Shown here piece by piece: positions 1 to 52,082 of a stretch of 52,082 bases of DNA. The stretch covers positions 1-52,082 of the forward strand of contig VHDG01000001.1 in assembly GCA_016871475.1 (NCBI GenBank), written 5' to 3'. The translations under genes were made by a program, and so were the position numbers. How positions within the stretch are numbered: position 1 is the first letter of the stretch; each line of letters begins with the position of its first letter. This DNA is from Verrucomicrobiota bacterium (GTDB lineage: Bacteria > Verrucomicrobiota > Verrucomicrobiia > Limisphaerales > UBA11320). The notes beneath the pieces are model-generated. The model made no database searches, had not been told where the DNA came from, and saw only the letters and a program-made list of their open reading frames with translations.

Positions 1-503
1 TGTATGAAGAGTCTCGCTACATGGCGTATTCATCACTGACCGCGGGGGCGTGGGGTGTGTTCCATTGGATTCACTGGCCGGGCTTTCCCCCCTCACCGAC
101 CATCGACGCCAATGTCGGACGCCTTTATCATGAGTTTCACACGTTGCTCCCCGCCCTTGAACAGAGTTACGAGAAGCCTCCGTTCACGGTCCGGCACAAC
201 CATGAAGGTATCACCCGCGACTTCCTAACCGATTCGGTTGCCGACGTCACAACGCTGGCACTTGAAGACGAGAACAACTACTACGTGATCGTCAGTGACA
301 ACAGCGGCGTCTTCAAGGATGTCACGCTGCGATTGTCGGGACTCAAACTGGACAACCAAAATTCTCGACCCGTAGAGGTACTCAATGAGAGCTGGGGCAA
401 GAACATAACCTATTCCCCCGAATCGGGTGAGTGGATCATTGCTCCCCATACCATGTGTTTCGGCGACATTAACGTCTGGGTCATTCCTAAGAAGACGCCC
501 TGA
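1..503 (+). CDS. 3' end of a CDS entering from upstream of the window; unassigned protein
   Basis: The frame of ORF 21..503 is already open from nt 3 (YEESRY precedes the first ATG), so the ATG at 21 is probably internal. TGA at 501-503. Composition is coding-like. No family recognised. Confidence 0.5.
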   Translation, partial: YEESRYMAYSSLTAGAWGVFHWIHWPGFPPSPTIDANVGRLYHEFHTLLPALEQSYEKPPFTVRHNHEGITRDFLTDSVADVTTLALEDENNYYVIVSDNSGVFKDVTLRLSGLKLDNQNSRPVEVLNESWGKNITYSPESGEWIIAPHTMCFGDINVWVIPKKTP

Positions 504-583
504 ACTGGCAGGTCGTAGACGAATCCGAAGCGCCTGGTCAAAAGAACCAGCGGAAAAACCGGAAGTAATTTTTGCATGGTTTC

Positions 584-2071
584 TTACTCCGGCAGCGGCC
601 GGCCCTTGGTTTCGGGCGCGAACCGAACCGCCACGACCCCCACAAGGAACACGACGGCGAGCGTCATGGCTGCGGGACGAAGCGGCATGCCATGGCCCAA
701 TCCGGCATACAGCACCGCGAGCTTGCCCAGCGTGAGCGATCCAAAGGCGGTGAGATAGCGGGCCACGTTGTAGCAAATCCCCACCCCCGTGCTGCGAAGC
801 CGCGTCGGAAACAATTCGGGAAAATAGATGGCATAGCCGCCGTAGATCGACGCCACGCAGAAGCCGAGCAAAGGCAGCATCCAGTAAACATCGGAGCGTG
901 ACTTGAGCCACCCGAACGTGATCCAAGTCGCGCCGAGCGCCAGCAGAAAAGCCACAGCAAAGGCGCGCCGCCGTCCCACCCTTGAGGTAAACCAGGTGAA
1001 AGCATAAATGCCGAACATCCCGGCGATGTCCTGCAGCAACGTTCCTCGCCCCACGAGTTGATCGCTTTCGGCTTTCCAGGCTTTCACAATACCCGCTGTT
1101 GCCGCCGGGTCGGCCGCCACCAACGCCGCGAGTTCATTCACCGGCAGCGTGGCCACGCGGTCCCGCTCGGCTTCAGTCGTGAATTTGACGGTCTCAAGGA
1201 TGGTCTGCCGACGTTCTTCGACCAGTGAGCTGCGCACCAGTTCCGGCGTCCAATAGCCAATGCCCCAGAGGCCGGTCTGACCGGCCAGCGCCAGCAGAAG
1301 GCCGATGATGAGATGATAGCGGAGCGTGGCATTGCGAAAAATTTCCCTGAAATCACCGAGCTGCCGATGCAACTCGTCAGGTCCAGCGCCATCGGCCGGG
1401 CGGGTTTCATCGGCTCGCCGGCTCGCTTGGACCCAGCGGTCAGGCTCCTTGAGCCGAAAACGAATCACGATGACCAACAATGCGGGAAGCACGCCCAGCA
1501 GAAAAAGAACACGCCACCCAGCCCATCCGCCGACTTCCGATTCCGGCCCGAGATAAATGCTGATCCAGGAGGCGATCAAATGTCCCAACGCACCAAGGCC
1601 CTGCAAGAGACCGAGGCAATAGGGGCGAGCACGTTCCGGCACCACCTCTGCGACCAACGCGATGCCTGCGGCATATTCGCCTCCGATCCCCAAGCCGCAA
1701 AAAAAACGGTACGCAGCGAAATCCCACCATGACTGCGCGAAGCTGGACAGCCCCGTGAAGACCGCGTAAATGAGGATGGTGATCATCATCGTCTTGGTGC
1801 GCCCGAGGCGATCGCCCAGCAGACCGAAGAAGAGGCCTCCCGTGGCCCAGCCGAGAATGAAGATCATCGTCGCGTAACCGGCGTATTGCGTGATCGCGGA
1901 CTCGCTCAGGTGAGGCATGAGGTCCTGAAGCGCCGGCGTGCGGGCCAGGACAAAGAGCCGCTGATCCATGCCGTCGAACAACCAGCCCAGCGTGGCCACG
2001 GTGAGGACCCACCAATGGTAGCGGTTCAGCTCACGCCACCAGGGCCCCGCTGATTCGGAGGCCGCGCTCAT
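584..2071 (-). CDS. MFS transporter (12-TM major facilitator)
   Basis: 495 aa with alternating hydrophobic segments. MFS loop motif GLLGDRLGRTKTM after TM2, and FFCGLGIGGEYAAG...PERARP in the TM4-TM5 region. It is the last gene of the co-directional minus-strand block. Confidence 0.88.
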   Translation of the reverse strand: MSAASESAGPWWRELNRYHWWVLTVATLGWLFDGMDQRLFVLARTPALQDLMPHLSESAITQYAGYATMIFILGWATGGLFFGLLGDRLGRTKTMMITILIYAVFTGLSSFAQSWWDFAAYRFFCGLGIGGEYAAGIALVAEVVPERARPYCLGLLQGLGALGHLIASWISIYLGPESEVGGWAGWRVLFLLGVLPALLVIVIRFRLKEPDRWVQASRRADETRPADGAGPDELHRQLGDFREIFRNATLRYHLIIGLLLALAGQTGLWGIGYWTPELVRSSLVEERRQTILETVKFTTEAERDRVATLPVNELAALVAADPAATAGIVKAWKAESDQLVGRGTLLQDIAGMFGIYAFTWFTSRVGRRRAFAVAFLLALGATWITFGWLKSRSDVYWMLPLLGFCVASIYGGYAIYFPELFPTRLRSTGVGICYNVARYLTAFGSLTLGKLAVLYAGLGHGMPLRPAAMTLAVVFLVGVVAVRFAPETKGRPLPE

Positions 2072-2120
2072 TCCTTCGGTGTGCTAGCGAGTTGCATCCA
2101 GCCTCTAGCGGCATCAAGAG

Positions 2121-3563
2121 TCACGCGCGAGTGAGACGTTCGAAGAGGTTGTTGTGGCCGCCCACGTCGGTGAGGCGTTGCTGGCGGCCCTCGAAGAGGT
2201 AGGTCAATCGTTCGTGATCGAGGCCCAGGAACGTCAGCAGGGTGGCGTGCAGATCGTGGACGTGAACTTTGTCTTCCACCGCGCGGAATCCGAACTCGTC
2301 CGTGGCGCCGATGGCCTTGCCGCCGCGAATGCCGCCGCCAGCCAGCCATGTGGTGAAGCCGTAGGGGTTATGGTCGCGTCCCAAACTGCCCTGCATGACG
2401 GGTGTACGGCCGAATTCGCCCGTCCAGACGACGAGCGTGTTTTCCAGCAGGCCGCGTTGTTTGAGGTCGGTGAGCAACGCTGCGATCGGCTGATCCACGC
2501 GTTCCGCATTGGACTCATGGTTCTTCGCGCATTCGCCGTGGCCGTCCCAATCGTTGTTGTAGAGCTGCACGTAGCGCACGCCGCGTTCGACCATGCGACG
2601 GGCGAGGAGGCACATGCGCCCGAACTTCGCGGTCGGCCCCTTGTCCACTCCATACAACTCGCGTGTCGCGGCAGGTTCCTTCGAGATATCGATCAAGTCC
2701 GGCGCGGCGGTTTGCATGCGGAACGCCAGTTCGTAGTTCGCGAGACGCGCTTCGAGACGCGTGTCGTCGGGTCGCTCGGTGTGATGACGCTGGTTCCAGC
2801 GATTCACGTAATCAAGCACGCGGCGTTGCTCCTCCTTCTCGAAGGGCGGGGTGAGGTTCTGGATCGGCGCACCTTCGGTGCGGATCACCGTGCCTTGGTA
2901 GGCCGCGGGCAGGAAGCCCGATCCGAAACTTACCGCTGCGCCGGCGCGGAATCCGCCGTCGGACATCACCATATAGGAGGGCAGATTGTCGCTCAGCGAG
3001 CCGAGTCCGTACATCACCCATGCGCCGGTGCTGGGATACCCCAGCTTCGCCGTGCCGCAATGCAACAGCCCGAGCGCCGGACCGTGGATGAAAGATTCGT
3101 GATAGCACGAGCGAATGACGGCCAAGTCGTCAGCGTGCCGGGCGACGTGCCGAAACAGATCCGACACCTCCAACCCGGATTGGCCGTATCGCTGAAACTT
3201 GAACGGCGAGCCCATCAGCCTGCCATCGGTGGCCTTCATGAATTGCAGCATGAGGCCGTCACTCTTGAAGCTGTCCGGCAGCGGCTTGCCGTCGTACTTC
3301 TGCAACTCAGGCTTGGGATCGAAGGTGTCCATGTGGCTCGGCCCGCCGGTCATGAACAGGAAAATCACGTGCTGTGCCTTGCTTGCAAAGTGGGGCAACC
3401 TCACGGACAACGGATTCCGCGAGAGCGCGCCGGTCGCGTGCAGATCCTCCCGCATCAACAACGAACCCAAAGCCACGGCGCCGAAGCCGTGTGCGGATTT
3501 CTGCAAAAATTCGCGCCGGTTCAGGGCAACTGCGTGGCGTCCACAAGTGTTGCTATTTTTCAT
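2121..3563 (-). CDS. DUF1501 family protein (sulfatase/alkaline-phosphatase superfamily), pair 1
   Basis: 480 aa. N-terminal twin-arginine-like NRREFLQKSAHGFGAVAL. Family-typical blocks FMTGGPSHMDTFDPKP, WDGHG, GEFGRTP and GRDHNP. Starts 6 bp after the stop of the DUF1553 gene. Confidence 0.92.
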   Translation of the reverse strand: MKNSNTCGRHAVALNRREFLQKSAHGFGAVALGSLLMREDLHATGALSRNPLSVRLPHFASKAQHVIFLFMTGGPSHMDTFDPKPELQKYDGKPLPDSFKSDGLMLQFMKATDGRLMGSPFKFQRYGQSGLEVSDLFRHVARHADDLAVIRSCYHESFIHGPALGLLHCGTAKLGYPSTGAWVMYGLGSLSDNLPSYMVMSDGGFRAGAAVSFGSGFLPAAYQGTVIRTEGAPIQNLTPPFEKEEQRRVLDYVNRWNQRHHTERPDDTRLEARLANYELAFRMQTAAPDLIDISKEPAATRELYGVDKGPTAKFGRMCLLARRMVERGVRYVQLYNNDWDGHGECAKNHESNAERVDQPIAALLTDLKQRGLLENTLVVWTGEFGRTPVMQGSLGRDHNPYGFTTWLAGGGIRGGKAIGATDEFGFRAVEDKVHVHDLHATLLTFLGLDHERLTYLFEGRQQRLTDVGGHNNLFERLTRA

Positions 3564-3569
3564 GGCGTG

Positions 3570-6500
3570 CTAGTCGATGTAACTGAACTCATTCAGATTC
3601 AAGAGCGACAGACAAAACTTCGTCAGCGCGGCGGCTTGCTCTTTGGGCAAGCGTTTCAACGCGTCGGGCATGGAGCCGGTTTCCTTGGTAACGTCGGCGG
3701 TCTTCGTGAAGGCATCGATCATTTCCAGGGATTCGCTTTTCTCGGTGGGGGTCGGAGCGCGCCCCAGCGCCCAGCGCCAGGCGCGGTCGATCCACGCCAC
3801 CGGGTCCAAGGCAATCGTTCGCTCGACGCGAAGCGCCTTGCCTATCACGCCACCGCCATGGGCGAGCGACTCGCAGTACTGCCAGCCCGCTGGCGTTGGA
3901 TTCGCAGCAAGAGAAAACGCCGCGGCCAAGTCGTTTGTCTGAGTGGCCGACGTAATGGTGAAATTCACTCCGACGAAGTCGCCTTGGAGGATTTCCAGGC
4001 GAAACGAGTCACCGGGGGCGCACGGGATCGCTTCCAACGCCTCCGCGCCCGCGCGCCCGCGCGCGAACCCGAACGGCCTGGACGAAGTTCCCGACGCGTC
4101 GTCGATGCCGGCTTCGGTGAGCAGATCACGGTCGTTCTTCCACAGCTTCCAACTTCCGCCACGGCCCAACTGGCGAATGTTCCACACGCCGCCCGTGATC
4201 TTCACGGGGCCGCCTGAATAGTCTGGTGGCGCCTTCCAGAGCACGCTCGACATGCCGTGCGTGATAACCGTCCCGATCGGATCGTCGAAGCTCGGCGTCG
4301 AGTGACCGTTGTCGACGCGCTTGGCCCAGCCGGCGTGGACGCCGGACGCTTTGCCTTCCCAGCCGGTCTGGCCGGGGCCGAAGTCCGGCTCGTTCCAGCC
4401 TTGACCCGGTTTGCCGACGAGCCGGGCGGCGAATTCGCGCGCCTGTTGGCCGGCGACTTTGTTGTTCATGAACCACAACGCTTGCGGCGCAACCGTCGTC
4501 ACGTCCCGGGCGGCGGCGCTCACAGAGTTGACCGGCAGATCGAAGACATCGAAGAGCGGGAATCGAAAGTTGCGGCGCGTCAAGATGTACAGACCGCGGC
4601 GCGTGTGATCTTTCGGATCGGCGGACACGATCCAGTTGCCTGACGGCATCTCGTCGCCCGTGAGCGGCGGCGCAACGGGCCGTCCGCCCAACGCAAGGTT
4701 CAGCGTGCCGGCCACGGCGTGCAGGTTGTCCCAGATCGTTTCGGCTTCGAGGCGCCGGCGATTCGCGCGCCAGAGCAGGCGGTTCTCGGGATCAGCGCGC
4801 AAATTCGCCTCATGCGCGAAGCGGCTGTCCATTTGATAGGCGCTCGACCGCAGGATCAGCCGATGCAACGTCTTCAGGCTCCAGCCTTGCGTCATGAACT
4901 CGACGGCCAGCCAATCGAGCAGTTCCGGGTGCGAAGGCAGCTCGCCCATCTTGCCAAAATCGTTCAGGGTCGCGACGATCCCGCGCTCGAAATGCCAGTG
5001 CCAGACGCGATTCACCATCACTCGGGCCGTGAGTGGATGATTCGTCTTCGTAAGCCACAGCGCGAGCTGCTTACGGCTGCCGAACGGGCCGGGTAACGCG
5101 CCCTCCCACCGACTGTTCTCTTTCAGCACTGCAGGTAAATCTGCGCCCACCGGATCACGCGCGCGCTTGATCTCGCCGCGATTCAAGATGTGAATGACCG
5201 GCACCAGCTCGGGTCGTTCGTGGCCCAGGACGCTGACGGTCGGGATTTCCATCAAGCCGTCGAACGGGCCGTCGTGCGCCGTGGACTCGGGCATGGATAG
5301 GACCGCGTTGGCGATGCCTTCGAGCAGACGCTGTTTCTTCTGCTTCTCTTCGGGTGTGAGCTCGCGGTCTCTCGTGTGCGCTTCAAAGAGGCGATACGCC
5401 TTGCGCGCTTCACTGGCGGCGATGACGCGTGGGTAATGCTGCTTGAAGTCCGCAATGCCCATCGCCGGAATGATCGGCGCCTCGACTTCGCGGCTGCCGG
5501 CGAAGACCGCTTGCAGAGCGAAGTAATCACGCTGCGTGAAGGGATCGAACTTGTGATCGTGACAGCGCGCGCAGCCGAAGGTTAGCCCCATGAAGGCGCT
5601 GGCGGTCGTATCGACCCAGTCCGTGAGCCTTTCGTAAGCAAGCTTGGGCGCGTCCATGTTCGACTCATGCACTTGCGGACCGAGCGTGTAAAAGCCCGTG
5701 GCGACGCGGGCCTCGAAGTGCCGCTTCTTGGCCTCGGGCAGTTGATACGAACCGTCGAGATCGAGGTTGTCCGGCCACAGCTCGTCGCCGGCAATCTGTT
5801 CCTGGACGAACCGATCATACGGCTTGTCGTCGTTGAACGAGTTCACGACGTAATCGCGATAGCGCCACGCGTTGCGGTAATAGATATCGGTCTCGTATCC
5901 GCCGCTGTCGGCGTAGCGCGCGACATCGAGCCAGTGCCGGCCCCAACGTTCGCCGTAATGTTTGGAGGCGAGCAGCGAATCGATCAGCTTCGGCCATGCT
6001 TCCGGCGACGCATCGTTGACAAAGGCCTCGACCTGCTCCGGTGTCGGCGGCAGACCAAGCAAATCAAAGTACGCGCGGCGAACCAGCGTGCGTCGATCCG
6101 CGCGCGGGGCGTGCGACAACCCTTTTTCCTCCAGTTTCGCGAGAACAAAGGCATCGATCGGCGTCGTGACCCACTTTGAAGCTTTGACGGCGGGAACCGC
6201 CGGGCGTCGCGGCGGGACCAACGACCAAAACCGTTTCGCTTCCTCCGTGATGGGCGAACTAGTTAAAACGGCGGCGTCCCCGCGTCGCGGATCCGGGGCT
6301 CCCATCTTCACCCAGGCCTCGAAATCGGCGATCTGCTGTTCGGTGAGCTTTCCGCCGTTTTTCCTGGGCGGCATTCGCAGGTCTTCGTCCGTGTAGCGAA
6401 TGGCTTTGATGAGCAGGCTTTGCTCGGGTGAACCGGGCACAAGCGCCGTGCCCGAATCGCCGCCTTTCATCCAGCCGTCGCGCGAGTCGAGCCGCAGGGC

Positions 6501-6674
6501 GGCCTTGAGGCTCTTGGCTTCGGCGCTGTGACATTCGTAACAGCGCTCGATGAGGACCGGACGGATCCGATTCTCGAAGAAGTCCAAATTCTCGCGCGTG
6601 GGTTCGGCCGCGCCAGCGCAAGCCAGGGAAGCAATCCCCACCCAAAGCAGTACGAGGTTTTCGCGTCTGTTCAT
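3570..6674 (-). CDS. PSCyt1 (c-type haem CxxCH) + DUF1549 (PSCyt2) + DUF1553 (PSD1) protein carrying an inserted A-module, pair 1
   Basis: 1034 aa. Signal peptide [27 protein letters not shown] at nt 6528-6542. DUF1549 block [24 protein letters not shown] and DUF1553 block [14 protein letters not shown] ~195-aa insert lies between FAARLVGK and [12 protein letters not shown]; the two paralogs in this window have only 8-9 aa at that position. Confidence 0.92.
3831..4400 (-). repeat. A-module, circularly permuted copy inserted in the DUF1553 domain
   Basis: It starts [70 protein letters not shown] and ends with [27 protein letters not shown]. In every other copy that last segment is N-terminal. 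Confidence 0.8.
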
Positions 6675-6758
6675 GCTTCAATTCGATCGGTCGTAACTTT
6701 CATGAAAAGACCGTCCGAATGCGAGTTTTATTCGACCGTTTTGCCGTTCGTATGCCAT

Positions 6759-9700
6759 CTACCGGCGAATCAAGCGGTAAAACTTCGCCGCCATTGTTGG
6801 AGGAACCACGTGTGGATTGTTCGCGTTGGCCGAGTCGCTCCACGCTCCGGTCACAGCGTCCGCTTCTTGCAGCGTCCCGGCACCGGTCCACGAGATTTCG
6901 ACATTGGTTCCGGCGACTCGGATGGCCACGGTCAGCGGCGGATCAGGCGTGTAGGTCGCGATGCTGAATTGCACCGACACGAAGTCGCCTTGGAGAATCT
7001 CGAGCCGGAACGAATCACCCGCCGAGTAAGGGAGGTCCAGCAACGCCGCCGCGCCGCCGCTGCCGGAGTTCAAGCCCTTGGGCGACGTCGAGGTGCCGGA
7101 GCTGTCATTGATTGTGCCTTCGGACAACAGATTCGTTTCGTTCCCCCACAGCCGCCATAGTCCGCTGCGCCCGAATTGGCGGATGTTCCAGAATCCGCCG
7201 GCCAGACACGCGACGCCGCCGGGATCGTTCGGAGGCGCCGTCCACAACACACTGGTCGGCCCGTGCGTCAACACGCTGCCGATCGGGTCATCGTAGTTGG
7301 GAGTGGCGTTGCCGTTGTCGATGCGCTTGGCCCAACCCGCATGAGCGCCCGCGCGCGCGCCGACCCAGCCGGTCTGGCCCGCCCCGAAGTCGGGCTGGTT
7401 CCAATTCTCAACGGCCGCGCCCACAGGCCCGCCGCCGTTGCCGAGCGATTCGCTGTATTGCCAGCCGGTCGCCGTTGGATTCGCGTCGAGAGCAAAGTCA
7501 GCGACCAAGTCATGAACCTTTCTCGTTGTGAGCGCGAAGTCCACGGCGACAAAATCGCCGGCCAGAATCTCGAGGCGGAACGTATCGCCCGCCCCGTAGG
7601 CAATGCCGCGCAGCGCACTTTCACCGCCGCTGCCCGTCGCAAAACTCTTGGGCGCAGCGGAAGTGCCTTGCGAATCGTCGATTATGCCTTCGCTGATCAA
7701 GATCGTGTCGTTGTGCCACAACCGCCACGTGCCGGAGCGACCGAAGTGGCGGATATTCCACAAACCGCCGCTGATGTCGGCCACCCCGCCGCGATCATTG
7801 GCCGGGGCCTTCCAGAGAACGCTGGTGGCTCCGTGCGTCAGGATCGTGCCGGGCGGATCGTCGTAGCTCGGCGTTGCGTTGCCGTTGTCCACTCGCCGGG
7901 CCCAACCCGCATGAGCGCCCGCGCGCGCGCCGACCCAGCCGGGCTGGTTCGCGCCGAAGTCCGGCTGATTCCAGTTTTGAACCACAGGACCGACCGGCCC
8001 GCCGCCATTGCCGAGCGACTCGCTGTATTGCCAGCCATCGCTCGTCGGATTCGCGTCGAGTTTGAAGTCGGCCGCGAGGCTGTGCCGCGTGCCTTTGATG
8101 GCCGGCGGCGGCGCCTTCACGGTGAGCGTGGCCTCGTCGCTCAGCACGACGCCGACGGCATTGCTGACCACGGCGCGGTACTGGCCCGCTTGCGCGAAGG
8201 AGACACCCGTGAGCGTCAGGGTGGAACTCGTCTGGCCCGGCAAATCCGCGCCTTTAAATTGCCATTGAAAGCTGATCGGGGACGTGCCGAGGGCTCGGAT
8301 GCTGAACGTCGCGTCGCCGCCGGCGATCACCGTTTGATCGTCGGGATGGCGCGAAACGATCGGATCAGCCGGCACGGGATACGTGCTGATCCGCAGTCTC
8401 ACGCCCACGAAATCTTCTTCCAGCACTTCCAGCCGAAACGTATCGCCGGCTCGGTAACGAATGCCCCGCAACCCTCCCGGGCCACTGTCGCCTGCCGCCA
8501 GATTCAACGGATTGCCGGACGCGCCGGAATCGTCGTTGATCGCGCCGCTGGTGATCAGGATCGTGTCGTTCTTCCACAGCCGCCACGTGCCGCTGCGATT
8601 CAAGCGGCGCAAATTCCATAACCCGCCACTGAGGTCGGCCAGGCCGCCGGGGTCGTTGCCGGGCGCGCGCCACAGCAAGCTGGTTCTGCCGTGGGTCATG
8701 ATCGTGCCTTCCGGATCGTCCAGCGGAGGCGTGGGATTGCCGTTGTCAACGCGCCGCGCCCAACCGGCGTGCGCGCCCGGCGGAGACGCACCTTGCCAGC
8801 CGGGTTGACCGCCGCCGAAGTCCGGCTGATTCCAGTTTGGCGTGACGGGACCCACGATGCCGCCGCCGTCCGCCAGCGCGCGGCTGTACTGCCAGCCAGT
8901 CGAAGTGGGATTCGCCTCGAGGCTGAAATCGGCGCTGGCATCGTGCAGTTGCCGGGTGATGATAGTCATGTTGAGGGCGACGAAATCGTTCACGCCGACG
9001 CTTGCGACTTCGAAGCGAAAGGAATCTCCCGCCTGGTAAGGAATGTTGCGCAACGCATTCGGGCCGCTCGAGCCGTTCGCAAAATTCAGGGGCGAGCGTG
9101 AATCGCCGGAATTGTCATCGACCACTCCGTCGGTCAGGAGCTCCGTGTCATTTTTTAAGATGCGCCAGTTACTCGGCCGGTTGAGATGGCGGATGTTCCA
9201 AAGACTGCCGCGGATGTCCGCGACGCCGCCGCGGTCATCCGGGGGCGCCGTCCACATCACGCTGGTCGGCCCGTGCGTAATGATCGACCCGACCGGGTCG
9301 TCATACGTGGGCGTCGGACTGCCGTTATCGATGCGCTTGGCCCAACCCGCGTGGGCGCCGGCGCGCACGCCGACCCAACCCGGTTGGCTGGGGCCGAAGT
9401 CCGGTTGATTCCAATTCGGAACCACATTTCCGACCGGCCCGCCGCCGTTGGCGATCGATTCACTGTATTGCCAGCCGGTCGCCGTCGGATTCGCGTCGAG
9501 GCTGAAGTCGGCTGACAAATCATGACGCGCGCCGCTGACTGAGTCGGGCCGGGGCGTGACTTGAAGGTTCGCCGGCAGGCTCGTGCGCGAGCCGTTTCCG
9601 TTGCTCACCTGCACCGTGTAGGTGCCCGAGCGCTCGAACGCCACGTCGTTCAGCGCGAGCGACGCCCCGGTTTCACCGGCGATCTCGACGCCTTCGTAAA

Positions 9701-11390
9701 ACCACTGGTAGCTGAACGGCGCGGCGCCCACGGCGGCGACGGTGAACGTCACGTCGTCGCCTTCGTTGACCTTTTGGCTGAACGGATGCGTGGCGATCGC
9801 GGGATCGGGGCCTGTCGTCGAAGTAGTGATCGTAAACTGCACGCCCTGCAAATCGCCGTACGGCCCCATCAAACTTCCCCCGGGGCCGGACAATGGCAGA
9901 ATCTCCAACCGAAACGAATCTCCCGGTGAATAAGGAACTCCCGCTAATTCCATCGCCGTGGGCGCTCGGTCAAAACTGTTCGGCGTGTCGGACGAACCGC
10001 GGCTCACCACTTGTTCAGCCAGCAGGAACATGTCGTTTTTCCAAATGCGGTACTTCTGTCCGCGAGCGTTGCGTTCGATCGACCAGATTCCTCCGCTGAT
10101 CGTCGCGAACCGGTCCGTCTCACCGGCTGCGGCGGTCCACTTGACGCTGGAAGTTCCGTGCGTCATCACGGCGCCGAAAGGCGCGTCGAGGTTCGGCAAG
10201 TCCTTCGCGTTGTCGATGCGTTTGGCCCAGCCGATGAACGGCGTCGCCGGAATGCCCAGCCAGCCGGGTTGATTCGCGCCGAAAACGCTTTCGACCCAGT
10301 TAAACGAGACCGGTCCCACCACCCCGCCGCCCGCGTCGAGAGCTTGCGAGTATTGCCAGCCGCGCGAGGTGGGATTGGCCTGGAGCGTGAAGTCGTTGGT
10401 CAAGTCATGCACGCTCGGCGTCACCGGCCCCGGCGCATCGATCACCAACACGCCCGCCCGACTCGTCCGGCTCCCACCCGGACTCGTGACGACAACACGG
10501 TAGCTGCCTCCGTCGGCTGGACTGACCGACGCAATGGAGTGCGACGGGCCCGTCGCCCCCGGGACATCCACGCCATTCTGTTGCCATTGGTAGGTGAGCG
10601 GCGCCGACCCGGACGCCGTGGCCGAGAAAGTGACCGCGCTGCCCGCGACCACAAGCTGGCTTTGCGGATGGGCTGAGATAAACGGATCCGTGGTCGCCGT
10701 GGTCGTGATCGTGAAACGAACCGCAACGAAATCGTTCTGTAGAATTTCGAGCCGAAAGAAATCGCCCGGGTGATACGGAATGTCCCGCAAATCGGCGCTG
10801 CCACCGCTGCCGGACTCCAGGCTCAACGGCTGATCAGAAGTGCCGGTGAGATCGTCGATCGTGCCTTGTGACAGCACCGAGTCGTTCTTTAAAAGTCGCC
10901 ACGTGCCGCTGCGATTGAAGTGGCGAATATTCCAAAGCCCGCCGCTGATCGTTGCGAACCGATCGGTGTCGCCGGGCGGCGATTTCCACAGAACGCTGGT
11001 GTTGCCGTGCGTCAGGATCGTCCCGACGGGGTCGTCGTAGGTGGGCGTGTCATTGCCGTTGTCGATGCGCAAGGCCCAGCCCGCGTGCGCCCCGGAGCGC
11101 ATCCCGAGCCAACCTGGCTGCCCCGGCCCGAAATCGGGCGCGTTCCAATTGTCCCCGCGCGCGCCGACTGGTCCGCCGCCATTGGCGACCGACTCGCTGT
11201 ACTGCCAGCCGCCGGACGTCGGGTTGGCGTCGAGACTGAAATCGGCGGCCACGTCATGCACCGCCCCTGGGAGGTGCAGCGGTGAGAAAATGTTCGCCAA
11301 TAGTCCGGCTAGGACGGCCGCCATTGCTCTCGGGATTATTGCTTTCGATTGCGTCTTCATAATTAATATGTGGTTTTCTGAGTTATTCAC
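6759..11390 (-). CDS. Secreted repeat protein: 6 A-modules + 3 Ig-like domains + C-terminal FYRL domain
   Basis: 1543 aa. Hydrophobic N-terminus; an alternative start MKTQSK lies at 11360. Architecture is A-Ig-A-Ig-A-A-Ig-A-A-Cterm. The Ig-like domains carry the PLxYQW..G.Y.V.VSN pattern. It ends ..AAKFYRLIRR. Confidence 0.9.
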   Translation of the reverse strand: MNNSENHILIMKTQSKAIIPRAMAAVLAGLLANIFSPLHLPGAVHDVAADFSLDANPTSGGWQYSESVANGGGPVGARGDNWNAPDFGPGQPGWLGMRSGAHAGWALRIDNGNDTPTYDDPVGTILTHGNTSVLWKSPPGDTDRFATISGGLWNIRHFNRSGTWRLLKNDSVLSQGTIDDLTGTSDQPLSLESGSGGSADLRDIPYHPGDFFRLEILQNDFVAVRFTITTTATTDPFISAHPQSQLVVAGSAVTFSATASGSAPLTYQWQQNGVDVPGATGPSHSIASVSPADGGSYRVVVTSPGGSRTSRAGVLVIDAPGPVTPSVHDLTNDFTLQANPTSRGWQYSQALDAGGGVVGPVSFNWVESVFGANQPGWLGIPATPFIGWAKRIDNAKDLPNLDAPFGAVMTHGTSSVKWTAAAGETDRFATISGGIWSIERNARGQKYRIWKNDMFLLAEQVVSRGSSDTPNSFDRAPTAMELAGVPYSPGDSFRLEILPLSGPGGSLMGPYGDLQGVQFTITTSTTGPDPAIATHPFSQKVNEGDDVTFTVAAVGAAPFSYQWFYEGVEIAGETGASLALNDVAFERSGTYTVQVSNGNGSRTSLPANLQVTPRPDSVSGARHDLSADFSLDANPTATGWQYSESIANGGGPVGNVVPNWNQPDFGPSQPGWVGVRAGAHAGWAKRIDNGSPTPTYDDPVGSIITHGPTSVMWTAPPDDRGGVADIRGSLWNIRHLNRPSNWRILKNDTELLTDGVVDDNSGDSRSPLNFANGSSGPNALRNIPYQAGDSFRFEVASVGVNDFVALNMTIITRQLHDASADFSLEANPTSTGWQYSRALADGGGIVGPVTPNWNQPDFGGGQPGWQGASPPGAHAGWARRVDNGNPTPPLDDPEGTIMTHGRTSLLWRAPGNDPGGLADLSGGLWNLRRLNRSGTWRLWKNDTILITSGAINDDSGASGNPLNLAAGDSGPGGLRGIRYRAGDTFRLEVLEEDFVGVRLRISTYPVPADPIVSRHPDDQTVIAGGDATFSIRALGTSPISFQWQFKGADLPGQTSSTLTLTGVSFAQAGQYRAVVSNAVGVVLSDEATLTVKAPPPAIKGTRHSLAADFKLDANPTSDGWQYSESLGNGGGPVGPVVQNWNQPDFGANQPGWVGARAGAHAGWARRVDNGNATPSYDDPPGTILTHGATSVLWKAPANDRGGVADISGGLWNIRHFGRSGTWRLWHNDTILISEGIIDDSQGTSAAPKSFATGSGGESALRGIAYGAGDTFRLEILAGDFVAVDFALTTRKVHDLVADFALDANPTATGWQYSESLGNGGGPVGAAVENWNQPDFGAGQTGWVGARAGAHAGWAKRIDNGNATPNYDDPIGSVLTHGPTSVLWTAPPNDPGGVACLAGGFWNIRQFGRSGLWRLWGNETNLLSEGTINDSSGTSTSPKGLNSGSGGAAALLDLPYSAGDSFRLEILQGDFVSVQFSIATYTPDPPLTVAIRVAGTNVEISWTGAGTLQEADAVTGAWSDSANANNPHVVPPTMAAKFYRLIRR
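6954..7520 (-). repeat. A-module copy M6 (aa 1291-1479), directly abutting M5
   Basis: [100 protein letters not shown]. Confidence 0.85.
7524..8090 (-). repeat. A-module copy M5 (aa 1101-1289)
   Basis: DFKLDANPTSDGWQYSES..NWNQPDFGANQPGW..HAGWARRVDNGNATPSYDDPPG..THG..GGLWNIRHFGRSGTWRLWHND..GDTFRLEILAGDFVAVDFALTT. Confidence 0.85.
8382..8951 (-). repeat. A-module copy M4 (aa 814-1003), directly abutting M3
   Basis: DFSLEANPTSTGWQYSRA..NWNQPDFGGGQPGW..HAGWARRVDNGNPTP..THG..GGLWNLRRLNRSGTWRLWKND..GDTFRLEVLEEDFVGVRLRIST. Confidence 0.85.
8955..9527 (-). repeat. A-module copy M3 (aa 622-812)
   Basis: DFSLDANPTATGWQYSES..NWNQPDFGPSQPGW..HAGWAKRIDNGSPTPTYDDPVG..THG..GSLWNIRHLNRPSNWRILKND..GDSFRFEV. 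Confidence 0.85.
9822..10412 (-). repeat. A-module copy M2 (aa 327-523), the most divergent copy in this protein
   Basis: [80 protein letters not shown], plus an extra ~10-aa loop. Confidence 0.8.
10701..11261 (-). repeat. A-module copy M1 (aa 44-230)
   Basis: DFSLDANPTSGGWQYSES..NWNAPDFGPGQPGW..HAGWALRIDNGNDTPTYDDPVG..THG..GGLWNIRHFNRSGTWRLLKND..GDFFRLEILQNDFVAVRFTITT. Confidence 0.85.
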
Positions 11391-11473
11391 TGTTCAGTTT
11401 CGGTCGCCGTCGGGTGGGTCTCACCAGCGATGGCAACAAATCTTTTTTTCCCATACGGCGCTTCAGCTGCTTC

Positions 11474-14400
11474 TTAACGCTCTCTGAGCCGGAAGAAGCG
11501 AGTGGGACCGCTCAGGCTCTGTCCAACGTGGATCTCATTGCCCACTTGCGTTTGGGGTCCGCTCGCTCCGATCCAAGGGCCCTGGATGGCCGTGGCCGCT
11601 TCGAGAATGTGATTCGTGAACGGGGCGGCCCAACTCAGTTGGAGCGATAGCCCCTGCGCCCGCGCGATCAGCCTCGGACGCGGAACAACGGTGAACGTCG
11701 CCTCGGCAAGATCAGTCCAGTTTCCGTTCGCGAGCGTCTGGCCCACGGGAAGGATGGCGGCGGCCCTCAGTATTCCGGCCTGCTGAATGGAAATCGGTTC
11801 GGTGTAAAGTTGTCGACTCAGCGAAAGTCGCGGGTCAGAGCCGTCCAACGTGACGTAAGCGAGCCAGCCGGGTTGCGTGGTGAGGCTCACCGTGGTCCCC
11901 GGCTGCACTTCGCCGTTCGCCAGCGAGAGCGCGGGCGTCTTGTCCGGAGACGGCAGGCCCGTCGAAGCGAGCGCGAGGAAGTTCGAGAGAGAGCGGCGTT
12001 GGCTCGTCAACACGTTAGTGGCTTCGTTAATGCTGGTGCGGATCGTACTCCAACGAGCCAGGTCCGCCGTGCGGTCTGGCGTCATGAGCGTGAACAGTTC
12101 CCGGATGCGCGGAATGATGACCTCGAGCTTCATGACGTCGCGAACCATCTTGCGCAGGGTGAGCAGATAGATGCGGCGCAAGGTGGGATTCGTCGAGACC
12201 CGTTGATACAGCTTGCCGCGTTGCCACGCCGGATTGTCGCCGCCGCCGCCGTCGCCGTAGAGGGCGCGGATTTGGCCCACGCGCCCGAAGGTGAACCCGG
12301 AATCGAAGTCGTAGCCGAGCATCTTCCACTTGCCGCCCGGCTCGCCGGGAAGAAACAGGTAGTAGTTGTGGCCGGTGAAGTCATCGATGTTCATGCACAC
12401 GTTGAGCGCCCAGCGCTTGAACCATTGGTCCAGGTCCACGTGCGCATCGAGCCACGGCAGCAACTGGGCATCGGACATGTCGTTCAGCGCATCGACCAGT
12501 TCGCGCAGCGAGTCCGGCGGCTCGAGAGGACGCACCTTCTTGTTATACGCGCCCCAATAGTCGTAATCCGTGACGATCTGATTGTGGAACAGGTCGGAGT
12601 TCTTCCACTGCGCGGGCGTTTCGACCGTTCGGCCTTTGTACACCTCGCCGCCTTCATGGTGGCCGTGCTTGCCCAGCCAGCGTCCGGTCGGGCTTTCGAA
12701 GCCGATGTACACGCCCCAGAACGAGCCGTTGATGTGCAAACGCACCAGTTCGTGTTGCAAGTTATCAATGCCCGCTGAGTCAAACAGCTCGAAGGCGATC
12801 TTCTGCTCCAGCGGAATCGAGTACATCGTGTCGTAGGTGCGGTTGGTCTTGTAGAGATGGTCCTTGTTGAATTGGAATTTCCACGGACGCTTCGGATCGT
12901 CGCGCGAACGGCGCCCGCGATACCGCGCGCCCACGTGCGGATAGGCGATGTGGTCGATCACCAGCGAGCAATCGACGTAGTCGTCCGAGCGCGGATTGGC
13001 ATTGAGCCTGTTCAGATTCGCCGTCGGGATGAACAGGTGAAACAGCGTGCTGCGCGTATTGATCTCGCCGTTATAGTGGAAATAAGCCTGCGTGGGCGAT
13101 GGGTCGTCTGCGTAAGGAAACTGTGTCGTCACGCCGCGCGTGTCGGTGGCCACGACCTGGTAATGCACGAGTGTTTGGGACGCCCTGGCAGGAACCCAAA
13201 CGCCGAAGACACCATCGTTCGCCACACCGTCGCCGTGCAGGCCATCATCGAACATCTCGAGCCACGTCTCGTTCGTCGCGGCGTTCATCATGGTCTTAAG
13301 CTGGACCGACTCAAGCGGCGCTTCGCCTTGGACGCGGGCGGTGACCAACACGTCGTTCGTCGAGGCGGGCTTATCGGGAAAGTGCGTTAAGCCATCGACC
13401 AACGGTGGCAATGGCTCGGCTCCCACCGAATTGAGCCGGCCCGGGGTGCCGCAGCCGATGAACCCGGCCACCGGCGGCGCGATGATGGGCGGCGCCACCG
13501 ATTCGCCAAACGCCAGCGAAATATCGTAGCCGACGTAATCGTCGGAGCGATTCGGCGCCAGCGGCGTTGCGCCGAATTTGAGGACATCACCGGCCACGAC
13601 GTTCACGATCAACGCGCTCGGCCCCTTGCTTCCCGTTTCGAATGACAGCGGTGAGCGCGAGTTGATGGTGAGGTTGGTGTTGAATAAATCGCCGGCGGTG
13701 ATTTCGGTGTTGTTGAGTTTGATGTACCAGTGCTGACTGCGTCCGATGCGGCGCAGGAGCCAAACACCGCCCGAGATGGTCACGCGTTGGCTGGAGGATG
13801 CGGTCCACCAAACTTCGGACGGACCGTACGACATGACCGAGCCTGTCGGGAAATCATACTCCGGACGTGGGGCGCCGGGCGCTTTCGACGAGCCGGTGCT
13901 TTTGCACCAGCCCGGAGTGCCGGTCGTGCCGCCAGCGGTCCACGCCGGCTGATTCGTGCCGAGATCGGCCGTGCGCCAGCGGGCAACGCGCGCGGTGATG
14001 ACCGTGCCGGTCCGATGCCGGTAACTCCATCCGTAGCTGGGGTTCAGCCAGTCGCTCCAGTCTTTCGCCAAGTTGTGAATTCCGCCGGAGGCCGCTATGA
14101 GCGGCGAGAACCCCGCTCCGGCAAATCCAATTGTAACCGCGTCGGCTCCCTTCTGAAAACTCGCGCGGCACGTGATCGTGTAACTCTGGCCGATCGTGAT
14201 ACCGGGGACGTTCGCCACACCGACGTAGTTGGACTCGCCATCGCCCGCACCTTGAGCAATCACCAGAAAACTCCCCCTGCCATCGAACGCTGCGTCGTCC
14301 GTTCGGCGTGACGTCGAATGGTTCCCGACCTTGGTCCAGCCGGAGTCGTCCGGCTCGAAGGAACCATTCGCCAGCAGGTTGGCGCCGCCGACTGCCGGAC

Positions 14401-15643
14401 GAACTTCCACTTGATCCACCAGCCATTCGCCTGCGCCGTTCAGCGCGACGAAGAGCTTGTCCGACATCGCGATGCCCGTCGCCGTGATCGTTTGCCACGC
14501 CACATGGGCTTGGGCCAATCTGCCGCGGCTGGCGCGCCAATTCGCCGCCGTGCTGTTATCCCTGTGAGGATTGATGCATTCGAGCGAGTAGCCGAATTCG
14601 TCCGGTCCAACCGGCCAGGGATGCCGGTCGTTGTAGCGCACCGTGTCCGCCACCCAGCCGAGCGCGTCGCGGAGCGTGAGTCGTTCGCCGCCGTCATCGA
14701 GTACGCCGACGAACGGCCCGACGACATTGGTGATGCCGAAGCGCAACGTTACCGCTTGCGGCACGGCCGCCACGACGAGATGCGCGCCCGCGGCCACCAC
14801 CGTGCCGGGCGGAAACGTGAACGCGATACCTTCAGTGAAAGCCCAGCCCGCGAGGTCCACCGGGTGCGTGCCGCGATTGAACAGCTCGACGTATTCGCCG
14901 AGTTCGTCGTCGCCCGCTTCGTAATATTGACCGGCATTCACGGCGTCGAACTTCTCGCGCAGCTCTTCGCGCTGAGGGAGGTACATGATTTCGTTGATGA
15001 CGATGGCGCTCCCACCGGGAACGCCGGGCTTGTTGGACACCCCGGGCGAATAGGGTTGCCCCACGCTCCAATTGGCCGGGGTATTGTTGTCAACGTCCGG
15101 CGAGATCAGTTCGAGGGACGCACCACCGCCATCGGCTTCACTGGGCCATGGAGCCGAGTCGTCGTACGAAACGAAATCGATCATTCGGCGAGGGCTGCCA
15201 TTGTCCTTGAGCCTGATCGTGTCGTCGCCATTGTCGAGGCGTCCGACGTAATTCCCCAAGATGTTCGTGACGCCGTAGAAAGCACCTGCTGCCGTGGCGT
15301 CGCGCGCAATGACCAGATACGCGCCGCCGAGCAAGATCGTTCCATCGGGAAACGCAAAATCCACACCGCCATCGACGATCCAGCCGGTCAAATCCACCGG
15401 CGTGCCGCCGCGGTTGTAGAGTTCAATGAACTCATCGCCGGTGTTGTTCGGGTCTTGGTGATACAGAATCTCGTTGATTACCACGTCGGTCGGTCCTGCG
15501 ATGAGCCGACTCCCTCCAAACGACATCAACATCAGGCAAACGACGGCAACGCCCTGAATGATAGAGCGAAGCCGAGCACATCGAGCGGTCGAGCGGACGC
15601 CCGCGCAACAATCGAGTGACAGGGGCAACAACTTCACGTTCAT
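11474..15643 (-). CDS. Secreted lamin-tail-domain (LTD x2) / CotH kinase-like protein containing a divergent A-module
   Basis: 1389 aa. LTD motifs VVINEILYHQDP..EFIELYNRG and IVINEIMYLP..YVELFNRG. CBM-like segment NLLANGSFEPDDSGW. CotH-type region YRGRRSRDDPKRPWKFQF..VRLHINGSFWGVYIGFE. CHB_HEX_C-like segment YVTLDGSDP..YTEPISI. It ends ..TRFFRLRER. Confidence 0.9.
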   Translation of the reverse strand: MNVKLLPLSLDCCAGVRSTARCARLRSIIQGVAVVCLMLMSFGGSRLIAGPTDVVINEILYHQDPNNTGDEFIELYNRGGTPVDLTGWIVDGGVDFAFPDGTILLGGAYLVIARDATAAGAFYGVTNILGNYVGRLDNGDDTIRLKDNGSPRRMIDFVSYDDSAPWPSEADGGGASLELISPDVDNNTPANWSVGQPYSPGVSNKPGVPGGSAIVINEIMYLPQREELREKFDAVNAGQYYEAGDDELGEYVELFNRGTHPVDLAGWAFTEGIAFTFPPGTVVAAGAHLVVAAVPQAVTLRFGITNVVGPFVGVLDDGGERLTLRDALGWVADTVRYNDRHPWPVGPDEFGYSLECINPHRDNSTAANWRASRGRLAQAHVAWQTITATGIAMSDKLFVALNGAGEWLVDQVEVRPAVGGANLLANGSFEPDDSGWTKVGNHSTSRRTDDAAFDGRGSFLVIAQGAGDGESNYVGVANVPGITIGQSYTITCRASFQKGADAVTIGFAGAGFSPLIAASGGIHNLAKDWSDWLNPSYGWSYRHRTGTVITARVARWRTADLGTNQPAWTAGGTTGTPGWCKSTGSSKAPGAPRPEYDFPTGSVMSYGPSEVWWTASSSQRVTISGGVWLLRRIGRSQHWYIKLNNTEITAGDLFNTNLTINSRSPLSFETGSKGPSALIVNVVAGDVLKFGATPLAPNRSDDYVGYDISLAFGESVAPPIIAPPVAGFIGCGTPGRLNSVGAEPLPPLVDGLTHFPDKPASTNDVLVTARVQGEAPLESVQLKTMMNAATNETWLEMFDDGLHGDGVANDGVFGVWVPARASQTLVHYQVVATDTRGVTTQFPYADDPSPTQAYFHYNGEINTRSTLFHLFIPTANLNRLNANPRSDDYVDCSLVIDHIAYPHVGARYRGRRSRDDPKRPWKFQFNKDHLYKTNRTYDTMYSIPLEQKIAFELFDSAGIDNLQHELVRLHINGSFWGVYIGFESPTGRWLGKHGHHEGGEVYKGRTVETPAQWKNSDLFHNQIVTDYDYWGAYNKKVRPLEPPDSLRELVDALNDMSDAQLLPWLDAHVDLDQWFKRWALNVCMNIDDFTGHNYYLFLPGEPGGKWKMLGYDFDSGFTFGRVGQIRALYGDGGGGDNPAWQRGKLYQRVSTNPTLRRIYLLTLRKMVRDVMKLEVIIPRIRELFTLMTPDRTADLARWSTIRTSINEATNVLTSQRRSLSNFLALASTGLPSPDKTPALSLANGEVQPGTTVSLTTQPGWLAYVTLDGSDPRLSLSRQLYTEPISIQQAGILRAAAILPVGQTLANGNWTDLAEATFTVVPRPRLIARAQGLSLQLSWAAPFTNHILEAATAIQGPWIGASGPQTQVGNEIHVGQSLSGPTRFFRLRER
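13508..14083 (-). repeat. Divergent A-module-like segment (aa 521-712 of the LTD-CotH protein)
   Basis: It keeps the order and spacing of the module landmarks: DWSDWLNPSYGWSY.., LGTNQPAW, TPGW, FPTGSVMSYGPSEVWWTA, ISGGVWLLRRIGRSQHWYIKLNN, and GDVLKF near the end. Confidence 0.5.
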
Positions 15644-15946
15644 GAATCCGACCCAGTTGATTTCTGGTCAGCCATCACTGGCGCGCCAGAAAAGCAGTGA
15701 TTCCAAGGGGCCCGACATAAACTTCCAACTTTGTCTCCACCGAAAGCCCGCTTTTCAGAACGATGTCGTCAGGCCACGCCGAGCCGCGGAACCCCAACAC
15801 CCACACTTCCAACCGCCTAACCAAAACGAGAACAGACGAAACCGCTGAAGTGCGGCACCTTTCAGGCAAAGTTTTGGGTTATATAAAAAAAATAACACTT
15901 TCCAGCCTTTTGATCAAGCAAAACTTATTGCGAAAAACACTTCGAA

Positions 15947-17440
15947 TCAGTTGATCAAGTCAGTGGTCACCGTCGCGCTCGTGATGTCCGCATCGGTCAA
16001 CGTTTCATCGCGACCAAGGTGTTGAAAGGCCAGTCGGCGATGATCCAAGCCCATCTGCCAGAGGACCGTGGCGTGCACATCACTCACTCCCATCTTCTGA
16101 CTTGTCACTTGGTAGCCCAGCTCGTCCGTGTGGCCATAGACGAAACCGCGCTTGAATCCGCCTCCGGCCAGCCAGACAGCGCCTGCATGCCGGTTATGAT
16201 CACGTCCGCCCTGTCCTTGCGTGATGGGCAACCGCCCGAACTCTCCGCCCCACAGCACCACGGTCGAATCAAGCAGCCCCCGGGCTCGCAAGTCTCGGAT
16301 CAGCGCGGCGCTCGGCGCATCCGTCGCGGCACAGGCCTTGGCGAGACCGCCTTTCACGTCTCCGTGATGATCCCAATTCGCGTCTCGGACCGGGGCAAAC
16401 ACCAACACGAAGCGCACGCCGGCTTCGACCAGTCGCCGCGCCATGAGTAGCCGGCGCGCATAGCCCGCTCGAGCCGGATTGGAACTGTCCAAACCATAGA
16501 GCTGCCGGGTGGCGGCAGACTCGCGGGAAAGGTCCGCGACGTCCACGGCTTCGAGTTGCATGCGGGCGGCTAGCTCATAGTTGCGAATCCGCGCGTCGAG
16601 TTCGGCCTCGTTGGGATTCCGGTTCTGATGCCGTCGGTTAAGCTGGGCCAGGAACTCGAGGTTTCGGCGTTGCACGGCGGCGGGCACGGGCACGGCGGGG
16701 GAAAGGTTTTGCACGGGTGTTCCCTTGGGGTTGAACTCCGTGCCACCAAAGATCGGCGACAACCAGCCCGGTTGATACATCAGTTTGCCGCTGGTGGGAA
16801 ATCCCTCGGGATCCCGCAGGACGACGAACGCGGGCAGATTCTGATTCTCGCTGCCCAGGCCGTAGGCGATCCATGCGCCCAGCGTCGGACGTCCGGGCAG
16901 AATCTTGCCACTGGCGAATTGGATGATCGCTTCGGTGTGATTATTGTTGTCGCTCACCATGGAGCGCACCAGGCAGATTTCGTCCGCCACGCCACCGATC
17001 TCGGGCAGCAGCTCGGACAATTCCATGCCGCAATTGCCGTAGCGCCGAAACGGATAGACCGAGCCGAGCAGCTTGTTGGTGTTGCCTTGCTGAAACGTTT
17101 CAAAGTTGCCGCCATGCGCTTCGCCATTGCGACGCTCCAGCTCCGGCTTGCGATCGAACAGGTCCATGTTGCTCGGCCCGCCGGTCTGCATCAGCATGAT
17201 CATTGCCCGAGCTGGTGCGCGGGACTGGGGCGCTCGCGGACGCAGGTCGAGATGCGGCCGGCTGCTCGCCCGTCCAGTGCTCTCACCCGCCAGATACGAC
17301 AGGGCGAAGGCCCCCAGCCCAAGGCCACAACGATGCAGCAGATCGCGACGGGACAACGGGCCCAACTCGGCCCGTGCAAGGAGTGAGGAGAGATCGCTCG
17401 TGGCTGACGGCGCCGATCGGGGTGAGAGAGGAGAGATCAT
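15947..17440 (-). CDS. DUF1501 family protein, pair 2
   Basis: 497 aa. Twin-arginine-like LSRRDLLHRCGLGLGAFAL. Blocks MQTGGPSNMDLFDRKP, WDHHG, GEFGRLP and GRDHNRH. Starts 21 bp after the upstream DUF1553 gene. Confidence 0.92.
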   Translation of the reverse strand: MISPLSPRSAPSATSDLSSLLARAELGPLSRRDLLHRCGLGLGAFALSYLAGESTGRASSRPHLDLRPRAPQSRAPARAMIMLMQTGGPSNMDLFDRKPELERRNGEAHGGNFETFQQGNTNKLLGSVYPFRRYGNCGMELSELLPEIGGVADEICLVRSMVSDNNNHTEAIIQFASGKILPGRPTLGAWIAYGLGSENQNLPAFVVLRDPEGFPTSGKLMYQPGWLSPIFGGTEFNPKGTPVQNLSPAVPVPAAVQRRNLEFLAQLNRRHQNRNPNEAELDARIRNYELAARMQLEAVDVADLSRESAATRQLYGLDSSNPARAGYARRLLMARRLVEAGVRFVLVFAPVRDANWDHHGDVKGGLAKACAATDAPSAALIRDLRARGLLDSTVVLWGGEFGRLPITQGQGGRDHNRHAGAVWLAGGGFKRGFVYGHTDELGYQVTSQKMGVSDVHATVLWQMGLDHRRLAFQHLGRDETLTDADITSATVTTDLIN

Positions 17441-17461
17441 GGCGAATACACTTTTGCGCGC

Positions 17462-20400
17462 TCAGTTCAGGTAGAGAAACTCGCTGGTGTTGAAGAGCAT
17501 CTGGCAGAAGGCGGTCCATGCCGAGGCGTCACCCTGGCCATCGGTCGGATTGGCCTGCCGATAGTTGATCGCCTGGTCCGCGAGAAACTGCTGACTCCAT
17601 TCAATCTCCTCGAGCGCCGGTCGGCGTCCGAGGGCGAGTCGGAAGGCGACTGCGATTCGCGCGGGGTCATTGTCCGCCTCCCCCCTCACGCGCGCGGCGA
17701 AGTCTCGAGCCTGTTCCAGCACGAACGCGTCGTTGAGCATCGTGAGTGGTTGCAAGACCACGCTCGAGTGGCTTCGGCGTGCGCACGTGGTGTTCAGGAT
17801 CGGCTGATCGAAGCTGCCCAGAATCGGCAGATGAAAATTCCGCCGGCCCATCAAGTAAATGGATCGCCGCCAGCGGCTCGTCGGAGTCGGCAGTTGGTCG
17901 TCCGCAGCGAGGGCGGCGGAGCCATCGGGCAGGCTGATCAACGGAACGGCCGGGCCGAACTGGCTCCGATCAAGGCGTCCGCTGATCGCCAAGATGGCGT
18001 CTCGGACAATCTCAGATTCGAGCCGCCGCAGACGCTGACGCCACAGCAGCCGGTTCTCGGGATCGATCGTCAATGCCGTTTGCACCGATTCGTTGAGTTC
18101 CGGCGGGAGCTTTTCGGAAACCTCCGCGAGACGGCCGGCCTGCCGGTAGGCGGAGGACAAGACCATCAACCGAATCATGTGTTTGATCCGCCAGCCCGAG
18201 TCGATGAACTCGCGCGCCAGCCATTCGAGCAACGCCGGGTGAGTGGGCGGTTGCCCGTTGCGTCCGAAGTTTTCCGGCGTGGGCACAAGGCCCTCGCCAA
18301 ACAGTTGCTGCCAGAACCGGTTCATCAGCACCCGCGCGTTCAGGCTGGCCGGAGCGCCGTTGGGTTCCGTGAGCCACCGGGCAAACTCGAGCCGGCGGCC
18401 ACTGCTGTCTCCCTGGCTCTCATTTCGTTTCGGCAGAAGGGCGCCTGGGTCGGACGCGCAGAGAACGCTCAGCCAGCCCGGCTCCACCCGCCGGCCAGGC
18501 CGTTCATGATCTCCGCGCTGGAAAATGTGGCCTCGCGGCGGCGGCCCGCTTTCAAAGAACGCACGGATATCGCCCCACTTCTTCTTTCGGCTCCGCAGCG
18601 CTGCCGTCTCCTGGTCAAGCGAATCAAGCCGGGCGCGTTGCGCCTCGTTCAACGAGTTCCGCACGTCCTCCGTCGTGATCTTGTCCGCGTGTTCCGTGAG
18701 CAGCTTCTTCTGGGCCTCGCTGCGCTTCTCTGGCGGAGACGTGAAGGCGGTTCGCAACTCGGTTCGAACCGGTTCCTGAATCGCCGCCAGGCGCGTCTCC
18801 AGCACGCGGTTGGTCCCCGCCAGGCGAAGGCTGTTCGCCTCCGCCACGAGCGGTTCCAACTGGCGGTCGAGATCGGTGTTGAAGCGCTTGATCTCCGCCT
18901 GCTCTGCCGGCGACACGTCCGGCACTTCTCGATCCTTGGGTTGCAGCCAGGCTCGGGCATTCAGCGCGGGCGTAAAGAGCGACATGAACCGATAATAATC
19001 ACGCGCCGGCACGGGATCGAACTTGTGATCGTGACACCGCGCGCATTGGAGCGTCAGCCCGAACAAGCTCGCGCCCACGACCTGCACGGTGTCGTGGACG
19101 ACCTGATATCGGAACGGAACCTTGTTGAGGTCCACCTCGTGCGTGTCGTCGATCGGCGTTCGCAAATAGCCCGTGGCGATGAGCAAGTCGCGATCGGCGT
19201 CCGTGTAATGCGACGTCCGGCGCCAGTCCTTCAATTCGTCGCCCGCGATCTGCTCCGTCAGGCAGCGGTCCCAGGGCTTGTCCGTGTTGAACGCCCGAAT
19301 GATGTAATCGCGATAACGCCACTTGCTCGGGCCGAGAATGATTTGTTCGGCGTTCTGGTCATTGCCGGTAACATCGACGTAGCCCACCAGATCGAGCCAG
19401 TGCCTCCCCCACCGTTCGCCGAAATGCGGGGAGCCAAGCAGCCGATCGACCACCTTCTGGTATGCGTCGCTCGCCGTGTCGTTGATGAACGCCTGAAGCT
19501 CCTCGGGCGTGGTCGGCAGCCCGATGAGGTCGAACGTGACTCGGCGCAGGAGCGTGGCCCGATCAGCCTCGGGCGCAAAACGCAGACCAGATTCCTGAAG
19601 TTTCACCTCCAGGAACCGATCGATCGCGCCACTCGACACGCCGTCCTTGGGCACTTCAGGGCGAAGCGCCTTTCGGAACGCCCAATGATCGCGCTCGCGG
19701 GCGGAGACGAGTTCCGGTCCAGGTTCGTCCGCCGGCCCTTCCGCGAGGATGCCGTAGCGCTCGGCCAGGTGCCTTTCCACCGCCTGGCGTTTGTCCGTCG
19801 AGAGCGCGGCGTTGTAGAGCGCCACTTCGGCGATGTCTCCGTTCAACGAACCCATCACGGCGTGGGCATGCCCCAAAACGACGCTGAAATCCGCCCGCGG
19901 CCGGATGTCCGGCACGGCCTGCACGCCCGAAGACGCGACGGTGTCGATCGGCTCGCCGTTGATGAAGATGGCTGAGGTCTCCCGCATTGGCCCGGGCCGC
20001 TTGACGAGAGTGATCAGGTGTGCCTGATCGTAGAATGACGCGAAGGACCCAGGCCGGCCCACGAGCGCGTCCCGCTTAAATCCACCGGCGTGATCCAGAC
20101 GGTGCCGGCCTTCCGACGTTCGATCGATCTCGAGCAATCCCGCCCCCGGACGATCCGAGTTCTTCGGGTCGAGCGGTTCTCCAAACCCCACGATCACATC
20201 GCGGCTCGCGCCGTCCTGGTATTTCAGGTTGGCCACCACGAAGAGTGTGTACGCCGCGTCGCCTTTGATTTCCACGGGTCGATCGCCCGGAGTTCCGAGT
20301 CCGTTGCCCTGGCCAAAACGGACGGCGGGCCGGCCTTGAATGGAACTCGCCTTAACAAACAGCGGCGGCGTCCCGGTGCCGTCATAAACGCCTGCCGTCG

Positions 20401-20800
20401 GCGCGGCATCGCGATGGTGCCCACTGGCGTCAGGCCATCGGAAAAGCTGCGCGCCATCCTGGAGCGGCAGAACATCGGCTCGCAGCCAAATCTGGAGATG
20501 ATCACGAAGCGAGGCATCGTTCGGTGCGAGAGGCGGTGGCGCGCCAGCCCCTATGCTGGCCGAGCCGCCAACTCCCATCCACATCAAGGCCATCATGCCC
20601 ACCAGAAGGGAAAAACCACGCAATGGACGAGTCCGCAGGCTGAGGCGCGCGTCGGTTTGGAAATCCTGCCGACTAGGGTTCGAACTGCGACTGTCCGGGA
20701 ACATCCATCGCCTTGTCGAGCAACACGCGCCGGTACGCTGGGCACCGGTGTGCGCGATGGAAGGTGGCAAAACTGGGACCCGCATACCAATAGTCCGCAT
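17462..20800 (-). CDS. LamG/concanavalin-like + DUF1549 + DUF1553 protein, pair 2 (no cytochrome domain)
   Basis: 1112 aa as drawn. The start is uncertain: in-frame ATGs at 20704 (MFPDS) and 20596 precede the hydrophobic LLVGMMALMWMGVGG. LamG-like region at ~nt 19748-20512 ends LNGDIAEVALYNAALSTDKRQAVERHLAERYGI. DUF1549 block [15 protein letters not shown] and DUF1553 block [12 protein letters not shown]. Confidence 0.88.
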   Translation of the reverse strand: MRTIGMRVPVLPPSIAHTGAQRTGACCSTRRWMFPDSRSSNPSRQDFQTDARLSLRTRPLRGFSLLVGMMALMWMGVGGSASIGAGAPPPLAPNDASLRDHLQIWLRADVLPLQDGAQLFRWPDASGHHRDAAPTAGVYDGTGTPPLFVKASSIQGRPAVRFGQGNGLGTPGDRPVEIKGDAAYTLFVVANLKYQDGASRDVIVGFGEPLDPKNSDRPGAGLLEIDRTSEGRHRLDHAGGFKRDALVGRPGSFASFYDQAHLITLVKRPGPMRETSAIFINGEPIDTVASSGVQAVPDIRPRADFSVVLGHAHAVMGSLNGDIAEVALYNAALSTDKRQAVERHLAERYGILAEGPADEPGPELVSARERDHWAFRKALRPEVPKDGVSSGAIDRFLEVKLQESGLRFAPEADRATLLRRVTFDLIGLPTTPEELQAFINDTASDAYQKVVDRLLGSPHFGERWGRHWLDLVGYVDVTGNDQNAEQIILGPSKWRYRDYIIRAFNTDKPWDRCLTEQIAGDELKDWRRTSHYTDADRDLLIATGYLRTPIDDTHEVDLNKVPFRYQVVHDTVQVVGASLFGLTLQCARCHDHKFDPVPARDYYRFMSLFTPALNARAWLQPKDREVPDVSPAEQAEIKRFNTDLDRQLEPLVAEANSLRLAGTNRVLETRLAAIQEPVRTELRTAFTSPPEKRSEAQKKLLTEHADKITTEDVRNSLNEAQRARLDSLDQETAALRSRKKKWGDIRAFFESGPPPRGHIFQRGDHERPGRRVEPGWLSVLCASDPGALLPKRNESQGDSSGRRLEFARWLTEPNGAPASLNARVLMNRFWQQLFGEGLVPTPENFGRNGQPPTHPALLEWLAREFIDSGWRIKHMIRLMVLSSAYRQAGRLAEVSEKLPPELNESVQTALTIDPENRLLWRQRLRRLESEIVRDAILAISGRLDRSQFGPAVPLISLPDGSAALAADDQLPTPTSRWRRSIYLMGRRNFHLPILGSFDQPILNTTCARRSHSSVVLQPLTMLNDAFVLEQARDFAARVRGEADNDPARIAVAFRLALGRRPALEEIEWSQQFLADQAINYRQANPTDGQGDASAWTAFCQMLFNTSEFLYLN

Positions 20801-21150
20801 GGTATCCCCGCGTCGTAAACCGCCGCAAGCGTGAAAGCGTGAATTGAACGCTTGAACGTCCTGGGGTGCGGCTAAAAGTCCGGGCCAGTACTCGCGCAGA
20901 CTTTTTCAGTCAACGGTGTCGCGGACTTCCAATCCGCCAGCGTCTGGTACGAACCCAAAAAGGCTAGAAGTCTATCAAACGTCCCTGAACTCGAGTTAGC
21001 AACTGCACGAAGGAATCCTTGGTATCGAAGACCAAGTGCCGATTACGATTACGAGGGCGGTCACACCGGGAAAATGTGAGATGCGCCCCCGGAATGCGAA
21101 TCGCTGAAATTGCATTGCAGCTTCGGGACGTCTTGCTAGAAAGTCACCCC

Positions 21151-22188
21151 ATGCAAGCCAATTCTCTACGTGCGTACGCGACCCCCCTCCTGATGTCTGC
21201 AAGCATGGTCCATCGCCTGACGTGGTCGTTGTGCCTCGGCTTTCTGCTCACCTACACGCTGCCGAGCCAGAGCGCGGAGCCGACCCGCTCACTGACCAAG
21301 GCCGACATCGAGCGATGGATGAAGGAATTGTCGAACTGGGGCCGCTGGGGCAAGGACGACCAATTGGGGGCCGTCAATCTCATCACCCCGGCCAAACGGC
21401 GCGAGGCAGCGAAACTGGTTCAGGAGGGCGTTTCCATTTCGTTGGGACACGATGCGGTGACGCAGAAGGCGGCCGACTGTCTGACCCCCTACACTCACCA
21501 GATGCTCCGCACGGGATTGACCGACGCCGAGGGCGCGAGCGATCTCATCAGCGTTAACTACCACGGTTACGTTCACACGCACTTTGACGCCCTGTGCCAC
21601 ATCTTCCACCAGGGCAAGATGTACAACGGCTTTGCGAAGGAGGAAGTCGTCGAGTCCGGCGCGAAGAAGTGCGGCATTGAACAACTCAAGGACGGCATCT
21701 TTGCCCGCGCGATCCTGTTCGACATCCCGCGGTTGAAGGGAAGGGACTACCTGGATTTGGGCGAGGCGATTTTTCCATCGGACCTGGATGCTTGGGAAAA
21801 GAAGGCCGGCATCAAGGTGGGTTCAGGGGACATTGTCCTGATCCGCACGGGCCGTTGGGCGCGGCGCGCAGCGCTGGGGCCTTGGAATATGTCGAAGTTT
21901 GCCGGGCTGCACGCCTCTTGCATGCCGTGGTTCAAACAGCGTGACATTGCCATCCTGGGCAGTGATTCCGCCAGCGACGTCATGCCGTCCGGCGTCGAAG
22001 GCGTGGCCATGCCCGTGCATCAGATCGCAGTCGTAGCCATGGGAGTCTGGATTCTCGATGTCCTGGACATGGAACAAGCCGGCGTCGAATGCGCCAAACG
22101 CAATCGTTGGGAATTCCTGTTCACCGTTGCGCCGCTCCGCGTGGTTGGGGGAACCGGTTCCCCGCTCAATCCAATCGCAACTTTCTGA
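21151..22188 (+). CDS. Cyclase-family protein (kynurenine-formamidase-like, PF04199-type)
   Basis: 345 aa from the ATG at 21151, which precedes a hydrophobic signal-like segment. ORF-track start 21019 looks like a 5' over-extension. WGKDDQLGAVN and the His/Asp cluster HGYVHTHFDALCH are typical of the family. Confidence 0.8.
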   Translation: MQANSLRAYATPLLMSASMVHRLTWSLCLGFLLTYTLPSQSAEPTRSLTKADIERWMKELSNWGRWGKDDQLGAVNLITPAKRREAAKLVQEGVSISLGHDAVTQKAADCLTPYTHQMLRTGLTDAEGASDLISVNYHGYVHTHFDALCHIFHQGKMYNGFAKEEVVESGAKKCGIEQLKDGIFARAILFDIPRLKGRDYLDLGEAIFPSDLDAWEKKAGIKVGSGDIVLIRTGRWARRAALGPWNMSKFAGLHASCMPWFKQRDIAILGSDSASDVMPSGVEGVAMPVHQIAVVAMGVWILDVLDMEQAGVECAKRNRWEFLFTVAPLRVVGGTGSPLNPIATF

Positions 22189-22198
22189 ACCCACTCGC

Positions 22199-23134
22199 AT
22201 GAGACCCGTCACACCTCCGAGATGTCAACACCCCGCCGGGATCATCGGCCTTCTCTTGATCGCGCTGTTTGGCGCGCTGGTCCGGCCGGAACTCCTCGCG
22301 GCGCCGGCCACGGACGTCCGCACCAATCTTGAATTCGCGGTCATCGGGGACGTGCGGTTGACTCTGGACACGTATGTGCCGCAGGAAGGACCCGCGCCTT
22401 TCCCGACCATCGTCTGGGTGCATGGCGGCGGCTTCGTATCCGGCGATAAGAAAGAATTTCCGCGAACCCTGCTCGATCCGATCCTCGCCTCCGGCTTCGC
22501 CATGGTGTCGGTGAATTATCGGCTGGCCCCGAAACACCCATTTCCTGCGTGCGTGGATGACGTCGAAGCCGCCATCGCTTTCATCAAGGCCCACGCTCGC
22601 TCCTGGAAGTTGGATCCGGACAAACTGATCTTGATGGGAGAATCCGCAGGGGGACTGATCGTTTCGGTCGTTGGTGGACGAGCTCGACCCGAGAACCGCG
22701 TCGCGGGTGTCGTCTCGCTTTTCGGTGAACATGACCTGGTCACGCGCGTGCAGGAGAATCCGTGTATCATGGACGGACGGGCCGAACCCATGCCGGCGGG
22801 CGGATGTCTCTCCCCTGGATTGAAGGCGTTGCTCAACATCACCGCCGCGACGCAGGAGGCGATGCCAATTGTCCAGGCCGCCTCCGCCGTGAGCTACGTC
22901 CGCAAAGACATGCCGCCCTACTTGCTCATCCACGGCACGCGTGAGTTTCATGTCCCCTACGAACAGGCGGTCAGCATGCACGACCGCATGAAACGGAAGG
23001 GAGCGGACTGTACCCTGCTCTCGATCCTGGGCGGTTCCCATGGCACCGGCGGGTGGGAGAAATTGCCGCAAGCCCGGGAATACAAGGAGGAGACTCTCGC
23101 CTGGCTACGCACAAAACTCCGGCTGCAGCCCTGA
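22199..23134 (+). CDS. Alpha/beta-hydrolase-fold esterase/lipase (HGGG type)
   Basis: 311 aa from the ATG at 22199, 10 bp after the cyclase stop. Signal-like IIGLLLIALFGALV. Oxyanion motif VWVHGGGF and nucleophile elbow GESAGG. Confidence 0.85.
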   Translation: MRPVTPPRCQHPAGIIGLLLIALFGALVRPELLAAPATDVRTNLEFAVIGDVRLTLDTYVPQEGPAPFPTIVWVHGGGFVSGDKKEFPRTLLDPILASGFAMVSVNYRLAPKHPFPACVDDVEAAIAFIKAHARSWKLDPDKLILMGESAGGLIVSVVGGRARPENRVAGVVSLFGEHDLVTRVQENPCIMDGRAEPMPAGGCLSPGLKALLNITAATQEAMPIVQAASAVSYVRKDMPPYLLIHGTREFHVPYEQAVSMHDRMKRKGADCTLLSILGGSHGTGGWEKLPQAREYKEETLAWLRTKLRLQP

Positions 23135-23140
23135 CCGCCT

Positions 23141-23929
23141 ATGGATCTCTTTGCGTCGATCGCGACGTTTCGACAAAAAATGCGTTCAGGCCAGGTTTGC
23201 CTGGGTGTCGGCATCACGCTTGGCGATCCGGCTGTGACGGAGGCGTTGGGCCCCTGCGCGGATTTTTTCTGGATCGATCTGGAGCACACCCCTCTGGGCT
23301 TGGGAAGCCTGCAAGCGCACCTCATCGCGGCCCGCGCCGTCAATGTCCCGGCGCTCGTGCGCGTGCCAGGATCCGATCCGTCCCTCATCAAACGGGTCAT
23401 TGATACCGGTGCTGCCGGCATCATCGTGCCCCAGGTACGCTCGGCCGCCGAAGTGCGTCGCGTCGTGGACGCGTGCCGCTACCGGCCCCTCGGTGATCGC
23501 GGTTACGGTCCGCGCCGCTCTTCCGATTACGGGCACGCCGTCGATTACCTGCAAACCGCCAACCGCGACCTGTTCGTCTCCGTGCAAATTGAACACGCCG
23601 AGGCGATGGCAGAACTGGATCAAATTGCCTCCGTAGCCGGTCTCGACAGCCTCGTGCTCGGCCCGTTCGACCTTTCGATTTCGCTGGGCTGTCCCGGTGA
23701 CGTGACTCATCCAGACGTTCAACACGCCATTCAACGTGTGATCCGGACGGCGAAGGCCCGAGGGTTATTTGTTGGCATGGGCGGCCCGGCTCAAGAGAAG
23801 TATGCCCGCCAGGCGATCGCCGCCGGCGTGCAATGGCTCCAGAGCGGGAGCGATTTTGAATACATGATCGAATTCACCCGGCGCTTCTTCAGCACCGTGC
23901 GATCCAATGCGCCGCGTCAAACGCCTTGA
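23141..23929 (+). CDS. HpcH/HpaI-family class II aldolase
   Basis: 262 aa, 6 bp after the esterase stop. FWIDLEHTP, RVPGSDPSLIKRVIDTGAAGIIVPQV and YRPLGDRGYG match the 2-keto-3-deoxy-acid aldolase family. Confidence 0.88.
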   Translation: MDLFASIATFRQKMRSGQVCLGVGITLGDPAVTEALGPCADFFWIDLEHTPLGLGSLQAHLIAARAVNVPALVRVPGSDPSLIKRVIDTGAAGIIVPQVRSAAEVRRVVDACRYRPLGDRGYGPRRSSDYGHAVDYLQTANRDLFVSVQIEHAEAMAELDQIASVAGLDSLVLGPFDLSISLGCPGDVTHPDVQHAIQRVIRTAKARGLFVGMGGPAQEKYARQAIAAGVQWLQSGSDFEYMIEFTRRFFSTVRSNAPRQTP

Positions 23930-24024
23930 CCACAACCGTCCTGGCGAACACAGCGCGCACGAGGCCGCTCCATTCCTGTTTCTAGGATCCACCTCACCCT
24001 CGACGCACGGACGCTTCCGGGTGT

Positions 24025-27000
24025 TCAGGGATCGATCGCGAGGATTCGATAGAATCCAACGCCTTCGGAGGAGACCGGGAATACGAAGCGGAGACGGTCT
24101 CGAGTCGCTCTCTCAGCTCTCCCTTGTTCCTGCCAGGCCCCTTCGACAAGCCCACTTCGCACCTGGAGGGCGTAGGTCCGGCCGACGACGACTTCGCATT
24201 CCAAACTGAGATCGCGGTCCACCAGGGTCACGGTGACGATGCGGAGAGGGGGTTCCGGTGGAACCTCCGTTCCGTTGCTCCGCAGCGGGGAGGGGCTCTT
24301 GAAACGGGAGTACGGCGAGGGTGAAGCCTGAGGAAACCGGCCCTCGCTCTCATTCTCAGTCTGTTGTCCAAAGGTTACCGAATCGGACAGAGTACCGTCG
24401 GGCATAAAAAGTGCGATGATCTCCCCCGATTGTCCAAGCTTGAAGTTCACGTGTAAGTCGCGCTGTGCCTGATTGAGGGACGGACGATCGTCCGCCCAGA
24501 CGAGCAGATATCCGTCAGGCCCGATCTGCCTTCCTGGGGGGATGCGAAACTTTGCGGGCTCCTTCCAGTCATCCGTCAGCGTCCATCCCTCGAGAGAAAT
24601 CATTGTCCCCGAAGGGTTGTAGAGTTCGAACCAGTCAGAGAAGAGACCGCTTGCCGGATCGCGCAGGAAGTCTGTGTTTGCTGCCATCCATTCATTGATC
24701 ACGATGCGTGTCGCCGTCGGCAGCGGCTGGCGGAGAGTATTTGCGCGCCCGGGTGTGTACGGTGCGCCGTGGATCAAACCGCTCTGCAACGTCGCTCCGA
24801 AGACCACATCTGCACTGAAGGCATTCAGTTGATGCACCTCGACCGCCAACACGTTCTCCCCCGGACGAAGGCTGGCCGCTGGCACATCGAAGGGGCCTTC
24901 GATCGTCGCATCGTTGACGTTTCGCGTTGCGAACGTCATGGAGGAGACTTCCCCGGTAGGCATGCCGGAGCGGAACAGTTCCACGTTGTTGAGGTAAAAC
25001 ACCGCACCGTCGTCCACCAGAGTATACAGCCGGAGCGTTCCACCCGGACCGTAAGGTACGTCGTTTGTGATACGCGTTCGGAAATAGTAGGTGGTCGGCC
25101 CTAGCCGCAACGCCGTCCGCTTGGAGGCCGGCAACACTGCATTCTCCACAAAAAACAGCCCGGCGCCACTTGACCATGTCGAATCATCATAATCCTCCAA
25201 TCGCCAATCCTTCCTCAAATCACGCCCGGACTGATCGTAGCGCCAGACATTCGTGAAGCCCACGTAGGTGTAGGGTGCATTGGAAGGCTCTGGGGGCGCC
25301 GCAAACCAATTCCTGGGATGATCGTTATCTGACGCGACATCCATCAGCTGGAGGGAAGCCCGAGAGCCTTGGGGATTTGAAGGCCACGGCGCCGTTGTCC
25401 GATAGCTGACTTCATCCACCACAGCCGCCGGACTCTTTTGCGCCGGAGCCTGAACGAGCCGCAGCGTTTCGCCTTCCGGATCAAGCCGTCCCAAAAAGTA
25501 CCCCACGGGAGGGACAAAGTCAGGGTACGCTTCCCTGAAGCTTCCCGGACTGGACGCGATGACGACGAAACTGTTGGGGTGTAACAGGCTCCCCGCGGGG
25601 AAGACGAAGTCCACGCCCTCGAGTCGCCAGTCGGAAAGATCAAAGGCAGTGCTGGGTGAAGCGTTGAAGAGTTCCAGGAACTCGGCGCCCGGCAGCGGGG
25701 CTCGAGGTTGGATCTCGTTGATCACTACCGTGCGTTCGGCTCGATCGCTCGTGCCGGTGAACCTCACGCCCACCGCCAATTCGTTTGAGCCCACGAGTAG
25801 ACCCCATCGGTCGAGCCCGGCGATGCGTAGGTCGTTTGTCCCCGGGTGGAGCGGGACGGTCATCTCCCAAGCGATGGGCGTGGTCCAACGCGTCGGATAA
25901 GGCCGCCCATTGGCGAGCACTGTCTTGATGTGCACCGGGGCCGTGCCCCGAAGAATCACGAGATTTCGGTTCGTTTCGTAACCCGCAGCCGGAGGAGCGA
26001 GCAGTCGAAACTGAGACGTGTCCTCCAGGGCCACAGCGGTTCGAATGAAGTTCCGCCTCGCCTCCATCCAGGTCCTCAAAGGGGCGAGTGACCCCACGGG
26101 GACGGCATTCCCAGTCAACGCCGTTTCCAAGTCGCGGACACGACTCTCAAAAGCCGCCGAGGAATAAGGACCCTGAATGGCTTCTTTCAACGCCCGCAAA
26201 TAAGCGCGTCGAAAGGGCGGATGCTGATACATGCGGCCAATCGTCGGATCATTGACCGCATACAAGGAATCACTGGTGGAGGGGTTGTAGCTGCCAAGCC
26301 CATGGTCGAGATCCGTGACAATCATTTGCCAACGGCCATCCGTCGGCTTGTAGGCAAACATGTTCTTGCCACGTCCGTAGCCATACCCATCGCTGTCCTC
26401 GGTGATGTGGCGAATCGCGAACGCACGCATCCACTCCTCGACATCCACCAACGACTCGACCCTGGCGGTGTAGAGATCGGCGTTCCTTTCGTTCAACGCG
26501 TCGACAAGGCGGAAAATCTCCCGATAGTCGTCATCCCAACCGCCATTCGCTTTCTTCTCCCAGTTCCACCGATAACGAGCCTGCGCCTTCGTGCCTCCAA
26601 AAGCCGTGAAGGGCTCCAGGGTTGCGTTCACCCAGGATTCAATGATTCCCGAATCACTGAACTCAAACCAGTCATCAATCTTGAAGAGATCACCCCGGTC
26701 GTCCTCGGGAAACCAAGCCTTAATGAAATCCGTATTAGGTTGTTGCGTCTCTGCGCAGACGATCCCACGACGCGTTCCGTTGACCCAGAAATTCACGTAA
26801 CGTTTGTGGCTAAACGGAATGTCGAATCGATCGGCGAGATAGAACGACAGTTCTTCCCGAAGGAGGGTTGGATCCTTGCTATAGAGTTCCGGGGGGTCCA
26901 AGTAGAGCTCGTCCACTCCGAGGATGGGGTCGTCCTTGGGAGTCTCGAGGTTGAACGCGCAGAGATTCCTCGTGGGTCCGTTGTAGCCCGGTCGACTATA

Positions 27001-29475
27001 GGGACTCCCATGATAGCGGGCGCCCACGCCGTAAACGATCCGGGAATCCTGATAGATGAGGGTGCCATCCAGGAACTGGTTACTCAACGGAGGTCGGCGT
27101 TCCCATTCCTGGCGAACCGAGTCGGTCAGCCATAAACGGTAAACTCCAAACGATTGGGTCGAAACCGGGTCGCCGAACCTGACCACGCACTCGCGACCCG
27201 GCGCGTGGGCCGGGAAGACGCTCAGTTTGGACTCCCGGAAGCCGTCGCGCGCTTCGATGTAGAACGCCACGATCCCACCCCGTGGCTGGCCAGGCAGGCG
27301 CGCCGAGAACACACGATCGCCCGCATGGCGGTCACCGGCCATGGCATCATCTCGCATGACCACGGCATGCCACTCCATCGCCGGATCGATGCGATACCTC
27401 AGCAGCGGGTTCCCCTGTAGACCATCGACATCTTCCACGCTTGCGAAAACGGTCACCGTTTCGTCGGGAGCGGGAACCACGGGTTCGTGCCTCACGTCGA
27501 AGATCGCTGGACCGACATTGGGCTGAAACTGGCTGTTGGTCCGTCCGGGAGTTCCTAGATTCCTGGGCACAGGAAGTTGGGCGGAGAGTTCCAGCGGGTT
27601 GCCGCGAATTCGAATGAGGAGCAGGGGGGTACCACGAAGCCAGCGCGCTCTCGCCCGGATCACACCGGTTTGGCCGTTTGCCAATCGACCCGTCAGGTCT
27701 GTCTCCACGTTGTTCCCGCCCGTATCTCCACCCCCGGAACTTGAAACTCGATAAGCGCGTCCTCCGAAACCCAATGCCCCTTCGTAAACGCCGGAGGCGG
27801 AGTGATTGCCTGTGGCAACCCATCCCGCAGTATCCGTCTCGAAATCGGAACCGCGGACCAGATTCGGTTCCCCCAGCCTCGAAACCACCAAGTCGTCGAT
27901 GAGACATTCTCCTTTGCCGAGCTGTACCAACTGAAGCTCATCGTAAACGGCGGCTCCCAGCTCGAGAATCCCGACTCGCTCCAACTGGGTCCAAGTCCCC
28001 TTGCCCGTCTCGTCGCTGTCCGCCCAGTGGCCCGCTCGCTGATTGCTGCCGCGTGGATCCATCAGTTCCAAGCTGCTTCCGCCCCCATCTGCCCAGCGAC
28101 CCCACTGGCCCCCTTCGCCCCATTCAAACTCATTCACCACCTTTTCGATCGTGACCTGTTGTGAAATCCCTGTCGGCCCCGTTCGCGAAAAGGTCCTTGG
28201 CCTTATCAGCCGAACCTGCGGAAAGCCACGCCGTAAACTCCCCGAGAAACCTCCGACCACTTGCGAAGGGTCGATTCCCTGATAGTTCTCAAGGATCCGT
28301 TCGCGATTCTTCGCCACCACGACCATTCCGCCTGGGGACAGTTTCGAGCCGGAAGGAAACGTAAACCGGATCGTCCCTTCGAGGCGCCAGGCATCGAGAG
28401 ACACGGTGTCAGTTCCTCGGTTGAGCAGCTCAAGATACTCATCATCATCGTCGCCCGAGATCGGATGATACATCACCTCGTTGATAACGACGTCCTCAAC
28501 GACATGTGGACTGTTCCGCTGTCCAGGGGTGGGCGATACCGAGAATCCCAGTGGACCCACTCCATCCGGGAACCGACTGAGCGTGTCCGCAACATCCCCC
28601 AGTTCAACACGCACTGCGTCCTCAATCCTGGTTCGCTCGCGATTCTCCAGGAGCACGAGCGTTCTCGAGGTCGTTCCGGGAAGACCATGAAACGCTCGGA
28701 ATCCACCCGGGGGGATGACAGGTTGGGGAGCGATCTGATAGGGCGGCGAGTGTGGATCGATGAGGATCCAATAGCCCGTGGGATCGATGGCGGATTCCGA
28801 GCGATTCCAGACCTCGACGAAACGGGATGCGGGGTCAGGGTGATGAAGGCAGAGTTCGTTCAGCACGAGGGTTGCCTCATTCTCTGGCGCGGCTCGTTCG
28901 ATCACACCCGGGGTTCCCCCGATGAGTGAGCTCGCTTTCCAAGCCCGAGGGTTTCTTTCCCCCTGCGACGGGAAGGCAAGCACCAAGCTGGCGCCACCAC
29001 CCCCTGCGGCCGCGGGCCATGGGTGTCGGGATTGATACGGAATCTCAAGCAAACGGGCTCCGCTCCGATGCCGCAGTTCGAGAGTTCCGGAGCCGTCAGG
29101 CAGGTCCGTCTCGACACCTCCGAAAACCGTCGCGAGACCGTAAGCGTCCTTAAGACTCTGAGGGTGCGCGGCAACCACAAGAACGGCCCCGGGGGCCATC
29201 ACCGTGTTCGGAGGAAACCGATATTCCCAATCGCCAGTCAGCCGGAACCCGGACAGGTCCTCCGGGATCGGGCTTGAATTGTATATCTCAACGAATTCGA
29301 GGTTCCGCCCCGACGCTGCGCCGGACGGAGCGTACATCACCTCCGTTATAACGATGCCGGTTCTCCGGGAAGAAGGTCCGAGAGGCTCGCTCGCTTCCAG
29401 AGCCTCCCCTCCTGGCATAACAATCAACAGGACTGCTGCTACCCATCCCCGCTTGACGCGGTTCGCCCGCTGCAT
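24025..29475 (-). CDS. Giant secreted LTD (about 5 copies) / CotH kinase-like protein with C-terminal FYRI domain
   Basis: 1816 aa from the ATG at 29473-29475 (MQRANRVKRGWVAAVLLIV); an alternative ATG lies at 29499. LTD motifs: IVITEVMYAP..FVEIYN, LVLNELC..FVEVWN, VVINEVMYHP..YLELLN, VVINEIQP..FLELFN, IVINEWMA..WFELYN. CotH-type region GARYHGSPYSRPGY..NFWVNGTRRGIVCAE. It ends ..GVGFYRILAIDP. Confidence 0.88.
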   Translation of the reverse strand: MQRANRVKRGWVAAVLLIVMPGGEALEASEPLGPSSRRTGIVITEVMYAPSGAASGRNLEFVEIYNSSPIPEDLSGFRLTGDWEYRFPPNTVMAPGAVLVVAAHPQSLKDAYGLATVFGGVETDLPDGSGTLELRHRSGARLLEIPYQSRHPWPAAAGGGGASLVLAFPSQGERNPRAWKASSLIGGTPGVIERAAPENEATLVLNELCLHHPDPASRFVEVWNRSESAIDPTGYWILIDPHSPPYQIAPQPVIPPGGFRAFHGLPGTTSRTLVLLENRERTRIEDAVRVELGDVADTLSRFPDGVGPLGFSVSPTPGQRNSPHVVEDVVINEVMYHPISGDDDDEYLELLNRGTDTVSLDAWRLEGTIRFTFPSGSKLSPGGMVVVAKNRERILENYQGIDPSQVVGGFSGSLRRGFPQVRLIRPRTFSRTGPTGISQQVTIEKVVNEFEWGEGGQWGRWADGGGSSLELMDPRGSNQRAGHWADSDETGKGTWTQLERVGILELGAAVYDELQLVQLGKGECLIDDLVVSRLGEPNLVRGSDFETDTAGWVATGNHSASGVYEGALGFGGRAYRVSSSGGGDTGGNNVETDLTGRLANGQTGVIRARARWLRGTPLLLIRIRGNPLELSAQLPVPRNLGTPGRTNSQFQPNVGPAIFDVRHEPVVPAPDETVTVFASVEDVDGLQGNPLLRYRIDPAMEWHAVVMRDDAMAGDRHAGDRVFSARLPGQPRGGIVAFYIEARDGFRESKLSVFPAHAPGRECVVRFGDPVSTQSFGVYRLWLTDSVRQEWERRPPLSNQFLDGTLIYQDSRIVYGVGARYHGSPYSRPGYNGPTRNLCAFNLETPKDDPILGVDELYLDPPELYSKDPTLLREELSFYLADRFDIPFSHKRYVNFWVNGTRRGIVCAETQQPNTDFIKAWFPEDDRGDLFKIDDWFEFSDSGIIESWVNATLEPFTAFGGTKAQARYRWNWEKKANGGWDDDYREIFRLVDALNERNADLYTARVESLVDVEEWMRAFAIRHITEDSDGYGYGRGKNMFAYKPTDGRWQMIVTDLDHGLGSYNPSTSDSLYAVNDPTIGRMYQHPPFRRAYLRALKEAIQGPYSSAAFESRVRDLETALTGNAVPVGSLAPLRTWMEARRNFIRTAVALEDTSQFRLLAPPAAGYETNRNLVILRGTAPVHIKTVLANGRPYPTRWTTPIAWEMTVPLHPGTNDLRIAGLDRWGLLVGSNELAVGVRFTGTSDRAERTVVINEIQPRAPLPGAEFLELFNASPSTAFDLSDWRLEGVDFVFPAGSLLHPNSFVVIASSPGSFREAYPDFVPPVGYFLGRLDPEGETLRLVQAPAQKSPAAVVDEVSYRTTAPWPSNPQGSRASLQLMDVASDNDHPRNWFAAPPEPSNAPYTYVGFTNVWRYDQSGRDLRKDWRLEDYDDSTWSSGAGLFFVENAVLPASKRTALRLGPTTYYFRTRITNDVPYGPGGTLRLYTLVDDGAVFYLNNVELFRSGMPTGEVSSMTFATRNVNDATIEGPFDVPAASLRPGENVLAVEVHQLNAFSADVVFGATLQSGLIHGAPYTPGRANTLRQPLPTATRIVINEWMAANTDFLRDPASGLFSDWFELYNPSGTMISLEGWTLTDDWKEPAKFRIPPGRQIGPDGYLLVWADDRPSLNQAQRDLHVNFKLGQSGEIIALFMPDGTLSDSVTFGQQTENESEGRFPQASPSPYSRFKSPSPLRSNGTEVPPEPPLRIVTVTLVDRDLSLECEVVVGRTYALQVRSGLVEGAWQEQGRAERATRDRLRFVFPVSSEGVGFYRILAIDP

Positions 29476-29535
29476 GAATATTCTTAGCCCAAAGTGCATC
29501 TGACCATTCCGGATGCTTTTGATTGCCAAAAATAC

Positions 29536-31677
29536 ATGAATTCCGCCGGCTGTCAGGCTGAACTTTCGGGAGTGTTGATGGCGACTTGGCTGGGGTTCGG
29601 GTTGTGGGCCGAAGCGGGGACGCATTGGGCGTTTGAGCAGGTGCGGCGCCCGTCTGTGCCGAGGGTTGAGAACGCGGCGTGGCTGGCTACGCCCGTCGAC
29701 GCGTTCATCCTGGCGCAACAGGAAAAGGCGCATCTGAGTCCTTCGCAGCCTGCAAAGCCGGCTGTGTTGCTGCGTCGGCTCTACCTCGACCTCGTAGGAT
29801 TTCCTCCTTCGGCCGAAGCGGTGGAACGGTTCGAGCATGACGTTCGTCCCGTGGCCTACGCAGAAGCGGTCGAAGGTCTTTTGGCGTCGCCCCACTTCGG
29901 CGAGCGATGGGGAAGACATTGGCTCGACGTGGCACGTTATGCCGACAGTGGAGGGTATGAGGCCGATCTCCCGCGAACTGCCTGGCGTTACCGCGACTAT
30001 GTCATCGGGGCGCTGAATCAGAACCTTCCCTTCGATCAATTCGTGGAGGAGCAGCTGGCGGGGGATCTGCTTCCGGGAGCGACCGAGGAGCAACGCATCG
30101 CAACGGCTTTCCACGCCAACAACATGTTGGATGGCAACCTCCCCTGGGAGGCCAATATCGATCGCGTCAGCACGACGGCCACTGTCTTCCTTGGACTCAC
30201 CGTGGGTTGCGCGCAGTGCCACGACCACAAGACGGATCCTATTTCGACGAGAGAGTTCTACCAGCTCTACGCGTTTTTCAACGAGGCGGCGAATGACGAG
30301 CTGAGCCTGGCGACGCCGGCGGATCGGGCTCGACGCGACTCCGCGCAGCTGAAGATCAAGCAAGCCGAGGAGGAACTGGAGGATCATCGCCGGTCGCGGC
30401 AGTCCGAAATCGCCGCCTGGGCGACTCAACTTACTTCCGACCAACGGAGGAATCTCCCCGCTTCGGTGCGGAGCGCGCTGGAGAGTCCGGCGGCCACCCG
30501 AACCCGGGAGCAAGTTCAGGCCATTGAGGAAGCGTTCTGGGCACAGGATACGCGGGCCAAAGATTTAAGCCTGAGTCTCGAGCGGCTTAAAGCGGCTCAG
30601 CCTCAACTGCCGGTGATTCCGGTACTTTCCCACCGTACGAACGAAACCCGCATGTTCCTTCGCGGGAATCCCGAAACGCTGGGAGCCCCAGTCCAGGCCG
30701 GATTCCCCGCTGCATTATCTCCGCCCGACATCGGCGCTGGCCACTCTCTTACCCGGCGGGATCTCGCTCGATGGCTGATGTCCCCCCAGAATCCATTAAC
30801 GGCGCGCGTCACGGTCAACCGAATCTGGCAACAGTATTTCGGCCGAGGTCTGGTCGAGACAGAGAATGATTTCGGAATTCAAACACCTCGACCACTCCAT
30901 CAACCCCTTCTCGATTGGCTCGCTGCCGAGTTCATGTCCAGCGGCTGGAACGTGAAGCATATTCACCGTCTGCTCGTATCTTCCTCCACCTACCGGCAGT
31001 CGTCCCGCCGGCGTTCCGAGTTGGATCGCCACGACCCTGGAAATACACTCGTGGCGAGGCAACATCGTTCGCGTCTGGAGGCCGAGACGATCCGGGACAG
31101 TGCCCTCGTTGTCAGCGGGTTGATCGAGCATCGGATCGGAGGTCCCAGCGTGTTTCCTCACCAACCAGAGGGAGTTCTGGACTTTCGCGCCACCAAAGCG
31201 GAATGGGTGAAGAGTCAGGGAGCAGATCAATATCGTCGTGGCCTCTACACCTGGTTTTGGCGCTTGACCCCATACCCCTTCCTCACCCTGTTTGACGCCC
31301 CCGACGCTTTCACGACGCAGACGCAGCGAACGCGCTCTAACACCCCCACGCAGGCACTTACTCTCCTCAATGACCCTGTGTTCCTGGAAGCGGCTCAGGC
31401 CCTCGCTGCAAGAGTCCTCGAAGATGGAGGGGTGTCCACCTCCGATCGCATCCGATACGCCATCAGGCGCTGTTTGGGACGCTCCCCCACTTCCGACGAG
31501 ATCGAGACTCTGGAAGGCTTGTTGGAAGAACAGACCGCCGATTTCCGCAGCCGACCAGGAGAAGCAGCGCGCTTTCTTGGGCGTGAGTTCCCCGAATCCG
31601 AGGGAATCGAACGAGCGGCGTGGACGGTGGTCAGTCGAGCCCTGCTGAACCTGGATGAATTCATCAGCCGTGAATGA
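29536..31677 (+). CDS. DUF1549 + DUF1553 protein, pair 3 (no cytochrome or LamG domain)
   Basis: 713 aa from the ATG at 29536; an alternative ATG lies at 29578. [40 protein letters not shown] and GCAQCHDHKTDPI. It ends ..LLNLDEFISRE, like its two paralogs. Confidence 0.9.
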   Translation: MNSAGCQAELSGVLMATWLGFGLWAEAGTHWAFEQVRRPSVPRVENAAWLATPVDAFILAQQEKAHLSPSQPAKPAVLLRRLYLDLVGFPPSAEAVERFEHDVRPVAYAEAVEGLLASPHFGERWGRHWLDVARYADSGGYEADLPRTAWRYRDYVIGALNQNLPFDQFVEEQLAGDLLPGATEEQRIATAFHANNMLDGNLPWEANIDRVSTTATVFLGLTVGCAQCHDHKTDPISTREFYQLYAFFNEAANDELSLATPADRARRDSAQLKIKQAEEELEDHRRSRQSEIAAWATQLTSDQRRNLPASVRSALESPAATRTREQVQAIEEAFWAQDTRAKDLSLSLERLKAAQPQLPVIPVLSHRTNETRMFLRGNPETLGAPVQAGFPAALSPPDIGAGHSLTRRDLARWLMSPQNPLTARVTVNRIWQQYFGRGLVETENDFGIQTPRPLHQPLLDWLAAEFMSSGWNVKHIHRLLVSSSTYRQSSRRRSELDRHDPGNTLVARQHRSRLEAETIRDSALVVSGLIEHRIGGPSVFPHQPEGVLDFRATKAEWVKSQGADQYRRGLYTWFWRLTPYPFLTLFDAPDAFTTQTQRTRSNTPTQALTLLNDPVFLEAAQALAARVLEDGGVSTSDRIRYAIRRCLGRSPTSDEIETLEGLLEEQTADFRSRPGEAARFLGREFPESEGIERAAWTVVSRALLNLDEFISRE

Positions 31678-33149
31678 ACCCCATGCAGATCACCCAACCC
31701 GTTCAGCTTGCCTCTAATGCCCGCACGGTGCCGGGATTCGGCTCGCGGCGAGCCTTCCTCGGAGCGTGCGGCACGGCCCTCTTCAACGCTGCAGTGGTCC
31801 CCCTCCTCGCAGGTTCTCCCACAGCTGGCGATTCCGCTGGCCGTGTTGCCATATCGCCTTCCCGCCTTGGCCTCCCCCACTTCGTCCCTCGGGCAAAGAA
31901 CGTGATCTTTCTCTTCATGATCGGAGCGCCTAGCCAGCTCGACTTGTTTGATCACAAGCCGCTGCTGAACCAGCGCGAAGGCGAACCCTTGCCTGACTCG
32001 TTGCTGCGGAGGGCCAAATTCGCTCAGATCAAAGAGAAGCAGCCGAAGCTCTGGGGCACGCGTTGGGCTTTCGCGCAGCACGGGCAGTGCGGGGCGCAGG
32101 TGAGCGAACTCCTGCCTCATACGGCTTCCATCGTCGACCAGATCGCCTTCCTCAAGACCGTCAAAGCGGACGACGTGAACCATTCGTTCGGTGAGTTGCA
32201 GATGAACACGGGATGGAGGCAGTTCGGGAGGCCTAGCTTGGGCAGTTGGGTTGCCTACGGATTGGGAACGGAGTCCAAGGATCTGCCAGGCTTTGTTGTG
32301 CTCAGATCGGGGATGCACCCCCGAAGCAAGGGCGCGAACTACGGCAGCGCATTCCTGCCGTCGGCTTTTCAGGGTGTCCCCTTGCGGGAGAAAGGGGATG
32401 CCATTCTCAACCTGGGCATCCCTGATGGACTGGGCTTCAGCGGGCAGGGTCGGACGGTCGCCGCGATCAACCGACTCAACCAGATCCGCCACGAAGAAAC
32501 GGGCGATCCCGAGATCCTGGCTCGCATCTCCGCCTACGAACTGGCCTTTCGCATGCAGGCCTCGGCCCCCGGGTTGTTGGATCTCCGGGGTGAAAGTCCG
32601 AGCACGTTCTCAGCCTACGGATGTGACCCCGTGAAACCCTCGTTTGCCAGGAACTGCCTGCTGGCCCGGCGGTTGATCGAGCGAGGCGTCAGGTTCGTGC
32701 AGCTCTTCCATGGGGATTGGGATCATCATTCCAATATCGAGCAAGGTCTCCCTTCCATGTGTCGCAGTGTGGACCAGGCCTCAGCGGCCTTGGTCAAGGA
32801 CCTCGCCCACCGAGGATTACTCGACGACACTCTGGTGATCTGGGGTGGAGAATTTGGACGTGGAGCCGTCGCGCAAGTGGAATCCAACAAGCATGTTGGA
32901 CGCGATCATCACATCGATGCATTCACCCTTTGGATGGCTGGCGGCGGTGTTCGTCCTGGATTCACACTAGGCGAGACCGACGAGTTCGGATACCTGCCGC
33001 TTCGCAATTCCGTTCACATCCACGATCTCCATGCCACGATTCTTCACTTGCTCGGACTGGACCACGAGAGGTTGACATTCCGCTTCGCTGGCCGGGATTT
33101 TAGATTGACAGATGTGGCTGGCGACGTCGTCACCCCGTTGCTGCTCTGA
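31674..33149 (+). CDS. DUF1501 family protein, pair 3
   Basis: 491 aa. The ATG overlaps the upstream TGA (ATGA at 31674-31677). Twin-arginine-like GSRRAFLGACG. Blocks MIGAPSQLDLFDHKP, WDHHS, GEFGRGA and GRDHH. Confidence 0.92.
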   Translation: MNPMQITQPVQLASNARTVPGFGSRRAFLGACGTALFNAAVVPLLAGSPTAGDSAGRVAISPSRLGLPHFVPRAKNVIFLFMIGAPSQLDLFDHKPLLNQREGEPLPDSLLRRAKFAQIKEKQPKLWGTRWAFAQHGQCGAQVSELLPHTASIVDQIAFLKTVKADDVNHSFGELQMNTGWRQFGRPSLGSWVAYGLGTESKDLPGFVVLRSGMHPRSKGANYGSAFLPSAFQGVPLREKGDAILNLGIPDGLGFSGQGRTVAAINRLNQIRHEETGDPEILARISAYELAFRMQASAPGLLDLRGESPSTFSAYGCDPVKPSFARNCLLARRLIERGVRFVQLFHGDWDHHSNIEQGLPSMCRSVDQASAALVKDLAHRGLLDDTLVIWGGEFGRGAVAQVESNKHVGRDHHIDAFTLWMAGGGVRPGFTLGETDEFGYLPLRNSVHIHDLHATILHLLGLDHERLTFRFAGRDFRLTDVAGDVVTPLLL

Positions 33150-33414
33150 AAACGGATCACACCCTCCGGCCTGGCCGCGCCACAATACTTTCCCCCTTAA
33201 GACACAGGACAGACCCTGCACTCTGTTCACTTCGTTTTGTTACTAAGAATCACTTTTGGGTTGACCAGAGTTCTGGTCCATGCTATTCACTCACTCAATC
33301 GCCCCTCTCCCGAGCTCTTTTCGCGCAGGCCCCTGCGATCCTGTGTCGCCAGTCTGGGAATGCCTTATCGGTCGGGAAGGGGACAGACCGCTCAGGTCGA
33401 TAACGCACAATCAG

Positions 33415-36400
33415 ATGAAAACATCCCAGCGACTGTTAGTTCTTTTCTTGATGGGCTTCCCCTTCACTTCGGGCTTGCTTCATGCGCAACAGGTGTGGAA
33501 TTGGGCTCTCGACTACGTTCCCAACGTTGTTCCTCCACGGGAGATCGGGACCGAGGGCGCCTGGTCCTATGGGTACGATGCCAACACGTCGGATGAATTG
33601 AGCGCGCCCTTTGAGTTCGTGCCGTTTCCGATCTTTGGCAACCACATATGGGGCGGGGGCGATTACCATTTCAGTGGCCCGAATCCGGCGCTTCTTGCCA
33701 AACAGGCGAATGGAATGATCATCCACACTGCGCCGAATGCGAAACAACCTGTCGTTGTGCGGTGGACTGCGACACGGGCGATGACGGTGAACATCACGGG
33801 TCGCGCGTACAAGTTTGCGTTCGACGAGAACAACGGCCGCACGCAGGAGTTTTATGTCCGCAAGAATGGTGAATCTCCGCTGACATTTGGCACGGTATCC
33901 GATGCCACTCTCGACTCGGGGGCTCCTTTGGCATTCGCCGCCACCACCACCGTTCAGCTCGGAGACACAATCGATACCTTCGCCGTGAGAACGGCTGACA
34001 AGATTCAAGGGTTCCTGGGGATCGAGCTTGTGCTCCATGAGGTATTGGCTGGAGCTCCCACCATCACTGTTCACCCTCAGGCGGCGGACGCACTTCCTGG
34101 GAGCACCGCGAGCCTCTCGGTGACAGCGTCGGGCGACGCACCCTTGGCTTATCAGTGGCATCGCAATGGAAACGACATCGCGGGAGCCGATGGAGCCACC
34201 CTCATGCTCCCGGCGGCAACGGTCACCGACGCCGGGGTATATGGCGTCAGGGTGAGCAACGGTCTTGGGACCGCGGAGAGCCTGACGGTTGTTGTGGAGG
34301 TGAATCCGCCTCCCTCAACCACTCGACACGACCTCCGCGATGATTTCCGGCTTTCCTCGAACCCTACCGACCGGGGCTGGCAGTATAGTCGCGCGCTCCG
34401 AGACGGGGGCGGTCGGGTTCGACCGATCACTCCCAATTGGAACGAGCCGGACTTCGGATCCGGACAGCTCGGATGGGAAGGTCCGGGGAACGCACCCCAT
34501 GCCGGGTGGGCGAGGCGCATCGACAATGGCAATCCGACTCCCACCTACGACGACCCGGTGGGAGCCATTCTCACTCATGGCCCCACGAGTGCTGTTTGGA
34601 AATCCCCGCCCGGCGATCCCAACCGTTTTGCGAATATCCGTGGCGACATCTACAACATCCGCAAGTTTGGGCGATCGGGTACCTGGAGGATTTTCAAGAA
34701 CTCGACTGAGATCACTTCTGGCACCGTGGATGACAACAGCGGGACCTCGACTGCTCCCAAGAGCTTCGTTCACGGCTCAGCAGGGCCGAGTGTTTTAGAA
34801 GGGATTCCCTACCAGCCCGGCGATGCGTTCCGGCTTGAGATTCTTCACGATGATTTCGCGGCGGTGAACTTCACTATTGAAACGACGGCATCCCCACCCG
34901 ATCCGTTGATCACCGTGCAACCTCAGGGTCGGGTGGTCTCTCCGGGAACTGAGGTCACTCTGCGTGTTGTTGCCGAAGGCACTGCACCCCTGACGTACCA
35001 GTGGAAGCGAAATGGGGTCGACCTTCCGGGACGAACCGCCGACACGCTGGTGATTCCCTTTGCCACGGAGACCGCGGATTACCAAGTGCTGGTGACGAGC
35101 GCCAAGGGCAGTCGACTGAGCAGTTCGGCGACTGTGGTAGTTGCCGACCGCTCGCCCGGCGAACCTTGGGACCTGGTTGCTGATTTCCAGCCCGGCAAAG
35201 TTCCCGCTGTGGACGTGGGTCCCGATGGCTCGTGGTCGTACGGTTACGATGCCCGGACAAACGATGATGTGCTGGCGCCCCTTCAGTTCGTCCCCATGCC
35301 ATTGTACGCGCAGCACGTCATTGGTAACGCAGACTACCACATTAGCGCGCCGAACCCCGGGAGCATCGCTCCACGAGGCAGTGGCTTGTATATTCACACC
35401 TCTGATCAGCCAAACCAACAAGCCATCATTCTTCGATGGACTGCCCGACGCCCTATGCGAATCCACATCATGGGGAGCGCGTACAAGTATGAAGTCGAGG
35501 GTAATGGCCGAACTCAGGATTTCTTTCTCCGGAAGAACAGCGGCCCTCTCCTTGCCTCAGGCACGGTGTCGGATGACACGGTCCGGAACCTTGGGACTGA
35601 ACTGCCCATCGCTGCTGAGAATATTTCGATGTTAGCCGGCGACTTCATAGACCTCTTCGTTTCCCGGCATCCGGGAAGCGTGCAAGGATTTTTGGGCGTG
35701 GAGCTCGTCATCAGTGAGGTCCTGTCGGATGTCGGATTGGACTTTGCCTTGGACGCCAACCCGACAGCCACTGGGTGGCAGTACAGCGAGTCGCTCGGCA
35801 ACGGGGGAGGGCCTGTGGGTGGTGCCGTACCGAACTGGAATCAACCCGACTTCGGCCCGGGTCAGACTGGATGGCAAGGGGTTCGGGCAGGGGCTCACGC
35901 AGGGTGGGCGAGGCGCATCGACAATGGAAACGGCACCCCGACATACGATGATCCTGTCGACACCGTGCTGACCCATGGGCCAACGAGTGTGAAGTGGACC
36001 GCCCCGGTGGGTTCAGGCCCAGGCCACCTGGCCATTCGGGGAGGGCTGTGGAACATCCGACACTTCGGTCGGAGCGGAACGTGGAAGCTCTGGAAGAACG
36101 ACACCCAATTGATTAGCGAAGGCGCCATTGATGACGCCAACGGCACTTCGTTAAGTCCGAGGAGCTACGCTTCTGGCAGTGGAGGTGCGGCTGGTTTGCA
36201 AAACATCCCCTATCAGGACGGGGATTCCATTCGGCTCGAAGTTCTCAACGGTGACTTCGTCGGCGTCCGGTTATCAATCAGCACCTACAAGATCGTAGTG
36301 GATCCGCCCACCATCACGCTTCAACCCCGCAGCGTCGTGGCTTTGGTTGGCGCCGCCGCGGTCTATCGGGTCGAGGCCAGCGGGCCGCCACCACTGGCAT

Positions 36401-37269
36401 ACCAATGGAAATTCAATGACACCGACATCCCAGGTGCGACAACCTCAATGCTTCAACTTGGCAATGTCACCGCTTCCTCCGCGGGTACGTATCACGTGGT
36501 GGTTTCCAACCCAGGTGGCTCCGTCGAAAGCGCGAGAGTGACGCTAACCGTCGACGACACATTCTCGGGTCCAGCCCGTCAACAGTCATCCGATGCCGAC
36601 GGATTGCTGGTTCTGGAAGCTGAGAACTTCGATCGTTCCACCCCGGCCGGCCGCTGGGAGTGGATTCCCATCGCTGGCGGGGTCGAGGCGACGCCGAACG
36701 AAGGTCGGAACGTGAATGTCAACATAGCCGATAGCCCACGATTGGACTACAAGGTCCTCTTTGTTCGGCCCGGCATCTACTCCGTTTGGCTGCGCGGCCT
36801 AGGTGACAGCGCTCCGGGACCCAGTGCAAATGACTCCGTCAATCTGGGCATTGATTTCTCTCTCCCGAATTCCAGCGATCGCATTACAGGTTTCCCCGAG
36901 GGAGCCGGTCGAGTCTGGAGCCGATCCACTCTCGACAACGTGCCCGCTACGCTCGAAGTGGTGTCGGGCGGCCTTCACGTTCTCAACGTGTGGATGCGGG
37001 AGGATGGATTTGTCCTGGATAAGATCCTGATCACCAGCAACCCGAACCTCATTCCCACTGGAGATGGCCCACCGGAGAGCGGGACAGCTGGAGTGGTGCT
37101 CAAGGGAACGCTTGCCCCAAATGGAAGACTGATCCTCACGTGGAACGGGACGGCCCGATTGGAAGAAGCCAATGGTTTGGCCGGCCCGTGGTCGGAGATC
37201 AACGGCGCCTCCAGCCCTCACGATGTCCCCGTCCTAGGCGCAGCGAGGTTCTTCCGACTCCGAGAATGA
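33415..37269 (+). CDS. Secreted repeat protein: B-Ig-A-Ig-B-A-Ig-CBM-like-Cterm(FFRL)
   Basis: 1284 aa from the ATG at 33415 (MKTSQRLLVLFLMGFPFTSGLLHA signal). ORF-track start 33280 looks over-extended. It has two A-modules, two B-modules and three Ig-like domains (PLAYQW/PLTYQW). A CBM-like beta-sandwich spans ~36577-37065 (LLVLEAENF..WMREDGFVLDKILIT). It ends ..AARFFRLRE. Confidence 0.9.
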   Translation: MKTSQRLLVLFLMGFPFTSGLLHAQQVWNWALDYVPNVVPPREIGTEGAWSYGYDANTSDELSAPFEFVPFPIFGNHIWGGGDYHFSGPNPALLAKQANGMIIHTAPNAKQPVVVRWTATRAMTVNITGRAYKFAFDENNGRTQEFYVRKNGESPLTFGTVSDATLDSGAPLAFAATTTVQLGDTIDTFAVRTADKIQGFLGIELVLHEVLAGAPTITVHPQAADALPGSTASLSVTASGDAPLAYQWHRNGNDIAGADGATLMLPAATVTDAGVYGVRVSNGLGTAESLTVVVEVNPPPSTTRHDLRDDFRLSSNPTDRGWQYSRALRDGGGRVRPITPNWNEPDFGSGQLGWEGPGNAPHAGWARRIDNGNPTPTYDDPVGAILTHGPTSAVWKSPPGDPNRFANIRGDIYNIRKFGRSGTWRIFKNSTEITSGTVDDNSGTSTAPKSFVHGSAGPSVLEGIPYQPGDAFRLEILHDDFAAVNFTIETTASPPDPLITVQPQGRVVSPGTEVTLRVVAEGTAPLTYQWKRNGVDLPGRTADTLVIPFATETADYQVLVTSAKGSRLSSSATVVVADRSPGEPWDLVADFQPGKVPAVDVGPDGSWSYGYDARTNDDVLAPLQFVPMPLYAQHVIGNADYHISAPNPGSIAPRGSGLYIHTSDQPNQQAIILRWTARRPMRIHIMGSAYKYEVEGNGRTQDFFLRKNSGPLLASGTVSDDTVRNLGTELPIAAENISMLAGDFIDLFVSRHPGSVQGFLGVELVISEVLSDVGLDFALDANPTATGWQYSESLGNGGGPVGGAVPNWNQPDFGPGQTGWQGVRAGAHAGWARRIDNGNGTPTYDDPVDTVLTHGPTSVKWTAPVGSGPGHLAIRGGLWNIRHFGRSGTWKLWKNDTQLISEGAIDDANGTSLSPRSYASGSGGAAGLQNIPYQDGDSIRLEVLNGDFVGVRLSISTYKIVVDPPTITLQPRSVVALVGAAAVYRVEASGPPPLAYQWKFNDTDIPGATTSMLQLGNVTASSAGTYHVVVSNPGGSVESARVTLTVDDTFSGPARQQSSDADGLLVLEAENFDRSTPAGRWEWIPIAGGVEATPNEGRNVNVNIADSPRLDYKVLFVRPGIYSVWLRGLGDSAPGPSANDSVNLGIDFSLPNSSDRITGFPEGAGRVWSRSTLDNVPATLEVVSGGLHVLNVWMREDGFVLDKILITSNPNLIPTGDGPPESGTAGVVLKGTLAPNGRLILTWNGTARLEEANGLAGPWSEINGASSPHDVPVLGAARFFRLRE
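33490..34044 (+). repeat. B-module copy B1
   Basis: GAWSYGYDANTSDELSAPFEFVPFP..GGGDYHFSGPNP..IIHTAP..VVVRWTATRAMTVNITGRAYKF..GRTQEFYVRKNG..GTVSD..GDTIDTFAV..IQGFLGIELVLHEV. It aligns along its whole length with B2. Confidence 0.75.
34321..34884 (+). repeat. A-module copy A7
   Basis: DFRLSSNPTDRGWQYSRA..NWNEPDFGSGQLGW..HAGWARRIDNGNPTPTYDDPVG..THG..GDIYNIRKFGRSGTWRIFKNS..GDAFRLEILHDDFAAVNFTIET. Confidence 0.85.
35164..35721 (+). repeat. B-module copy B2
   Basis: GSWSYGYDARTNDDVLAPLQFVPMP..GNADYHISAPNP..YIHTSD..AIILRWTARRPMRIHIMGSAYKY..GRTQDFFLRKNS..GTVSD..GDFIDLFVS..VQGFLGVELVISEV. Confidence 0.75.
35722..36285 (+). repeat. A-module copy A8
   Basis: [108 protein letters not shown]. Confidence 0.85.
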
Positions 37270-37313
37270 TCCCGGAGGCGTGACTTCGATCGTTCCGCAG
37301 ATTCCGACATCAT

Positions 37314-38018
37314 TCAGGACGCGGGGGTGATGAAAATCCCCTTCGATCCCGTGTCCCAGTCGGCGATCGCAAACGGCTGGCCGCCGTTGCCGCCACGATT
37401 CCAAATCCCCAGGTCATCGCTGCTCAATTGGCCGGCGGTCTTCGTCACCCTGATCGCTCCGCCTGGACTGTCAAAAACGGCCATGCCTCCAGTGACGTGC
37501 AGCCGTGATTGAGGATCGCCTGTGCCGATGCCGACGTTGCCCGCGTCATCCACGAACACTGCGTTGGCCGGGCTGCCGTCCGCGGCGTTCAACGCGTTGC
37601 CGCTGATGCCGAGAGTTTTCAGGGCGAAGGGCGCCGGCGTGATGGGATGGCGCGGGCTTAACGGAGTGAAGTCCCCGCTGCCCGCGCTCCGCACGGCGAC
37701 TTCCAGCAGGCGCGCGTTATTTCCGGGGCTGGCCCACACAGCCGGGTCGAAGTTGAGGTGCGCCGTGAACAGGCCGTTGCTCACCGGCACGTTCGTAATG
37801 GTCAGCGGCCCGGCGATCGGAAAAATGCCGTTGGCGTTGAAAATCCTGAACTGGAAGTCGTAAACGCCGCCGGCCGGCCCGGGTCCGTCACTGAGCCGGC
37901 CTTGATACGCCACCGCCGTGTTCGGGGTGACCGGAGTGATTTGCGCGGCGAGGTCCGAAACCCAGCCGAGGTTGGCGATGGCGGTGAGGAACAAGACTTC
38001 GGTGATGCGTGTATTCAT
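37314..38018 (-). CDS. Tail-fibre-like protein, N-terminal portion only (probably 3'-truncated)
   Basis: 234 aa. Signal-like N-terminus, then YQGRLSDGPGPAGGVYDFQFRIF..NGLFTAHLNF..LSPRHPITPAPFA..NVGIGTGDPQSRLHV, typical of bacterial tail-fibre-domain proteins. It lacks the C-terminal chaperone domain. The stop falls inside a region still homologous to the neighbouring gene. Confidence 0.6.
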   Translation of the reverse strand: MNTRITEVLFLTAIANLGWVSDLAAQITPVTPNTAVAYQGRLSDGPGPAGGVYDFQFRIFNANGIFPIAGPLTITNVPVSNGLFTAHLNFDPAVWASPGNNARLLEVAVRSAGSGDFTPLSPRHPITPAPFALKTLGISGNALNAADGSPANAVFVDDAGNVGIGTGDPQSRLHVTGGMAVFDSPGGAIRVTKTAGQLSSDDLGIWNRGGNGGQPFAIADWDTGSKGIFITPAS

Positions 38019-38080
38019 AATTCAAAACAGTCTTCTTGCAGGCGAGGTTCGTCGTGCGTGCGCTCACGACAAGGACGAAA

Positions 38081-38098
38081 GCGGTGACAAGTCACCGC
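38081..38098 (-). terminator. Possible intrinsic terminator after the tail-fibre-like gene
   Basis: On the minus strand GCGGTGA-CTTG-TCACCGC (7-bp GC-rich stem, 4-nt loop) lies 22 nt after the stop at 38120 and is followed by TTTCGTCCTT. The T-tract is weak. Confidence 0.3.
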
Positions 38099-38119
38099 AC
38101 TCCAGGACGCTTCGCGTTT

Positions 38120-39304
38120 TCATCGCACGCCTCCGTCAAGTTTCTGCGTTAGTGCCTCAACCAGCGCCTTGAGTTCCTCCACCGTGCGCCTCAGCTCCGC
38201 GTTGTCCGCGTCGCGCCGTTTCAATTCTTCCGCGAGCCTGGCGTCCTGTTTCTTTTGTAATTCCCGCAGCGCCTCCACCACCAGCGCCTCCAGGCCGCGC
38301 ACGGTCACCCGCTTGAAGCCGTCCGGGCCGGTCTCGACCCAGTCAGGAAAAACCGTCTCCACTTCCTGCGCCACCAGTCCCATGCGTTCGCCGGAGAGTT
38401 CGTGGATTTTAGCCGGGTCGATGTATTCGAAGTTCACCCCGTGTAGCGCCAACAACTTGTCCAGTGCGCCGGCCAGCGGGCGGATGTTTTTCTTGAGCCG
38501 CGCATCCGAGGTGGAACTCCACGCGCCGCCGCCGGGTTTGCCCGCTGAGCCGTTGACGTGCAGCGTGTGAGTCGGAGGGTTCACGTTGATTCCTACGTTA
38601 TTACCTCGGATGATGAAGTCTTTGGGATTGGCAGAATTCCCGATGCCCAGTTCCAGAGCGGTGCCGGCGCCCCTGCCCGCCTGACGGAAGGCCCAGCTTC
38701 GTTCGATATTCAGATTCAGCAGTTCGGCGCCGTCGCCCTGGCTGGTGATGCGCACGGGACCCGCCACGTCGAGCGGATACGCCGGGCTGATCGATCCAAT
38801 GCCGACATTGCCGGAAGCGGTGTTGACGAAGATCCCCTTCGATCCCGTTTGCCAGTCTGCAATCGCAAACGGCTGGCCGCCGCTGCCGCCGCGATTCCAG
38901 ATACCGAGGTCTTCGTTGTTCAATTGTCCGGCGGTCTTGGCCACCCTGATGGCTCCGCCTGGATTGTCAAAAACAGCAGCGCCTCCAGCGACATGCAGCC
39001 TGGATTGAGGATCGCTTGTGCCGATGCCGACGTTGCCTGAGGCGCGGAAGACATCATGGCCGGAGCGGGTCCAGACGCCAATCGTGGGATCCAGGCTGGT
39101 CGCCGTGATCGAACCTGCGTTCACCCCATCCGCGATCAACCCCGGAGTGAACGATTCTAGAGTGAAAAGATAGGCCGCCCCGGCATTCCCCGCCCCGGTG
39201 TCGTCGGTGTAGGCACCGACGAGCACGCGGTTGTTTCCGACCCCAGCCACGGCGAAGCCGAAGCTGTCGTCCTCCGCCGGCGTGGGATTATGGAAGGTGG
39301 TCAA
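38120..39304 (-). CDS. Tail-fibre-domain protein with C-terminal intramolecular-chaperone (peptidase S74-like) domain; 5'-truncated
   Basis: C-terminus SDARLKKNI..LHGVNFEYI..GLVAQEVETVFPDWV, followed by a coiled-coil tail, matches the S74 auto-processing chaperone domain. The N-terminus is FG-GAP-like (SFGFAVAGVGNNRVLVGAYTDDTGAGNAGAAYLF). The ORF-track start is a TTG. The frame stays open upstream to a stop at 39407-39409 and encodes another FG-GAP repeat (AIGAHQNDAGAINTGSAYLF) with no ATG or signal peptide. Confidence 0.65.
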   Translation of the reverse strand: MTTFHNPTPAEDDSFGFAVAGVGNNRVLVGAYTDDTGAGNAGAAYLFTLESFTPGLIADGVNAGSITATSLDPTIGVWTRSGHDVFRASGNVGIGTSDPQSRLHVAGGAAVFDNPGGAIRVAKTAGQLNNEDLGIWNRGGSGGQPFAIADWQTGSKGIFVNTASGNVGIGSISPAYPLDVAGPVRITSQGDGAELLNLNIERSWAFRQAGRGAGTALELGIGNSANPKDFIIRGNNVGINVNPPTHTLHVNGSAGKPGGGAWSSTSDARLKKNIRPLAGALDKLLALHGVNFEYIDPAKIHELSGERMGLVAQEVETVFPDWVETGPDGFKRVTVRGLEALVVEALRELQKKQDARLAEELKRRDADNAELRRTVEELKALVEALTQKLDGGVR

Positions 39305-39614
39305 CAGCGCGCCGGTGGTGCTGAACAGATAGGCCGAGCCGGTGTTTATTGCGCCCGCGTCATTCTGATGCGCGCCAATGGCATTCCCAGGGACAAAACT
39401 GCATATTCACGGCTACGATGAGCTGAATCTGTCGCCGACAGTCGGCAGTCTCCATCGCGCTTCGGTATGAATTTGACAACCGATGGACGAATGCTTTTTC
39501 TACCGCCATTCCAGTTCCGGCCCTGCTGAAAAAACAGCTATCGACTCGGGTCGGCTATTTCGTGTCTTATCGAACCGCGGCGAGTGAGATGGTCTGGAAT
39601 GGAATAATGATCAC

Positions 39615-41678
39615 ATGGAAATTGCGCTGAGTATCGGATTGTTTGGGAGCCTGTTCGCGCTCGGATTTGCCTTTTACAAGTCGAAATGGATTCTGCGGCA
39701 GGATCCCGGTGGAGACCGGTTGAGAACGATCGGAGGTTATGTCGCCAAAGGGGCAATGGCTTTTTTGTTTCGAGAATACAAGGTTCTCGTCCCCTTCGTC
39801 GCCGTGGCGGCGCTCCTGCTCTTCTTTGGTAATCGGGGTGCCCTTAGATGGGAGGCTGTCACGTTTGGCATCGGTGCCGTCTTCTCCGCTGCTGCGGGCT
39901 ACGTCGGAATGCGGATCGCCACCCAGGCGAACATGCGGACGGCATCAGCAGCCAGCCGGAGTCTCAATGATGCCCTTCAGGTTTCCTTTGCAGCCGGTTC
40001 GGTCATGGGGATGAGTGTGGTAGGCCTTGCTCTGGGTGGTATCACCCTGATCCTCGCTGCCTCCATATATTTTGTCGGGAAAGATACGGCTAGCTTCCAG
40101 TATCAGGTCCTTCCCATCCTTTCGGGTTTTGCACTGGGCGCCTCGTGCATCGCTCTCTTTGCCCGCGTCGGCGGTGGAATTTATACCAAGGCCGCGGATG
40201 TCGGGGCCGATCTGGTGGGAAAGGTTGAGGCAGGCATTCCCGAGGACGATCCACGCAATCCCGCGACCATTGCGGACAATGTCGGCGACAATGTGGGCGA
40301 TGTTGCAGGAATGGGGGCAGATCTTTACGAGTCGTTCGTTGCGTCAGTGCTCGGTTGCATGATCCTGGGATTGGCAGCGACCCAGGACGAGACGCTCCGC
40401 GTTCAGCTGGCGTTATTGCCTCTCATGCTCACCGCTGCTGGAGCTGTGGCGTCAGCAATCGGCATCCAGTGGGTGAGGGTCAAAGACGGCGACTCGCCTC
40501 AGCACGCGCTCAATCGTGGATCAAACCTCGCTTCGATCCTCGCAGCCTTGTTCAGTTATCCCATTTTCTCGTTGTGCCTGGGAGGGAGGGAGATTGAAGG
40601 AGGAGCGACGGCGACTCATCTGTTCTTTTGTACGGCCGTGGGAGTGGGTTCGGGCACAATCATTGGAATGTTGACTGAGTATTACACCGGAACAAACAAG
40701 GCACCGGTCAATTCCATCGTGCGGTCTTGTGACACCGGCCCAGCGACAACCATCATCACAGGAATGGGAGTGGGTATGGCGTCGACGGCCTGGCCAGTCA
40801 TCGTCATGGCTGTGACAGTGCTGGTCAGCTATGAACTCGCCGGACTGTTCGGGATAGCGATTGCAACAGTGGGCCTGCAGTTGACTCTGGGCATACAACT
40901 CGCCGTGGATGCATTTGGCCCTGTAGCCGACAACGCGGGAGGGTTGGCCGAGATGTCTGAGATGCCGCCAGGAGTGCGAGCGACCACTGATAAGCTGGAT
41001 GCAGTTGGAAATACCACTGCCGCGATTGGCAAAGGTTTCGCCATCGGCTCTGCTGCACTGACCTCAGTGATTCTCTTCTCTGCCTTCAAAACTGAGGTGG
41101 GAATCACCACGGTTGAAATCACCGATCCCAAGGTGCTGGTTGGATTGTTGGTGGGAGGAATGACTCCGTATCTTTTCTCCTCGATGTGCATGATGGCGGT
41201 TGGCCGCGCTGCCTTTGCAATGGTCGAGGAGGTGCGAAGGCAGTTTCGAACCATTCCTGGACTCCTTCTAGGGAAAGGGGAGCCGGACTACTCTCGATGC
41301 GTGGACATCAGCACTGCGGCTGCACTGAGAGAGATGGTTCTTCCTGGACTGCTTGCCATTTTATCTCCCGTCGCTGTGGGCTTTTTTGGCGGTGTCCAGA
41401 TGTTGCTCGGGTTTTTGACTGGCGTGACTGCGTCGGGCGTGGCTCTGGCCATCTTCATGAGCAACACCGGTGGAGCCTGGGATAATGCCAAGAAAACAAT
41501 CGAGGGAGGGGTCAGTGGAGGCAAGGGTTCGGACTCACACAAAGCCGCCGTTGTGGGTGATACGGTCGGCGATCCTTTCAAAGACACCGCCGGACCTTCG
41601 TTGAATATCTTGATCAAACTCATGGGAGTGATGTCAGTGGTGATCGCTCCCATGCTCAAACACGTTTGGAAACTCTGA
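39615..41678 (+). CDS. hppA: Membrane-integral ion-translocating inorganic pyrophosphatase, K+-dependent type
   Basis: 687 aa, polytopic. Canonical motifs [37 protein letters not shown] and [35 protein letters not shown] has Ala at the position that is Lys in K+-independent enzymes. Confidence 0.95.
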
Positions 41679-41680
41679 CC

Positions 41681-42466
41681 ATGGCTTACCAGAATCGACT
41701 TTATCAGATCCTATATCCCAACCAGGCGCTCGTGGCTTCGCAGTTGGCGCCGGAGGAATTCGCACGTCATTACCTGATTGGTTCCGTAAGGCACTACTCG
41801 GGCAAGATGGTGTTTGCGGACATTGATCTCGGCTTTCGCCATCCCTACTTCGATATCGAAGGTTGCCTGAAGCATCTTGTCCCTCATGAGGATGGGAGCC
41901 CGAAACACACCAAGTTCATCTCCTCCTATCGTGTCATGGAGCACATGGACTTTAACGCCATTAACTCACTATATCTCTCCACGGCGGAGGCCGACACGCT
42001 GGAGATGAAGGCTCAGACTTATAGCAAAGTTCACCAGACAGGGTTTCTGCGGACGTTCGCTGAGATCGCGCCTTTGTCGATGCTGGTCATGAGTCCTTAC
42101 GACATGGTGGAATTCGGACGCTTCATCACCAAACCTGGAAATCCAAAAGGCTGCCCGAAGCTTTTTTACACCCAAATCGATCTGAACGTGGATCAGTTCG
42201 TGGCAGACTTCGAAAAGAATGCGTTCATGCGGGCTCCGTTTCCGTTTCTACACCCATCCAAGCTGCGGGACGCAATCGTGGAAATGAAGATCAAGCCGGA
42301 GAAAAAAACCAAAGGGCTTTCGCTCTTCTGTCCTTTGGACCAGATCTCTTTCAAGATGATCAGGCACGGATTCATGTTCACGGGTCAGGATTGCTCCAAG
42401 TTTTTCCCCATGCCGAGCCTGCACGACCTGGAAGTGAATCACTTCCGCTTTTGGCAGAGTTTGTGA
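41681..42466 (+). CDS. Hypothetical cytoplasmic protein, family not recognised
   Basis: 261 aa from the ATG at 41681, 2 bp after the hppA stop. ORF-track start 41666 overlaps hppA. No signal peptide or TM segment. Composition is coding-like. Confidence 0.7.
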
Positions 42467-42767
42467 CGCGGTTGCCGGCGCTGCGCCTGAACCACGGCGT
42501 AGCCTGGCCACATTTTCTCCAGCTCGTCCGCCGCTGCAACGGAACGCCCAAACTCGATCTTCGTGCGCGCGGCGAGATTCCCGACGGCGCCTGCGTGGCT
42601 TCAATTATGACGAAGCGACTCCCATTACCGGCGATTCCCTGCGGCATTCCATTCGTTGGCGGGAGCGCGGGGTGAAAGACCTGCCGGCGGGTAATCACAT
42701 GCTGCGCCTGCACCTGGACAATGCCACGATCTATGCGCTGGGCATCCATCGATTGCCCAAGCGCTGA
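42463..42767 (+). pseudogene. Possible frameshifted relic of the C-terminal beta-sandwich of a secreted glycosidase-like protein
   Basis: Two frames joined near nt 42588 read ..LRLNHG..PKLDLRARGEIPDGA / LRGFNYDEATPITGDSLRHSIRWRERGVKDLPAGNHMLRLHLDNATIYALGI*. This resembles the ..GFS..D..PI.GDS....V.W.G..DLS.L.G..V.L.F.L..A.LY.. tails common in PVC hydrolases. There is no start codon. Confidence 0.3.
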
Positions 42768-43203
42768 AGAAGGCCGGAACGGGAGCGGGTGGAGAATCTC
42801 ATATCCGATATCGTTCCCTTGCTCGGAGGGGGGACTCGGCGTGTATCGAATGTTGACATATCGCTCCTCGCACTGACTGAGACCCGGCTGACGCCCGGTT
42901 GCTCTCCGGAAGGTATGGGAACAGGTTTTTCCGCTTTTTTGCTTGAGGGAGGCTTGTGAGGTTCTGCATACAGGATACACAATTTCCAAGTCAAACCGTC
43001 TTGAGTGTGTGGCGCGTTCAGTGGGCCGGTTTGGTGAGTTGAAAACTACACAGACCGGATACCACCGACAGACGGCAGACTTACCGCAAACTCAAACACT
43101 GCTCCATGACGATCCACCTCTTCACGACTTCAGCTCCGTTGCCGACGGACCTCTCCCGTCGCGTTTGTTCCGGTTTGCCTCGACGCGTTTCAACTTTCAT
43201 CCA

Positions 43204-44862
43204 ATGAACATCCGGGCGCTGAAAGAATTTCGACGTAGACTGGCTCTCAACCAAACGACTTACGGTCTTTGGATCACGCTTGAATCCGCGTCTTTGACCG
43301 AGTTCGCGGTGGCGTTGGGAGTTGATTGGGTTGTGGTGGACGCTGAGCACGGGTGCCTGGATTGGAAGGAGATTTCGCAGCACATTCGGGCTGCCGTTCG
43401 AAGTGATACCATGGTGCTGGTGCGAATAGCCGAACGAGATACCGCGCTCGCCAAACGAGCGCTGGACATCGGGGCCGACGGAATTGTAGTTCCGTGGGTG
43501 GAGACAGCGGAGCAACTGGAGGAAGCGCTTCGCGATTGCCGTTATCCACCTCAGGGTCGGCGCGGCATTGGCGGCGAGCGCGCCACGGTTTGGGGTCAAT
43601 GTCTCTTCGAACACACTGCAGAGGCCAACGAACATGTCCTGGTCGTTCCCATCATCGAGAGCTTCCGGGCCGTTGCAGCAGTGCCCGCAATGTGCAAGGT
43701 GGATGGAGCGGAGGTTTTCTTTTTCGGACCGGCCGATCTTTCAGCCAGCGCAGGATATCGCGGTCAATGGGAAGGGCCCGGTGTGGCGGAGCAGATTCTT
43801 CAAATGAAGGACACCATGCGCAAAGCTGGAAAGCATTGCGGATTGTTGACGACGGGCGCGGAGAATCTGATCGCGCGTCGGGAACAAGGTTTCCAGATGC
43901 TTGGCCTAGGAACCGATACCGGACTGCTATTACGTTCGCTGCACGAATCACTGAAGGCGGTGGGGCGGGACCGTCGTCCTGCGACCAGCCTGGATCCGAG
44001 GGATGGGCAAGCGGTGTCTGATCCTCTGCCACGACCTCCGGAAGCGATGCGACCGGAACGCGTGGAGGTGGTTACGGCAGGTGGGTGTGGCCCAGTCGTT
44101 GATTTGGATCCGGGTGTTTCCATGGAGATCCTCGTCGGTGAGTTCACCAAGGTCCGCCATCTGACGACAGGTATTGTCACGCTGCAACCCGGGGCGGCAC
44201 TTCCTCAACATCGTCATCCCTGCGCGGAGGCGATCACGGTGTTAACCGGCAGGGTTGAAATCGCTGTGGAAGGCCGCGTTTACCGGTTGGGTCCTCTGGA
44301 TAATATAGTGATTCCGCGCTGGTTACCGCACGTTACCTGCAACCCTGATCCTGCTTCGATCACACGCATTCATGCCGCTCTCGCCATGAGCCCACCCGAG
44401 CGTGAACTCCTGACGCGAACATTTTCGCGCGTGGAGATGCCCGCCGATTCAACCGGGATCGTTGGGATGGAACGAGTCACTCGCTTCCAGTCTGCCAAAC
44501 GCACGTTTGGTGTAGGGCCGGGGGCGGAGTTCATTGATCACTTCAATGCGGAGCTGATGCCAGGGCTGGAGATGAGCGGTGGCTTCGGGCGCTTCCAGCC
44601 CGGTGGTCGATTGCCTGCACACGTCCATGATTTTGATGAATCCATCTGCATCATCGATGGCACTGCCACCTGTGTTGTGGAAGGTCGGAACTACTCGATG
44701 AGGGGCTGCGCCACGACAATGGTGCCGCGCGGGAGAGTTCATTATTTTGAAAACCGATCGACCACTGCGATGGATATGATCTGGGTTTACGCGGGTCCGA
44801 TGCCTGAGCGCATCGTTGTGGACTCACACTGTGCGACGGAGGCGGGCAACCCTTGGAAATAA
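43204..44862 (+). CDS. Fusion protein: HpcH/HpaI aldolase domain + C-terminal bicupin
   Basis: 552 aa from the ATG at 43204; ORF-track start 42943 is an unsupported extension. Aldolase blocks WVVVDAEHG, VRIAERDTALAKRALDIGADGIVVPWV and YPPQGRRGIGG. After a Pro/Arg-rich linker come two cupin barrels, each with metal-ligand motifs: HRHPCAE..PRWLPH..N and HVHDFDE..PRGRVHYFEN. Confidence 0.85.
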   Translation: MNIRALKEFRRRLALNQTTYGLWITLESASLTEFAVALGVDWVVVDAEHGCLDWKEISQHIRAAVRSDTMVLVRIAERDTALAKRALDIGADGIVVPWVETAEQLEEALRDCRYPPQGRRGIGGERATVWGQCLFEHTAEANEHVLVVPIIESFRAVAAVPAMCKVDGAEVFFFGPADLSASAGYRGQWEGPGVAEQILQMKDTMRKAGKHCGLLTTGAENLIARREQGFQMLGLGTDTGLLLRSLHESLKAVGRDRRPATSLDPRDGQAVSDPLPRPPEAMRPERVEVVTAGGCGPVVDLDPGVSMEILVGEFTKVRHLTTGIVTLQPGAALPQHRHPCAEAITVLTGRVEIAVEGRVYRLGPLDNIVIPRWLPHVTCNPDPASITRIHAALAMSPPERELLTRTFSRVEMPADSTGIVGMERVTRFQSAKRTFGVGPGAEFIDHFNAELMPGLEMSGGFGRFQPGGRLPAHVHDFDESICIIDGTATCVVEGRNYSMRGCATTMVPRGRVHYFENRSTTAMDMIWVYAGPMPERIVVDSHCATEAGNPWK

Positions 44863-44863
44863 G

Positions 44864-45946
44864 ATGGTTAGGAACAGCGCGCATCGACCTGCTTTTCGTG
44901 TGGCTTTGACCGCCGATTTTTACGATGCAGCGGGTCGGTCGAAGTTTACCGATTCTGGGCTCAGTCTCTTTGAGTCGCATCCTCACGTGGTGGTTTCAAA
45001 ATTTGCCAGCCATCAAACCGTGATTCAACCGGAGCAAGTCAAGGGGGTACATGGCGTGGTCGTGCTCACTCCTGAGGTCACAGCCAACTCAATTGCGGGC
45101 TGCACGGACCTCCTGGCCATCGGCCGGTTTGGTGTGGGCTACAACTCGGTGGATGTGGAAGCATGCACCCGAGCCAACGTGGTCGCTATGATTGCCGCTG
45201 GAGCTGTCGATCGTTCCGTCGCGGAAGCTACGATCGCGTGGATGCTTGCCCTGACGCATCACGTGCTGACCAAAGATCGTCTGGTTCGGACGGGGCGATG
45301 GGATGACCGCACCCGCTTCATGGGTTGCGAGCTGCGCGACCGGACGCTGGGTGTTGTCGGGCTGGGTGGGATTGGCGGACAGTTGGTTTCGCTGTTGCAA
45401 GGTTTCGGAATGCGACGTCCGGTGGTCTATGATCCTTTCGTGACACCCGCTCGCCTCACGGCGCTAAACGTCCGCTCTGTCACCTTGGACGAGCTGCTAT
45501 CTACGGCGGACTTCGTCTCCATTCATTGCCCGCTGAACAAGCTCACCCGAGGTTTGATTGGCGCGCGAGAAATCGGCCTCATGAAGAAGGATGCCTACCT
45601 GTTGAACACTGCTCGGGGCGGAATCGTGGATGAGCTCGCACTCTATGAAGCCTTGAAGGAAGGTCGCATCGCCGGAGCTGCACTCGATTGCTTCGAACAG
45701 GAACCCGCTGTGGCGCCCATTCGCCTGGGTGAACTGGACAATGTCATCCTGGCACCTCACTCGATCAGCTGGACGCACGAGATGTTCCGAGACATTGGTC
45801 GAACTGCCTGCCAAAGCATGCTTGACCTGTCGCTCGGTCGACGTCCTCATGGCGTCCTGAATCCAGAACTGTTCGAGAAGCCTGCCTTCCTTGAGAAATG
45901 GGCACGCATTATCGGCCTGGCCAATTCGCAGTCACTGCCATTGTAA
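44864..45946 (+). CDS. D-isomer-specific 2-hydroxyacid dehydrogenase family protein
   Basis: 360 aa. The ATG lies 1 bp after the upstream TAA. NAD fold GVVGLGGIGG, then NTARGGIVDE, ALDCFEQEP and APHSISWT. Confidence 0.88.
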   Translation: MVRNSAHRPAFRVALTADFYDAAGRSKFTDSGLSLFESHPHVVVSKFASHQTVIQPEQVKGVHGVVVLTPEVTANSIAGCTDLLAIGRFGVGYNSVDVEACTRANVVAMIAAGAVDRSVAEATIAWMLALTHHVLTKDRLVRTGRWDDRTRFMGCELRDRTLGVVGLGGIGGQLVSLLQGFGMRRPVVYDPFVTPARLTALNVRSVTLDELLSTADFVSIHCPLNKLTRGLIGAREIGLMKKDAYLLNTARGGIVDELALYEALKEGRIAGAALDCFEQEPAVAPIRLGELDNVILAPHSISWTHEMFRDIGRTACQSMLDLSLGRRPHGVLNPELFEKPAFLEKWARIIGLANSQSLPL

Positions 45947-45979
45947 ATCGAATCCTCACTCGACAACCCATCCAAGAAC

Positions 45980-47470
45980 ATGAACACCACACCCGAAAAC
46001 CAGCAGAAACTCGTCAGCGACTTTCTCTCCCAGTCTCCACTCAAGGCGTTCATTGGCGGAGAGTGGGTGTCGGCCGCCGATGGCACGACTTTCACAACAC
46101 GCGATCCGGGAACCGGCAAGCCGCTGGCCGAAGTGGCAGCGATGGGAGCGAAGGATGTCGACCGTGCCGTGCAAGCCGCCACCAAAGCGTTTCGCACCTC
46201 CGGTTGGGCGGAGATGACGCCGAATGAACGAGGCGTGTTATTGCACAGGCTCGCGGATGAAGTGGAGAGGCACAAACCAGTCCTCGCCCGAATCGAAGCG
46301 AGCGATGCCGGCAAGATTCCCGCTCAAGCCGAAGGCGACGTGCAGAACTTCGTGGATACGATGCGCTATTTCATCGACATCTCCCTTCACGTGCAACGAC
46401 GCACGCCTCTGGCGGTCAAGGGCCACGAAGCAACCACCGTCCGACTTCCGTGGGGTCCCTGTGGATTCATCGTTCCGTGGAATTTTCCCTTCCTGCTGAT
46501 TGGCTGGAACATTTCCCCGGCCCTGGCTGCGGGCAATACCGTGGTGATCAAACCAGCCGAGGATACGCCCCTGTCCGCTCTCTATCTGGGACAGCTCGCT
46601 CAGAAAGTGGGCTTGCCCGACGGCGTGATCAATGTCGTCACCGGCTTCGGGGAAACAGCCGGTGCAGCCCTCGCCTCTCATCCCGGGCTGAAGCGCATGT
46701 CCTTCACAGGATCACCCGAGGTCGGACGACTCGTGGCCGAAGCCTGTGCGCGCAATCTCACACCGGTTAAACTTGAACTCGGCGGCAAAGGTGCCGCTGT
46801 CATCTTCGACGATGTCGATATCGATGCGACGTCCGCGCGGCTCGTCAATGCAATCACGTTTCACACTGGACAGGTCTGTTGCGATGCAACCCGCTGGATT
46901 GTGCATCGTTCGATTTACGATCGTTTCGTAAGTCATTGTGTGGATCGCATGAAGGCCGTCGCCGTCGGATACCAATTCGACACGGGTACGCAGATGGGTC
47001 CGGTGGTCAGTGCCAAACAGCGAGATCGTGTTCTTCGTTATCTCGATCGTGGCCGTTCGGAAGGAGCCAAATGTATTCTTGCAGGCGGTGCGGCAGCTGT
47101 TCCTGGGCGCGAGGGATTCTATGTCAAACCTGCGCTCCTGGCTGGAGAGTTGAACAACGTGGCCGCGCGGGAGGAGATATTTGGTCCCGTGGCGTATCTG
47201 ACGCCGTTTGACAACGAGGCGCAAGCCGTCGCCATGGCAAACGACACTGACTACGGGCTCGCCAACAGTGTGTGGTCTGCAGATCTCGATCGTGCCCGCC
47301 GGGTTGCCGAGCGAATGGTTGCCGGCAACAGTTGGATCAATGCTCACAACGTTTTCCCCCATGGCGTGCCCTACGCCGGAATTAACAAGAGCGGCATGGG
47401 TGGTGGCGTGCTCTCGTACGAAACGTTCCTCGATTACACCCGCGGGTTGTCCGTGGTGCGTCCCTTGTAA
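45980..47470 (+). CDS. NAD(P)+-dependent aldehyde dehydrogenase
   Basis: 496 aa. VPWNFPFLLIGWNISPALAAGNTVVIKPAEDTPLSAL, catalytic Glu block LELGGKG and catalytic Cys block GQVCCDATR. Confidence 0.93.
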   Translation: MNTTPENQQKLVSDFLSQSPLKAFIGGEWVSAADGTTFTTRDPGTGKPLAEVAAMGAKDVDRAVQAATKAFRTSGWAEMTPNERGVLLHRLADEVERHKPVLARIEASDAGKIPAQAEGDVQNFVDTMRYFIDISLHVQRRTPLAVKGHEATTVRLPWGPCGFIVPWNFPFLLIGWNISPALAAGNTVVIKPAEDTPLSALYLGQLAQKVGLPDGVINVVTGFGETAGAALASHPGLKRMSFTGSPEVGRLVAEACARNLTPVKLELGGKGAAVIFDDVDIDATSARLVNAITFHTGQVCCDATRWIVHRSIYDRFVSHCVDRMKAVAVGYQFDTGTQMGPVVSAKQRDRVLRYLDRGRSEGAKCILAGGAAAVPGREGFYVKPALLAGELNNVAAREEIFGPVAYLTPFDNEAQAVAMANDTDYGLANSVWSADLDRARRVAERMVAGNSWINAHNVFPHGVPYAGINKSGMGGGVLSYETFLDYTRGLSVVRPL

Positions 47471-47501
47471 CCGCACAACCCGACCAGCAACACCATCGCC
47501 C

Positions 47502-49433
47502 ATGAAAACCCTGTGCACGAATACTTGCCGGGTTCCACTGCTCTTGTTGTGCGCTTTATTCTGCGCAGCGGAAAACAAAGCCGCTGCGCCCATTCCGCTG
47601 CGTGCAGGTCCAGTGACGATGATCTTTGAACCCGACAACGCCTTCCTCCGCTACATCAAGGTCGGTCCTCATGAAATCTTGCGCGGAATCACTGCACCCG
47701 TGCGCAATCATTATTGGGGCACAGTTCTCCCGGTGGTCTCGAAGGTCGAACGGGTGGACAAAGGCGATCAGTTCGTCCTGACCTTCGAGGCTTTGTGCCG
47801 TGAGCGAGACATTGATTTCCTCTGGCACGGCAGGATTCAAGGGAATGCACTCGGCGAGATTGAATACACATTTGACGGCATCGCCCGGTCCACTTTCCAG
47901 CGAAACCGCATCGGGTTTTGCGTGCTTCATGGCCCGTCGGCGGCCGGCCACCCGTGGGTGATCGAGAATATCCGGGGCGAGAAAGCCAAGGGTCGGTTTC
48001 CCAAGTTCATTTCGCCACATCAGCCGGCCAAGGAGATTCGGGAAATCGCGCATGAACTTGCTCCCAACCTTTGGGCACATGTCCGCATGGAAGGAGATAC
48101 GTTCGAGATGGAAGACCAGCGCAACTGGACCGACGCATCCTTCAAAACGTACTGCACACCCTTGGAGATCTCCTACCCCGTGACCGTGACCACCGGAACC
48201 AGAGTGACTCAAAAAATCACGGTCCGCCTGGTGGGATCGGTCCCGGCAACAGATGGTTCGGATAGAACAGTTAACGAACGAACCGTTCTCACGCTGGCCG
48301 AGGATCAAACGGCTCTGCCGCGAATGGGTCTGCAGATCTCATCCGTGACCACGGAACTTGCAGAAAACGAGGTCAAGCGCCTCAAGAGATTGAACCTCGA
48401 CCATCTGCGAGTGGACCTGGCCTTGACCAACGATTCGTTCTCCAGCCTATTGCATCAGGCTACGGTCCAGGCCCGGGCACTCGGGGTGAAACTGCACGTT
48501 GGGCTTCGTTTGGGCCTGCAGCCTGACTCCGCTTTGGACCGATTGACCGCACACGTCCGATCGCTTCGGCCACCCGTCTCCGTCTGGCTGATCCTTGGAG
48601 CCGATCCAGCCATGTATCGGAGGGTGCGTCCGAGATTGAGCGCTTTGGGAGGAAAAGCGCTGGTTGGATCAGCTCATGACGATATCAATTTTACTCAGTT
48701 GAATCGCATCCGACCCGCACCAGACATGCTCGATGTGGTCGTCTATGGTGTCACCCCTCAGATCCACGCGTTCGACAATCAATCGATTATGGAGACGCTA
48801 CCCATTCTGGCCGACACGGTAGGTAGTGCCCGGCAATTCGTCGGGTCCAGCCCGCTCATGATCACGCCGATCACTCTGCGACTGCAGTCAGTCGCGCAAG
48901 CGCCGCTTCGGGGTGAACTCCCCTCCAGCGTGGATCCGCGTCAACCAACGCTCTTTGCTGCTGCCTGGACGCTGGGCAGCATTAAGTATCTGGCGGAAGC
49001 AGGTGTTCAGAGCGTCACCTGCTACGAGACCGTTGGATGGAAAGGGATCATGGAATCGGCAGCTGGCTCGGCCTTGCCAGACAAGTTTCCATCCAAGCCC
49101 GGCGCGGTTTTTCCGCTCTATGATGTGCTGCGCGACATTGGCGAGTTCGCTGGCGGTTACGTGCAACGCGTGGAATCGTCTGACACCCTGAGCTCTGTTG
49201 GGCTGGCTTTGCGCCAGGGAAAACACCTTCGACTGCTTGTAGCGAATCTCACGGATCATCCTCAGACCGTTGCGCTGAGAGGACTCGGGCCCAGCTTATC
49301 CGTGCAATCAGTGACCACGTCGGACGGGACACTCAACGCGCAATGGCCCTCAGGCCAAAGGAAATCCGTCGCGATGGAAGCGCCGATCCGCTTGCCGGCC
49401 TACGGCATCATCCGGATCGATCAGACCCGGTGA
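47502..49433 (+). CDS. Hypothetical secreted protein, family not recognised
   Basis: 643 aa from the ATG at 47502 (MKTLCTNTCRVPLLLLCALFCAAENKA signal-like). ORF-track start 47208 overlaps the aldehyde dehydrogenase. Long uninterrupted coding-like ORF inside the catabolic cluster. Confidence 0.75.
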   Translation: MKTLCTNTCRVPLLLLCALFCAAENKAAAPIPLRAGPVTMIFEPDNAFLRYIKVGPHEILRGITAPVRNHYWGTVLPVVSKVERVDKGDQFVLTFEALCRERDIDFLWHGRIQGNALGEIEYTFDGIARSTFQRNRIGFCVLHGPSAAGHPWVIENIRGEKAKGRFPKFISPHQPAKEIREIAHELAPNLWAHVRMEGDTFEMEDQRNWTDASFKTYCTPLEISYPVTVTTGTRVTQKITVRLVGSVPATDGSDRTVNERTVLTLAEDQTALPRMGLQISSVTTELAENEVKRLKRLNLDHLRVDLALTNDSFSSLLHQATVQARALGVKLHVGLRLGLQPDSALDRLTAHVRSLRPPVSVWLILGADPAMYRRVRPRLSALGGKALVGSAHDDINFTQLNRIRPAPDMLDVVVYGVTPQIHAFDNQSIMETLPILADTVGSARQFVGSSPLMITPITLRLQSVAQAPLRGELPSSVDPRQPTLFAAAWTLGSIKYLAEAGVQSVTCYETVGWKGIMESAAGSALPDKFPSKPGAVFPLYDVLRDIGEFAGGYVQRVESSDTLSSVGLALRQGKHLRLLVANLTDHPQTVALRGLGPSLSVQSVTTSDGTLNAQWPSGQRKSVAMEAPIRLPAYGIIRIDQTR

Positions 49434-49491
49434 TCGCGGATGGCCACATGTCTTTCGCTCCAGCCGAAGCCATTCTCCCGGAACGAACTCT

Positions 49492-50610
49492 ATGAAACAC
49501 ATCATGCCCTGGCTCTATCGCGGGCTGATCGGGGTCTCAATGGTATTCGTGGCCGCTGGCGTGGCGATGTTTCTTCGTGGTGAACATCACAGGATCCTGC
49601 CGATGGTGAGCGGCGCTATGCTCAGCTTCGCGTTGGCCTCTGGAGGATTCGAACGGACCAGGAATTGGTCGTTATTGGTCTGGTTGTCCACTGCTATCGT
49701 GGTCGGGATGAGCTTCCCGGCCTGGTTCATCGGGGTTGGAGATTTCAAGTTCACCCGCCTTTTCATGCCGCTGTTGCAACTGATCATGTTCTGCATGGGC
49801 ACAACCTTGAGTCTGAATGATTTTTCCAGAGTGGTGCGGATGCCTGGCGGGGTTTTCGTGGGGGTCTTCTGTCAGTTCACCATCATGCCTCTTCTCGGTT
49901 ACGCGTTGGCCAGGCTTTCAGGGTTTCCGCCCGAGATTGGAGCCGGAATTGTTCTGGTTGGTTGTGTGCCGAGCGGCCTGGCTTCAACAGTGATGGTTTA
50001 TCTCGCCCGCGCGAATGTGGCTCTGTCCGTTACCCTCACCGCGATGACTTCATTGATGGCGCCGTTCGTGACACCTTTCCTGATGCAGTGGCTGGCGGGA
50101 CAAATGGTTCAAATTGATGCCGGAAAGTTGATGTTGGATCTTGTGAAGATGACGGTCCTTCCCGTCACAGCTGGTCTAATCTGGCATCACTGGGTCCGAG
50201 ATCGGGCGCAATGGCTCTCACGGATCATGCCGTATTTCTCCATGGCTGGGATCGTTGCGATGACGGTGCTGACGGTTGCCGTCGGACGTGACAATCTCAT
50301 CAAGCTTGGTTTGGTCCTCGTAGCGATTTGTCTCGTTCACACGACGTCCGGGTATTTGTTGGGTTACCTGGTTTGCCGGACTCTCCGTTTCAACGAGGCG
50401 ACGTGCCGCACTATCGCGTTTGAGGTCGGTATGCAGAACGCAGGGATGGCTTCTGCGGTGGCTGCATCGCTGAACAAGGTGGCTACTTTCGGCCTCGCAC
50501 CTATTGTGTTCGGGCCGGTCATGAACCTCACCGCATCGACGTTGGCTAACTGGTGGCGCTCTCGCCCGGAACCGTCGACACCTGAGCGAAACGAGTGTCA
50601 GAGCTCATGA
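49492..50610 (+). CDS. Bile acid:sodium symporter (BASS/SBF-like) family transporter
   Basis: 372 aa, polytopic. CMGTTLSLNDF, FCQFTIMPLLGYAL and GCVPSGLASTVMVYLARANVALSVTLTAMTSL are typical SBF blocks. It has an extra ~60-aa N-terminal hydrophobic extension. Confidence 0.85.
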   Translation: MKHIMPWLYRGLIGVSMVFVAAGVAMFLRGEHHRILPMVSGAMLSFALASGGFERTRNWSLLVWLSTAIVVGMSFPAWFIGVGDFKFTRLFMPLLQLIMFCMGTTLSLNDFSRVVRMPGGVFVGVFCQFTIMPLLGYALARLSGFPPEIGAGIVLVGCVPSGLASTVMVYLARANVALSVTLTAMTSLMAPFVTPFLMQWLAGQMVQIDAGKLMLDLVKMTVLPVTAGLIWHHWVRDRAQWLSRIMPYFSMAGIVAMTVLTVAVGRDNLIKLGLVLVAICLVHTTSGYLLGYLVCRTLRFNEATCRTIAFEVGMQNAGMASAVAASLNKVATFGLAPIVFGPVMNLTASTLANWWRSRPEPSTPERNECQSS

Positions 50611-50985
50611 ACCCAGGGCGCTGCTTCGCTTGCTCCCGGGCTCGGTTGTTCGACGCGACGTGACGCCGCGGGTGTTTCACGAGTCGATTTCGACCACGAT
50701 GGCTACAACAGTCTTCAGGAGTTTCTGGCAGGCACCGATCCGAACGATTCTCTGAGCCTCCTGCGCATCGGGCGAATCACCTACCGATACCCGGATATCC
50801 GGATCGAGTTCCGTGGGGTGGCCGGACGACGTTGTCGAATCGAGGGCAGCTCCAGCTTGGCGCCGGCGGCGTCGGCACCCCGTGGACGAATCCTCGACGG
50901 CGCGAACGACACGGATAATGAAGAGATTGCCGATCCATGTGGTTGCACCCACTGGGTGAACGGGCTTCCAGCCATTAGCTTCTAA
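50611..50985 (+). pseudogene. Start-less relic of a secreted-protein C-terminus (TSP3-like Ca-binding motif + beta-sandwich tail)
   Basis: An open frame with no start codon continues from the BASS stop. From nt 50686 it reads DFDHDGYNSLQEFLAGTDPNDSLSLLRI..IRIEFRGVAGRRCRIEGSSSL..*. The D.D.DG.SN..E...GTDP.D..S.L.I motif followed by V.GR.Y.IE.S..L is a common C-terminal arrangement in PVC surface proteins. The remainder looks degenerate. Confidence 0.4.
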
Positions 50986-51029
50986 ACATCTGCGTAATCC
51001 GGTCGGTGGAACACGCGACATCGAGCACG

Positions 51030-51106
51030 GAGGGTGGCCGGAGGGGCGGCTTACCAGCCGCCGGGGGGGGCAGGGCGGCTGGTAAGCCGCCCCTCCGGCC
51101 ACCCTC
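51030..51106. repeat. Perfect inverted repeat: 33-bp stem, 11-nt G-rich loop
   Basis: 51030-51062 (GAGGGTGGCCGGAGGGGCGGCTTACCAGCCGCC) is the exact reverse complement of 51074-51106, checked base by base. The loop is GGGGGGGGCAG. It lies between the relic or BASS gene and the convergent SGNH gene. Confidence 0.95.
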
Positions 51107-51127
51107 GCTTACATATCTGGTTGTGGG

Positions 51128-52082
51128 TCATTCCGCGGTCCTTTGCAGCAGGGTCACCGTCCCCTTGCCTCCAGCCACGCAGATGCTTTCGAGCTTCAGT
51201 TCCTGGGCTTTGGCACTGTCGAAAAGCAGCTCGATCTCCAGCAGGTGCGGCACGCTGGGGTCGAGGCCGCGGGCAACCTCGTAGTGCAGAAACCCGTTCC
51301 CGGTCTTCCAGCGATTGCCTTCGAACCAGTCCGCGCCCTTCTCCTGCCCGCCTTTGCCAGTCACGGCGACGCCGTCCACCAGCACGCGGAAACGACATGA
51401 ATCAGCCGTGGACTCGCCGAACAGAAGAATCGCCGTGGCCTCCACTTTCAGCCGCAGCGGCTGCACCGGCTCGGCTTCTTTCCCGGGCGTCCCCTGTTCG
51501 TCGGGTTTCCGGTTGCGCGCGATGACCAGGTCGTCGAGCCAGCGGGACATCAGCCAATCGTGGTTGACCGCGGTGAGATTCGGGCGGCCTTTGCTCCAGC
51601 CCTCCGGCAGAGCGGGCAGGTCGGCCAGGCGGACACGGTGCTGGGCCATGTAGGTGACGCCGTGGAGCGGCTGCGGCGGCACGCGCGGCGCGAGCTTGGT
51701 TTTGACCGCGGCCTGGTAACCGTCCCAGGCGGCCGCGGCGAACTCGCGATAGCCGGGATCGTGCGGATGCACTCCGTCGGTGACCCACAGTTTCTCGCGC
51801 GTCAGGCGGCCGGCATCGACCTCGCGGCAGATGCGCGTCACCGCGTCGCCCCAGCCATTCCCGTACGCTTCGGCCAAGGCCTGGTGCGCCAGCCGGCGTT
51901 TCATGGTGGGCAGCTTGGCGGTCTCGATGTCCCACTTGAACGGGAAGGCGACCTGCACGACCGGGGTCCCGGCGGCGGCCAGCCGGCGCAGGATGGACTC
52001 GTAGGAGGCGAGCGTCTCGGGGTCGGCGGAGTTGATGTCGTCGTTGGCGGTGAAGTCCACGAACACGAGGTCGGGCTTGTGC
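51128..52082 (-). CDS. SGNH/GDSL-type hydrolase with C-terminal beta-sandwich domain (5' end outside the window)
   Basis: The frame stays open to the window edge (..HKPDLVFVDFTANDD..); the listed start at 52066 is a GTG. VTDGVHPHDPGY matches SGNH block V (DxxH). TGA at 51128-51130. Confidence 0.8.
   Translation of the reverse strand, partial: HKPDLVFVDFTANDDINSADPETLASYESILRRLAAAGTPVVQVAFPFKWDIETAKLPTMKRRLAHQALAEAYGNGWGDAVTRICREVDAGRLTREKLWVTDGVHPHDPGYREFAAAAWDGYQAAVKTKLAPRVPPQPLHGVTYMAQHRVRLADLPALPEGWSKGRPNLTAVNHDWLMSRWLDDLVIARNRKPDEQGTPGKEAEPVQPLRLKVEATAILLFGESTADSCRFRVLVDGVAVTGKGGQEKGADWFEGNRWKTGNGFLHYEVARGLDPSVPHLLEIELLFDSAKAQELKLESICVAGGKGTVTLLQRTAE

Follow-up and report, generated by a model that had tools for sequence, protein, structure and literature searches.

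The stretch of DNA analysed here, 52,082 nucleotides from a Verrucomicrobiota bacterium (hereafter the window), carries a lineage-specific elaboration of the described two-gene system in which a PSCyt2/PSD1 (DUF1549/DUF1553) protein is paired with a DUF1501 protein. One of the three pairs present has, inside PSD1, a circularly permuted copy of a module that recurs in neighbouring proteins. DUF1501 together with PSCyt1/PSCyt2/PSD1 is presented as a 'conserved genetic module' of PVC bacteria in passages of Kamneva et al. 2012 (PMC3542564) and He et al. 2017 (PMC5615132), the latter tracing the pair-family domains to a domain survey of R. baltica, and passages of both papers document PSCyt proteins with Laminin_G_3, CBM_6, PA14 or F5_F8_type_C domains. 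Because papers of 2012 and 2017 had already reported the pair and its habit of carrying carbohydrate-binding domains, the region is a variant of a known system and not the undescribed one that an earlier note on this DNA had proposed. The features considered are as follows.

584..2071, minus: MFS sugar-type transporter, 49 bp downstream of DUF1501_1 (Pfam Sugar_tr and MFS_1, E 1e-32)
2121..3563, minus: DUF1501_1, Tat motif NRREFL (PF07394, E 6.5e-151)
3570..6674, minus: PSCyt_1, PSCyt1-PSCyt2-PSD1, 1034 aa (Pfam; identical to P0159)
3831..4418, minus: circularly permuted module in a PSD1 loop of PSCyt_1, ~195 aa, aa 753-948 (HMM)
6759..11390, minus: Mod6, with signal peptide, six A modules, three Ig-like domains and a C-terminal F-Y-R-L domain (HMM, Pfam Ig_3)
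10701-11261, 9822-10412, 8955-9527, 8382-8945, 7524-8084 and 6954-7517, minus: the Mod6 modules (HMM, E 1e-80 to 1e-97)
11474..15643, minus: CotH_1, with two LTD, a divergent module (~13508-14080), choice-of-anchor X, CotH kinase-like, CHB_HEX_C and C-terminal F-F-R-L domains (Pfam, BLASTP, HMM)
15947..17440, minus: DUF1501_2 (PF07394, E 4.5e-129)
17462..20800, minus: PSCyt_2, PSCyt2-PSD1 with a LamG-like N-terminal region, start codon uncertain (Pfam)
21019..23929, plus: cyclase (PF04199), BD-FAE esterase and HpcH aldolase, divergent from pair 2 (Pfam)
24025..29475, minus: CotH_2, four LTD, CotH and a C-terminal G-F-Y-R-I-L domain, no module (Pfam; 1816 aa in the Logan assembly)
29536..31677, plus: PSCyt_3, a minimal PSCyt2-PSD1 protein with no accessory domain (Pfam, gene call)
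31683..33149, plus: DUF1501_3 (PF07394, E 4e-146)
33451..37269 (33280-37269 as the longer span), plus: ABmod, B-Ig-A-Ig-B-A-Ig, then a GH115_C-like and a C-terminal F-F-R-L domain (HMM, Pfam; identical to P0010)
33487-34047 and 35164-35724, plus: ABmod B modules (HMM, hhalign)
34324-34884 and 35725-36285, plus: ABmod A modules (HMM)

The three pairs that the earlier note had placed at 6674-2121, 20800-15947 and 29536-33149 are all present by Pfam (E 1e-71 to 1e-151). PSCyt2 (PF07583) and PSD1 (PF07587) lie above the gathering score in all three proteins (E 1e-71 to 1e-97) and a co-oriented DUF1501 gene (PF07394) directly adjoins each, at gaps of 6 bp, 21 bp and ~5 bp for pairs 1-3, respectively; the coordinates of pair 3 and CotH_2 were reproduced when genes were called on a second, independent assembly of this DNA. 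Sequence inspection revealed a CxxCH motif in each of the three PSCyt2 domains, and it bore out the export signals ascribed to the components, with Tat-like RR motifs on the DUF1501 proteins (NRREFL, SRRDLL and SRRAFL, three of three) and hydrophobic N-termini, taken as signal peptides, on the remainder. Identity among the paralogues is 39-43% for the DUF1501 copies and 33-42% for the PSCyt copies (BLASTP), and the paralogues are old. Several pairs lie side by side in the related loci L008 and L018 also. The reported gaps of 6, 21, 83, 84, 49 and 303 bp were recovered from ORF coordinates, and the layout is compatible with co-transcription of the minus-strand genes; a scan of the window for promoters and terminators gave no excess over shuffled sequence.

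Pair 1 provides the firmest link between a pair and the module. The DUF1553 protein was claimed to contain the module and the HMM indeed detects one permuted copy in its PSD1, in which the match runs through HMM positions 31-187 and then 2-35. The insert lies in a loop connecting two helices of PSD1, which is otherwise a helical domain; PSCyt paralogues have ~4 residues at this site. Its β-strand order in the full-length AF2 model (pLDDT 82.5) agrees with that of the free module. PSCyt_1 carries CxxCH at aa 45 and 368 by sequence inspection. The record for the identical protein P0159 is titled 'MAG: DUF1549 domain-containing protein [Verrucomicrobia bacterium]'. Of the 119 closest homologues of PSCyt_1 listed, 68 have the same permuted insert, including proteins from Planctomycetota MAGs, and this subfamily of Verrucomicrobiota and Planctomycetota MAGs is widespread. 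Wherever the 3' side of an insert-bearing PSCyt gene is on the sequenced contig, its own co-evolving DUF1501 gene starts within a few bases of it; this was an orthologue of DUF1501_1 (67-77%) in every case for which identity was compared and a strong DUF1501 match in L016-L018. Behind the pair-1 orthologue lies an orthologue of the MFS transporter (67-68%) in L008, L009, L011 and L016, the conservation being that of one Verrucomicrobial clade. In three relatives, genes for the cytoplasmic enzymes Ldh_2, BKACE, AP_endonuc_2 and ADH precede the insert-bearing PSCyt gene, the ADH gene of L016 overlapping the PSCyt start by 4 bp, and GntR/FCD regulators adjoin the pair in L007 and L017 and head the array in L011.

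That a module recurs across these genes was confirmed by BLASTP and HMM, which yielded 12 copies of ~190 aa over four neighbouring proteins: six in Mod6, two A and two B copies in ABmod, one in CotH_1 and one in the PSD1 of pair 1. The B-type is homologous to the A-type module (hhalign probability 97%, E 1.6e-11). The module HMM found no copy in CotH_2 (searched with filters off), PSCyt_2 or PSCyt_3, and no Pfam or NCBIfam model, CBM models included, covers the module. Free and inserted copies have in common the conserved residues NP..GW.Y, Q.GW, HAGW and D.P.G..THG together with W.(I/L)R...R.G.W, GD..R.E and DFV. The free module is predicted confidently as a β-sandwich (pLDDT 92) and its best PDB neighbours in Foldseek are all carbohydrate-binding β-sandwiches (CBM61, CBM6 and CBM35), albeit weak matches (E ~1e-3, TM 0.3-0.5), and the best structural neighbours of the insert within the full-length PSCyt_1 model are PA14/Epa, likewise with weak similarity. 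On this evidence the module may be a domain for ligand binding, with a glycan as the probable ligand. The wider family comprises 571 representative proteins matching at E<=1e-3. Many of the best 150 of these consist of a signal peptide, one module and PEP-CTERM, which is also present in the distant homologues P0021, P0035 and P0063, and this single-module architecture implies display at the cell surface. PEP-CTERM (PF07589) was not found by Pfam in the window proteins; the four giants have instead a common C-terminal domain of ~50-60 aa with a terminal F(F/Y)R(L/I).

Directly upstream of the pair-1 PSCyt gene there is a slot which, among the six closest-clade genomes with sequence, the window included, is filled with free-module genes in four (window, L001, L009 and L011) and empty in two (L008 and L016). 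The L001 occupant is a Mod6 orthologue in the same position (68-69% identity), with array copies one-to-one orthologous to those of the window. The contents vary between the filled slots, each carrying 2-7 free modules: there may be two modules, or four in a Mod6-like gene accompanied by an ABmod-like one, or six and a CotH protein with one; the slot proteins have hydrophobic N-termini, Ig-like spacers and the C-terminal F(F/Y)R(L/I) domain. Since the filled-slot loci all derive from one clade, at ~64-65% identity, they do not count as independent cases. The fetched flanks of six more distant loci with an insert-bearing pair contain no free-module gene, and the giant proteins are therefore an add-on. 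A five-module gene in L002 is surrounded by housekeeping genes and has no pair within 7.4 or 4.3 kb.

The adjacency could be purely historical. Either the free-module genes arose beside pair 1 when the segment coding for the insert was duplicated locally, or a neighbouring tandem array supplied the insert through an out-of-phase copy; synteny inertia would then have kept the genes in place in one young clade, and the cluster of three pairs would be a hotspot of abundant paralogues. The insert is phased like a unit cut from a tandem array, with its best match (57%) straddling Mod6 copies 5 and 6, from the end of the one into the start of the next, the inserted modules and the free A modules form sister clades in the module tree, filled slots are confined to one clade, and pairs are numerous in such genomes according to passages of PMC3542564, with several adjacent in L008 and L018. 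We nevertheless consider this explanation unlikely. Although the contents of the slot differ, its location and orientation are kept at 64-69% protein identity, and the array copies, being one-to-one orthologous between the window and L001, are maintained and not decaying. Moreover, A/B-module proteins also adjoin the unrelated pair 3, gene order is different in L004, and no blastn match at E<=1e-10 is left between L001 and the window.

A different role for the module would be protein-protein docking, with the copies in Mod6, ABmod, CotH_1 and PSCyt_1 binding each other or a common partner, so that a cohesin-dockerin-like scaffold tethers the pair. Tandem arrays, Ig-like spacers and a common C-terminal domain do resemble scaffold proteins, the permuted insert is placed in a loop that joins two PSD1 helices, and L005 encodes cohesin- and dockerin-domain proteins between its pair-3 orthologue and an ABmod-like gene. 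However, the six loci with an insert-bearing pair and no free-module gene in the fetched flanks require that the insert have a function of its own, many single-module PEP-CTERM proteins among the best 150 listed have no obvious partner, and the nearest folds are sugar-binding domains; docking is accordingly judged improbable.

Pair 3 has a less secure connection to the module. Orthologues of PSCyt_3 (54-55%) occur in L004 and L005 and one of DUF1501_3 (64.5%) in L004; the pair-3 orthologue adjoins a module protein in L004 and lies 7 kb from one in L005. The position of pair 3 beside or near a module protein thus recurs in two relatives, but its divergent partner CotH_2 is not kept, having no match in any fetched locus, the pair-3 orthologue loci L004 and L005 included. 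The link is weaker than that of pair 1.

For pair 2, DUF1501_2 has orthologues in L008 and L011 (77-80%) and PSCyt_2 in L008, L009 and L011 (57-63%), and in these last three loci the pair-1 and pair-2 orthologues adjoin. The N-terminus of PSCyt_2 matches Laminin_G_3 with an E of 0.0015, short of the curated threshold. Next to the pair-2 orthologues of L008 and L009, and next to the L004 orthologue of pair 3, lie cyclase orthologues. CotH_1, the module of which shows 33% identity to a Mod6 copy (BLASTP, E 3e-23), has an orthologue (65%) upstream of the Mod6 orthologue in L001, but there it is preceded by an alcohol dehydrogenase gene, and pair-2 orthologues keep the divergent cyclase instead. 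The proposed coupling of pair 2 to an LTD-CotH protein therefore does not hold: the adjacency is specific to this contig, and pair 2 is best described as an independent neighbour with a LamG-like accessory domain. In sum, the association of module and pair, which the earlier note had made the deciding test of its proposal, survives for pair 1, on account of the fusion in 68 of the 119 closest homologues listed, and in weaker form for pair 3, but fails for pair 2.

The fullest version of the original proposal, in which a single integrated extracytoplasmic machine is built from the three pairs, the two LTD-CotH giants and the module proteins, and the CotH kinase and a phosphatase/sulfatase-like DUF1501 act on a module-bound substrate, is very unlikely on this evidence. 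All of the genes lie within 35 kb, seven of them co-directional with short gaps, the C-terminal domain is common to all four giants, and the pair-1 and pair-2 orthologues are neighbours in three relatives. PF08757 is matched in both CotH proteins (E 8e-31 and 1.5e-23), and CotH_1 combines a module with retained kinase-like motifs, its NIDDFTGHNY and YDFD aligning, at the level of motif alignment and for CotH_1, with NFDGFVHNY and WDYD of B. cereus CotH 5JD9. Yet the CotH_1-pair 2 adjacency is missing in L001, CotH_2 carries no module and is unmatched in all fetched loci, CotH genes are absent from L008, L009, L011 and L016, and the CotH_1 module falls on a distant branch of the family. Nor can the three pairs be regarded as repeats of one design, given the missing pair 2-CotH_1 adjacency in L001.

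The sulfatase-superfamily assignment of DUF1501 also requires revision. There is no conserved sulfatase C/S-x-P-x-R (formylglycine) motif, the few pattern matches being at non-equivalent positions with none in DUF1501_3; the C-terminal region around an invariant GRDH matched sulfatases weakly in profile comparison (E 0.005) and the PF01663 match is weak. The apt label is putative alkaline-phosphatase-superfamily protein. No solved relative that would indicate chemistry was found for PSCyt2/PSD1 or DUF1501.

The reading that we tentatively favour, at somewhat less than an even chance, is that of an elaborated PSCyt/DUF1501 region in which the shared module would bring the surface proteins to the same ligand as the periplasmic pair, with products taken up by the MFS transporter. 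The module would bind the ligand, probably a glycan, and multi-module proteins displayed outside the cell would provide multivalent capture of a polymer. The periplasmic module of PSCyt would hold the same ligand, or fragments of it, for the haem-motif body and for DUF1501, its putative Tat-exported alkaline-phosphatase-superfamily partner. Because PSCyt is predicted not to be extracellular in the relevant passages of He et al. (PMC5615132), the surface and periplasmic tiers would meet the ligand in different compartments. The product would then enter by the MFS transporter and be catabolised by the adjacent dehydrogenases and aldolases. That the permuted module, slot proteins, DUF1501, MFS transporter and flanking catabolic genes all constitute one substrate-capture and uptake pathway is possible but doubtful. 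If true, a ligand-recognition element could be identified, and the downstream route traced, for a PSCyt/DUF1501 pair for the first time, and a single recombinant domain together with a single operon would allow a direct test of what this hugely expanded PVC family does; the module-bearing pair offers a concrete route to testing the role of the pair system.

Compared with the PVC module, as presented in passages of PMC3542564 and PMC5615132, the window shows the same Pfam domains, gene order and near-abutting genes, the DUF1501 Tat motif, the PSCyt signal peptide and CxxCH, many paralogues per genome and optional PSCyt carbohydrate-binding domains. It differs in that neither Pfam nor NCBIfam has a model for the family of the accessory domain, which is permuted and inside PSD1, whereas those published in these passages are N-terminal or between PSCyt2 and PSD1, and in the accompanying secreted free-domain genes, which the passages do not report. 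One PSCyt protein in L008 carries Laminin_G_3. CBM6, CBM35, CBM61 and PA14 resemble the module in having a β-sandwich (predicted for the module), a similar size and an occurrence in tandem and in multidomain secreted proteins, although the module has no CBM Pfam match and the TM values are 0.3-0.5. PEP-CTERM exosortase substrates share with many of the best-scoring family members the order signal peptide, module, PEP-CTERM, whereas the window proteins end in the ~50-60-aa domain with terminal F(F/Y)R(L/I). By analogy, the proposed logic would resemble that of a Bacteroidota PUL, with surface binders, periplasmic processing, a transporter and catabolic genes together, and a GntR-type regulator nearby in relatives, but the window core has neither SusC/SusD nor a glycoside hydrolase. 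Finally, the CotH proteins share PF08757 and the retained D..HNY and (W/Y)D(Y/F)D motifs with the spore-coat kinases of B. subtilis and B. cereus (5JD9), but in the window, in a non-sporulating phylum, CotH is fused to lamin-tail, module and C-terminal sorting-like domains.

Pfam searches placed three pairs of genes for PSCyt2/PSD1 and DUF1501 proteins at the same coordinates in the window as the earlier note, and the short intergenic gaps reported there (6, 21, 83, 84, 49 and 303 bp) were reproduced when recomputed from ORF coordinates. The window spans one complete contig (52,082 bp), and start codons were fixed from gene calls on the Logan assembly of SRR7990526, which contains the same DNA. 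The main genes are listed below, together with copies of a module of about 190 aa, located by self-BLAST and an HMM built from the copies, and with a C-terminal domain ending F(F/Y)R(L/I).

Pairs, module copies and C-terminal domains in the window
584-2071 (-): MFS transporter
2121-3563 (-): DUF1501_1, pair 1
3570-6674 (-): PSCyt_1, pair 1; one internal module
6759-11390 (-): Mod6, 1543 aa; six modules; C-terminal domain at 6759-6940 (-)
11474-15643 (-): CotH_1, an LTD-CotH protein; one divergent module; C-terminal domain at 11474-11650 (-)
15947-17440 (-): DUF1501_2, pair 2
17462-20800 (-): PSCyt_2, pair 2
24025-29475 (-): CotH_2; C-terminal domain at 24025-24200 (-)
29536-31677 (+): PSCyt_3, pair 3
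31683-33149 (+): DUF1501_3, pair 3
33451-37269 (+): ABmod, 1329 aa; two A modules and two B modules; C-terminal domain at 37084-37266 (+)

Pair 1 additionally carries a PSCyt1 domain and its PSCyt_1 is identical to P0159, annotated as [quoted passage not shown]. Reading of the sequences revealed a CxxCH motif in all three PSCyt2 domains and Tat-type RR motifs on each of the DUF1501 proteins. Pairwise identities among the window paralogues are 39-43% (DUF1501) and 33-42% (PSCyt proteins); judged from this divergence, the three pairs are old paralogues. Recent tandem duplication was rejected because the paralogues are 33-43% identical as against 54-80% for orthologues elsewhere. A consensus scan of the window for promoters and terminators performed no better than on shuffled sequence, and co-transcription of the genes from 20800 to 584 is therefore considered possible at most. 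Searches of the window for Rfam families and tRNAs yielded none.

PDB sequence searches with the module, DUF1501 and PSCyt_1 yielded nothing useful and, together with Foldseek using a PSCyt_1 model, they detected no solved relatives of PSCyt2/PSD1 or DUF1501. The DUF1501 proteins resemble sulfatases weakly, in a C-terminal region around an invariant GRDH motif, and a role as canonical formylglycine sulfatases was rejected since a conserved C/S-x-P-x-R motif is lacking. The N-terminal region of PSCyt_2 (aa 85-370; window 19690-20545(-)) is similar to a LamG/concanavalin-like domain (Laminin_G_3 match at E 0.0015, under the Pfam cut-off), and the start codon of the gene is uncertain because the first approximately 65 residues are unlike a signal peptide.

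Neither Pfam nor NCBIfam has a model that covers the module. Its B type, present twice in ABmod, is distantly homologous to the A type (hhalign probability 97%, E 1.6e-11), and no copy was found in CotH_2, PSCyt_2 or PSCyt_3 even with the HMM filters off. AlphaFold2 models the free module as a confident β-sandwich (pLDDT 92, pTM 0.90) and Foldseek against the PDB gave weak matches only (E about 1e-3, TM 0.3-0.5), the top neighbours being almost all carbohydrate-binding, namely CBM61, CBM6 and CBM35. By its sequence the module lies outside every catalogued CBM family, and it may work in a CBM-like manner. Conserved His, His and Asp residues (in HAGW, THG and D.P) could build a metal site. Weak DUF1775 (YcnI-like) matches over the six Mod6 modules, for example at 8955-9527(-), total 29.6 bits against a cut-off of 25, with no single stretch passing that cut-off alone.

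Exhaustive searching of 1.84 billion cluster representatives with a profile found 571 matching proteins at E<=1e-3, 29 of them at E<=1e-30. Many among the best 150 matches listed are small proteins in which a single module stands between a signal peptide and a PEP-CTERM anchor, and on this evidence the family overall has the appearance of a binding domain displayed at the surface. That the module is near-unique was rejected, on the basis of this search and of one with full-length PSCyt_1, as an artefact of word-indexed protein searching, in which a single module retrieved 7 fragments and a 24-sequence profile 10.

The strongest evidence for a functional tie between module and pair is their fusion in PSCyt_1. 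Alignment revealed a clean insertion of about 200 aa in a loop that comprises about four residues in PSCyt_2 and PSCyt_3. Within it HMM positions 31-187 precede positions 2-35, and on this order the PSCyt_1 module is a circular permutation. In the full-length AlphaFold2 model (pLDDT 82.5) the insert shows the strand succession of the free module and the remainder is helical; Foldseek with this model produced matches to the insert only, and neither Foldseek nor a PDB sequence search detected a solved relative of the helical PSCyt2/PSD1 body. The best match of the insert runs from the last part of Mod6 copy 5 into the first part of copy 6, a phase to be expected of a unit that was copied from a tandem array out of register.

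The full-length PSCyt_1 search listed 119 close homologues besides the query, and 68 of these closest homologues listed have the permuted insert of PSCyt_1 in the same position, including several annotated as Planctomycetota, Planctomyces or Pirellula MAGs. Outside the insert, homologues that lack it are about as similar to PSCyt_1 as those that bear it. A neighbour-joining tree of the non-insert columns, built without support values, gathers the proteins that bear the insert in a single large group, in which a few sequences without it are nested. Given the frequency of the insert and this tree, the module-PSCyt fusion is an old and successful architecture. In genome GCA_036704275.1, one insert-bearing pair copy (L007 7594-12296) is split by several frameshifts, representing either a pseudogene or an assembly error, and an intact copy is present on another contig (L010).

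Loci in other genomes were reached by two independent routes, module-based and PSCyt_1-based searches, and annotated with the same profiles; the two converged on the same arrangement. Pattern scans for module loci yielded one locus in genomes and four in metagenomes. In the closest clade, where identities to the window are 64-65% for PSCyt_1, 72-77% for DUF1501_1 and 67-68% for the MFS transporter, the kept gene order is alcohol dehydrogenase (ADH), a slot of variable content, PSCyt_1, DUF1501_1 and MFS transporter.

Content of the slot directly upstream of PSCyt_1
Window: CotH_1 and Mod6 (six modules); pair 2 instead of ADH on the upstream side
L001: orthologues of CotH_1 and Mod6 (six modules)
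L009: N-methyl protein, 120-aa gene, ABmod-like gene, Mod6-like gene (four modules), 480-aa protein without assignment
L011: one gene, whose 591-aa product carries two modules
L008: empty
L016: likewise empty, ADH and the PSCyt start overlapping by 4 bp
P0163 contig: incomplete 645-aa gene upstream of the PSCyt_1 orthologue

Locus L003 repeats the L009 arrangement in shorter form. The position and orientation of the slot are kept at 64-69% protein identity while its content varies. The Mod6 array copies are one-to-one orthologous between the window and L001, on which ground concerted evolution of the array was rejected, and blastn between these two loci gave no match at E<=1e-10. Genes for Ldh_2, BKACE, AP_endonuc_2 and Zn-ADH lie co-directionally just upstream of pair-1 orthologues (L008 5958-9987, L011 1359-5300, L016 175-4061), the first three preceding the ADH gene, and GntR/FCD regulators immediately precede the pair in L007 and L017 and head the array in L011. 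This gene content points to organic or sugar acid catabolism.

None of the six distant insert-bearing loci (L007, L010, L012/13, L014/15, L017 and L018; 54-62% identity) shows a free-module gene in the fetched flanks, and locus L002 provides a counter-example, with a five-module gene among housekeeping genes and no pair nearby. The case for a more-than-chance link rests on the fusion, the reciprocal recovery, the slot kept in place and the array orthology, and its weakness is that every filled slot belongs to a single clade. We regard a purely historical adjacency of module and pair as unlikely.

The earlier note had linked the module to all three pairs, and its reading holds for pair 1, is plausible for pair 3 and is not supported for pair 2 or CotH_2. 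Pair-3 orthologues (54-55% identity) lie directly downstream of a protein with three modules and a GH115_C-like domain in L004, where cyclase and HpcH genes follow, and 7 kb from an ABmod-like gene in L005. Cohesin- and dockerin-domain proteins occupy the intervening region in the latter (6590-8866(-)). Pair-2 orthologues (57-63% identity) occur near pair 1 in L008, L009 and L011, none of those found being adjoined by a CotH gene, and in L001 an ADH lies directly upstream of the CotH_1 orthologue. A single machine embracing all these components and both CotH proteins, as first envisaged, would account for their clustering in the window and is, given these neighbourhoods and the module-free CotH_2, very improbable. 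In three genomes, pair 2 or its orthologue is divergent from a gene for a PF04199 "cyclase", which a BD-FAE esterase gene often accompanies (window 20800/21019; L008 17605-22130; L009 17432-22727).

The C-terminal domain of about 50-60 aa is present on all four giant proteins, absent from other window ORFs of at least 150 aa, and without a Pfam match. Distant module homologues carry PEP-CTERM or a similar ...FYR(L/I/V) tail in its place, which suggests that it may be an undescribed sorting or anchoring signal.

Elsewhere in the window, a 394-aa protein that combines an FG-GAP repeat and a Peptidase_S74 (endosialidase chaperone) domain adjoins a 234-aa protein without a Pfam match (37314-39304(-)). 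Unannotated genes of similar size (232-234 aa) occur in L008 and L011, and tblastn (E<=1e-15) found no match between them. An H+-pyrophosphatase gene precedes a second small catabolic cluster (42943-50610(+)), whose genes specify an HpcH-aldolase/cupin fusion, a 2-hydroxyacid dehydrogenase, an aldehyde dehydrogenase and an SBF-family transporter. ORFs at 47208-49433(+), 41666-42466(+) and 21-503(+) also lack a Pfam match; the first, of 741 aa, shares about 260 bp with the 3' end of the aldehyde dehydrogenase gene, and its true start is therefore probably later. At a G+C content of about 60%, long antisense ORFs such as 2154-4217 and 17750-19975 are to be expected.

Going beyond the observed domain composition, export motifs, fusion, conserved gene order and fold class, we infer a ligand-binding role for the module, with a glycan as the likeliest ligand. 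Such a role would fit its fold neighbours, the PEP-CTERM relatives, a PSCyt protein with Laminin_G_3 in L008 and the PSCyt proteins with Laminin_G_3, CBM_6, PA14 or F5_F8_type_C domains described in PMC3542564 and PMC5615132. The module could alternatively be a docking or scaffold domain, for which its insertion into a member of the pair might also be invoked; with almost all of its top fold neighbours binding carbohydrate, we consider this improbable. Ligand binding, in turn, led us to propose a chain of five steps. The multi-module proteins, which carry signal peptides and Ig-like spacers and end in the F(F/Y)R(L/I) domain where relatives have PEP-CTERM, would be exported and would capture a polymer multivalently; the same ligand or its fragments would be recognised by PSCyt_1 in the periplasm and modified by DUF1501_1, and the product imported via the MFS transporter for the neighbouring dehydrogenases and aldolases. 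The whole chain, from surface capture to catabolism, is advanced tentatively, at slightly less than an even chance.

In Planctomycetota and Verrucomicrobiota, pairs of PSCyt2/PSD1 and DUF1501 rank with the most expanded gene families, and the locus makes a family long labelled "function unknown" accessible to specific experiments. The module, a compact domain with a confident model and no catalogue entry, is amenable to expression and ligand screening, while the conserved array of catabolic enzymes, variable slot, pair and MFS transporter, with GntR/FCD regulators near the pair in three relatives, hints at metabolites to test. PSCyt_1 also provides an example of recombination, with a circularly permuted domain within PSD1 across one large subfamily. 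If the shared-ligand model is true, it would support a view of the pairs as processing units of the periplasm, each specific for a substrate and tuned through exchangeable binding domains.

The suggestion that the locus represents an undescribed system does not stand, since a genetic module of DUF1501 and PSCyt/PSD1 genes was already described by Kamneva et al. 2012. The window pairs show every testable defining feature and are thus members of this genetic module, whose function is given as unknown in PMC3542564 and PMC5615132. Relative to it, the novel elements are the domain family of the β-sandwich module, its permuted insertion in PSD1, which defines a large subfamily, and the accompanying free-module genes.

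Follow-up and report, generated by a model that had tools for sequence, protein, structure and literature searches.

The locus analysed here raises the question of how a module that is repeated along one secreted protein came to lie inside a conserved domain of the protein encoded next to it, with its own two parts in exchanged order, and what it might do there. We addressed this in a window of 52,082 nucleotides from a Verrucomicrobiota bacterium, the window being the whole stretch of DNA that was analysed. An earlier note, made from the letters of the window, had proposed a circularly permuted copy of the module within a loop of a DUF1553 (PSD1) domain.

The host gene, p1, was defined from the list of open reading frames, its translation and its Pfam matches. 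Its product begins with a signal peptide, and a haem-binding motif, CYECH (CxxCH), was read from the translation. Pfam matches were observed to PSCyt1 (aa 45-104, 66.8 bits) and PSCyt2 (DUF1549; aa 172-395, 283.3 bits), the N-terminal domains of a PSD1/DUF1501-type protein, and to the PSD1 profile itself (DUF1553, PF07587; aa 534-752) with 272.8 bits against a gathering cut-off of 28.5. An insert of 205 residues (aa 756-960, nt 3795-4409) interrupts PSD1, and the gene and its parts are arranged as follows.

3570..6674, minus strand: host gene p1, encoding an exported protein of 1034 aa
4419..5075, minus strand: PSD1 segment preceding the insert (aa 534-752; positions 2-213 of 244 in the Pfam profile)
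4404..4418, minus strand: entry linker VGKPG (aa 753-757), little conserved among orthologues
3945..4403, minus strand: module body of the insert (aa 758-910; HMM nodes 37-189)
3936..3944, minus strand: three-residue junction between the former C-terminal strand and the former N-terminus (aa 911-913)
3834..3935, minus strand: relocated N-segment (aa 914-947; HMM nodes 2-35)
3795..3833, minus strand: exit linker (aa 948-960; mean orthologue identity 0.30; pLDDT <50)
3573..3794, minus strand: tail of PSD1 behind the insert (aa 961-1034), ending NEFSYID

When the insert was deleted in silico, the PSD1 match was extended from profile positions 2-213 to positions 2-242 of 244, and its score rose from 272.8 to 286.4 bits. 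The spacing between the R of AAR and the L of ALGR was 218 aa in p1 as compared with 17-31 aa (mode 20) among 120 relatives lacking the insert, and the net gain in length over a normal PSD1 was approximately 198 aa. These profile matches confirmed that the insert is nested within a PSD1 loop, as had been claimed; this loop lies between the last PSD1 helices. Two details of that claim were adjusted. The gap after FAARLVGK is indeed large but measures 205 aa (from the end at aa 755 to the start at aa 961) rather than the ~195 aa first given, and the two paralogues in the window do read FAARVRGEADNDPARIAVAFRLALGR and LAARVLEDGGVSTSDRIRYAIRRCLGR, as quoted, but have 6-7 aa at this site with strict anchors rather than 8-9 aa.

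To read the order of the insert we used a module HMM, a profile of the six neighbouring modules (M1-M6) of the adjoining gene p2. Residues 3-155 of the insert matched nodes 37-189 (220.5 bits, 1e-69) and residues 159-192 matched nodes 2-35 (38.3 bits, 8e-14), with all positions of the module family matched between the two segments. The domain was covered exactly once with its parts swapped, which is how a circular permutant is defined in sequence, and the same was found in 16 orthologues. With the last segment put back in front, the insert gave a single full-length match (nodes 2-189, 264.9 bits), and this score is within the 203-325 bits that the canonical copies gave in leave-one-out scoring. 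Permuted and canonical modules shared 54-62% sequence identity. The insert contained all of the family-invariant N-segment residues (N, P, G, W and Y) as well as those conserved in the module body (W, G, R, P and GD), and one otherwise conserved residue of the N-segment, an Asp (D7), was replaced by Ala in the window copy (AAAF vs AADF). At the level of sequence, these alignments confirmed the insert as one complete module in cyclically permuted order, with the ~35 N-terminal aa at its C-terminal end as the earlier note had it. Alignment to the module profile, a check proposed in that note, put the permutation point at module positions ~35/36, and the coordinates first assigned to the insert (3831-4400) were essentially right, the module-homologous nucleotides being 3834-4403.

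The canonical form of the module was observed in three other genes of the window.

6759..11390, minus strand: p2, a secreted protein of 1543 aa carrying six canonical modules and three Ig domains
10692-11261, minus strand: p2 module M1 (module HMM)
9795-10412, minus strand: p2 module M2 (module HMM)
8949-9527, minus strand: p2 module M3 (module HMM)
8373-8948, minus strand: p2 module M4 (module HMM)
7518-8087, minus strand: p2 module M5 (module HMM)
6945-7517, minus strand: p2 module M6 (module HMM)
11474-15643, minus strand: p3, with two LTD domains, then the module, then CotH
13514..14080, minus strand: divergent canonical module in p3 (87 bits, nodes 1-186)
33280-37269, plus strand: p4, carrying canonical modules A1 and A2
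34324..34890, plus strand: p4 canonical module A1 (279 bits)
35728..36291, plus strand: p4 canonical module A2 (299.5 bits)

Within p2, M1 was observed after the signal peptide and M2, M3 and M5 each after an Ig domain, in agreement with the claim that the N-segment is N-terminal in the repeats. M4 and M6 abut M3 and M5, making M3|M4 and M5|M6 directly tandem, and none of the p2 sequence behind M6 corresponded to an N-segment, as had also been stated for the last copy. The three-residue junction of the insert corresponds to these two tandem junctions.

Relatives of the module were gathered by an exhaustive profile search and by an alignment query (a single-sequence search with the insert gave two fragments), and the family comprised 588 cluster representatives at E <= 1e-3. 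No match to Pfam PA14, CBM_6 or similar families was observed for the module in p1, p2, p3 or p4, nor any match in NCBIfam or to a PDB sequence at E < 0.05. By these searches the module is an undescribed family of ~190 residues that is absent from Pfam and NCBIfam. The Pfam matches of p2 were to its Ig domains, besides a sub-threshold DUF1775 signal. DUF1775 was rejected as an identity for the p2 modules, its 29.6 bits being summed across the repeats with no single significant stretch.

AlphaFold modelled the canonical M6 with a pLDDT of 97 and a pTM of 0.92, and the insert, from an alignment of only 11 sequences, with a pLDDT of 77 and a pTM of 0.76. The body of the insert model had pLDDT values of 77-96 from residue 31 onward (mostly 86-96), and the first ~30 residues were low (~36-50). 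Most of the relocated N-segment had values of 84-91, with 56 across residues 181-190, and the halves of the split loop (residues 1-16 and 186-210) fell below 50. All strands and helices of the insert body mapped to the M6 model with an offset of 31 residues, and the relocated strand WQYCE with the short helix after it corresponded to canonical residues 19-23 (WQYSE) and 25-27. Secondary-structure elements of the two models were therefore paired one-to-one in cyclically shifted order. This order and the model confidence suggest that the relocated segment is equivalent in three dimensions to the canonical N-segment, and the three-residue junction together with the confident model points to module termini that would be adjacent in space.

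Order-dependent Foldseek searches of the PDB gave the same top matches for the insert and M6 models (CBM6, CBM35, CBM36 and PA14), all of them weak (E 1.4e-3 to 3e-2, TMq 0.26-0.39), and the predicted fold is a beta-sandwich with a weak and tentative resemblance to CBM6/35/36 and PA14. These best structural matches of both models are accessory sugar-binding modules of glycosidases and adhesins, and PA14 is also nested in GH3 beta-glucosidases (e.g. the Foldseek match 5wug), much as the module is nested here. The module differs from them in having no membership in their sequence families and in a structural similarity that is weak; we know of no nested insert of PA14 or CBM6/35/36 that is permuted. 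The module is probably an accessory ligand-binding domain with a glycan as its candidate ligand; since the Foldseek matches are weak, the CBM-like assignment and, with it, glycan binding are tentative.

A search for DUF1553 proteins with inserts at this loop, also suggested in the earlier note, recovered the same permuted insert in the same PSD1 loop from 16 species-representative Planctomycetota and Verrucomicrobiota genomes as well as from metagenome fragments. Identity of the 16 to the window was 41-56% over the query region (45-56% for the 15 full-length matches), and the same layout was observed in P0001, P0010, P0013, P0017, P0025, P0153 and P0157. Other kinds of insert at the loop were not observed among the 120 best PSD1 relatives (17-31 aa), a list that favours contiguous, insert-less matches. 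Mean identity across the 16 orthologues was 0.70 in the N-segment, 0.62 in the body and 0.30-0.44 in the linkers, with dN/dS in orthologue pairs of 0.06-0.25, 0.07-0.16 and 0.05-0.16 for the N-segment, the body and the host, respectively. By these values, purifying selection acts on the relocated N-segment, whose conservation matches that of the body. In a neighbour-joining tree of the PSD1 domain the insert-bearing proteins formed a clade in just 2/100, and insert-less PSD1 relatives were equally close to them (60-68% identity), so that a single insertion into PSD1 is not demonstrated.

By blastn, the insert was colinear at the DNA level with the M5 body followed by the M6 N-segment (561 nt, 66%, E 3e-33). 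The locus thus combines what is found in swaposin-type permutations, namely canonical copies in direct tandem and a permuted form colinear with the tandem junction. The earlier note had set a genuine permutation against a shifted repeat phase. The permuted product was upheld, as the N-segment is conserved, under purifying selection and modelled with its strands, but the either/or was not: given the colinearity with the M5|M6 junction, permutation and shifted phase are the product and the origin of the insert rather than alternatives. GC3 was 0.79 in the insert and 0.77 in the host, an equality that marks the event as old. A recent duplication or gene conversion from p2 was rejected as the source of the insert, given a DNA identity of just 66-72% and the GC3 shared with the host.

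The insert most likely arose through permutation by duplication from a tandem array. The module chain would have been cut in the long loop past its second strand (positions ~35/36) and its old C-terminus joined to its old N-terminus through three residues, as a one-unit window was taken off-register from an array like M3|M4 or M5|M6 of the neighbouring gene. This off-register unit would have been captured by the PSD1 gene of an ancestor and spliced between the last PSD1 helices, and the permuted product would since have been retained as a folded domain. Both ends of the permuted unit would sit in a formerly continuous loop, so that the host loop could bridge them with neither fold disturbed. 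The idea that permutation was required for insertion was downgraded, since the three-residue closure of the old termini implies that an unpermuted module would also be insertable.

A permuted order was also observed in GH116 proteins (P0048, P0076, P0101, P0151 and P0159), in which body nodes 38-187 are followed by N-segment nodes 2-24 and the permuted modules are nested in the GH116 N-terminal domain. The cut lies in the same module loop in both hosts. In a neighbour-joining tree of module bodies with 200 bootstraps, the PSD1 and GH116 permuted groups were never one clade (0/200), and each joined canonical modules of the corresponding type (200/200 and 180/200 bootstraps). The N-segment signatures also differed (ANPT..GWQYSE in PSD1 hosts vs DWSD..NPNG.W.Y in GH116 hosts), and the canonical modules most closely related to the GH116 inserts were themselves directly tandem (P0014, 782-959 and 963-1143). 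By this tree and these signatures, the GH116 module is a second, independent permutation at the same module loop.

The same observations bear on other readings of the insert. A cassette permuted once and later moved between PSD1 and GH116 host genes would explain why the cut loop is identical in both, and PVC bacteria exchange genes; we consider such a single origin improbable, however, since the body tree united the permuted groups in none of 200 bootstraps and nested each with canonical modules of its own type, the relocated N-segments bear the signatures of their own clades, and the canonical kin of the GH116 inserts are direct tandem copies. Even less credible in our estimate is a vestigial off-register fragment, in which the C-terminal 80% of one repeat and the N-terminal 20% of the next were captured jointly and the trailing N-segment is a leftover, unpacked against the body, with no true permuted fold. 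Such a remnant would agree with the colinearity to the tandem junction, the pLDDT of 56 at the end of the N-segment (residues 181-190) and the loss of the conserved Asp from the window copy, but not with an N-segment kept in every orthologue across two phyla, at an identity (0.70) above that of the body and a dN/dS of 0.06-0.25, while the linkers drift. The N-segment moreover retains the family-invariant N-P..G-W-x-Y residues, its strands are placed by AlphaFold at pLDDT 84-91, and it was independently retained in the GH116 hosts too. An assembly or gene-calling artefact, i.e. a module gene and a PSD1 gene wrongly joined into a chimera, is a general possibility, and some related database entries are adapter-contaminated fragments. 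This reading is already effectively refuted by a p1 frame unbroken through 1034 codons, by identical architecture in 16 genomes assembled independently and in several metagenomes, and by a GC3 that is the same in insert and host. We hold it to be quite likely that the insert is a permuted module nested in PSD1, that it arose by duplication, and that it has an accessory ligand-binding role.

What the insert might contribute to its host was considered together with the partner gene.

2121..3563, minus strand: DUF1501 partner gene, 480 aa, directly downstream of p1 (Pfam DUF1501, 503 bits)

The partner has a twin-arginine signal and the N-terminus NRREFLQKS, and DUF1501 is presumably a member of the alkaline-phosphatase/sulfatase superfamily. 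PVC bacteria carry dozens of PSCyt/PSD1-DUF1501 pairs per genome. As next to p1 (2121-3563, 503 bits), in 15 of 16 related loci the insert-bearing PSD1 gene had a DUF1501 gene downstream, L014 ending at a contig edge. Among the loci with enough upstream sequence fetched, free-module proteins adjoin the insert-bearing gene in the window and L014 only, where it lies directly beside a six-module protein and a module-CotH protein; planctomycete loci contained the PSD1/DUF1501 pair only, in the fetched sequence. The module also stands alone on PEP-CTERM proteins. The earlier note had coupled the module to the function of the DUF1553/DUF1501 pair by Rosetta-stone logic. The pairing of the fusion with DUF1501 was borne out by the 15/16 loci, but a dedicated partnership was not, given the restriction of free-module neighbours to the window and L014 and the nesting in GH116. 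Because it is also nested in GH116 enzymes, the module seems to be an accessory of general use, not a partner dedicated to PSD1/DUF1501.

A strict Rosetta-stone reading would make the insert a docking module that tethers PSD1/DUF1501 to p2, p3 and p4 via module-module or module-Ig contacts, i.e. by protein-protein contact rather than ligand binding. The six-module and module-CotH neighbours in the window and L014 are consistent with docking, and Ig-spaced arrays are typical of adhesins. We nevertheless regard it as unlikely, since L014 was the sole related locus with a module-bearing neighbour among those with enough upstream sequence fetched, the module is nested in GH116 glycosidases and found alone on PEP-CTERM proteins, and its fold matches are sugar-binding domains. 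As a ligand-binding domain, the module would be the unit that PEP-CTERM and Ig-spaced surface proteins display and, in GH116 glycosidases, an accessory domain nested within the enzyme, and the insert would give the exported haem-c PSCyt/PSD1 subfamily and its Tat-exported DUF1501 partner a substrate-recognition surface.

The closest known parallel is the textbook case swaposin, the plant-specific insert (Ponting and Russell 1995; reviewed in PMC3320104) found in aspartic proteinases of plants. There, a tandem-occurring domain (prosaposin) was likewise permuted and nested within an unrelated host domain. Its accepted origin is permutation by duplication, and the high sequence similarity of its permuted and canonical forms argues for divergence over convergence (PMC3320104). 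Swaposin is, however, a four-helix saposin fold of eukaryotes in a single host family, whereas the module described here is a predicted beta-sandwich of ~190 residues in PVC bacteria, its host domain has no known function, and the same cut arose independently in a second host, GH116. PSCyt/PSD proteins carrying CBMs (Laminin_G_3, CBM_6, PA14 and NPCBM) were described by He et al. (2017, PMC5615132), who took them as a hint of a role in carbohydrate metabolism. Those proteins share the host architecture of p1, with a conserved, uncharacterised partner gene alongside, but carry annotated Pfam CBMs, whereas here the module is unannotated, permuted and inside PSD1 itself. PSCyt/PSD1/DUF1501 have no known function (PMC5615132), and no functional study was found in the literature on DUF1553, DUF1501 and DUF1549. 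PDZ, in the portion of the CIRPIN survey available to us (PMC13552848), is likewise a domain family often inserted in other domains and with several circularly permuted forms; it has another fold, and neither a link between permuted form and insertion nor recurrence of a cut site is stated in that portion.

We view the p1 insert as a bacterial beta-sandwich counterpart of swaposin, found across two phyla and with the same cut recurring in a second host, and as a natural example of repeated modules turning into insertable cassettes. To our knowledge it is rare among natural circular permutations for the tandem precursor, the permuted product and the nesting host all to be readable in one locus. 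The finding is relevant to the origin of domain insertions and to the question of which loops can accommodate new termini, matters that also interest protein engineers. It further defines an undescribed domain family and marks out a distinct PSCyt/PSD1 subfamily, in which the embedded putative binding module offers a concrete start for ligand identification in PSCyt/PSD1-DUF1501 pairs. It is possible, if somewhat doubtful, that natural permutation of this family favours the loop after strand 2, where on at least two independent occasions a module of tandem surface arrays would have become a cassette within an unrelated host domain (PSD1 and the GH116 N-domain), and also that one PSCyt/PSD1-DUF1501 subfamily recognises its substrate through the nested module. 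If the insert does recognise a substrate in this way, its ligand would be the first experimental handle on the role of PSCyt/PSD1-DUF1501 pairs.

We found that one complete module, in permuted order, is nested within the PSD1 domain of p1, a protein encoded in the window's left third, where every gene lies on the minus strand.

Genes of the window
584-2071, minus: MFS transporter
2121-3563, minus: DUF1501 gene with a twin-arginine signal (NRREFLQKS)
3570-6674, minus: p1, 1034 aa, with a signal peptide, PSCyt1 with CYECH, PSCyt2/DUF1549 and PSD1/DUF1553
6759-11390, minus: p2, 1543 aa, with six copies of the ~190-aa module and three Ig domains
11474-15643, minus: p3, with two lamin-tail domains, one divergent module and CotH
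15947-17440 and 17462-20800, minus: second DUF1501/PSD1 pair
29494-33149, plus: third PSD1/DUF1501 pair, followed by p4
33280-37269, plus: p4, with two canonical modules, two distant 'B' relatives, Ig domains and a GH115_C-like domain

In p1, 205 residues (nt 3795-4409) separate the end of FAARLVGK at aa 755 from the start of [12 protein letters not shown] at aa 961; the earlier note had put this gap at ~195 aa, its coordinates and description being otherwise correct. The sequences quoted there for the window paralogues at this loop were recovered exactly, at a length of 6-7 aa with strict anchoring rather than 8-9 aa. A profile of the six canonical p2 modules (M1-M6) matched the insert with nodes 37-189 at residues 3-155 (220.5 bits, 1e-69) and nodes 2-35, the normally N-terminal segment, at residues 159-192 (38.3 bits, 8e-14). 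No node was used twice and almost none was skipped; the insert is therefore one module's worth in cyclic order, and the permutation was confirmed. Returning the last segment to the front gave a single match over nodes 2-189 of 264.9 bits, inside the range of the canonical copies under leave-one-out (203-325 bits). As had been claimed, the N-segment always comes first in the p2 modules, where it follows the signal peptide, an Ig domain or, with nothing between, the preceding copy, and M6 ends without another, a different C-terminal domain coming after it. The window copy of the N-segment has lost a family-invariant acidic residue, reading AAAF at p1 aa 917-919 (window 3918-3926) where every other insert-bearing orthologue and every canonical module has A-[DE]-F.

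The Pfam PSD1 match stops at profile position 213 of 244 with the insert present, while deletion of aa 756-960 in silico extended it to 2-242 of 244 and raised the score from 272.8 to 286.4 bits. The spacing from the AAR Arg to the ALGR Leu was 218 residues in p1 versus 17-31 (mode 20) in 120 insert-less PSD1 relatives.

AlphaFold2 models were obtained for canonical M6 (66-sequence alignment; pLDDT 97, pTM 0.92) and for the insert (11-sequence alignment; pLDDT 77, pTM 0.76), the latter with low confidence only in both cut-loop halves and the exit linker (residues 1-16, 23-27, 186-210). Body elements of the two models correspond at a constant offset of 31 residues.

Secondary-structure elements of the insert model and their canonical M6 equivalents (E, H as in the models)
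insert E31-34: M6 E61-64
insert E70-80: M6 E101-111
insert E88-94: M6 E119-125
insert E98-105: M6 E129-136
insert E115-117: M6 E146-148
insert H125-128: M6 H156-159
insert E131-133: M6 E162-164
insert E138-156: M6 E169-189

Beyond a four-residue turn, the relocated segment was modeled as E179-183 (WQYCE), corresponding to canonical E19-23 (WQYSE), and H185-187, corresponding to canonical H25-27. The models support a true permuted fold, in which the relocated segment would be spatially equivalent to the canonical N-segment. Foldseek against the PDB returned the same weak neighbors for both models, the sugar-binding domains CBM35, CBM6, CBM36 and PA14 (E 1.4e-3 or weaker, TMq up to 0.39). The module sequence had no match in Pfam, NCBIfam or the PDB, which, together with the predicted fold, argues that it represents an undescribed beta-sandwich family. 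Short members of this family consist of a signal peptide, the module and PEP-CTERM.

The junction within the insert, [16 protein letters not shown], looks like the M3|M4 and M5|M6 boundaries between directly tandem modules, and the insert DNA is colinear with the M5 body followed by the M6 N-segment (561 nt, 66% identity, E 3e-33). A recent copy from p2 was ruled out by this low identity and by a GC3 equal to that of the host, so the event is old. The insert would have arisen by the classical permutation-by-duplication route, and its pattern is that of the best-known case, saposin and swaposin (PMC3320104). The earlier note had set permutation against a shifted repeat phase; the permutation stands, but the two are, respectively, the outcome and the origin of one process. 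Three residues close the old termini, which are thus likely close in space, and insertion of an unpermuted module should then be possible too. The permutation therefore records how the insert was captured and marks a loop that tolerates new ends, and is not a demonstrated requirement for insertion.

A profile search run exhaustively over 1.84 billion cluster representatives gave 588 module-bearing proteins at E <= 1e-3. Among the best 150 of these, four PSD1 proteins (P0010, P0013, P0017 and P0025) have the module in the same order, body and then N-segment, at the same loop (P0001, P0153 and P0157 came from word-indexed searches). Scanning one genome per GTDB species added 16 insert-bearing loci. 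These included Planctomycetota (Planctomycetaceae, Pirellulaceae, Schlesneria) and Verrucomicrobiota (Limisphaerales, Chthoniobacteraceae), the closest having 56% identity to the window over the query region. In all 16, the PSCyt/PSD1 gene carries module nodes ~35-190, followed by nodes 2-~36 and the PSD1 tail, although the module body of L018 is cut by a contig edge and the short tail was sub-threshold in a few. A DUF1501 gene came next in 15 of the 16, while L014 stops at a contig edge.

Conservation by region: mean pairwise identity over 16 aligned full-length sequences (window plus 15 loci); dN/dS by Nei-Gojobori for moderately diverged pairs
relocated N-segment: identity 0.70; dN/dS 0.06-0.25
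module body: identity 0.62; dN/dS 0.07-0.16
host (domains for identity): identity 0.59-0.78; dN/dS 0.05-0.16
linkers (junction and exit for identity): identity 0.30-0.44; dN/dS 0.12-1.2

The identity and dN/dS of the N-segment argue that the trailing segment is a selected part of the domain, not a relic. A single gain is one possible history of the insert in PSD1, but gain and loss or multiple gains may also apply, because insert-less PSD1 proteins (P0227, P0168 and others) are as similar to p1 PSD1 (60-68% identity) as insert-bearing orthologues; a PSD1-domain tree did not recover the insert-bearing set. The proposed Rosetta-stone link to p2, p3 and p4 gained only partial support, from window-like synteny in L014 and in no other locus. 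L014 (CAMAVD010000143.1) carries a module-CotH protein, a six-module/three-Ig protein and the insert-bearing PSD1; its record title, an Akkermansia muciniphila MAG, looks doubtful since such a locus was otherwise seen in Limisphaerales-type genomes. In the up to 10 kb of flanking sequence taken on either side, the Planctomycete loci showed no module-bearing neighbor. The first residues of L001, P0001 and P0002 (MLFRSRAD..., MCSSDL...) resemble translated sequencing adapter at contig ends, with an in-frame stop just upstream in L001.

Five GH116 glycosidases (P0048, P0076, P0101, P0151, P0159) also carry the module, nested in their N-terminal domain. In these proteins the Pfam GH116N match picks up again at profile position 77; with the module removed it covers 1-306 of 312. 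Using a profile built from the nearest canonical relatives, we observed body nodes 38-187 (1e-45 to 1e-51) and, after them, N-segment nodes 2-24; the N-segment match was 1e-6 to 1e-8 in four proteins and weak in the frameshifted-looking P0159. The cut loop is the same as in the PSD1 inserts. In a neighbor-joining tree of 186 module bodies (200 bootstraps), PSD1 and GH116 inserts never formed one clade; PSD1 inserts grouped with canonical A-type modules in 200/200 replicates, and in 180/200 the GH116 inserts grouped with canonical modules that include the directly tandem P0014 copies. The relocated N-segments also bear the signatures of their respective clades (ANPT..GWQYSE in PSD1 vs DWSD..NPNG.W.Y in GH116). 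The parsimonious reading is of two independent permutations at a single loop. At L002 (10001-12931, 1.16-Mb contig) a GH116 gene with a nested module is split into 302-aa and 468-aa ORFs, probably from long-read assembly frameshift errors rather than as a pseudogene.

Several further features were observed in the window. The two p4 B-modules (GAWSYGYD type; aa ~70-255 and ~625-815) lie ahead of its A-modules and are distant kin of the module family (hhalign against the 66-sequence module alignment, probability 95%, E 2e-8, spanning the C-terminal two thirds), and p4 ends in the GH115_C-like domain. All module-bearing secreted proteins share a ~55-aa C-terminal segment, ...W.G...L.......W......FFRLR(E), at 6759-6944 (p2), 11474-11650 (p3) and 37090-37269 (p4), also seen in P0002 and P0164; it had no Pfam match and might be a sorting or anchoring domain characteristic of this lineage. 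Three PSCyt/PSD1-DUF1501 pairs occur within one 37-kb stretch (2121-20800, 29494-37269), each adjoining a very large secreted protein with lamin-tail, CotH, Ig and module domains, a clustering that could be functionally meaningful. The mechanical ORF of a 2162-aa protein (four LTD plus CotH; 24025-30513, minus) overlaps the third PSCyt2/PSD1 ORF (29494-31677, plus) by ~1 kb; the true starts must be more internal, because the PSCyt2 match of the plus-strand ORF starts only at aa 67. A protein at 38120-39304 (minus) combines an FG-GAP repeat with Peptidase_S74, the intramolecular chaperone of endosialidase-type tail fibers, a pairing unusual in a chromosomal context.

We found no experimental functional data on PSCyt/PSD1/DUF1501 in the literature. 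He et al. (PMC5615132) described CBMs, CBM_6 and PA14 among them, in some PSCyt genes and proposed a role in carbohydrate metabolism. The CBM-like predicted fold, the nesting in GH116, the PEP-CTERM and Ig-spaced surface display and the conserved pairing with a Tat-exported DUF1501 protein together suggest that the insert is most likely an accessory ligand-binding domain for an exported redox/hydrolase-like pair, its ligand probably being a glycan. The finding in the window is real and had been correctly interpreted, and it extends to a conserved subfamily spanning two phyla and to a second, convergent host. With an undescribed domain family and PSCyt/PSD1/DUF1501 as its host system, the permuted insert is a new, well-documented case of an evolutionary mechanism that was already known.

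Follow-up and report, generated by a model that had tools for sequence, protein, structure and literature searches.

The PSCyt2-PSD1/DUF1501 gene system is among the most expanded of those specific to Planctomycetes and Verrucomicrobia and, to our knowledge, its function has remained unknown since 2004. PSCyt/PSD1 proteins are reported to carry accessory CBM_6, Laminin_G_3, NPCBM, F5_F8_type_C, or PA14 domains (PMC3542564, PMC5615132). CBM_6 is a documented PSCyt accessory domain, and PSCyt proteins are predicted to be periplasmic, not surface-exposed (He et al., 2017, PMC5615132). The window considered here, a stretch of 52,082 nucleotides from a Verrucomicrobiota bacterium (contig VHDG01000001.1, assembly GCA_016871475.1), resembles the reported systems in holding the same gene pair, including a TAT-exported DUF1501 protein, and in having an extra beta-sandwich domain inside the PSD1 protein or, in related loci, encoded beside it (Kamneva et al., 2012; He et al., 2017). 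It differs from them in that this domain, a module of ~190 aa, is none of the listed accessory types, is circularly permuted where it is inserted in PSD1, and is amplified in separate neighbouring proteins. We consider it somewhat probable that the module is a surface-displayed, non-catalytic jelly-roll domain, probably glycan-binding, that acts as a ligand-recognition accessory of the PSD1/DUF1501 system.

The module is most conspicuous in a 1543-aa protein for which a secreted, six-fold repeat architecture had been proposed from the letters of the sequence alone (Table 1). A profile HMM built from the six copies (M1-M6, ~190 aa each) scores every copy at 1e-92 to 1e-105, pairwise identities are 43-71%, and all of the landmark motifs listed in the original prediction are present. 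Likewise borne out are the share of the protein taken up by modules (about 75%, the predicted three quarters), the three Ig-like spacers, which match Pfam Ig_3, I-set, and Ig_2 (Ig_3 E 2e-28, three stretches), and the C-terminal FYRL domain. The modules themselves gave no Ig-like Pfam match, and no catalytic domain was found in the protein in the Pfam scan. The FYRL domain matched no Pfam or NCBIfam model. It occupies the position at which relatives have a PEP-CTERM tail, of which the protein itself gave no match, and an FYRL-type ending is also seen in several relatives and in three further large window proteins. The true start of the open reading frame (ORF) is likely the ATG at 11360 (MKTQSK...), as the equivalent Met starts the ortholog P0015; no exact record of the 1543-aa protein with the GTG start was found.

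Table 1. Coordinates in the window of the module-bearing features and of the associated DUF1501 gene.
Feature	Position	Strand	Remarks
ORF, 1543 aa	6759..11390	-	Putative signal peptide, then six modules and three Ig-like spacers, with FYRL domain at the C-terminus
N-terminal leader, aa 1-43	11262..11390	-	Sec-type signal-peptide-like n/h/c pattern, ends ...LHLPGA/VHD (slash, putative cleavage point); judged by eye
Module M1, aa 44-237	10680..11261	-	Six-copy HMM
Ig-like spacer 1, aa 238-326	10413..10679	-	Pfam Ig_3/I-set
Module M2, aa 327-527	9810..10412	-	Most divergent; 12-aa insertion before last strand
Ig-like spacer 2, aa 528-621	9528..9809	-	Best Ig_3 stretch is aa 530-597
Module M3, aa 622-814	8949..9527	-	Directly joined to M4
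Module M4, aa 815-1008	8367..8948	-	Six-copy HMM
Ig-like spacer 3, aa 1009-1101	8088..8366	-	Pfam match
Module M5, aa 1102-1291	7518..8087	-	Modelled copy: pLDDT 93.6, all-beta sandwich
Module M6, aa 1292-1483	6942..7517	-	Directly joined to M5
C-terminal ~60-aa domain and stop codon	6759..6941	-	Ends KFYRLIRR
Circularly permuted module	3834..4421	-	HMM positions 31-190 then 2-35; inside PSD1 domain of ORF 3570..6674
Divergent module	13514..14080	-	~35% identical to M5; between LTD and CotH domains, ORF 11474..15643
Module copy	34324..34890	+	ORF 33280..37269
Second module copy	35722..36297	+	ORF 33280..37269
Divergent B-type module 1	33493..34047	+	ORF 33280..37269; family HMM and HHalign
Divergent B-type module 2	35164..35721	+	ORF 33280..37269; family HMM and HHalign
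DUF1501 gene with twin-arginine leader	2121..3563	-	Gene partner of ORF 3570..6674 (PSD1 protein with permuted module)

The repeat could in principle be a recent DNA repeat or an assembly artefact, and this explanation was rejected on three grounds. First, the DNA identity among M1-M6 is 52-70%, with a longest exact match of 44 nt. Second, TRF reports no tandem repeat. Third, the copies show positional orthology, each being closest to the same-position copy of P0015 (66-79% identity on the diagonal versus 39-68% off it). Moreover, third-codon positions among M1-M6 are nearly saturated (0.28-0.55), which suggests that the module duplications are old. On this sequence record, the module is a real domain under selection. 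The antisense ORFs that had been offered as a DNA-level trace of the repeat (at 7176, 9186, and 10920) do exist; their description as near-identical does not hold, since they share 43-59% protein identity and 72-78% DNA identity.

The module is not confined to this protein. The six-copy HMM recovers four further copies elsewhere in the window, and a family-wide HMM together with HHalign adds two divergent ones, so that the nine copies first counted become twelve (ten clear and two divergent) in four proteins. The first of the divergent B-type copies (family HMM iE 1.5e-8; HHalign probability 98.1%, E 1e-13) belongs, as judged from these profile comparisons, to the superfamily of M1-M6 as a distant relative. 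The ORF in which both B-type copies lie matches MBM3844667.1. Beyond the window, an exhaustive HMMER search returned 1025 cluster representatives (clusters at 50% identity) with E<=1e-3, of which 715 reach E<=1e-10. Rather than being peculiar to one 1543-aa protein, the module belongs to a family of at least 1025 representatives, mostly small surface proteins of the PEP-CTERM type, and all of its clusters are unnamed or annotated as "hypothetical".

Most relatives are ~250 aa long, with a single module placed between a signal peptide and a C-terminal sorting tail (PEP-CTERM or another). Of 43 aligned members, 24 have a PEP-CTERM tail; the other C-terminal anchors found among relatives are IPTL-CTERM, VPDSG-CTERM, Por_Secre_tail, FlgD_ig, and the FYRL domain. 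Because these anchors vary while the module is retained, a surface-displayed domain is suggested. The common layout of signal peptide, ~190-aa beta-rich domain, and PEP-CTERM is also that of the small, exosortase-sorted PEP-CTERM proteins recognized by NCBIfam (PepA, THxN, NF038129), from which the window protein departs in having an FYRL-type C-terminal domain and no PEP-CTERM, a tail in which a PEP motif precedes a transmembrane helix and a basic cluster. Partner domains in relatives include FG-GAP, PKD, He_PIG, and DUF11, and in some relatives the module flanks carbohydrate-active cores, namely a pectate-lyase-like beta-helix in P0023, NPCBM with GH42M in P0035, and Laminin_G_3 in P0045. 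Ordinary single-module relatives showed no conserved neighbourhood in the four loci compared.

The original prediction that the module matches no known family was upheld by every sequence library searched. The nine window copies gave zero Pfam-A matches at E up to 10, and 43 family members searched at E up to 1 gave sorting-tail matches and scattered single-member chance matches, with no CBM model among them. In NCBIfam, searched with single modules, full proteins, and the 43 relatives, no model covers the module, and the PEP-CTERM family matches were all below cut-off and lay mainly on the sorting tail. A PDB profile search found nothing on the module better than E 0.058; this match (5cd6_A, a non-CBM chain) came from a narrow profile, was absent with a broad one, and was treated as chance. 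Thus, the module is covered by no model in Pfam-A or NCBIfam and by no PDB sequence, and no confident full-length match to a described family emerged from these searches. Literature searches likewise found no description of the module domain or of a PEP-CTERM jelly-roll CBM.

AlphaFold2 models of M5 and of P0162, a relative 32% identical to it (pLDDT 90.4), are both all-beta sandwiches, and Foldseek searches of the PDB with the two models returned, among the best-ranked matches, mostly CBM6, CBM35, CBM36, and CBM61 structures. These include 8j3x (E 1.5e-3) and 2cdo (E 6e-4), both at probability 1.00, with 4qaw, 2xom, and 7ay3 also among the top matches. CBMs hold the best E-values and the largest share of both lists; jelly rolls of the C1q/cerebellin and Cry-toxin domain III types are also among the Foldseek matches. 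The similarity to CBM structures is weak both in TM-score (0.28-0.40 on the query, 0.45-0.52 on the target) and in best E-value (6e-4 to 1.5e-3), and the predicted models point to a generic jelly-roll class, not to homology with CBMs. The statement in the original prediction that the module is not a CBM cannot, for its part, be asserted, since both models lie nearest, if weakly, to four CBM families. With these families, which are galactose-binding-domain-like beta-jelly rolls, the module shares the all-beta sandwich and its use as a repeated accessory unit in secreted multidomain proteins; it differs from them in length (~190 aa versus ~120-140 aa), in the lack of any sequence-model match, in TM-scores of at most 0.52, and in having its own motif set. 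A Foldseek search of viral structures (BFVD) returned nothing at E<=1e-3 and otherwise only generic tail-fibre sandwiches. The family is unnamed but of a known general kind, and the module most likely works like a new CBM family with glycan as its probable ligand.

The same evidence bears on a rival reading in which the module acts as a surface scaffold or adhesin: it would bind protein or form a matrix or S-layer without glycan specificity, and the six-copy protein would serve as a structural fibre or as an adhesin between cells or between cells and particles. The Ig-like spacers and long modular layout do resemble those of adhesins, PEP-CTERM proteins have been linked to the matrix of flocs and biofilms (cf. 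the NCBIfam name PepA), the C1q/cerebellin and Cry-toxin domain III structures among the Foldseek matches bind proteins or receptors, and the FG-GAP, PKD, He_PIG, and DUF11 partners would suit such a role. We nevertheless regard it as unlikely, given the prominence of CBMs in both Foldseek lists, the fusion of some relatives to carbohydrate-active cores, and the fact that the slot taken by the module in PSCyt/PSD1 proteins is taken by CBMs in other genes.

A second alternative concerns the conserved residues. The family motif set comprises NPxG-W-Y, QPxW, THx, RxxGRS, and GD...DFVGV, and the polar residues N13, Q48, D76, H85, R113, R117, and D168 (M5 numbering), together with Y21, are nearly invariant even though family identity is about 30%. 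P14, W19, W51, W62, W92, and W110 are nearly invariant as well. CBM6, CBM35, and CBM36 bind carbohydrate through an aromatic/polar site, often with Ca2+, and conserved W, Y, H, D, R, and Q are present in the module. The unusually rich polar set, as read from the alignment, would likewise be in keeping with an enzyme or a metal site. Jelly-roll lyases of the PL7 type use Arg/Gln/His/Tyr sets, and the module could thus be a small jelly-roll polysaccharide lyase or hydrolase with the conserved His, Tyr, Gln, Arg, and Asp as its active site. This is very improbable: among the 50 best PDB matches for each model, none is a lyase or glycoside hydrolase whose catalytic domain is a jelly roll, no Pfam catalytic family matches, six catalytic domains in tandem would be unusual, and the module sits as an accessory beside other catalytic-like cores.

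The conserved His and Asp might alternatively bind a metal or cofactor, with the module serving the cytochrome-containing PSD1 protein, for example by delivering a metal or binding a redox substrate. The module is indeed fused to, or encoded next to, a protein whose PSCyt1 domain contains CxxCH, and the full-length 1543-aa protein scores 29.6 bits against DUF1775/YcnI (PF07987), a copper-binding sandwich family. That score, however, is the sum of six sub-threshold matches of which zero stretches pass, and single modules have no DUF1775 match even at E up to 10; a DUF1775/YcnI identity was rejected as an artefact of summing scores over repeats. Additionally, neither cupredoxin nor YcnI structures appear among the fold matches, and most family members have no cytochrome link. 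A metal or cofactor role is accordingly held to be very improbable.

The glycan-binding accessory reading draws its connection to PSD1 from gene arrangement. In the window, the PSCyt1-PSCyt2-PSD1 protein that carries the module as an insert is encoded by ORF 3570..6674, which is followed by the DUF1501 gene. The insert recurs in six other loci (L005-L010), with DUF1501 following in L006-L010, and in a further contig fragment (L011) the end of the insert adjoins DUF1501. Among these, L005 is a Verrucomicrobia locus whose sequence ends inside the PSD1 gene, and L006-L011 derive from Planctomycetota-labelled and other MAGs. A split form is found in L001-L004: the PSD1 protein of L001 is 57% identical to that of the window, lacks the ~195-aa insert, and is accompanied by the module as a separate gene that overlaps the start of the PSD1 gene. 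The PSD1 gene is followed by DUF1501 in L001-L003, whereas the L004 sequence breaks off within the PSD1 gene. The module is thus either fused to a PSCyt2-PSD1 protein or encoded beside it, with a DUF1501 gene after, as would be expected of an accessory domain of this system. CotH matches in antisense ORFs of PSD1 genes were set aside as compositional noise.

The inserted copy is also a circular permutant. It aligns colinearly across the M5-M6 junction with one gap and 57% identity, and all of the permuted copies (12-13 among 214 collected proteins) occur in PSD1 proteins and none elsewhere. Circular permutation classically proceeds by duplication followed by terminal truncation, and an alignment that spans the junction of two modules is what would result if the length of one domain were cut out of a tandem pair. 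The present case departs from the textbook one in that the tandem and permuted forms stand side by side in one locus and in that the permutant occurs solely as an insertion within a different domain. As the alignment suggests, the permutant would descend from the tandem pair, and adjoining genes would then offer a clean natural example of permutation by duplication. Further, the fused-versus-split arrangement, together with the restriction of the permuted form to PSD1 inserts, suggests a physical complex between module and PSD1.

Elsewhere in bacteria, the module is usually present as a single copy between a signal peptide and a surface-sorting tail such as PEP-CTERM, IPTL-CTERM, VPDSG-CTERM, or a T9SS tail, and in this Verrucomicrobia lineage it has been multiplied to a six-copy array with Ig-like spacing and the FYRL end typical of the lineage. 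Such an array could provide multivalent binding of a polymeric ligand at the cell surface. The module has also been recruited into the PVC-specific PSCyt2-PSD1/DUF1501 system, either as a permuted PSD1 insert or as a separate overlapping gene, where it may supply ligand recognition. The predicted periplasmic location of PSCyt proteins and the lack of a conserved neighbourhood around ordinary single-module relatives count against this reading. That it is the substrate-recognition element of this machinery is put forward only tentatively, as a possibility. If it is, the ligand of the module would reveal the target of this PSD1 subfamily, and the six-copy protein and the neighbouring LTD-module-CotH protein would then act in capturing that ligand on the outside. 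The module, for example as the 190-aa unit alone or as the 260-aa P0003, would offer an experimental handle on the PSCyt2-PSD1/DUF1501 system. Should it prove no more than a generic sandwich spacer, the gain would be a routine improvement in annotation. A sizeable family lies outside the curated libraries, and its fold and motif set suffice to seed a Pfam or CAZy-style entry.

The genes that surround the system are in part shared between loci. HpcH/HpaI aldolase and 2-hydroxyacid dehydrogenase genes occur both in the window and in L001/L002, with an MFS transporter and an aldehyde dehydrogenase also present in the window and a GntR/FCD regulator in L001/L002; as annotated, these neighbours fit sugar-acid catabolism.

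The window is an entire contig (52,082 bp) from the MAG of an uncultured member of the Verrucomicrobia, and every landmark listed in the original prediction for the ~190-aa module was found, by regular-expression scan and MAFFT alignment, in all six copies (M1-M6, numbered from the N-terminus) of the 1543-aa protein. These copies are 43-71% identical to one another in the MAFFT alignment, with M2, which has a 12-aa insertion, as the outlier. The three inter-module gaps match Pfam Ig_3, I-set, and Ig_2, and the final ~60 aa end in KFYRLIRR. The N-terminus resembles a Sec signal peptide, and the true start is probably the ATG at 11360, because the ortholog P0015 begins at the equivalent Met.

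The absence of a known family for the module was borne out, since no model matched it in Pfam-A, NCBIfam, or the PDB sequences searched. Pfam-A gave no match for any window copy at E up to 10 and, for 43 diverse relatives, no domain match except sorting tails. NCBIfam returned nothing on the module (PEP-CTERM family matches all fell under cut-off and lay mainly on the tail), and profile searches of all PDB sequences yielded nothing credible for it. A DUF1775 identity was rejected: its 29.6 bits on the full protein are the sum of six sub-threshold matches and disappear in single modules. No description of the domain was found in the literature, and the source names found for family members are all 'hypothetical protein', bar one that refers to the tail domain. 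A word-indexed search recovered few relatives (14, then 63). When 1.84 billion representatives were searched exhaustively with HMMER, 1025 matched at E<=1e-3, of which 715 reached E<=1e-10 and 178 reached E<=1e-30. The module is real, unnamed, and widespread, without a model in the libraries searched.

Most relatives are 220-380 aa long, with one module set between a signal peptide and a sorting tail. The tail is PEP-CTERM in 24 of 43 aligned family members; others are IPTL-CTERM, VPDSG-CTERM, T9SS Por_Secre_tail, FlgD_ig, or the FYRL domain, the ~60-aa C-terminal domain of the six-module protein. Because the module occurs with so many alternative anchors, it would appear to be displayed at the cell surface. 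Its partners in larger relatives are a pectate-lyase-like beta-helix, NPCBM with GH42M, Laminin_G_3, CarboxypepD_reg, PKD, FG-GAP, He_PIG, and DUF11. The rough family consensus reads YDLxADWSDxxNPNGxWSY...QPAWA...PxWFKS...D...GDVVVHT...NVxWTSP...ISGxVWxxRDIGRSNxWxL..N...L..G...SGD...R..PF....GSGG...L....V..GD.I.L......GDFVGVNLTI. The many polar residues that are invariant across the family would speak for a small jelly-roll enzyme, an identity that we regard as improbable.

AlphaFold2 modeled M5 (15-sequence alignment) with pLDDT 93.6 and pTM 0.90, as ~11-12 strands with helix nearly absent. An independent model of the relative P0162 (48 sequences; 32% identical to M5; pLDDT 90.4) gave the same strand pattern plus a C-terminal anchor helix. 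Foldseek searches of the PDB ranked highest, for M5, CBM6E 8j3x (E 1.5e-3), the CBM35-containing xylanase 4qaw, CBM61 2xom, CBM36, and CBM6, with the laminin LF domain and GH101 accessory domains lower, and, for P0162, agarase CBM6 2cdo (E 6e-4), CBM35/36, Cry-toxin domain III, and C1q/cerebellin. Both models thus reproducibly point to a beta-jelly-roll of the galactose-binding or CBM6/35 type. TM scores were 0.28-0.40 by query and at most 0.52 by target, and at such weak values the likeness to CBMs would be one of fold class, with homology short of established. Foldseek found no close solved relative in the PDB and no BFVD match at E<=1e-3. That the module is instead a protein-binding or matrix scaffold domain seems unlikely, if far from negligible.

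The array itself is old. DNA identity among M1-M6 is 52-70%, falling to 0.28-0.55 at third codon positions; no exact DNA match exceeds 44 nt, and TRF reported no tandem repeats in the array. Antisense ORFs at 7176, 9186, and 10920, described earlier as near-identical, are present but merely similar (43-59% protein identity). P0015 (1530 aa), encoded at the syntenic locus L005 of another Verrucomicrobia MAG, is 69% identical to the six-module protein and matches it module for module and spacer for spacer. Window modules best match the P0015 modules in the same position (66-79% versus 39-68% for other positions), so the array has been inherited as a unit without homogenization by gene conversion, and each position is conserved separately.

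One further window copy interrupts the PSD1 (DUF1553) model near position 213/244 in a PSCyt1-PSCyt2-PSD1 protein. It follows HMM positions 31-190 and then 2-35, and is therefore circularly permuted. It is colinear with aa 1133-1327 of the six-module protein (195 aa, 57% identity, one gap), a segment that runs from M5 position 32 across the direct M5-M6 junction to M6 position 36. This is apparently permutation by duplication, as one domain-length cut from a tandem pair would give such an alignment. Permuted copies number 12-13 among the 214 relatives collected; where sequence suffices to tell, all lie in PSD1 proteins, and none was found outside them.

An insert-bearing PSD1 gene followed by DUF1501 was found in five MAG loci (two labelled Pirellulaceae, one Planctomycetaceae, one Chitinophaga, and one a metagenome chromosome without a label). 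A sixth, on a short Pirellula-labelled contig, retains just the insert end beside DUF1501, and at L005 the insert is present and the locus sequence stops within the PSD1 gene. The 'Chitinophaga sp.' locus, L008, may well be mis-binned, given its PSD1/DUF1501 pair. L005 (contig CAMAVD010000143.1) is labelled 'Akkermansia muciniphila', a label that looks wrong in view of the synteny of the locus with the window and of its PSD1 and CotH genes, which are unexpected in that species. In two other locus sets (L001-L004), PSD1 is 57% identical to that of the window over aa 33-757 but without the ~195-aa insert, and its start codon is overlapped by the gene for a single, non-permuted module with a PEP-CTERM tail (P0003, P0004). 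Since they are fused in some genomes and encoded alongside each other in others, module and PSD1 appear to be functional, and probably physical, partners.

Published surveys state the function of PSCyt/PSD1/DUF1501 units as unknown and record accessory Laminin_G_3, F5_F8_type_C, CBM_6, NPCBM, or PA14 domains in some PSCyt/PSD1 units (PMC3542564; PMC5615132); the module occupies the same slot. Our preferred reading, held with modest confidence, is of a surface-displayed, non-catalytic beta-jelly-roll domain that would bind a ligand, probably a glycan, with the six copies raising avidity, and that would also provide recognition for the PSD1/DUF1501 unit as an accessory. The least probable identity is an accessory that binds a metal or cofactor. 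The fold and probable role of the module are of a familiar kind. Unannotated beta-sandwich domains are common in environmental genomes, and what is notable about this one is its PSD1/DUF1501 linkage and its circular permutation.

Features of the window and of two split-gene loci
Feature	Position	Strand	Basis or remark
MFS transporter	584..2071	-	last of minus-strand run
DUF1501	2121..3563	-	sixth of run; beside PSCyt2-PSD1 gene
PSD1 with permuted module	3570..6674	-	fifth of run
Permuted module	3834-4421	-	six-module HMM
Six-module protein	6759..11390	-	ORF call, 1543 aa; fourth of run
M1-M6	aa 44-237, 327-527, 622-814, 815-1008, 1102-1291, 1292-1483	-	regular-expression scan, MAFFT alignment
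LTD-module-CotH	11474..15643	-	third of run
Divergent module	between LTD and CotH domains, ORF 11474..15643	-	six-module HMM
DUF1501	15947..17440	-	second of run; beside PSCyt2-PSD1 gene
PSD1	17462..20800	-	first of run (high to low coordinates)
DUF1501	31674-33149	+	beside PSCyt2-PSD1 gene
Two modules	in ORF 33280..37269	+	six-module HMM
Two B-type modules, very divergent	33493-34047; 35164-35721, ORF 33280..37269	+	family-wide HMM, HHalign
~60-aa C-terminal domain	6759-6941; 11474-~11680; 24025-~24230	-	
~60-aa C-terminal domain	~37080-37269	+	
Split arrangement	L001 8001-11290; L002 8001-11290		module gene and insert-free orthologous PSD1

Searches with an HMM built from the six modules, and then with a family-wide HMM and HHalign, brought the window total to 12 copies in 4 proteins. 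The B-type modules (VWNWALDY...GAWSYGYD...NGRTQ(E/D)F...VQGFLG(I/V)EL) match the family with HHalign probability 98.1% (E 1e-13) and are distant members of its superfamily. The protein carrying them has the same sequence as GenBank MBM3844667.1 ('hypothetical protein FJ405_00075'); besides the modules it contains three Ig domains and, at aa 1106-1266, a GH115_C-like domain. The LTD-module-CotH protein, whose layout the ortholog P0046 shares, and the product of ORF 24025-30513 (-) are giant secreted LTD (lamin-tail) and CotH-kinase-like proteins. The ~60-aa C-terminal domain (...W.G.G.L...........W......P......[KR]F[FY]R[LI]...) closes four large secreted window proteins and matches no Pfam or NCBIfam model. 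As it replaces PEP-CTERM at the end of several relatives, it may have a role in sorting or anchoring that is specific to the lineage.

The PVC-specific pair of PSCyt2-PSD1 and DUF1501 genes is present three times within 52 kb, with twin-arginine-like DUF1501 leaders (RREFL, RRDLL, RRAFL). Other nearby genes encode HpcH/HpaI aldolases, a 2-hydroxyacid dehydrogenase, an aldehyde dehydrogenase, cupins, an esterase, and a 'cyclase'. L001 and L002 also have an HpcH/HpaI aldolase, a 2-hydroxyacid dehydrogenase, an Ldh_2 dehydrogenase, and a GntR/FCD regulator, and L002 additionally a 'cyclase'. These surroundings are compatible, circumstantially, with sugar-acid or deoxy-sugar catabolism; no conserved neighborhood was seen for ordinary single-module relatives. 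Among the mechanically called ORFs, the giant LTD/CotH ORF (-, ending 30513) and a PSCyt2-PSD1 ORF (+, from 29494) overlap by ~1 kb (29494-30513), and one or both starts probably reach too far. ORF 47208-49433 (+; 741 aa) has no Pfam match and overlaps the gene for aldehyde dehydrogenase (45980..47470), perhaps as a spurious high-GC ORF or through a wrong start. Finally, in ORF 38120-39304 (-) an FG-GAP repeat is joined, in a bacterial context, by a Peptidase_S74 domain ('chaperone of endosialidase'), which typically forms the C-terminal element of phage tail fibres.

Follow-up and report, generated by a model that had tools for sequence, protein, structure and literature searches.

Here, we analyzed a segment of approximately 190 residues within a large kinase-like protein, protein E, that is encoded in a 52,082-nucleotide stretch of DNA from a Verrucomicrobiota bacterium, referred to here as the window. 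We found that the segment represents a genuine and well-conserved member of a widespread, uncurated family of beta-sandwich domains that has no name. This module comprises aa 519–712 of the 1389-aa LTD-CotH protein E (window 13508–14089, minus strand) and was delineated using an HMM of canonical modules, a profile of other family members, and an AF2 model, which together point to a CotH-type member of an unnamed ~190-aa jelly-roll family. With a probability of roughly 0.6, we favor the interpretation that the module is a folded and maintained CotH-type member that was inserted as a cassette and that has a non-catalytic function in ligand binding or targeting. Moreover, a first-pass annotation had described the segment as a divergent copy of the modules of a neighboring gene, and our analyses reverse this direction of reading: the CotH-embedded copy has the general family form, and the HAGW and DNG motifs of the neighbor would be derived. 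This polarity bears on future curation of the family, as a Pfam or CAZy entry, and on the choice of targets for mutagenesis.

The homology is supported by searches in both directions. An HMM built only from eight canonical A-type modules, of which six are encoded at 6759–11390 and two at 33280–37269, and from which the segment was excluded, matched the segment with 84.5 bits and an E value of 1.2e-26 over HMM positions 4–188 of 193; the match covers aa 522–709 of protein E, and its envelope spans aa 519–712. Conversely, a profile built only from CotH-type copies matched the canonical modules in the genome with E values from 2e-31 to 5e-23. The segment is 29–35 % identical to the canonical copies. 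Judged by these scores, the homology of the segment to the modules, which the first-pass annotation had suspected, is far above chance. The extent proposed there, 13508–14083, describes a real segment and is six bases shorter than the HMM envelope. All of the landmarks listed for it (YGWSY, NQPAW, TPGW, FPTGSVMSYGPSEVWWTA, ISGGVWLLRRIGRSQHWYIKLNN, SRSPLSF, and GDVLKF) are present in the minus-strand translation of 13508–14083, and HAGW, THG, and DNG are indeed absent from the segment. Scans of the segment and of the canonical module M5 against Pfam and NCBIfam, even at E values of 10 and 1, gave no match. Similarly, no Pfam match to CBM6/35/36 (PF03422 and PF16990) was obtained even at an E value of 10, and searches of the PDB sequences, in which each of three profiles (A1, A4, and A2) was used, returned no CBM match. 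A borderline PDB match to 5cd6_A recurred with these profiles (E values of 0.058, 0.9, and 0.14, respectively) and is a lead only.

The AF2 model of the segment has a pLDDT of 95.8 and a pTM of 0.91, and the model of M5 has a pLDDT of 95.4. The two models have an identical order of 13 strands and two short helices and equal DSSP states at 172 of 184 aligned positions, an agreement that is partly built in because both were predicted from one set of 40 sequences. The segment, thus, has a confident model with the strand order of the canonical module M5. CBM6, CBM35, CBM36, and CBM51 structures (e.g., 1ux7) are the best structural neighbors of both models; PDB neighbors common to both in Foldseek searches include CBM6 (8j3x, 2cdo, and 2cdp), CBM35 (2w1w, 2w47, 4qb1, and 4qb2), and CBM51 (2vmg) structures. 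The top matches were weak (probability 0.96–1.0, E values of 1e-4 to 1e-2, and query-normalized TM scores of 0.25–0.43) and, therefore, support the jelly-roll class and no more. We read the models as weakly suggesting that the module has a jelly-roll fold of the CBM6/35/36/51 class. This class also takes in non-glycan binders, e.g., C1q/TNF and Cry toxin domain III. CBMs of these families are galactose-binding-domain-like beta-jelly-rolls and serve as accessory, non-catalytic beta-sandwiches on secreted enzymes; likewise, relatives of the module have GH116, GH123, pectate-lyase-like beta-helix, and LamG domains as partners. In contrast to the CBMs, which have ~130 residues and glycoside hydrolases as hosts, the module has ~190 residues, including additional strands at the N-terminus and long loops, and its host is a kinase-like protein.

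The A-type modules of the window (6759–11390, 33280–37269, and 3570–6674) belong to the same family as the segment and share its predicted fold and strand order. Motifs common to both types are NP..W.Y, QPxW, D.P.G, W, GG.W..R..GR..W...N, S..P, GD, and DFVG. The two types differ in that the A-type has HAGW, DNG, a GNGGG loop, and an NDxGG loop, whereas the CotH-type has DWSD, QPAW, xPGW, an STGSSxxxGAPHPEYDFP loop, and a PLAPN insertion ahead of the last strand. Moreover, A-type modules are arranged in tandem, whereas the CotH-type module is present only once, in a kinase-like protein. In family alignments, the first family motif, DWSDWLNPSYGWSY (aa 528–541; 14021–14062, minus strand), has the family-consensus form (DWSD..NP...WSY). 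In alignments and models, the loop KSTGSSKAPGAPRPEYDFPTG (aa 581–601; 13841–13903, minus strand) replaces the RIDNGNxTPxYDDPxG loop of the A-type; it is four residues longer than this counterpart and is a loop in the predicted models, too. Its sequence is almost invariant among orthologues of the CotH-type and varies over the family as a whole, which makes it a candidate determinant of specificity. The segment has all of the family core residues (N-P, W, Q..W, W, D, H, W, W, R, R, W, N, and G-D) except for the His at alignment column 88, and the family-invariant polar residues that it contains are N534, Q565, D597, R631, R635, N644, and D686. D597, His/Tyr606, R631, R635, N644, and D686 could equally mark a metal or catalytic site.

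Column 88 corresponds to the His of THG and, in protein E, to Tyr606 (codon at 13826–13828, minus strand). His is found here in all eight A modules, in 8 of 12 CotH-type copies, and in 146 of 172 other family domains; Tyr is found in 7 of these 172 and, among the 12 CotH-type copies, in protein E alone, and P0005 has Asn. Because this His is family-wide and kept in most CotH-type copies, we conclude that Tyr606 is a lineage-specific substitution, and not the loss of THG that had been proposed. The supposed loss of HAGW and DNG did not hold up either. The His of HAGW is present in only 31 of the 172 other domains (the whole motif in 17) and the Asp of DNG in 29 (the whole motif in 20); both are specialities of the A-type subfamily of the neighbor. 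Four positions are fixed differently in the two subfamilies, i.e., the W of DWSD, the S of WSY, the A of QPAW, and the P of xPGW. At all four, the CotH-type has the family consensus and the A-type deviates, and the converse was never seen. Accordingly, the suggestion that the segment reveals dispensable positions is not borne out, as the CotH-type carries the consensus from which the A-type departs. The idea that the CotH-type is nearer to the family consensus overall was rejected, because a profile from 148 other family domains gave similar scores for the segment (170 bits) and the A modules of the window (130–203 bits). We, therefore, regard the two types as equally typical of the family overall, with the motif-level polarity favoring the CotH-type as the consensus form.

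In the tree, the CotH-type modules form their own clade (support 0.96), which is nested in a 29-tip clade (0.97) that includes GH116, GH123 plus dockerin, pectate-lyase-like, and LamG modules as well as the module of a second CotH architecture (P0100). The segment lacks the HAGW, DNG, and GNGGG motifs of the A-type and is placed outside the A clade; its distance to the adjacent A modules is 2.5–3.05 substitutions per site, and that to the median family member is 2.64. By motifs and tree placement, the segment belongs to a separate, old lineage and is not a degraded copy of the neighboring repeats.

Protein E is encoded by an open frame at 11474–15643, with this gene and all of its features on the minus strand, and, based on Pfam and NCBIfam, has the architecture LTD-LTD-CBM-like-module-Ig-CotH-CHB_HEX_C (Pfam E values of 1.3e-36 for LTD, 8.3e-31 for CotH, and 1e-7 for CHB_HEX_C_1). 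By inspection, the N-terminal 50 residues (15494–15643) contain a signal-like hydrophobic stretch (IIQGVAVVCLMLMSF...LIAG). A hydrophobic N-terminus precedes VVINEILYHP in all orthologues; P0003, the 1336-aa gene call in the database, begins 53 aa downstream and drops this stretch. We infer that protein E has a putative signal peptide and is probably exported. Two lamin tail domains follow, LTD1 at aa 51–160 (15164–15493; PF00932) and a second LTD stretch at aa ~211–375 (14519–15013; jackhmmer envelope 211–375). The two DNG sequences of protein E, at aa 137 and 147, both lie in LTD1. The subsequent CBM_4_9-like beta-sandwich at aa ~421–500 (14144–14383) is a weak match to PF02018 (E value of 0.0019; 19 bits, under the cut-off of 25.9), and the orthologue P0013 has a precomputed match to the same model. 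The module lies between this region and the Ig/choice-of-anchor X and CotH regions. The choice-of-anchor X motif (aa 795–821; 13181–13261; NF041940, 3.7e-10) is in the Ig-like domain before CotH. The CotH kinase-like domain (aa 907–1212; 12008–12925) scored 108.1 bits against PF08757 (cut-off 23.8), and a whole-genome CotH search gave a match at the same place. A CHB_HEX_C_1/Fn3_assoc Ig-like domain identified by Pfam (aa 1242–1297; 11753–11920) and a C-terminal ~80-aa domain (11477–11713) complete the protein. The last residues, RFFRLRER, represent a genome-wide tail; [RK][FY][FY]R[LIVA] occurs within the last 12 residues of 52 ORFs of the genome.

Similar to Bacillus CotH (5jd9/5jda), protein E matches PF08757 and keeps the aligned Asp residues. 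Specifically, NIDDFTGHNYYLF (12353–12391) and LGYDFDSGF (12293–12319) contain, in NIDDF and YDFD, Asp residues aligned to D224 and D247/D249 of Bacillus cereus CotH (5jd9, E value of 8e-7). In Bacillus subtilis CotH, the catalytic/metal-binding Asp residues are D228 and D251 (PMC7821199). Assuming a numbering offset of +4, the Asp residues of protein E would be equivalent to these. The CotH domain is a putative kinase. In contrast to Bacillus CotH, which is a 42-kDa, single-domain spore-coat protein made in the mother cell, protein E has 1389 residues and multiple domains, is apparently exported, and is encoded in a non-sporulating Verrucomicrobia MAG.

About 11 LTD-CotH orthologues have the same module architecture; the link between the module and CotH that the first-pass annotation had raised is, thus, real and conserved. 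Among orthologues, identity is 50–74 % in the module, 65–76 % in CotH, and 43–57 % in the CBM-like region, and the module of protein E is 70–74 % identical to those of close orthologues. Moreover, P0009 and P0012 are without the CBM-like region and keep the module. By these identities, conservation of the module is close to that of the kinase domain and exceeds that of the CBM-like region. The genome also encodes more than 50 CotH paralogues. They have an LTD block, which in K (24025–30513), C99, and C170 extends up through the CBM-like region, and an Ig-CotH block; no paralogue aligns with aa 510–720 of protein E. In K and C99, the LTD/CBM-like and Ig-CotH blocks are only 14–24 aa apart, and other paralogues have LamG or Ig-set domains instead. 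These alignments show that the module was inserted as a cassette of ~220 residues at the CBM-like/Ig-CotH junction, precisely the point at which paralogues join the blocks directly. This insertion is ordinary domain shuffling and provides a clean natural case in which a domain cassette entered a fixed site within an enormously expanded family of apparently exported CotH kinase-like proteins. In the paralogues C215 and C73, a LamG domain (Laminin_G_3), which is a lectin-like beta-sandwich, occupies a comparable accessory place N-terminal to CotH; however, LamG is of a different fold family without a sequence relationship to the module. Its presence there shows that the slot is interchangeable and not that the functions are equal.

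The module family has 596 cluster representatives, many of which are PEP-CTERM surface proteins; a PEP-CTERM-like C-terminus was found in 34 of 149 representatives and the FYRL-type tail that also ends protein E in 8. In many PEP-CTERM members, the module is the only domain and makes up the whole mature protein. The consensus of these proteins (e.g., P0045, P0163, and P0172) is DL..DWSD..NPNG.WSY ... QPAW ... P.W.K ... HG ... GDFVGVNLTI, and the segment follows this form. They consist of a signal peptide, the module, and an anchor without an enzyme, whereas protein E is without PEP-CTERM and has the RFFRL tail. P0172, from a Planctomycetes MAG, is annotated as "PEP-CTERM sorting domain-containing protein."

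We suggest that the cassette, inserted into one member of a very large family of secreted LTD-CotH paralogues, is a putative non-catalytic ligand binder that would probably recognize a surface or environmental glycan. Along with the adjacent CBM-like domain, it would tether the CotH catalytic domain to a target polymer or surface, and the subfamily-specific loop at aa 581–601 would be the likely determinant of specificity. Its fold class and its partner domains make it plausible that the module is, as the first-pass annotation had proposed, a binding scaffold and not a His/Asp active site. Should the module be a targeting domain, its ligand would hint at a substrate of one such kinase-like protein. 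A broader idea, which we consider quite unlikely, is that the secreted LTD-CotH paralogues form an extracellular kinase toolkit in which lectin-like cassettes (the module, CBM4_9-like, and LamG) set the substrate, such that the module-bearing enzyme would phosphorylate the specific glycan or glycoprotein, on a surface or in the environment, to which the module binds. Such a toolkit would be a bacterial counterpart of the Fam20-related glycan kinases of the secretory pathway.

Alternatively, the module could be an inert, ligand-free spacer that, like Ig/FN3 repeats, gives length or rigidity before CotH. The family occurs in tandem arrays of as many as six modules with Ig I-set domains in between, reminiscent of adhesin stalk repeats; moreover, paralogues work without the module, with their blocks fused directly. 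However, conservation at the level of the catalytic domain, the near-invariant, subfamily-specific loop, and the large number of Trp, Arg, Asn, and Asp residues that stay invariant over 190 domains make a spacer unlikely, and the single-domain PEP-CTERM members argue that the module must act on its own. We regard it as highly improbable that the module is instead a small enzyme or metal-binding domain using the Asp/His/Arg/Asn set, with the Tyr copy of protein E as an inactivated relic. Besides the His at column 88, the set comprises D at columns 79 (160/172) and 171 (159), R at columns 116 (140) and 120 (156), and N at column 129 (143), and the His is replaced in protein E and P0005. However, the nearest structural neighbors are all non-catalytic binding modules, the module is found as six tandem copies and next to real catalytic domains (GH116, GH123, and CotH), the change of His to Tyr, Asn, or Phe is seen in ~9 % of other members without further decay, and the copy in protein E is still constrained. 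Also, the zinc motif of ZepA is missing. ZepA-type zinc-handling PEP-CTERM exoproteins have the motif H-x2-9-H-[FY]-H and a two-domain architecture of an Ig-like domain and a small sheet (PMC10957091); ZepA was rejected as the identity of the family on a comparison by motif description, in which the His motif was missing from the segment and the family consensus.

Finally, the module could be a protein-protein docking unit that engages the A-type modules carried by the products of the two neighboring genes, the six-module protein and the PSCyt/PSD1 protein, in a surface complex encoded by three adjacent genes. In its favor, three consecutive same-strand genes in the window each encode a family member, this order recurs in L001, and the window contains every module copy of the genome. 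Nevertheless, docking is very unlikely: the L003 and L005 orthologues are without another module within up to 10 kb on each side, L002 and L004 are without a second module on the DNA examined, and in the genome of L002 (G062), the one other member is a 274-aa frame on a different contig. Moreover, the CotH-type lineage is as far from the A modules as from other members, and most family members are lone domains. Because the gene order is conserved in only one close relative, L001, it provides no operon-level clue to function; in L003 and L005, the neighboring genes are unrelated and encode pilin-like, two-component, SAM-cycle, and symporter proteins.

Protein E, the 1389-aa LTD-CotH kinase-like protein encoded by a minus-strand frame that is open throughout its length (11474-15643), contains two lamin-tail domains (aa 51-160 and about 211-375), a choice-of-anchor-X motif (aa 795-821) and a CHB_HEX_C domain (aa 1242-1297) based on a Pfam/NCBIfam scan, together with a CotH domain (aa 907-1212; 8e-31). 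CBM_4_9 is matched weakly at aa about 421-500 (E 0.002, under the cut-off), and neither Pfam nor NCBIfam assigns a domain to aa 505-790. Here, the first-pass annotation had described a divergent copy of the ~190-aa A modules of neighboring proteins; every landmark that it listed is present in the translation of 13508-14083, and HAGW, THG and DNG are absent, as it had noted. The adjoining 1543-aa protein (6759-11390) has six module copies, the protein at 33280-37269 has two, and the PSCyt/PSD1 protein (3570-6674) has a rearranged one at its end; all eleven module matches in the 4.88-Mb assembly fall within the window. An HMM of the eight canonical copies, from which the segment was left out, matched the segment with 84.5 bits (E 1.2e-26; HMM positions 4-188 of 193, aa 522-709; envelope aa 519-712, i.e., 13508-14089). 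The segment and the canonical copies are 29-35% identical. In the reverse search, a profile of CotH-type copies only (the segment and its counterparts in LTD-CotH orthologs) picked up the canonical modules with E-values from 2e-31 to 5e-23. These profile comparisons indicate that the segment is homologous to the module, as had been proposed. Separately, hhalign matched the CotH-type profile, over the C-terminal half only, to the "B variant" module at 33487-34044 in the protein at 33280-37269 (probability 94.5%, E 8e-8), which supports that this variant is a distant family member.

AlphaFold2 models of the segment (pLDDT 95.8, pTM 0.91) and of the canonical module M5 (pLDDT 95.4, pTM 0.91), were built from a 40-sequence alignment with the same sequences for both. 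The order of strands and short helices is identical in the two DSSP strings (172/184 aligned positions agree), and the differences are four loop indels; this agreement fits the homology and is in part built in by the shared input sequences. In Foldseek, both models have common weak neighbors (E 1e-4 to 1e-2, query TM 0.25-0.43), with CBM6, CBM35, CBM36 and CBM51 modules first and then Cry toxin domain III and C1q/TNF jelly-rolls. These neighbors argue for a predicted beta-jelly-roll of the binding-module type; neither Foldseek nor sequence searches of the PDB gave a close solved relative. The module has no sequence match in Pfam, NCBIfam or the PDB apart from the borderline 5cd6_A ("TPR-domain containing protein"), which was matched by three family profiles (E 0.058, 0.14 and 0.9). 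Its residues about 171-244 have AP..YDFP.G.V.SH...W.T...G..W in common with module aa about 575-635, and it could be a remote relative of known structure; it is not among the best 50 Foldseek matches.

A profile of the nine window copies searched against 1.84 billion entries (50% identity clusters) returned 596 cluster representatives at E <= 1e-3 and 293 at E <= 1e-10. Among the matches listed, 75/149 representatives are at most 350 aa long, 122/149 have one module copy only, 34/149 carry a PEP-CTERM-like C-terminal signal and 8/149 the [RK][FY][FY]R[LIVA] tail found on protein E. Source names and precomputed Pfam on the representatives give PF07589 (PEP-CTERM) only, and the domain itself is without annotation. 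In larger members, the module is accompanied by GH116, GH123 plus dockerin, a pectate-lyase-like beta-helix or LamG, and by PKD, He_PIG, FG-GAP and CarboxypepD_reg domains. In two GH116 proteins (P0088 and P0106), the module lies upstream of the GH116 N-terminal domain and the matches begin at about profile position 36-38, as does the match of the copy in the PSCyt/PSD1 protein, consistent with a recurrence of the rearranged form in an unrelated enzyme.

Aligning 192 domains to the family profile gave the consensus DL..DWSD..NP-NG.W.Y ... QPAW ... P.W.K ... D.P.G.V..HG...V.WTSP, continuing as ISG..W..R..GR...W.L..N ... P ... GSGG ... GD ... DFVGV; the segment has DWSD, NPSYGWSY, QPAW and TPGW in consensus form. 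The His of HAGW is present in 31/172 other domains (whole motif, 17/172) and the Asp of DNG in 29/172 (20/172), and both motifs are features of the A subfamily rather than motifs that the segment has lost, as the first-pass annotation had it. At four positions, the two subfamilies are fixed on different residues; in all of them, CotH-type copies carry the family consensus and A-type copies depart, and the converse never occurs among such positions. The His of THG, present in 8/8 A modules and 146/172 others, is retained in 8 of the 12 CotH-type copies; the window copy has Tyr606 at this position and P0005, another homolog, has Asn, so that the Tyr is a lineage-specific substitution. Against a profile of 148 other members, the segment scores 170 bits vs 130-203 bits for the A modules. 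The segment is thus an ordinary member of the family rather than a decayed A module, and the idea that it reveals dispensable positions is not upheld. In a FastTree analysis (LG+gamma, match columns, midpoint root, hits covering <150 profile positions excluded), the ten core CotH-type modules group together with support 0.96; P0013, P0053, P0029 (two modules) and P0068 join them (0.94), and this clade is nested in a 29-tip clade (0.97) with modules associated with GH116, GH123, pectate-lyase-like and LamG domains. The A modules fall elsewhere, outside this clade. The patristic distance from the segment is 2.5-3.05 to the adjoining A modules, which equals that to the median family member (2.64), and 1.7-2.0 to its closest non-orthologs.

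The proposed link to CotH is borne out by eleven orthologs. A region-restricted search with whole protein E gave ten proteins of 1237-1406 aa, all with LTD, CotH and CHB_HEX_C (segment identity 36-70%; 39-74% over the domain envelope), and the representative search added P0053. In the nine closer orthologs, identity is 50-74% in the module, 65-76% in CotH and 43-57% in the CBM-like region; P0009 and P0012 keep the module and lack the CBM-like region. In P0100 (1942 aa), the domains are ordered LTD-CotH-CHB_HEX_C-module-LTD-PKD, a second architecture in which the module (aa 1051-1230) comes after the kinase, either by a second independent fusion or by rearrangement. CotH-type modules are rare: they occur in 2/401 sampled genomes of the phylum, the window's genome included, and at three loci among 185,579 species genomes plus three metagenome loci. 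L001 (CAMAVD010000143.1, 750-12841) alone has its genes in the window's order of LTD-CotH, six-module protein and PSCyt/PSD1 protein; the neighbors at L003 and L005 are unrelated. At L001, the PSCyt/PSD1 protein also has a rearranged module and the CotH-type segment is 74% identical; this MAG contig is labeled Akkermansia muciniphila, which looks doubtful because its gene set is planctomycete-type.

In BLAST comparisons of protein E with eleven paralogs, an LTD block (aa about 42-373, reaching through the CBM-like region to aa 474-509 in C99, C170 and K, the paralog at 24025-30513) and an Ig-CotH block (aa about 725-1217) align, and aa 510-720 align in none. The two blocks are 14 residues apart in K, 24 in C99 and about 221-231 in protein E, so that the module is a ~220-residue cassette inserted at a fixed junction. 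Other paralogs have LamG or Ig-set domains, suggesting that the accessory slot is interchangeable.

Protein E is probably exported, given its hydrophobic N-terminus, which is kept across orthologs, and its RFFRL tail, of a type present on 52 ORFs of the genome. The public gene call P0003 (1336 aa) starts 53 codons 3' of the ATG at 15643 and drops the signal-like hydrophobic segment (15485-15643) that all orthologs keep; the longer start is the more plausible of the two. The CotH domain would be active, as it retains the Asp residues that align with D224 and D247/D249 of 5jd9; in Bacillus subtilis CotH, D228 and D251 are essential (PMC7821199).

Our analyses establish the homology, predicted fold class, purifying conservation and cassette insertion of the module as well as its surface-type and carbohydrate-enzyme partners. 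We favor, with a probability of roughly 0.6, that it is a polymer-binding element placing an exported, active CotH kinase on its target: the module would bind a polymer, probably a glycan, and so position the kinase on it, and the loop at aa 581-601, nearly invariant and subfamily-specific, would be the likely specificity element. The cassette could instead be an inert spacer, which we consider unlikely; docking to the neighboring A-module proteins appears more doubtful still, and least probable is that the invariant Asp, His, Arg and Asn residues form a metal or catalytic site. The segment represents a new sub-lineage within an uncurated jelly-roll family and serves one probably exported CotH kinase-like protein as an accessory cassette; domain shuffling of this kind is ordinary.

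Two other features are more unusual than the cassette: CotH is greatly expanded in this genome, and a C-terminal tail recurs across it. The window's own genome (G000, a 4.9-Mb MAG, 81.6% complete) has 53 Pfam CotH matches, all above cut-off, spread over about 55 open frames, most of 1000-2300 aa with LTDs (e.g., C429:3277-4257, C194:1060-1986 and C73:7784-8764, and 12008-12925 and 26113-26877 in the window), an unusually large set of apparently exported kinase-like proteins. The [RK][FY][FY]R[LIVA] tail is found in the last 12 residues of the 52 ORFs vs one or two by chance (rough estimate), including sites at 11477-11500, 6762-6790 and 37240-37266 in the window, and, among CotH proteins whose true C-terminus is present, on 7/30; it resembles a sorting signal, specific to the lineage, that replaces PEP-CTERM. 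On contigs C56 (8507-9100 and 347-1369) and C472 (2421-3107), the genome also shows two VTC (PF09359) matches; one of them contains an internal TGA, with a CotH gene about 7 kb away on its contig.

Follow-up and report, generated by a model that had tools for sequence, protein, structure and literature searches.

The described systems closest to the locus considered here are the jelly-roll carbohydrate-binding modules (CBMs) of secreted proteins, the PEP-CTERM proteins sorted by exosortase, the Ig-spaced multi-modular lectins and adhesins of bacteria, and the PSCyt-PSD1 proteins of Planctomycetota and Verrucomicrobiota, which go together with DUF1501. PSCyt genes often encode known CBMs, CBM_6 among them, and the function of PSCyt itself has been reported as unknown (He et al. 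2017, PMC5615132). The stretch of DNA that we analysed, referred to below as the window, comprises 52,082 nucleotides from a Verrucomicrobiota bacterium and contains a PSCyt2/PSD1-DUF1501 gene pair followed directly by a gene for a 1284-residue protein in which two types of repeated module, A and B, alternate (Table 1). Our analysis suggests that A and B belong to one unnamed jelly-roll superfamily and that the 1284-residue protein is a multivalent extracellular binding protein, with glycans as its most likely ligands, that would cooperate with the neighbouring PSCyt/PSD1-DUF1501 genes. For this reading as a whole we estimate a probability of roughly 0.55.

The gene (33415..37269, +) lies within a longer open reading frame (33280..37269, +). 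Its start was placed at Met46 of that frame, which yields the protein of 1284 residues; a good signal peptide begins there (MKTSQRLLVLFLMGFPFTSGLLHAQQ), and the relative P0009 has the same N-terminal beginning (MKTQ...AQA/VWDL). The protein is thus read as exported through a predicted Sec signal peptide, and its mature form opens directly with B1. An earlier note on this DNA, made from the letters alone, had given the module order as B1-Ig-A7-Ig-B2-A8-Ig-CBM-like-Cterm, and our HMM and Pfam map bears this out: the chain runs signal peptide-B1-Ig-A7-Ig-B2-A8-Ig-GH115_C-like-C-terminal domain. The spacers score above the gathering score in Pfam (Ig_3, 103 bits in three stretches; I-set, 67.8 bits), as does the sandwich against PF17829 (47.2 bits, cut-off 24.1). 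This GH115_C family alone matches, with no Pfam match to the GH115 catalytic domain in the 1284-residue protein. The C-terminal domain is common to four large secreted proteins of the window, this one included (local HMM, E 1e-19 to 1e-28).

Table 1. Features of the target gene and of related modules and genes in the window, with the evidence for each.
Feature	Position	Residues	Strand	Evidence
Signal peptide	33415..33489	1-25	+	Translation; layout as in P0009
B1	33493..34047	27-211	+	B HMM 1-189; AlphaFold pLDDT 85
Ig-like spacer 1 (I-set/Ig_3)	34057..34305	215-297	+	Pfam I-set 215-289
A7	34321..34887	303-491	+	A HMM 1-190, E 1.2e-117
Ig-like spacer 2	34900..35145	496-577	+	Pfam Ig_3; weak K319L-like PKD match 507-576
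B2	35164..35727	584-771	+	B HMM 1-190, E 3e-113; BLASTP vs B1
A8	35731..36288	773-958	+	A HMM 3-190, E 3e-114; AlphaFold pLDDT 94
Ig-like spacer 3	36304..36558	964-1048	+	Pfam Ig_3 964-1032
GH115_C-like beta-sandwich (earlier 'CBM-like' part)	36595..37077	1061-1221	+	PF17829, E 2.9e-12
C-terminal domain (~58 aa, ...FFRLRE) and stop codon	37093..37269	1227-1284	+	Local HMM
PSCyt2/PSD1 gene and DUF1501 gene, directly upstream of target	29494..33149		+	Pfam on called genes (L001)
First repeat protein, six A modules (M1-M6)	6759..11390		-	A HMM, six domains, E 3e-53 to 6e-92
Circularly permuted A in PSCyt1-PSCyt2-PSD1 protein (gene 3570..6674)	3834..4403		-	A HMM
Diverged A-like module in LTD/CotH protein (gene 11474..15643)	13508..14092		-	A HMM 3-161, E 1.6e-18; 29% identity to A8

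The two B modules align end to end at 47% identity (BLASTP, E 5e-61), as had been claimed, and the motifs listed for them earlier (WSYGYDA, DYH.S.PNP, GRTQ.F..RKN, GTVSD, QGFLG.ELV and the rest) are all invariant blocks of this alignment. B2 also passes into A8 with no spacer, again as described: its end, ...ELVISEVLSD, runs into the A8 start, VGLDFALDANPT. In the six-module protein, the M3-M4 and M5-M6 gaps amount to 3 residues between HMM envelopes.

As single sequences, B2 and A8 are 28% identical over 105 residues of their second halves only (BLASTP, E 3e-4). A profile of the window A modules aligned with B1 and B2 alone is likewise confined to the second halves (90.7% probability, E 1.3e-6), and two-sequence HMMs of one type detect the other at no better than E ~1-8. 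Taken by themselves, the confined profile match and the two-sequence HMMs would fit two unrelated domains whose second halves are alike through convergence or a shared beta-sandwich composition. Against a B family of 14 sequences, however, the window A modules align end to end (hhalign; A 7-192 with B 3-190, 165 columns, 96.8%, E 2.6e-10), with a score of 68.2 compared with 12.6±2.0 and a maximum of 19.2 in sixty column shuffles, and 17.9 in the reversed control. A third, bridging group of relatives matches both the window A modules (E 1.8e-15) and B (E 1.3e-25) over the full length, and one of its members, P0013, is found separately by the A HMM (1e-10) and the B HMM (1e-8). With the bridging sequences added, the A-B comparison reaches 99.0% (E 4.6e-18). 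Since the order of secondary structure elements agrees as well, the view that A and B are unrelated is already disfavoured, and we consider it very improbable. The second-half likeness reported in the earlier note is therefore real, being visible in the BLASTP comparison of B2 with A8, but its restriction to that half does not stand, since the homology extends over the whole module and is significant there by HHalign. The accompanying proposal, that A and B are diverged paralogs of one fold, is supported by the profiles, the bridging group and the strand order.

The first half is where A and B differ by loop insertions and deletions, and within the 19 A modules it is the better conserved half (mean majority frequency 0.74, against 0.63 in the second). 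A conserved loop specific to A reads NWNQPDFG...HAGWA.RIDNGN...YDDP. Recurring marks of the superfamily are an N-terminal 'D-[FWY]-...-NP/P-...-G-x-W-x-Y', followed by an 'H' strand and 'W-T-A-P/R', and further on 'I-x-G', 'R-...-K/L-N', 'G-D' and a final hydrophobic strand. Profiles and models together support a classification of A and B as two subfamilies of a single unnamed domain superfamily of ~190 residues.

Separately built AlphaFold models of B1 (pLDDT 85, pTM 0.84) and A8 (pLDDT 94, pTM 0.91) share their strand order, a point on which the earlier note had looked to structure prediction. When residues are mapped by hhalign, 80% are in the same DSSP state, compared with 37-52% in shifted registers, and 87% of A8 strand residues pair with B1 strand residues; the models depend on each other to some extent, because the modelling alignment for A8 took in bridging sequences found by the B profile. 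Foldseek matches common to both models (8j3x, 5la0/5la2, 3zm8, 2w46, 5fui and 2w87) are all CBM6/35, and CBM6/35/36/29/22 dominate the top structural neighbours. These matches to CBM entries are weak (E 1e-4 to 1e-3, probability ~1.0, TM 0.3-0.5, rmsd 4-10 Å), and the same lists also hold TNF/C1q, Cry toxin domain III and haemagglutinin; a viral structure library gave no match at E 1e-3 or better. The fold predicted by the models is thus most likely a beta-jelly-roll whose nearest, if weakly matching, solved relatives are modules of the CBM6/35/36 type.

Beta-jelly-roll enzymes exist, PL7 and GH16 being examples, and A and B could in principle be small catalytic jelly-rolls resembling polysaccharide lyases or glycosidases, which would make the protein multi-catalytic. 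The residues kept across the superfamily do include H, R, N and D, and DUF1501, which is sulfatase-like, is encoded next door. Nevertheless, the 100 PDB Foldseek matches listed include no entry named PL7 or GH16 and none whose description points to a jelly-roll lyase. Those of small, single-domain size are CBMs without catalytic function. Several of the larger ones (5la0/5la2, 3ac0, 5x7o and 6d50, for example) are glycoside hydrolases of several domains or, in one case, a transferase, and for these the match is assigned to the entry as a whole. No Pfam enzyme family matches the modules, and the arrangement of the first repeat protein, six near-identical modules in tandem with Ig spacers, is what one expects of binding modules rather than enzymes. 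We therefore regard a catalytic role as improbable.

The domain has no coverage in the Pfam, NCBIfam or PDB sequence libraries. Across 14 B and 18 A or bridging modules, Pfam gave no CBM_6, CBM_35 or CBM36 match at E up to 1 and one CBM53 match, in a single member (E 0.084). Several candidates were rejected: the PDB sequence matches of both profiles (L23, E 0.81; 5cd6, E 0.012; IF-2, E 0.7) are noise; a DUF1775/YcnI match to the six-A protein owes its 29.6 bits to summation over six repeats, no single stretch passing and no single module matching; and the floc_PepA match (NF033554) of P0012, which at 30.3 bits is the best of its kind but far below the cut-off of 80, lies on the PEP-CTERM tail only (residues 200-232). 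A partial floc_PepA match in P0037 (20 bits, same cut-off, residues 120-264) extends into the module body and is an unproven lead. Among named NCBIfam PEP-CTERM families, none covers the module body above cut-off, and most such matches of the relatives lie on the sorting tail. The relatives are annotated as 'hypothetical protein' or not at all, and literature searches returned no description of the domain.

A word-indexed search with B1 and B2 returned nothing and one with the 14-member alignment only four proteins; the set used here came from an exhaustive representative search, from which P0015 (a low-complexity repeat) and P0032 were left out as false matches. Species genomes scanned for B with the pattern G[AS]WSYGYD gave 87 candidates, none of them confirmed, and a metagenome scan added a single distant locus to the P0009 locus, which it recovered once more. 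The earlier note had asked whether B-only proteins exist elsewhere, and they do, both as signal peptide, B and PEP-CTERM anchor and as multi-B proteins. The arrangement of signal peptide, one module and PEP-CTERM is found in P0012, P0019, P0022, P0036, P0037 and others, while further relatives combine the module with CHB_HEX_C, F5/8-type-C, LamG or PKD domains. The domain is a new family, and it sits in a secreted protein of an ordinary, familiar surface kind.

Ties to PSCyt/PSD1-DUF1501 genes recur beyond the target. In the window, the DUF1501 gene and the target start are separated by 265 bp on the same strand, a gap in which a promoter and terminator scan found one weak terminator-like hairpin, a point against the link. 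At L008-L010, a B-A-B gene and a gene with four A modules form one uninterrupted run with DUF1501, MFS and a PSCyt-PSD1 gene that carries a permuted A. The gene for P0038, a B-only protein, comes after a DUF1501 gene. The permuted A of the window covers A HMM positions 38-188 and then 3-36; the same order is found in P0004, P0007 and L002-L010, and at six of these genome loci (L002-L007, of which L007 is truncated by a contig end and the other five are complete) the module is inserted in PSD1 proteins. Given how many PSCyt/PSD1-DUF1501 pairs these genomes carry, chance alone should bring some of them next to A or B genes, and the linkage is not universal: P0010 and P0013 lie in other gene contexts. 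A more specific proposal, which we find rather doubtful, would make A and B a new CBM family dedicated to substrate capture for the PSCyt/PSD1-DUF1501 systems of Planctomycetota and Verrucomicrobiota. They would serve either in separate secreted multivalent proteins (the target gene and the six-A gene) or as permuted PSD1 inserts, derived by permutation-by-duplication from a spacer-less A-A tandem. If this proposal is correct, the ligands of A and B would provide the first experimental handle on what these systems act on.

The signal peptide, the Ig and GH115_C-like partner domains and the PEP-CTERM-anchored relatives all count towards extracellular binding. Judging from these sequence features and from the models, the 1284-residue protein is likely a multivalent extracellular binding protein and probably binds glycans. 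Strung on Ig-like spacers, its B-A-B-A series may present two different binding specificities beyond the cytoplasm. A common sandwich core would be formed by the conserved second half. The first half, rich in loops, varies from A to B but is the part best conserved among A modules; it would therefore carry the separate ligand specificities of the two types, most likely for glycans. Points that weigh against a glycan role are the weakness of the Foldseek CBM matches, the fact that jelly-rolls also serve non-sugar purposes, and the absence of Pfam matches to CBM_6, CBM_35 and CBM36. The modules might instead be structural or adhesive blocks of a cell-surface coat, or protein-protein units, with no specific glycan ligand and with the A/B alternation reflecting shuffling only. 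Such a role, which we consider possible though unlikely, would suit the Ig spacers, the C-terminal domain common to four giant secreted proteins of the locus, the PEP-CTERM anchor of single-module relatives, the occurrence of some relatives beside RHS/YD toxin genes or with cadherin-like domains, and the presence of TNF/C1q-like and haemagglutinin folds among the jelly-roll matches. It would also suit the shuffling seen in the module tree, where A8 groups with M6, its closest module (69% identity), rather than with A7. The dominance of CBM6/35/36/29/22 among the top structural neighbours argues the other way, as do the co-occurrence of the module with GH115_C-like, CHB_HEX_C and F5/8-type-C domains, its insertion in PSCyt-PSD1 proteins where known CBMs occur (PMC5615132), and the strong conservation, within A, of the loop-bearing half, which points to a specific site more than to a passive spacer. 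On the glycan-binding reading that we prefer, the protein may cooperate with the neighbouring PSCyt/PSD1-DUF1501 pair, relatives of which carry a permuted A in the place where other PSCyt proteins have known CBMs.

The domain can now be delimited, assigned a confident fold model and divided into subfamilies, namely A, B and a wider 'NPNG-W' group. It is a marker of secreted proteins, and of proteins anchored by PEP-CTERM, in PVC-type bacteria that have been little studied. We consider its adjacency to and fusion with PSCyt/PSD1-DUF1501 more important than the A/B homology itself, since a binding module that travels with these genes opens a testable way into the system. With a spacer-less tandem beside its circularly permuted derivative, the locus is also a clean case of permutation by duplication in nature.

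Among known systems, the best structural neighbours of the A8 and B1 models are the galactose-binding-domain-like jelly-rolls of CBM6, CBM35 and CBM36 (2cdp, 2w46, 1ux7, 8j3x), which are also appended, often repeated modules of secreted proteins. In contrast to these, A and B show no sequence similarity in Pfam or PDB, reach a TM of only 0.3-0.5, and with ~190 residues and long extra first-half loops exceed the ~120-140 residues of the CBMs. Single-module B relatives share the signal peptide-module-PEP-CTERM layout of exosortase-sorted proteins (TIGR02595, PF07589), whereas the 1284-residue protein has no PF07589 match and ends in a different conserved domain of ~58 residues. The target gene follows a PSCyt-PSD1 (DUF1549/DUF1553) and DUF1501 pair of the kind known from Planctomycetota and Verrucomicrobiota, and A is inserted in PSD1 proteins, but Pfam finds neither a PSCyt nor a PSD domain in the 1284-residue protein. 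Finally, Ig-spaced multi-modular bacterial lectins and adhesins combine a signal peptide with repeated binding-type modules between Ig-like domains, as the 1284-residue protein does; what sets it apart is that its repeated module belongs to an unnamed family, two strongly diverged subtypes of which alternate in one chain.

The only long open reading frame fitting the repeat protein is listed in the table. A start at Met46 gives 1284 residues with a typical and complete signal peptide at the N-terminus (MKTSQRLLVLFLMGFPFTSGLLHAQQ), in agreement with the relative P0009, whose N-terminus is the same, the first B module standing directly after the predicted cleavage site. The first ATG adds 45 residues without signal-like features, and the public-assembly gene call (P0008, 1272 aa) begins at an internal Met within the signal peptide (MGFPFTSG…). 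Pfam matches in this protein cover three Ig-type domains and one GH115_C-like sandwich (47.2 bits against a cut-off of 24.1); the four A/B stretches have none, and NCBIfam contributes no further match. The stretch described in the earlier note (33490..36285) corresponds to residues 26-957, exactly B1 through A8, and its observation is confirmed in every part. B1 aligns with B2 from start to finish (47% identity, E 5e-61), the quoted B motifs are all invariant blocks of that alignment, and B2 (…ELVISEVLSD) directly abuts A8 (VGLDFALDANPT…) with no linker, like M3-M4 and M5-M6 of the protein with six A modules (6xA).

Features of the window; module boundaries are from local HMMs, in the 1284-residue numbering
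Feature	Position	Strand	Residues
PSCyt/PSD1 + DUF1501 pair	2121..6674	-	
PSCyt1-PSCyt2-PSD1 protein	3570..6674	-	
Permuted A module	3834..4403	-	
6xA protein (M1-M6)	6759..11390	-	
LTD/CotH protein	11474..15643	-	
Diverged A-like module	13508..14092	-	
Large secreted protein	24025..29475	-	
Terminator-like hairpin	33207..33228	+	
Open reading frame of the target	33280..37269	+	
Target gene	33415..37269	+	
B1			27-211
A7			303-491
B2			584-771
A8			773-958
Shorter downstream neighbour	37314..38018	-	
Longer downstream neighbour	38120..39304	-	

The earlier note had also proposed, from a likeness of their second halves, that A and B are diverged paralogs of one fold. The second-half likeness holds, as those of B2 and A8 align in a single pairwise BLASTP (E 3e-4), and a profile of the window's nine A copies matches B1+B2 (90.7% probability, E 1.3e-6) in a region confined to A 91-191 and B 87-184. 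The resemblance goes further than claimed, however. The B1+B2 profile, run exhaustively by hmmsearch over 1.84 billion representatives, finds 30 proteins, and against a 14-module B family assembled from them the window-only A profile aligns by hhalign over 165 columns (96.8%, E 2.6e-10; A 7-192, B 3-190), which supports homology across the whole module at the level of sequence profiles. That this likeness is chance resemblance is effectively excluded by the controls: the real B alignment scores 68.2, whereas 60 versions with shuffled columns reach 12.6±2.0 (maximum 19.2) and the reversed one 17.9. Moreover, a bridging group (P0013, P0024, P0029, P0030 and P0035-37; N-terminal motif 'D[FW]S..NPNG.W.Y') is matched by the HMMs of both A and B, and over full length by profile (E 1.8e-15 to window A, 1.3e-25 to the B family). 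The first halves of A and B are set apart by indels in their loops: five residues inserted in B precede the G-x-W-x-Y strand, and A carries long loops (NWNQPDFG…HAGWA.RIDNGN…YDDP).

AlphaFold models built from separate alignments for B1 (pLDDT 85, pTM 0.84) and A8 (pLDDT 94.2, pTM 0.91) are consistent with this picture. Through the hhalign residue pairs, DSSP states agree at 80% of positions (37-52% in shifted registers), and of the strand residues in A, 87% fall on strand residues of B. Both models match PDB structures of CBM6, CBM35, CBM36, CBM29, CBM22 and Cry toxin domain III, sharing entries 8j3x, 5la0/5la2, 3zm8, 2w46, 5fui and 2w87, although the similarity to all of them is weak (E 1e-4 to 1e-3, TM 0.3-0.5). 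Because profile matches, shuffle controls, bridging sequences and structure models agree, the proposal that A and B probably share one fold, predicted to be a jelly-roll, is supported.

The architectures of relatives establish that B-only proteins exist, P0010 and P0011 having several B modules with CHB_HEX_C/Fn3_assoc domains between them and no A. From sequence, the target's B-A-B core is conserved in a second lineage, in which P0009 reads B-Ig-A-Ig-B-Ig-…-GH115_C-like-C-terminal domain without A8. Since A8 is closer to M6 (69% identity) than to A7 (54%), its gain by module shuffling is suggested. Elsewhere a single module stands between a signal peptide and PEP-CTERM (P0012, P0019, P0022, P0036, P0037) or is joined to F5/8 type C (P0024), LamG+HYR+PKD (P0031) or Big_7 (P0030). 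The target also shares a C-terminal domain of ~55-70 aa (…L.W.G.g.Lq.a..l.g.W……sp..v……FFRLr; no Pfam match) with the 6xA, LTD/CotH and 24025..29475 proteins, making four large secreted proteins, and with P0009 and its neighbour with four A modules (4xA); it may serve sorting, anchoring or secretion. Close A modules are rare, with seven fragments in a 5.8-billion word-indexed set and six loci among 185,579 species genomes (labelled as four Planctomycetaceae/Planctomycetia MAGs, one 'Akkermansia muciniphila' MAG and one 'Chitinophaga' MAG). The 'Akkermansia' contig (L002, CAMAVD010000143.1) is syntenic with 3570..15643 (CotH+A, 6xA, PSD1+permuted A; 64% identity), and its label is doubtful because its gene content is rich in PSCyt/PSD1.

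The PSCyt1-PSCyt2-PSD1 protein carries near its C-terminus a circularly permuted A module (HMM positions 38-188, then 3-36). The same insert occurs in P0004, P0007 and the PSD1 ORFs of contigs L002-L010, and is kept in several MAGs labelled Planctomycetaceae. Its internal junction lacks a spacer, like M3-M4, M5-M6 and B2-A8, and it looks like a piece cut out of an A-A tandem, a putative permutation by duplication. Between its LTD domains and its CotH kinase-like domain, the LTD/CotH protein has an A-like module that has diverged strongly (29% identical to A8), as does its syntenic counterpart in L002.

Upstream of the target, on the same strand, lie a PSCyt2/PSD1 gene and a DUF1501 gene. Within the 265-bp gap to the target there is a single weak hairpin resembling a terminator (7 pairs, 3 of them G-C), so that co-transcription with DUF1501 is uncertain. 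Two further such pairs occur in the window, the one in the table followed by the 6xA and LTD/CotH proteins. Contigs L008-L010 contiguously encode P0009, the 4xA protein, a 480-aa unknown, PSCyt1-PSCyt2-PSD1, DUF1501 and MFS, and the B-only P0038 follows a DUF1501 gene; this context is not common to all relatives. The cluster is conserved in L008-L010 and L016 (JGI and Logan metagenome contigs), where it starts with a prepilin-type N_methyl gene and a 120-aa gene, then P0009 (B-Ig-A-Ig-B) and 4xA, and where PSCyt1-PSCyt2-PSD1 has the permuted A; the window has the same gene set, split between 584..15643 and 29494..37269. The N_methyl (DUF1559-like) gene, at 8771..9532 in L008 and at 1901..2728 in L012, sits a short way upstream of P0009 and of the multi-B protein P0010, respectively, and none adjoins the target. 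The two downstream neighbours share a near-identical ~70-aa stretch (GNVGIGT.DPQSRLHV.GG.AVFD.PGGAIRV.KTAGQL…DLGIWNRGG.GGQPFAIADW.TGSKGIF), and the longer matches FG-GAP_2 and Peptidase_S74 (tail-fibre chaperone-like).

The protein bears an export signal and a B-A-B-A chain on Ig spacers, its relatives are extracellular or anchored, and an A module is physically fused to PSD1 proteins. We suspect that the modules bind a ligand, most likely a glycan, with the conserved second half as the sandwich core. Across the B family no part varies more than the first half; over 19 A modules, majority frequency is 0.74 in the first half and 0.63 in the second. If first-half loops carry specificity, A and B would recognise different ligands or epitopes, and their alternation could give avid binding via two specificities. 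The rival interpretation is a coat protein whose role is purely structural or adhesive; a catalytic jelly-roll is much less likely. As a ligand binder, the target might plausibly feed or position substrate for the PSCyt/PSD1-DUF1501 system.

No Pfam model at E up to 1 matches any of the 14 B or 18 A/bridging modules, no NCBIfam model exceeds its cut-off over the module body, and A and B profiles match no PDB chain by sequence. Source annotations of the relatives read 'hypothetical protein' or are lacking, and the DUF1775 hit of the 6xA protein is artefactual, arising from scores summed over its repeats. A/B homology alone would not surprise a specialist; more interesting are two by-products, the link to PSCyt/PSD1-DUF1501 and the circularly permuted insert. 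Recognised CBMs are frequent in PSCyt genes, whose function is unknown (He et al. 2017, PMC5615132). What is new here is an unnamed module family of the jelly-roll class, whereas the kind of module and the kind of surface protein are familiar.
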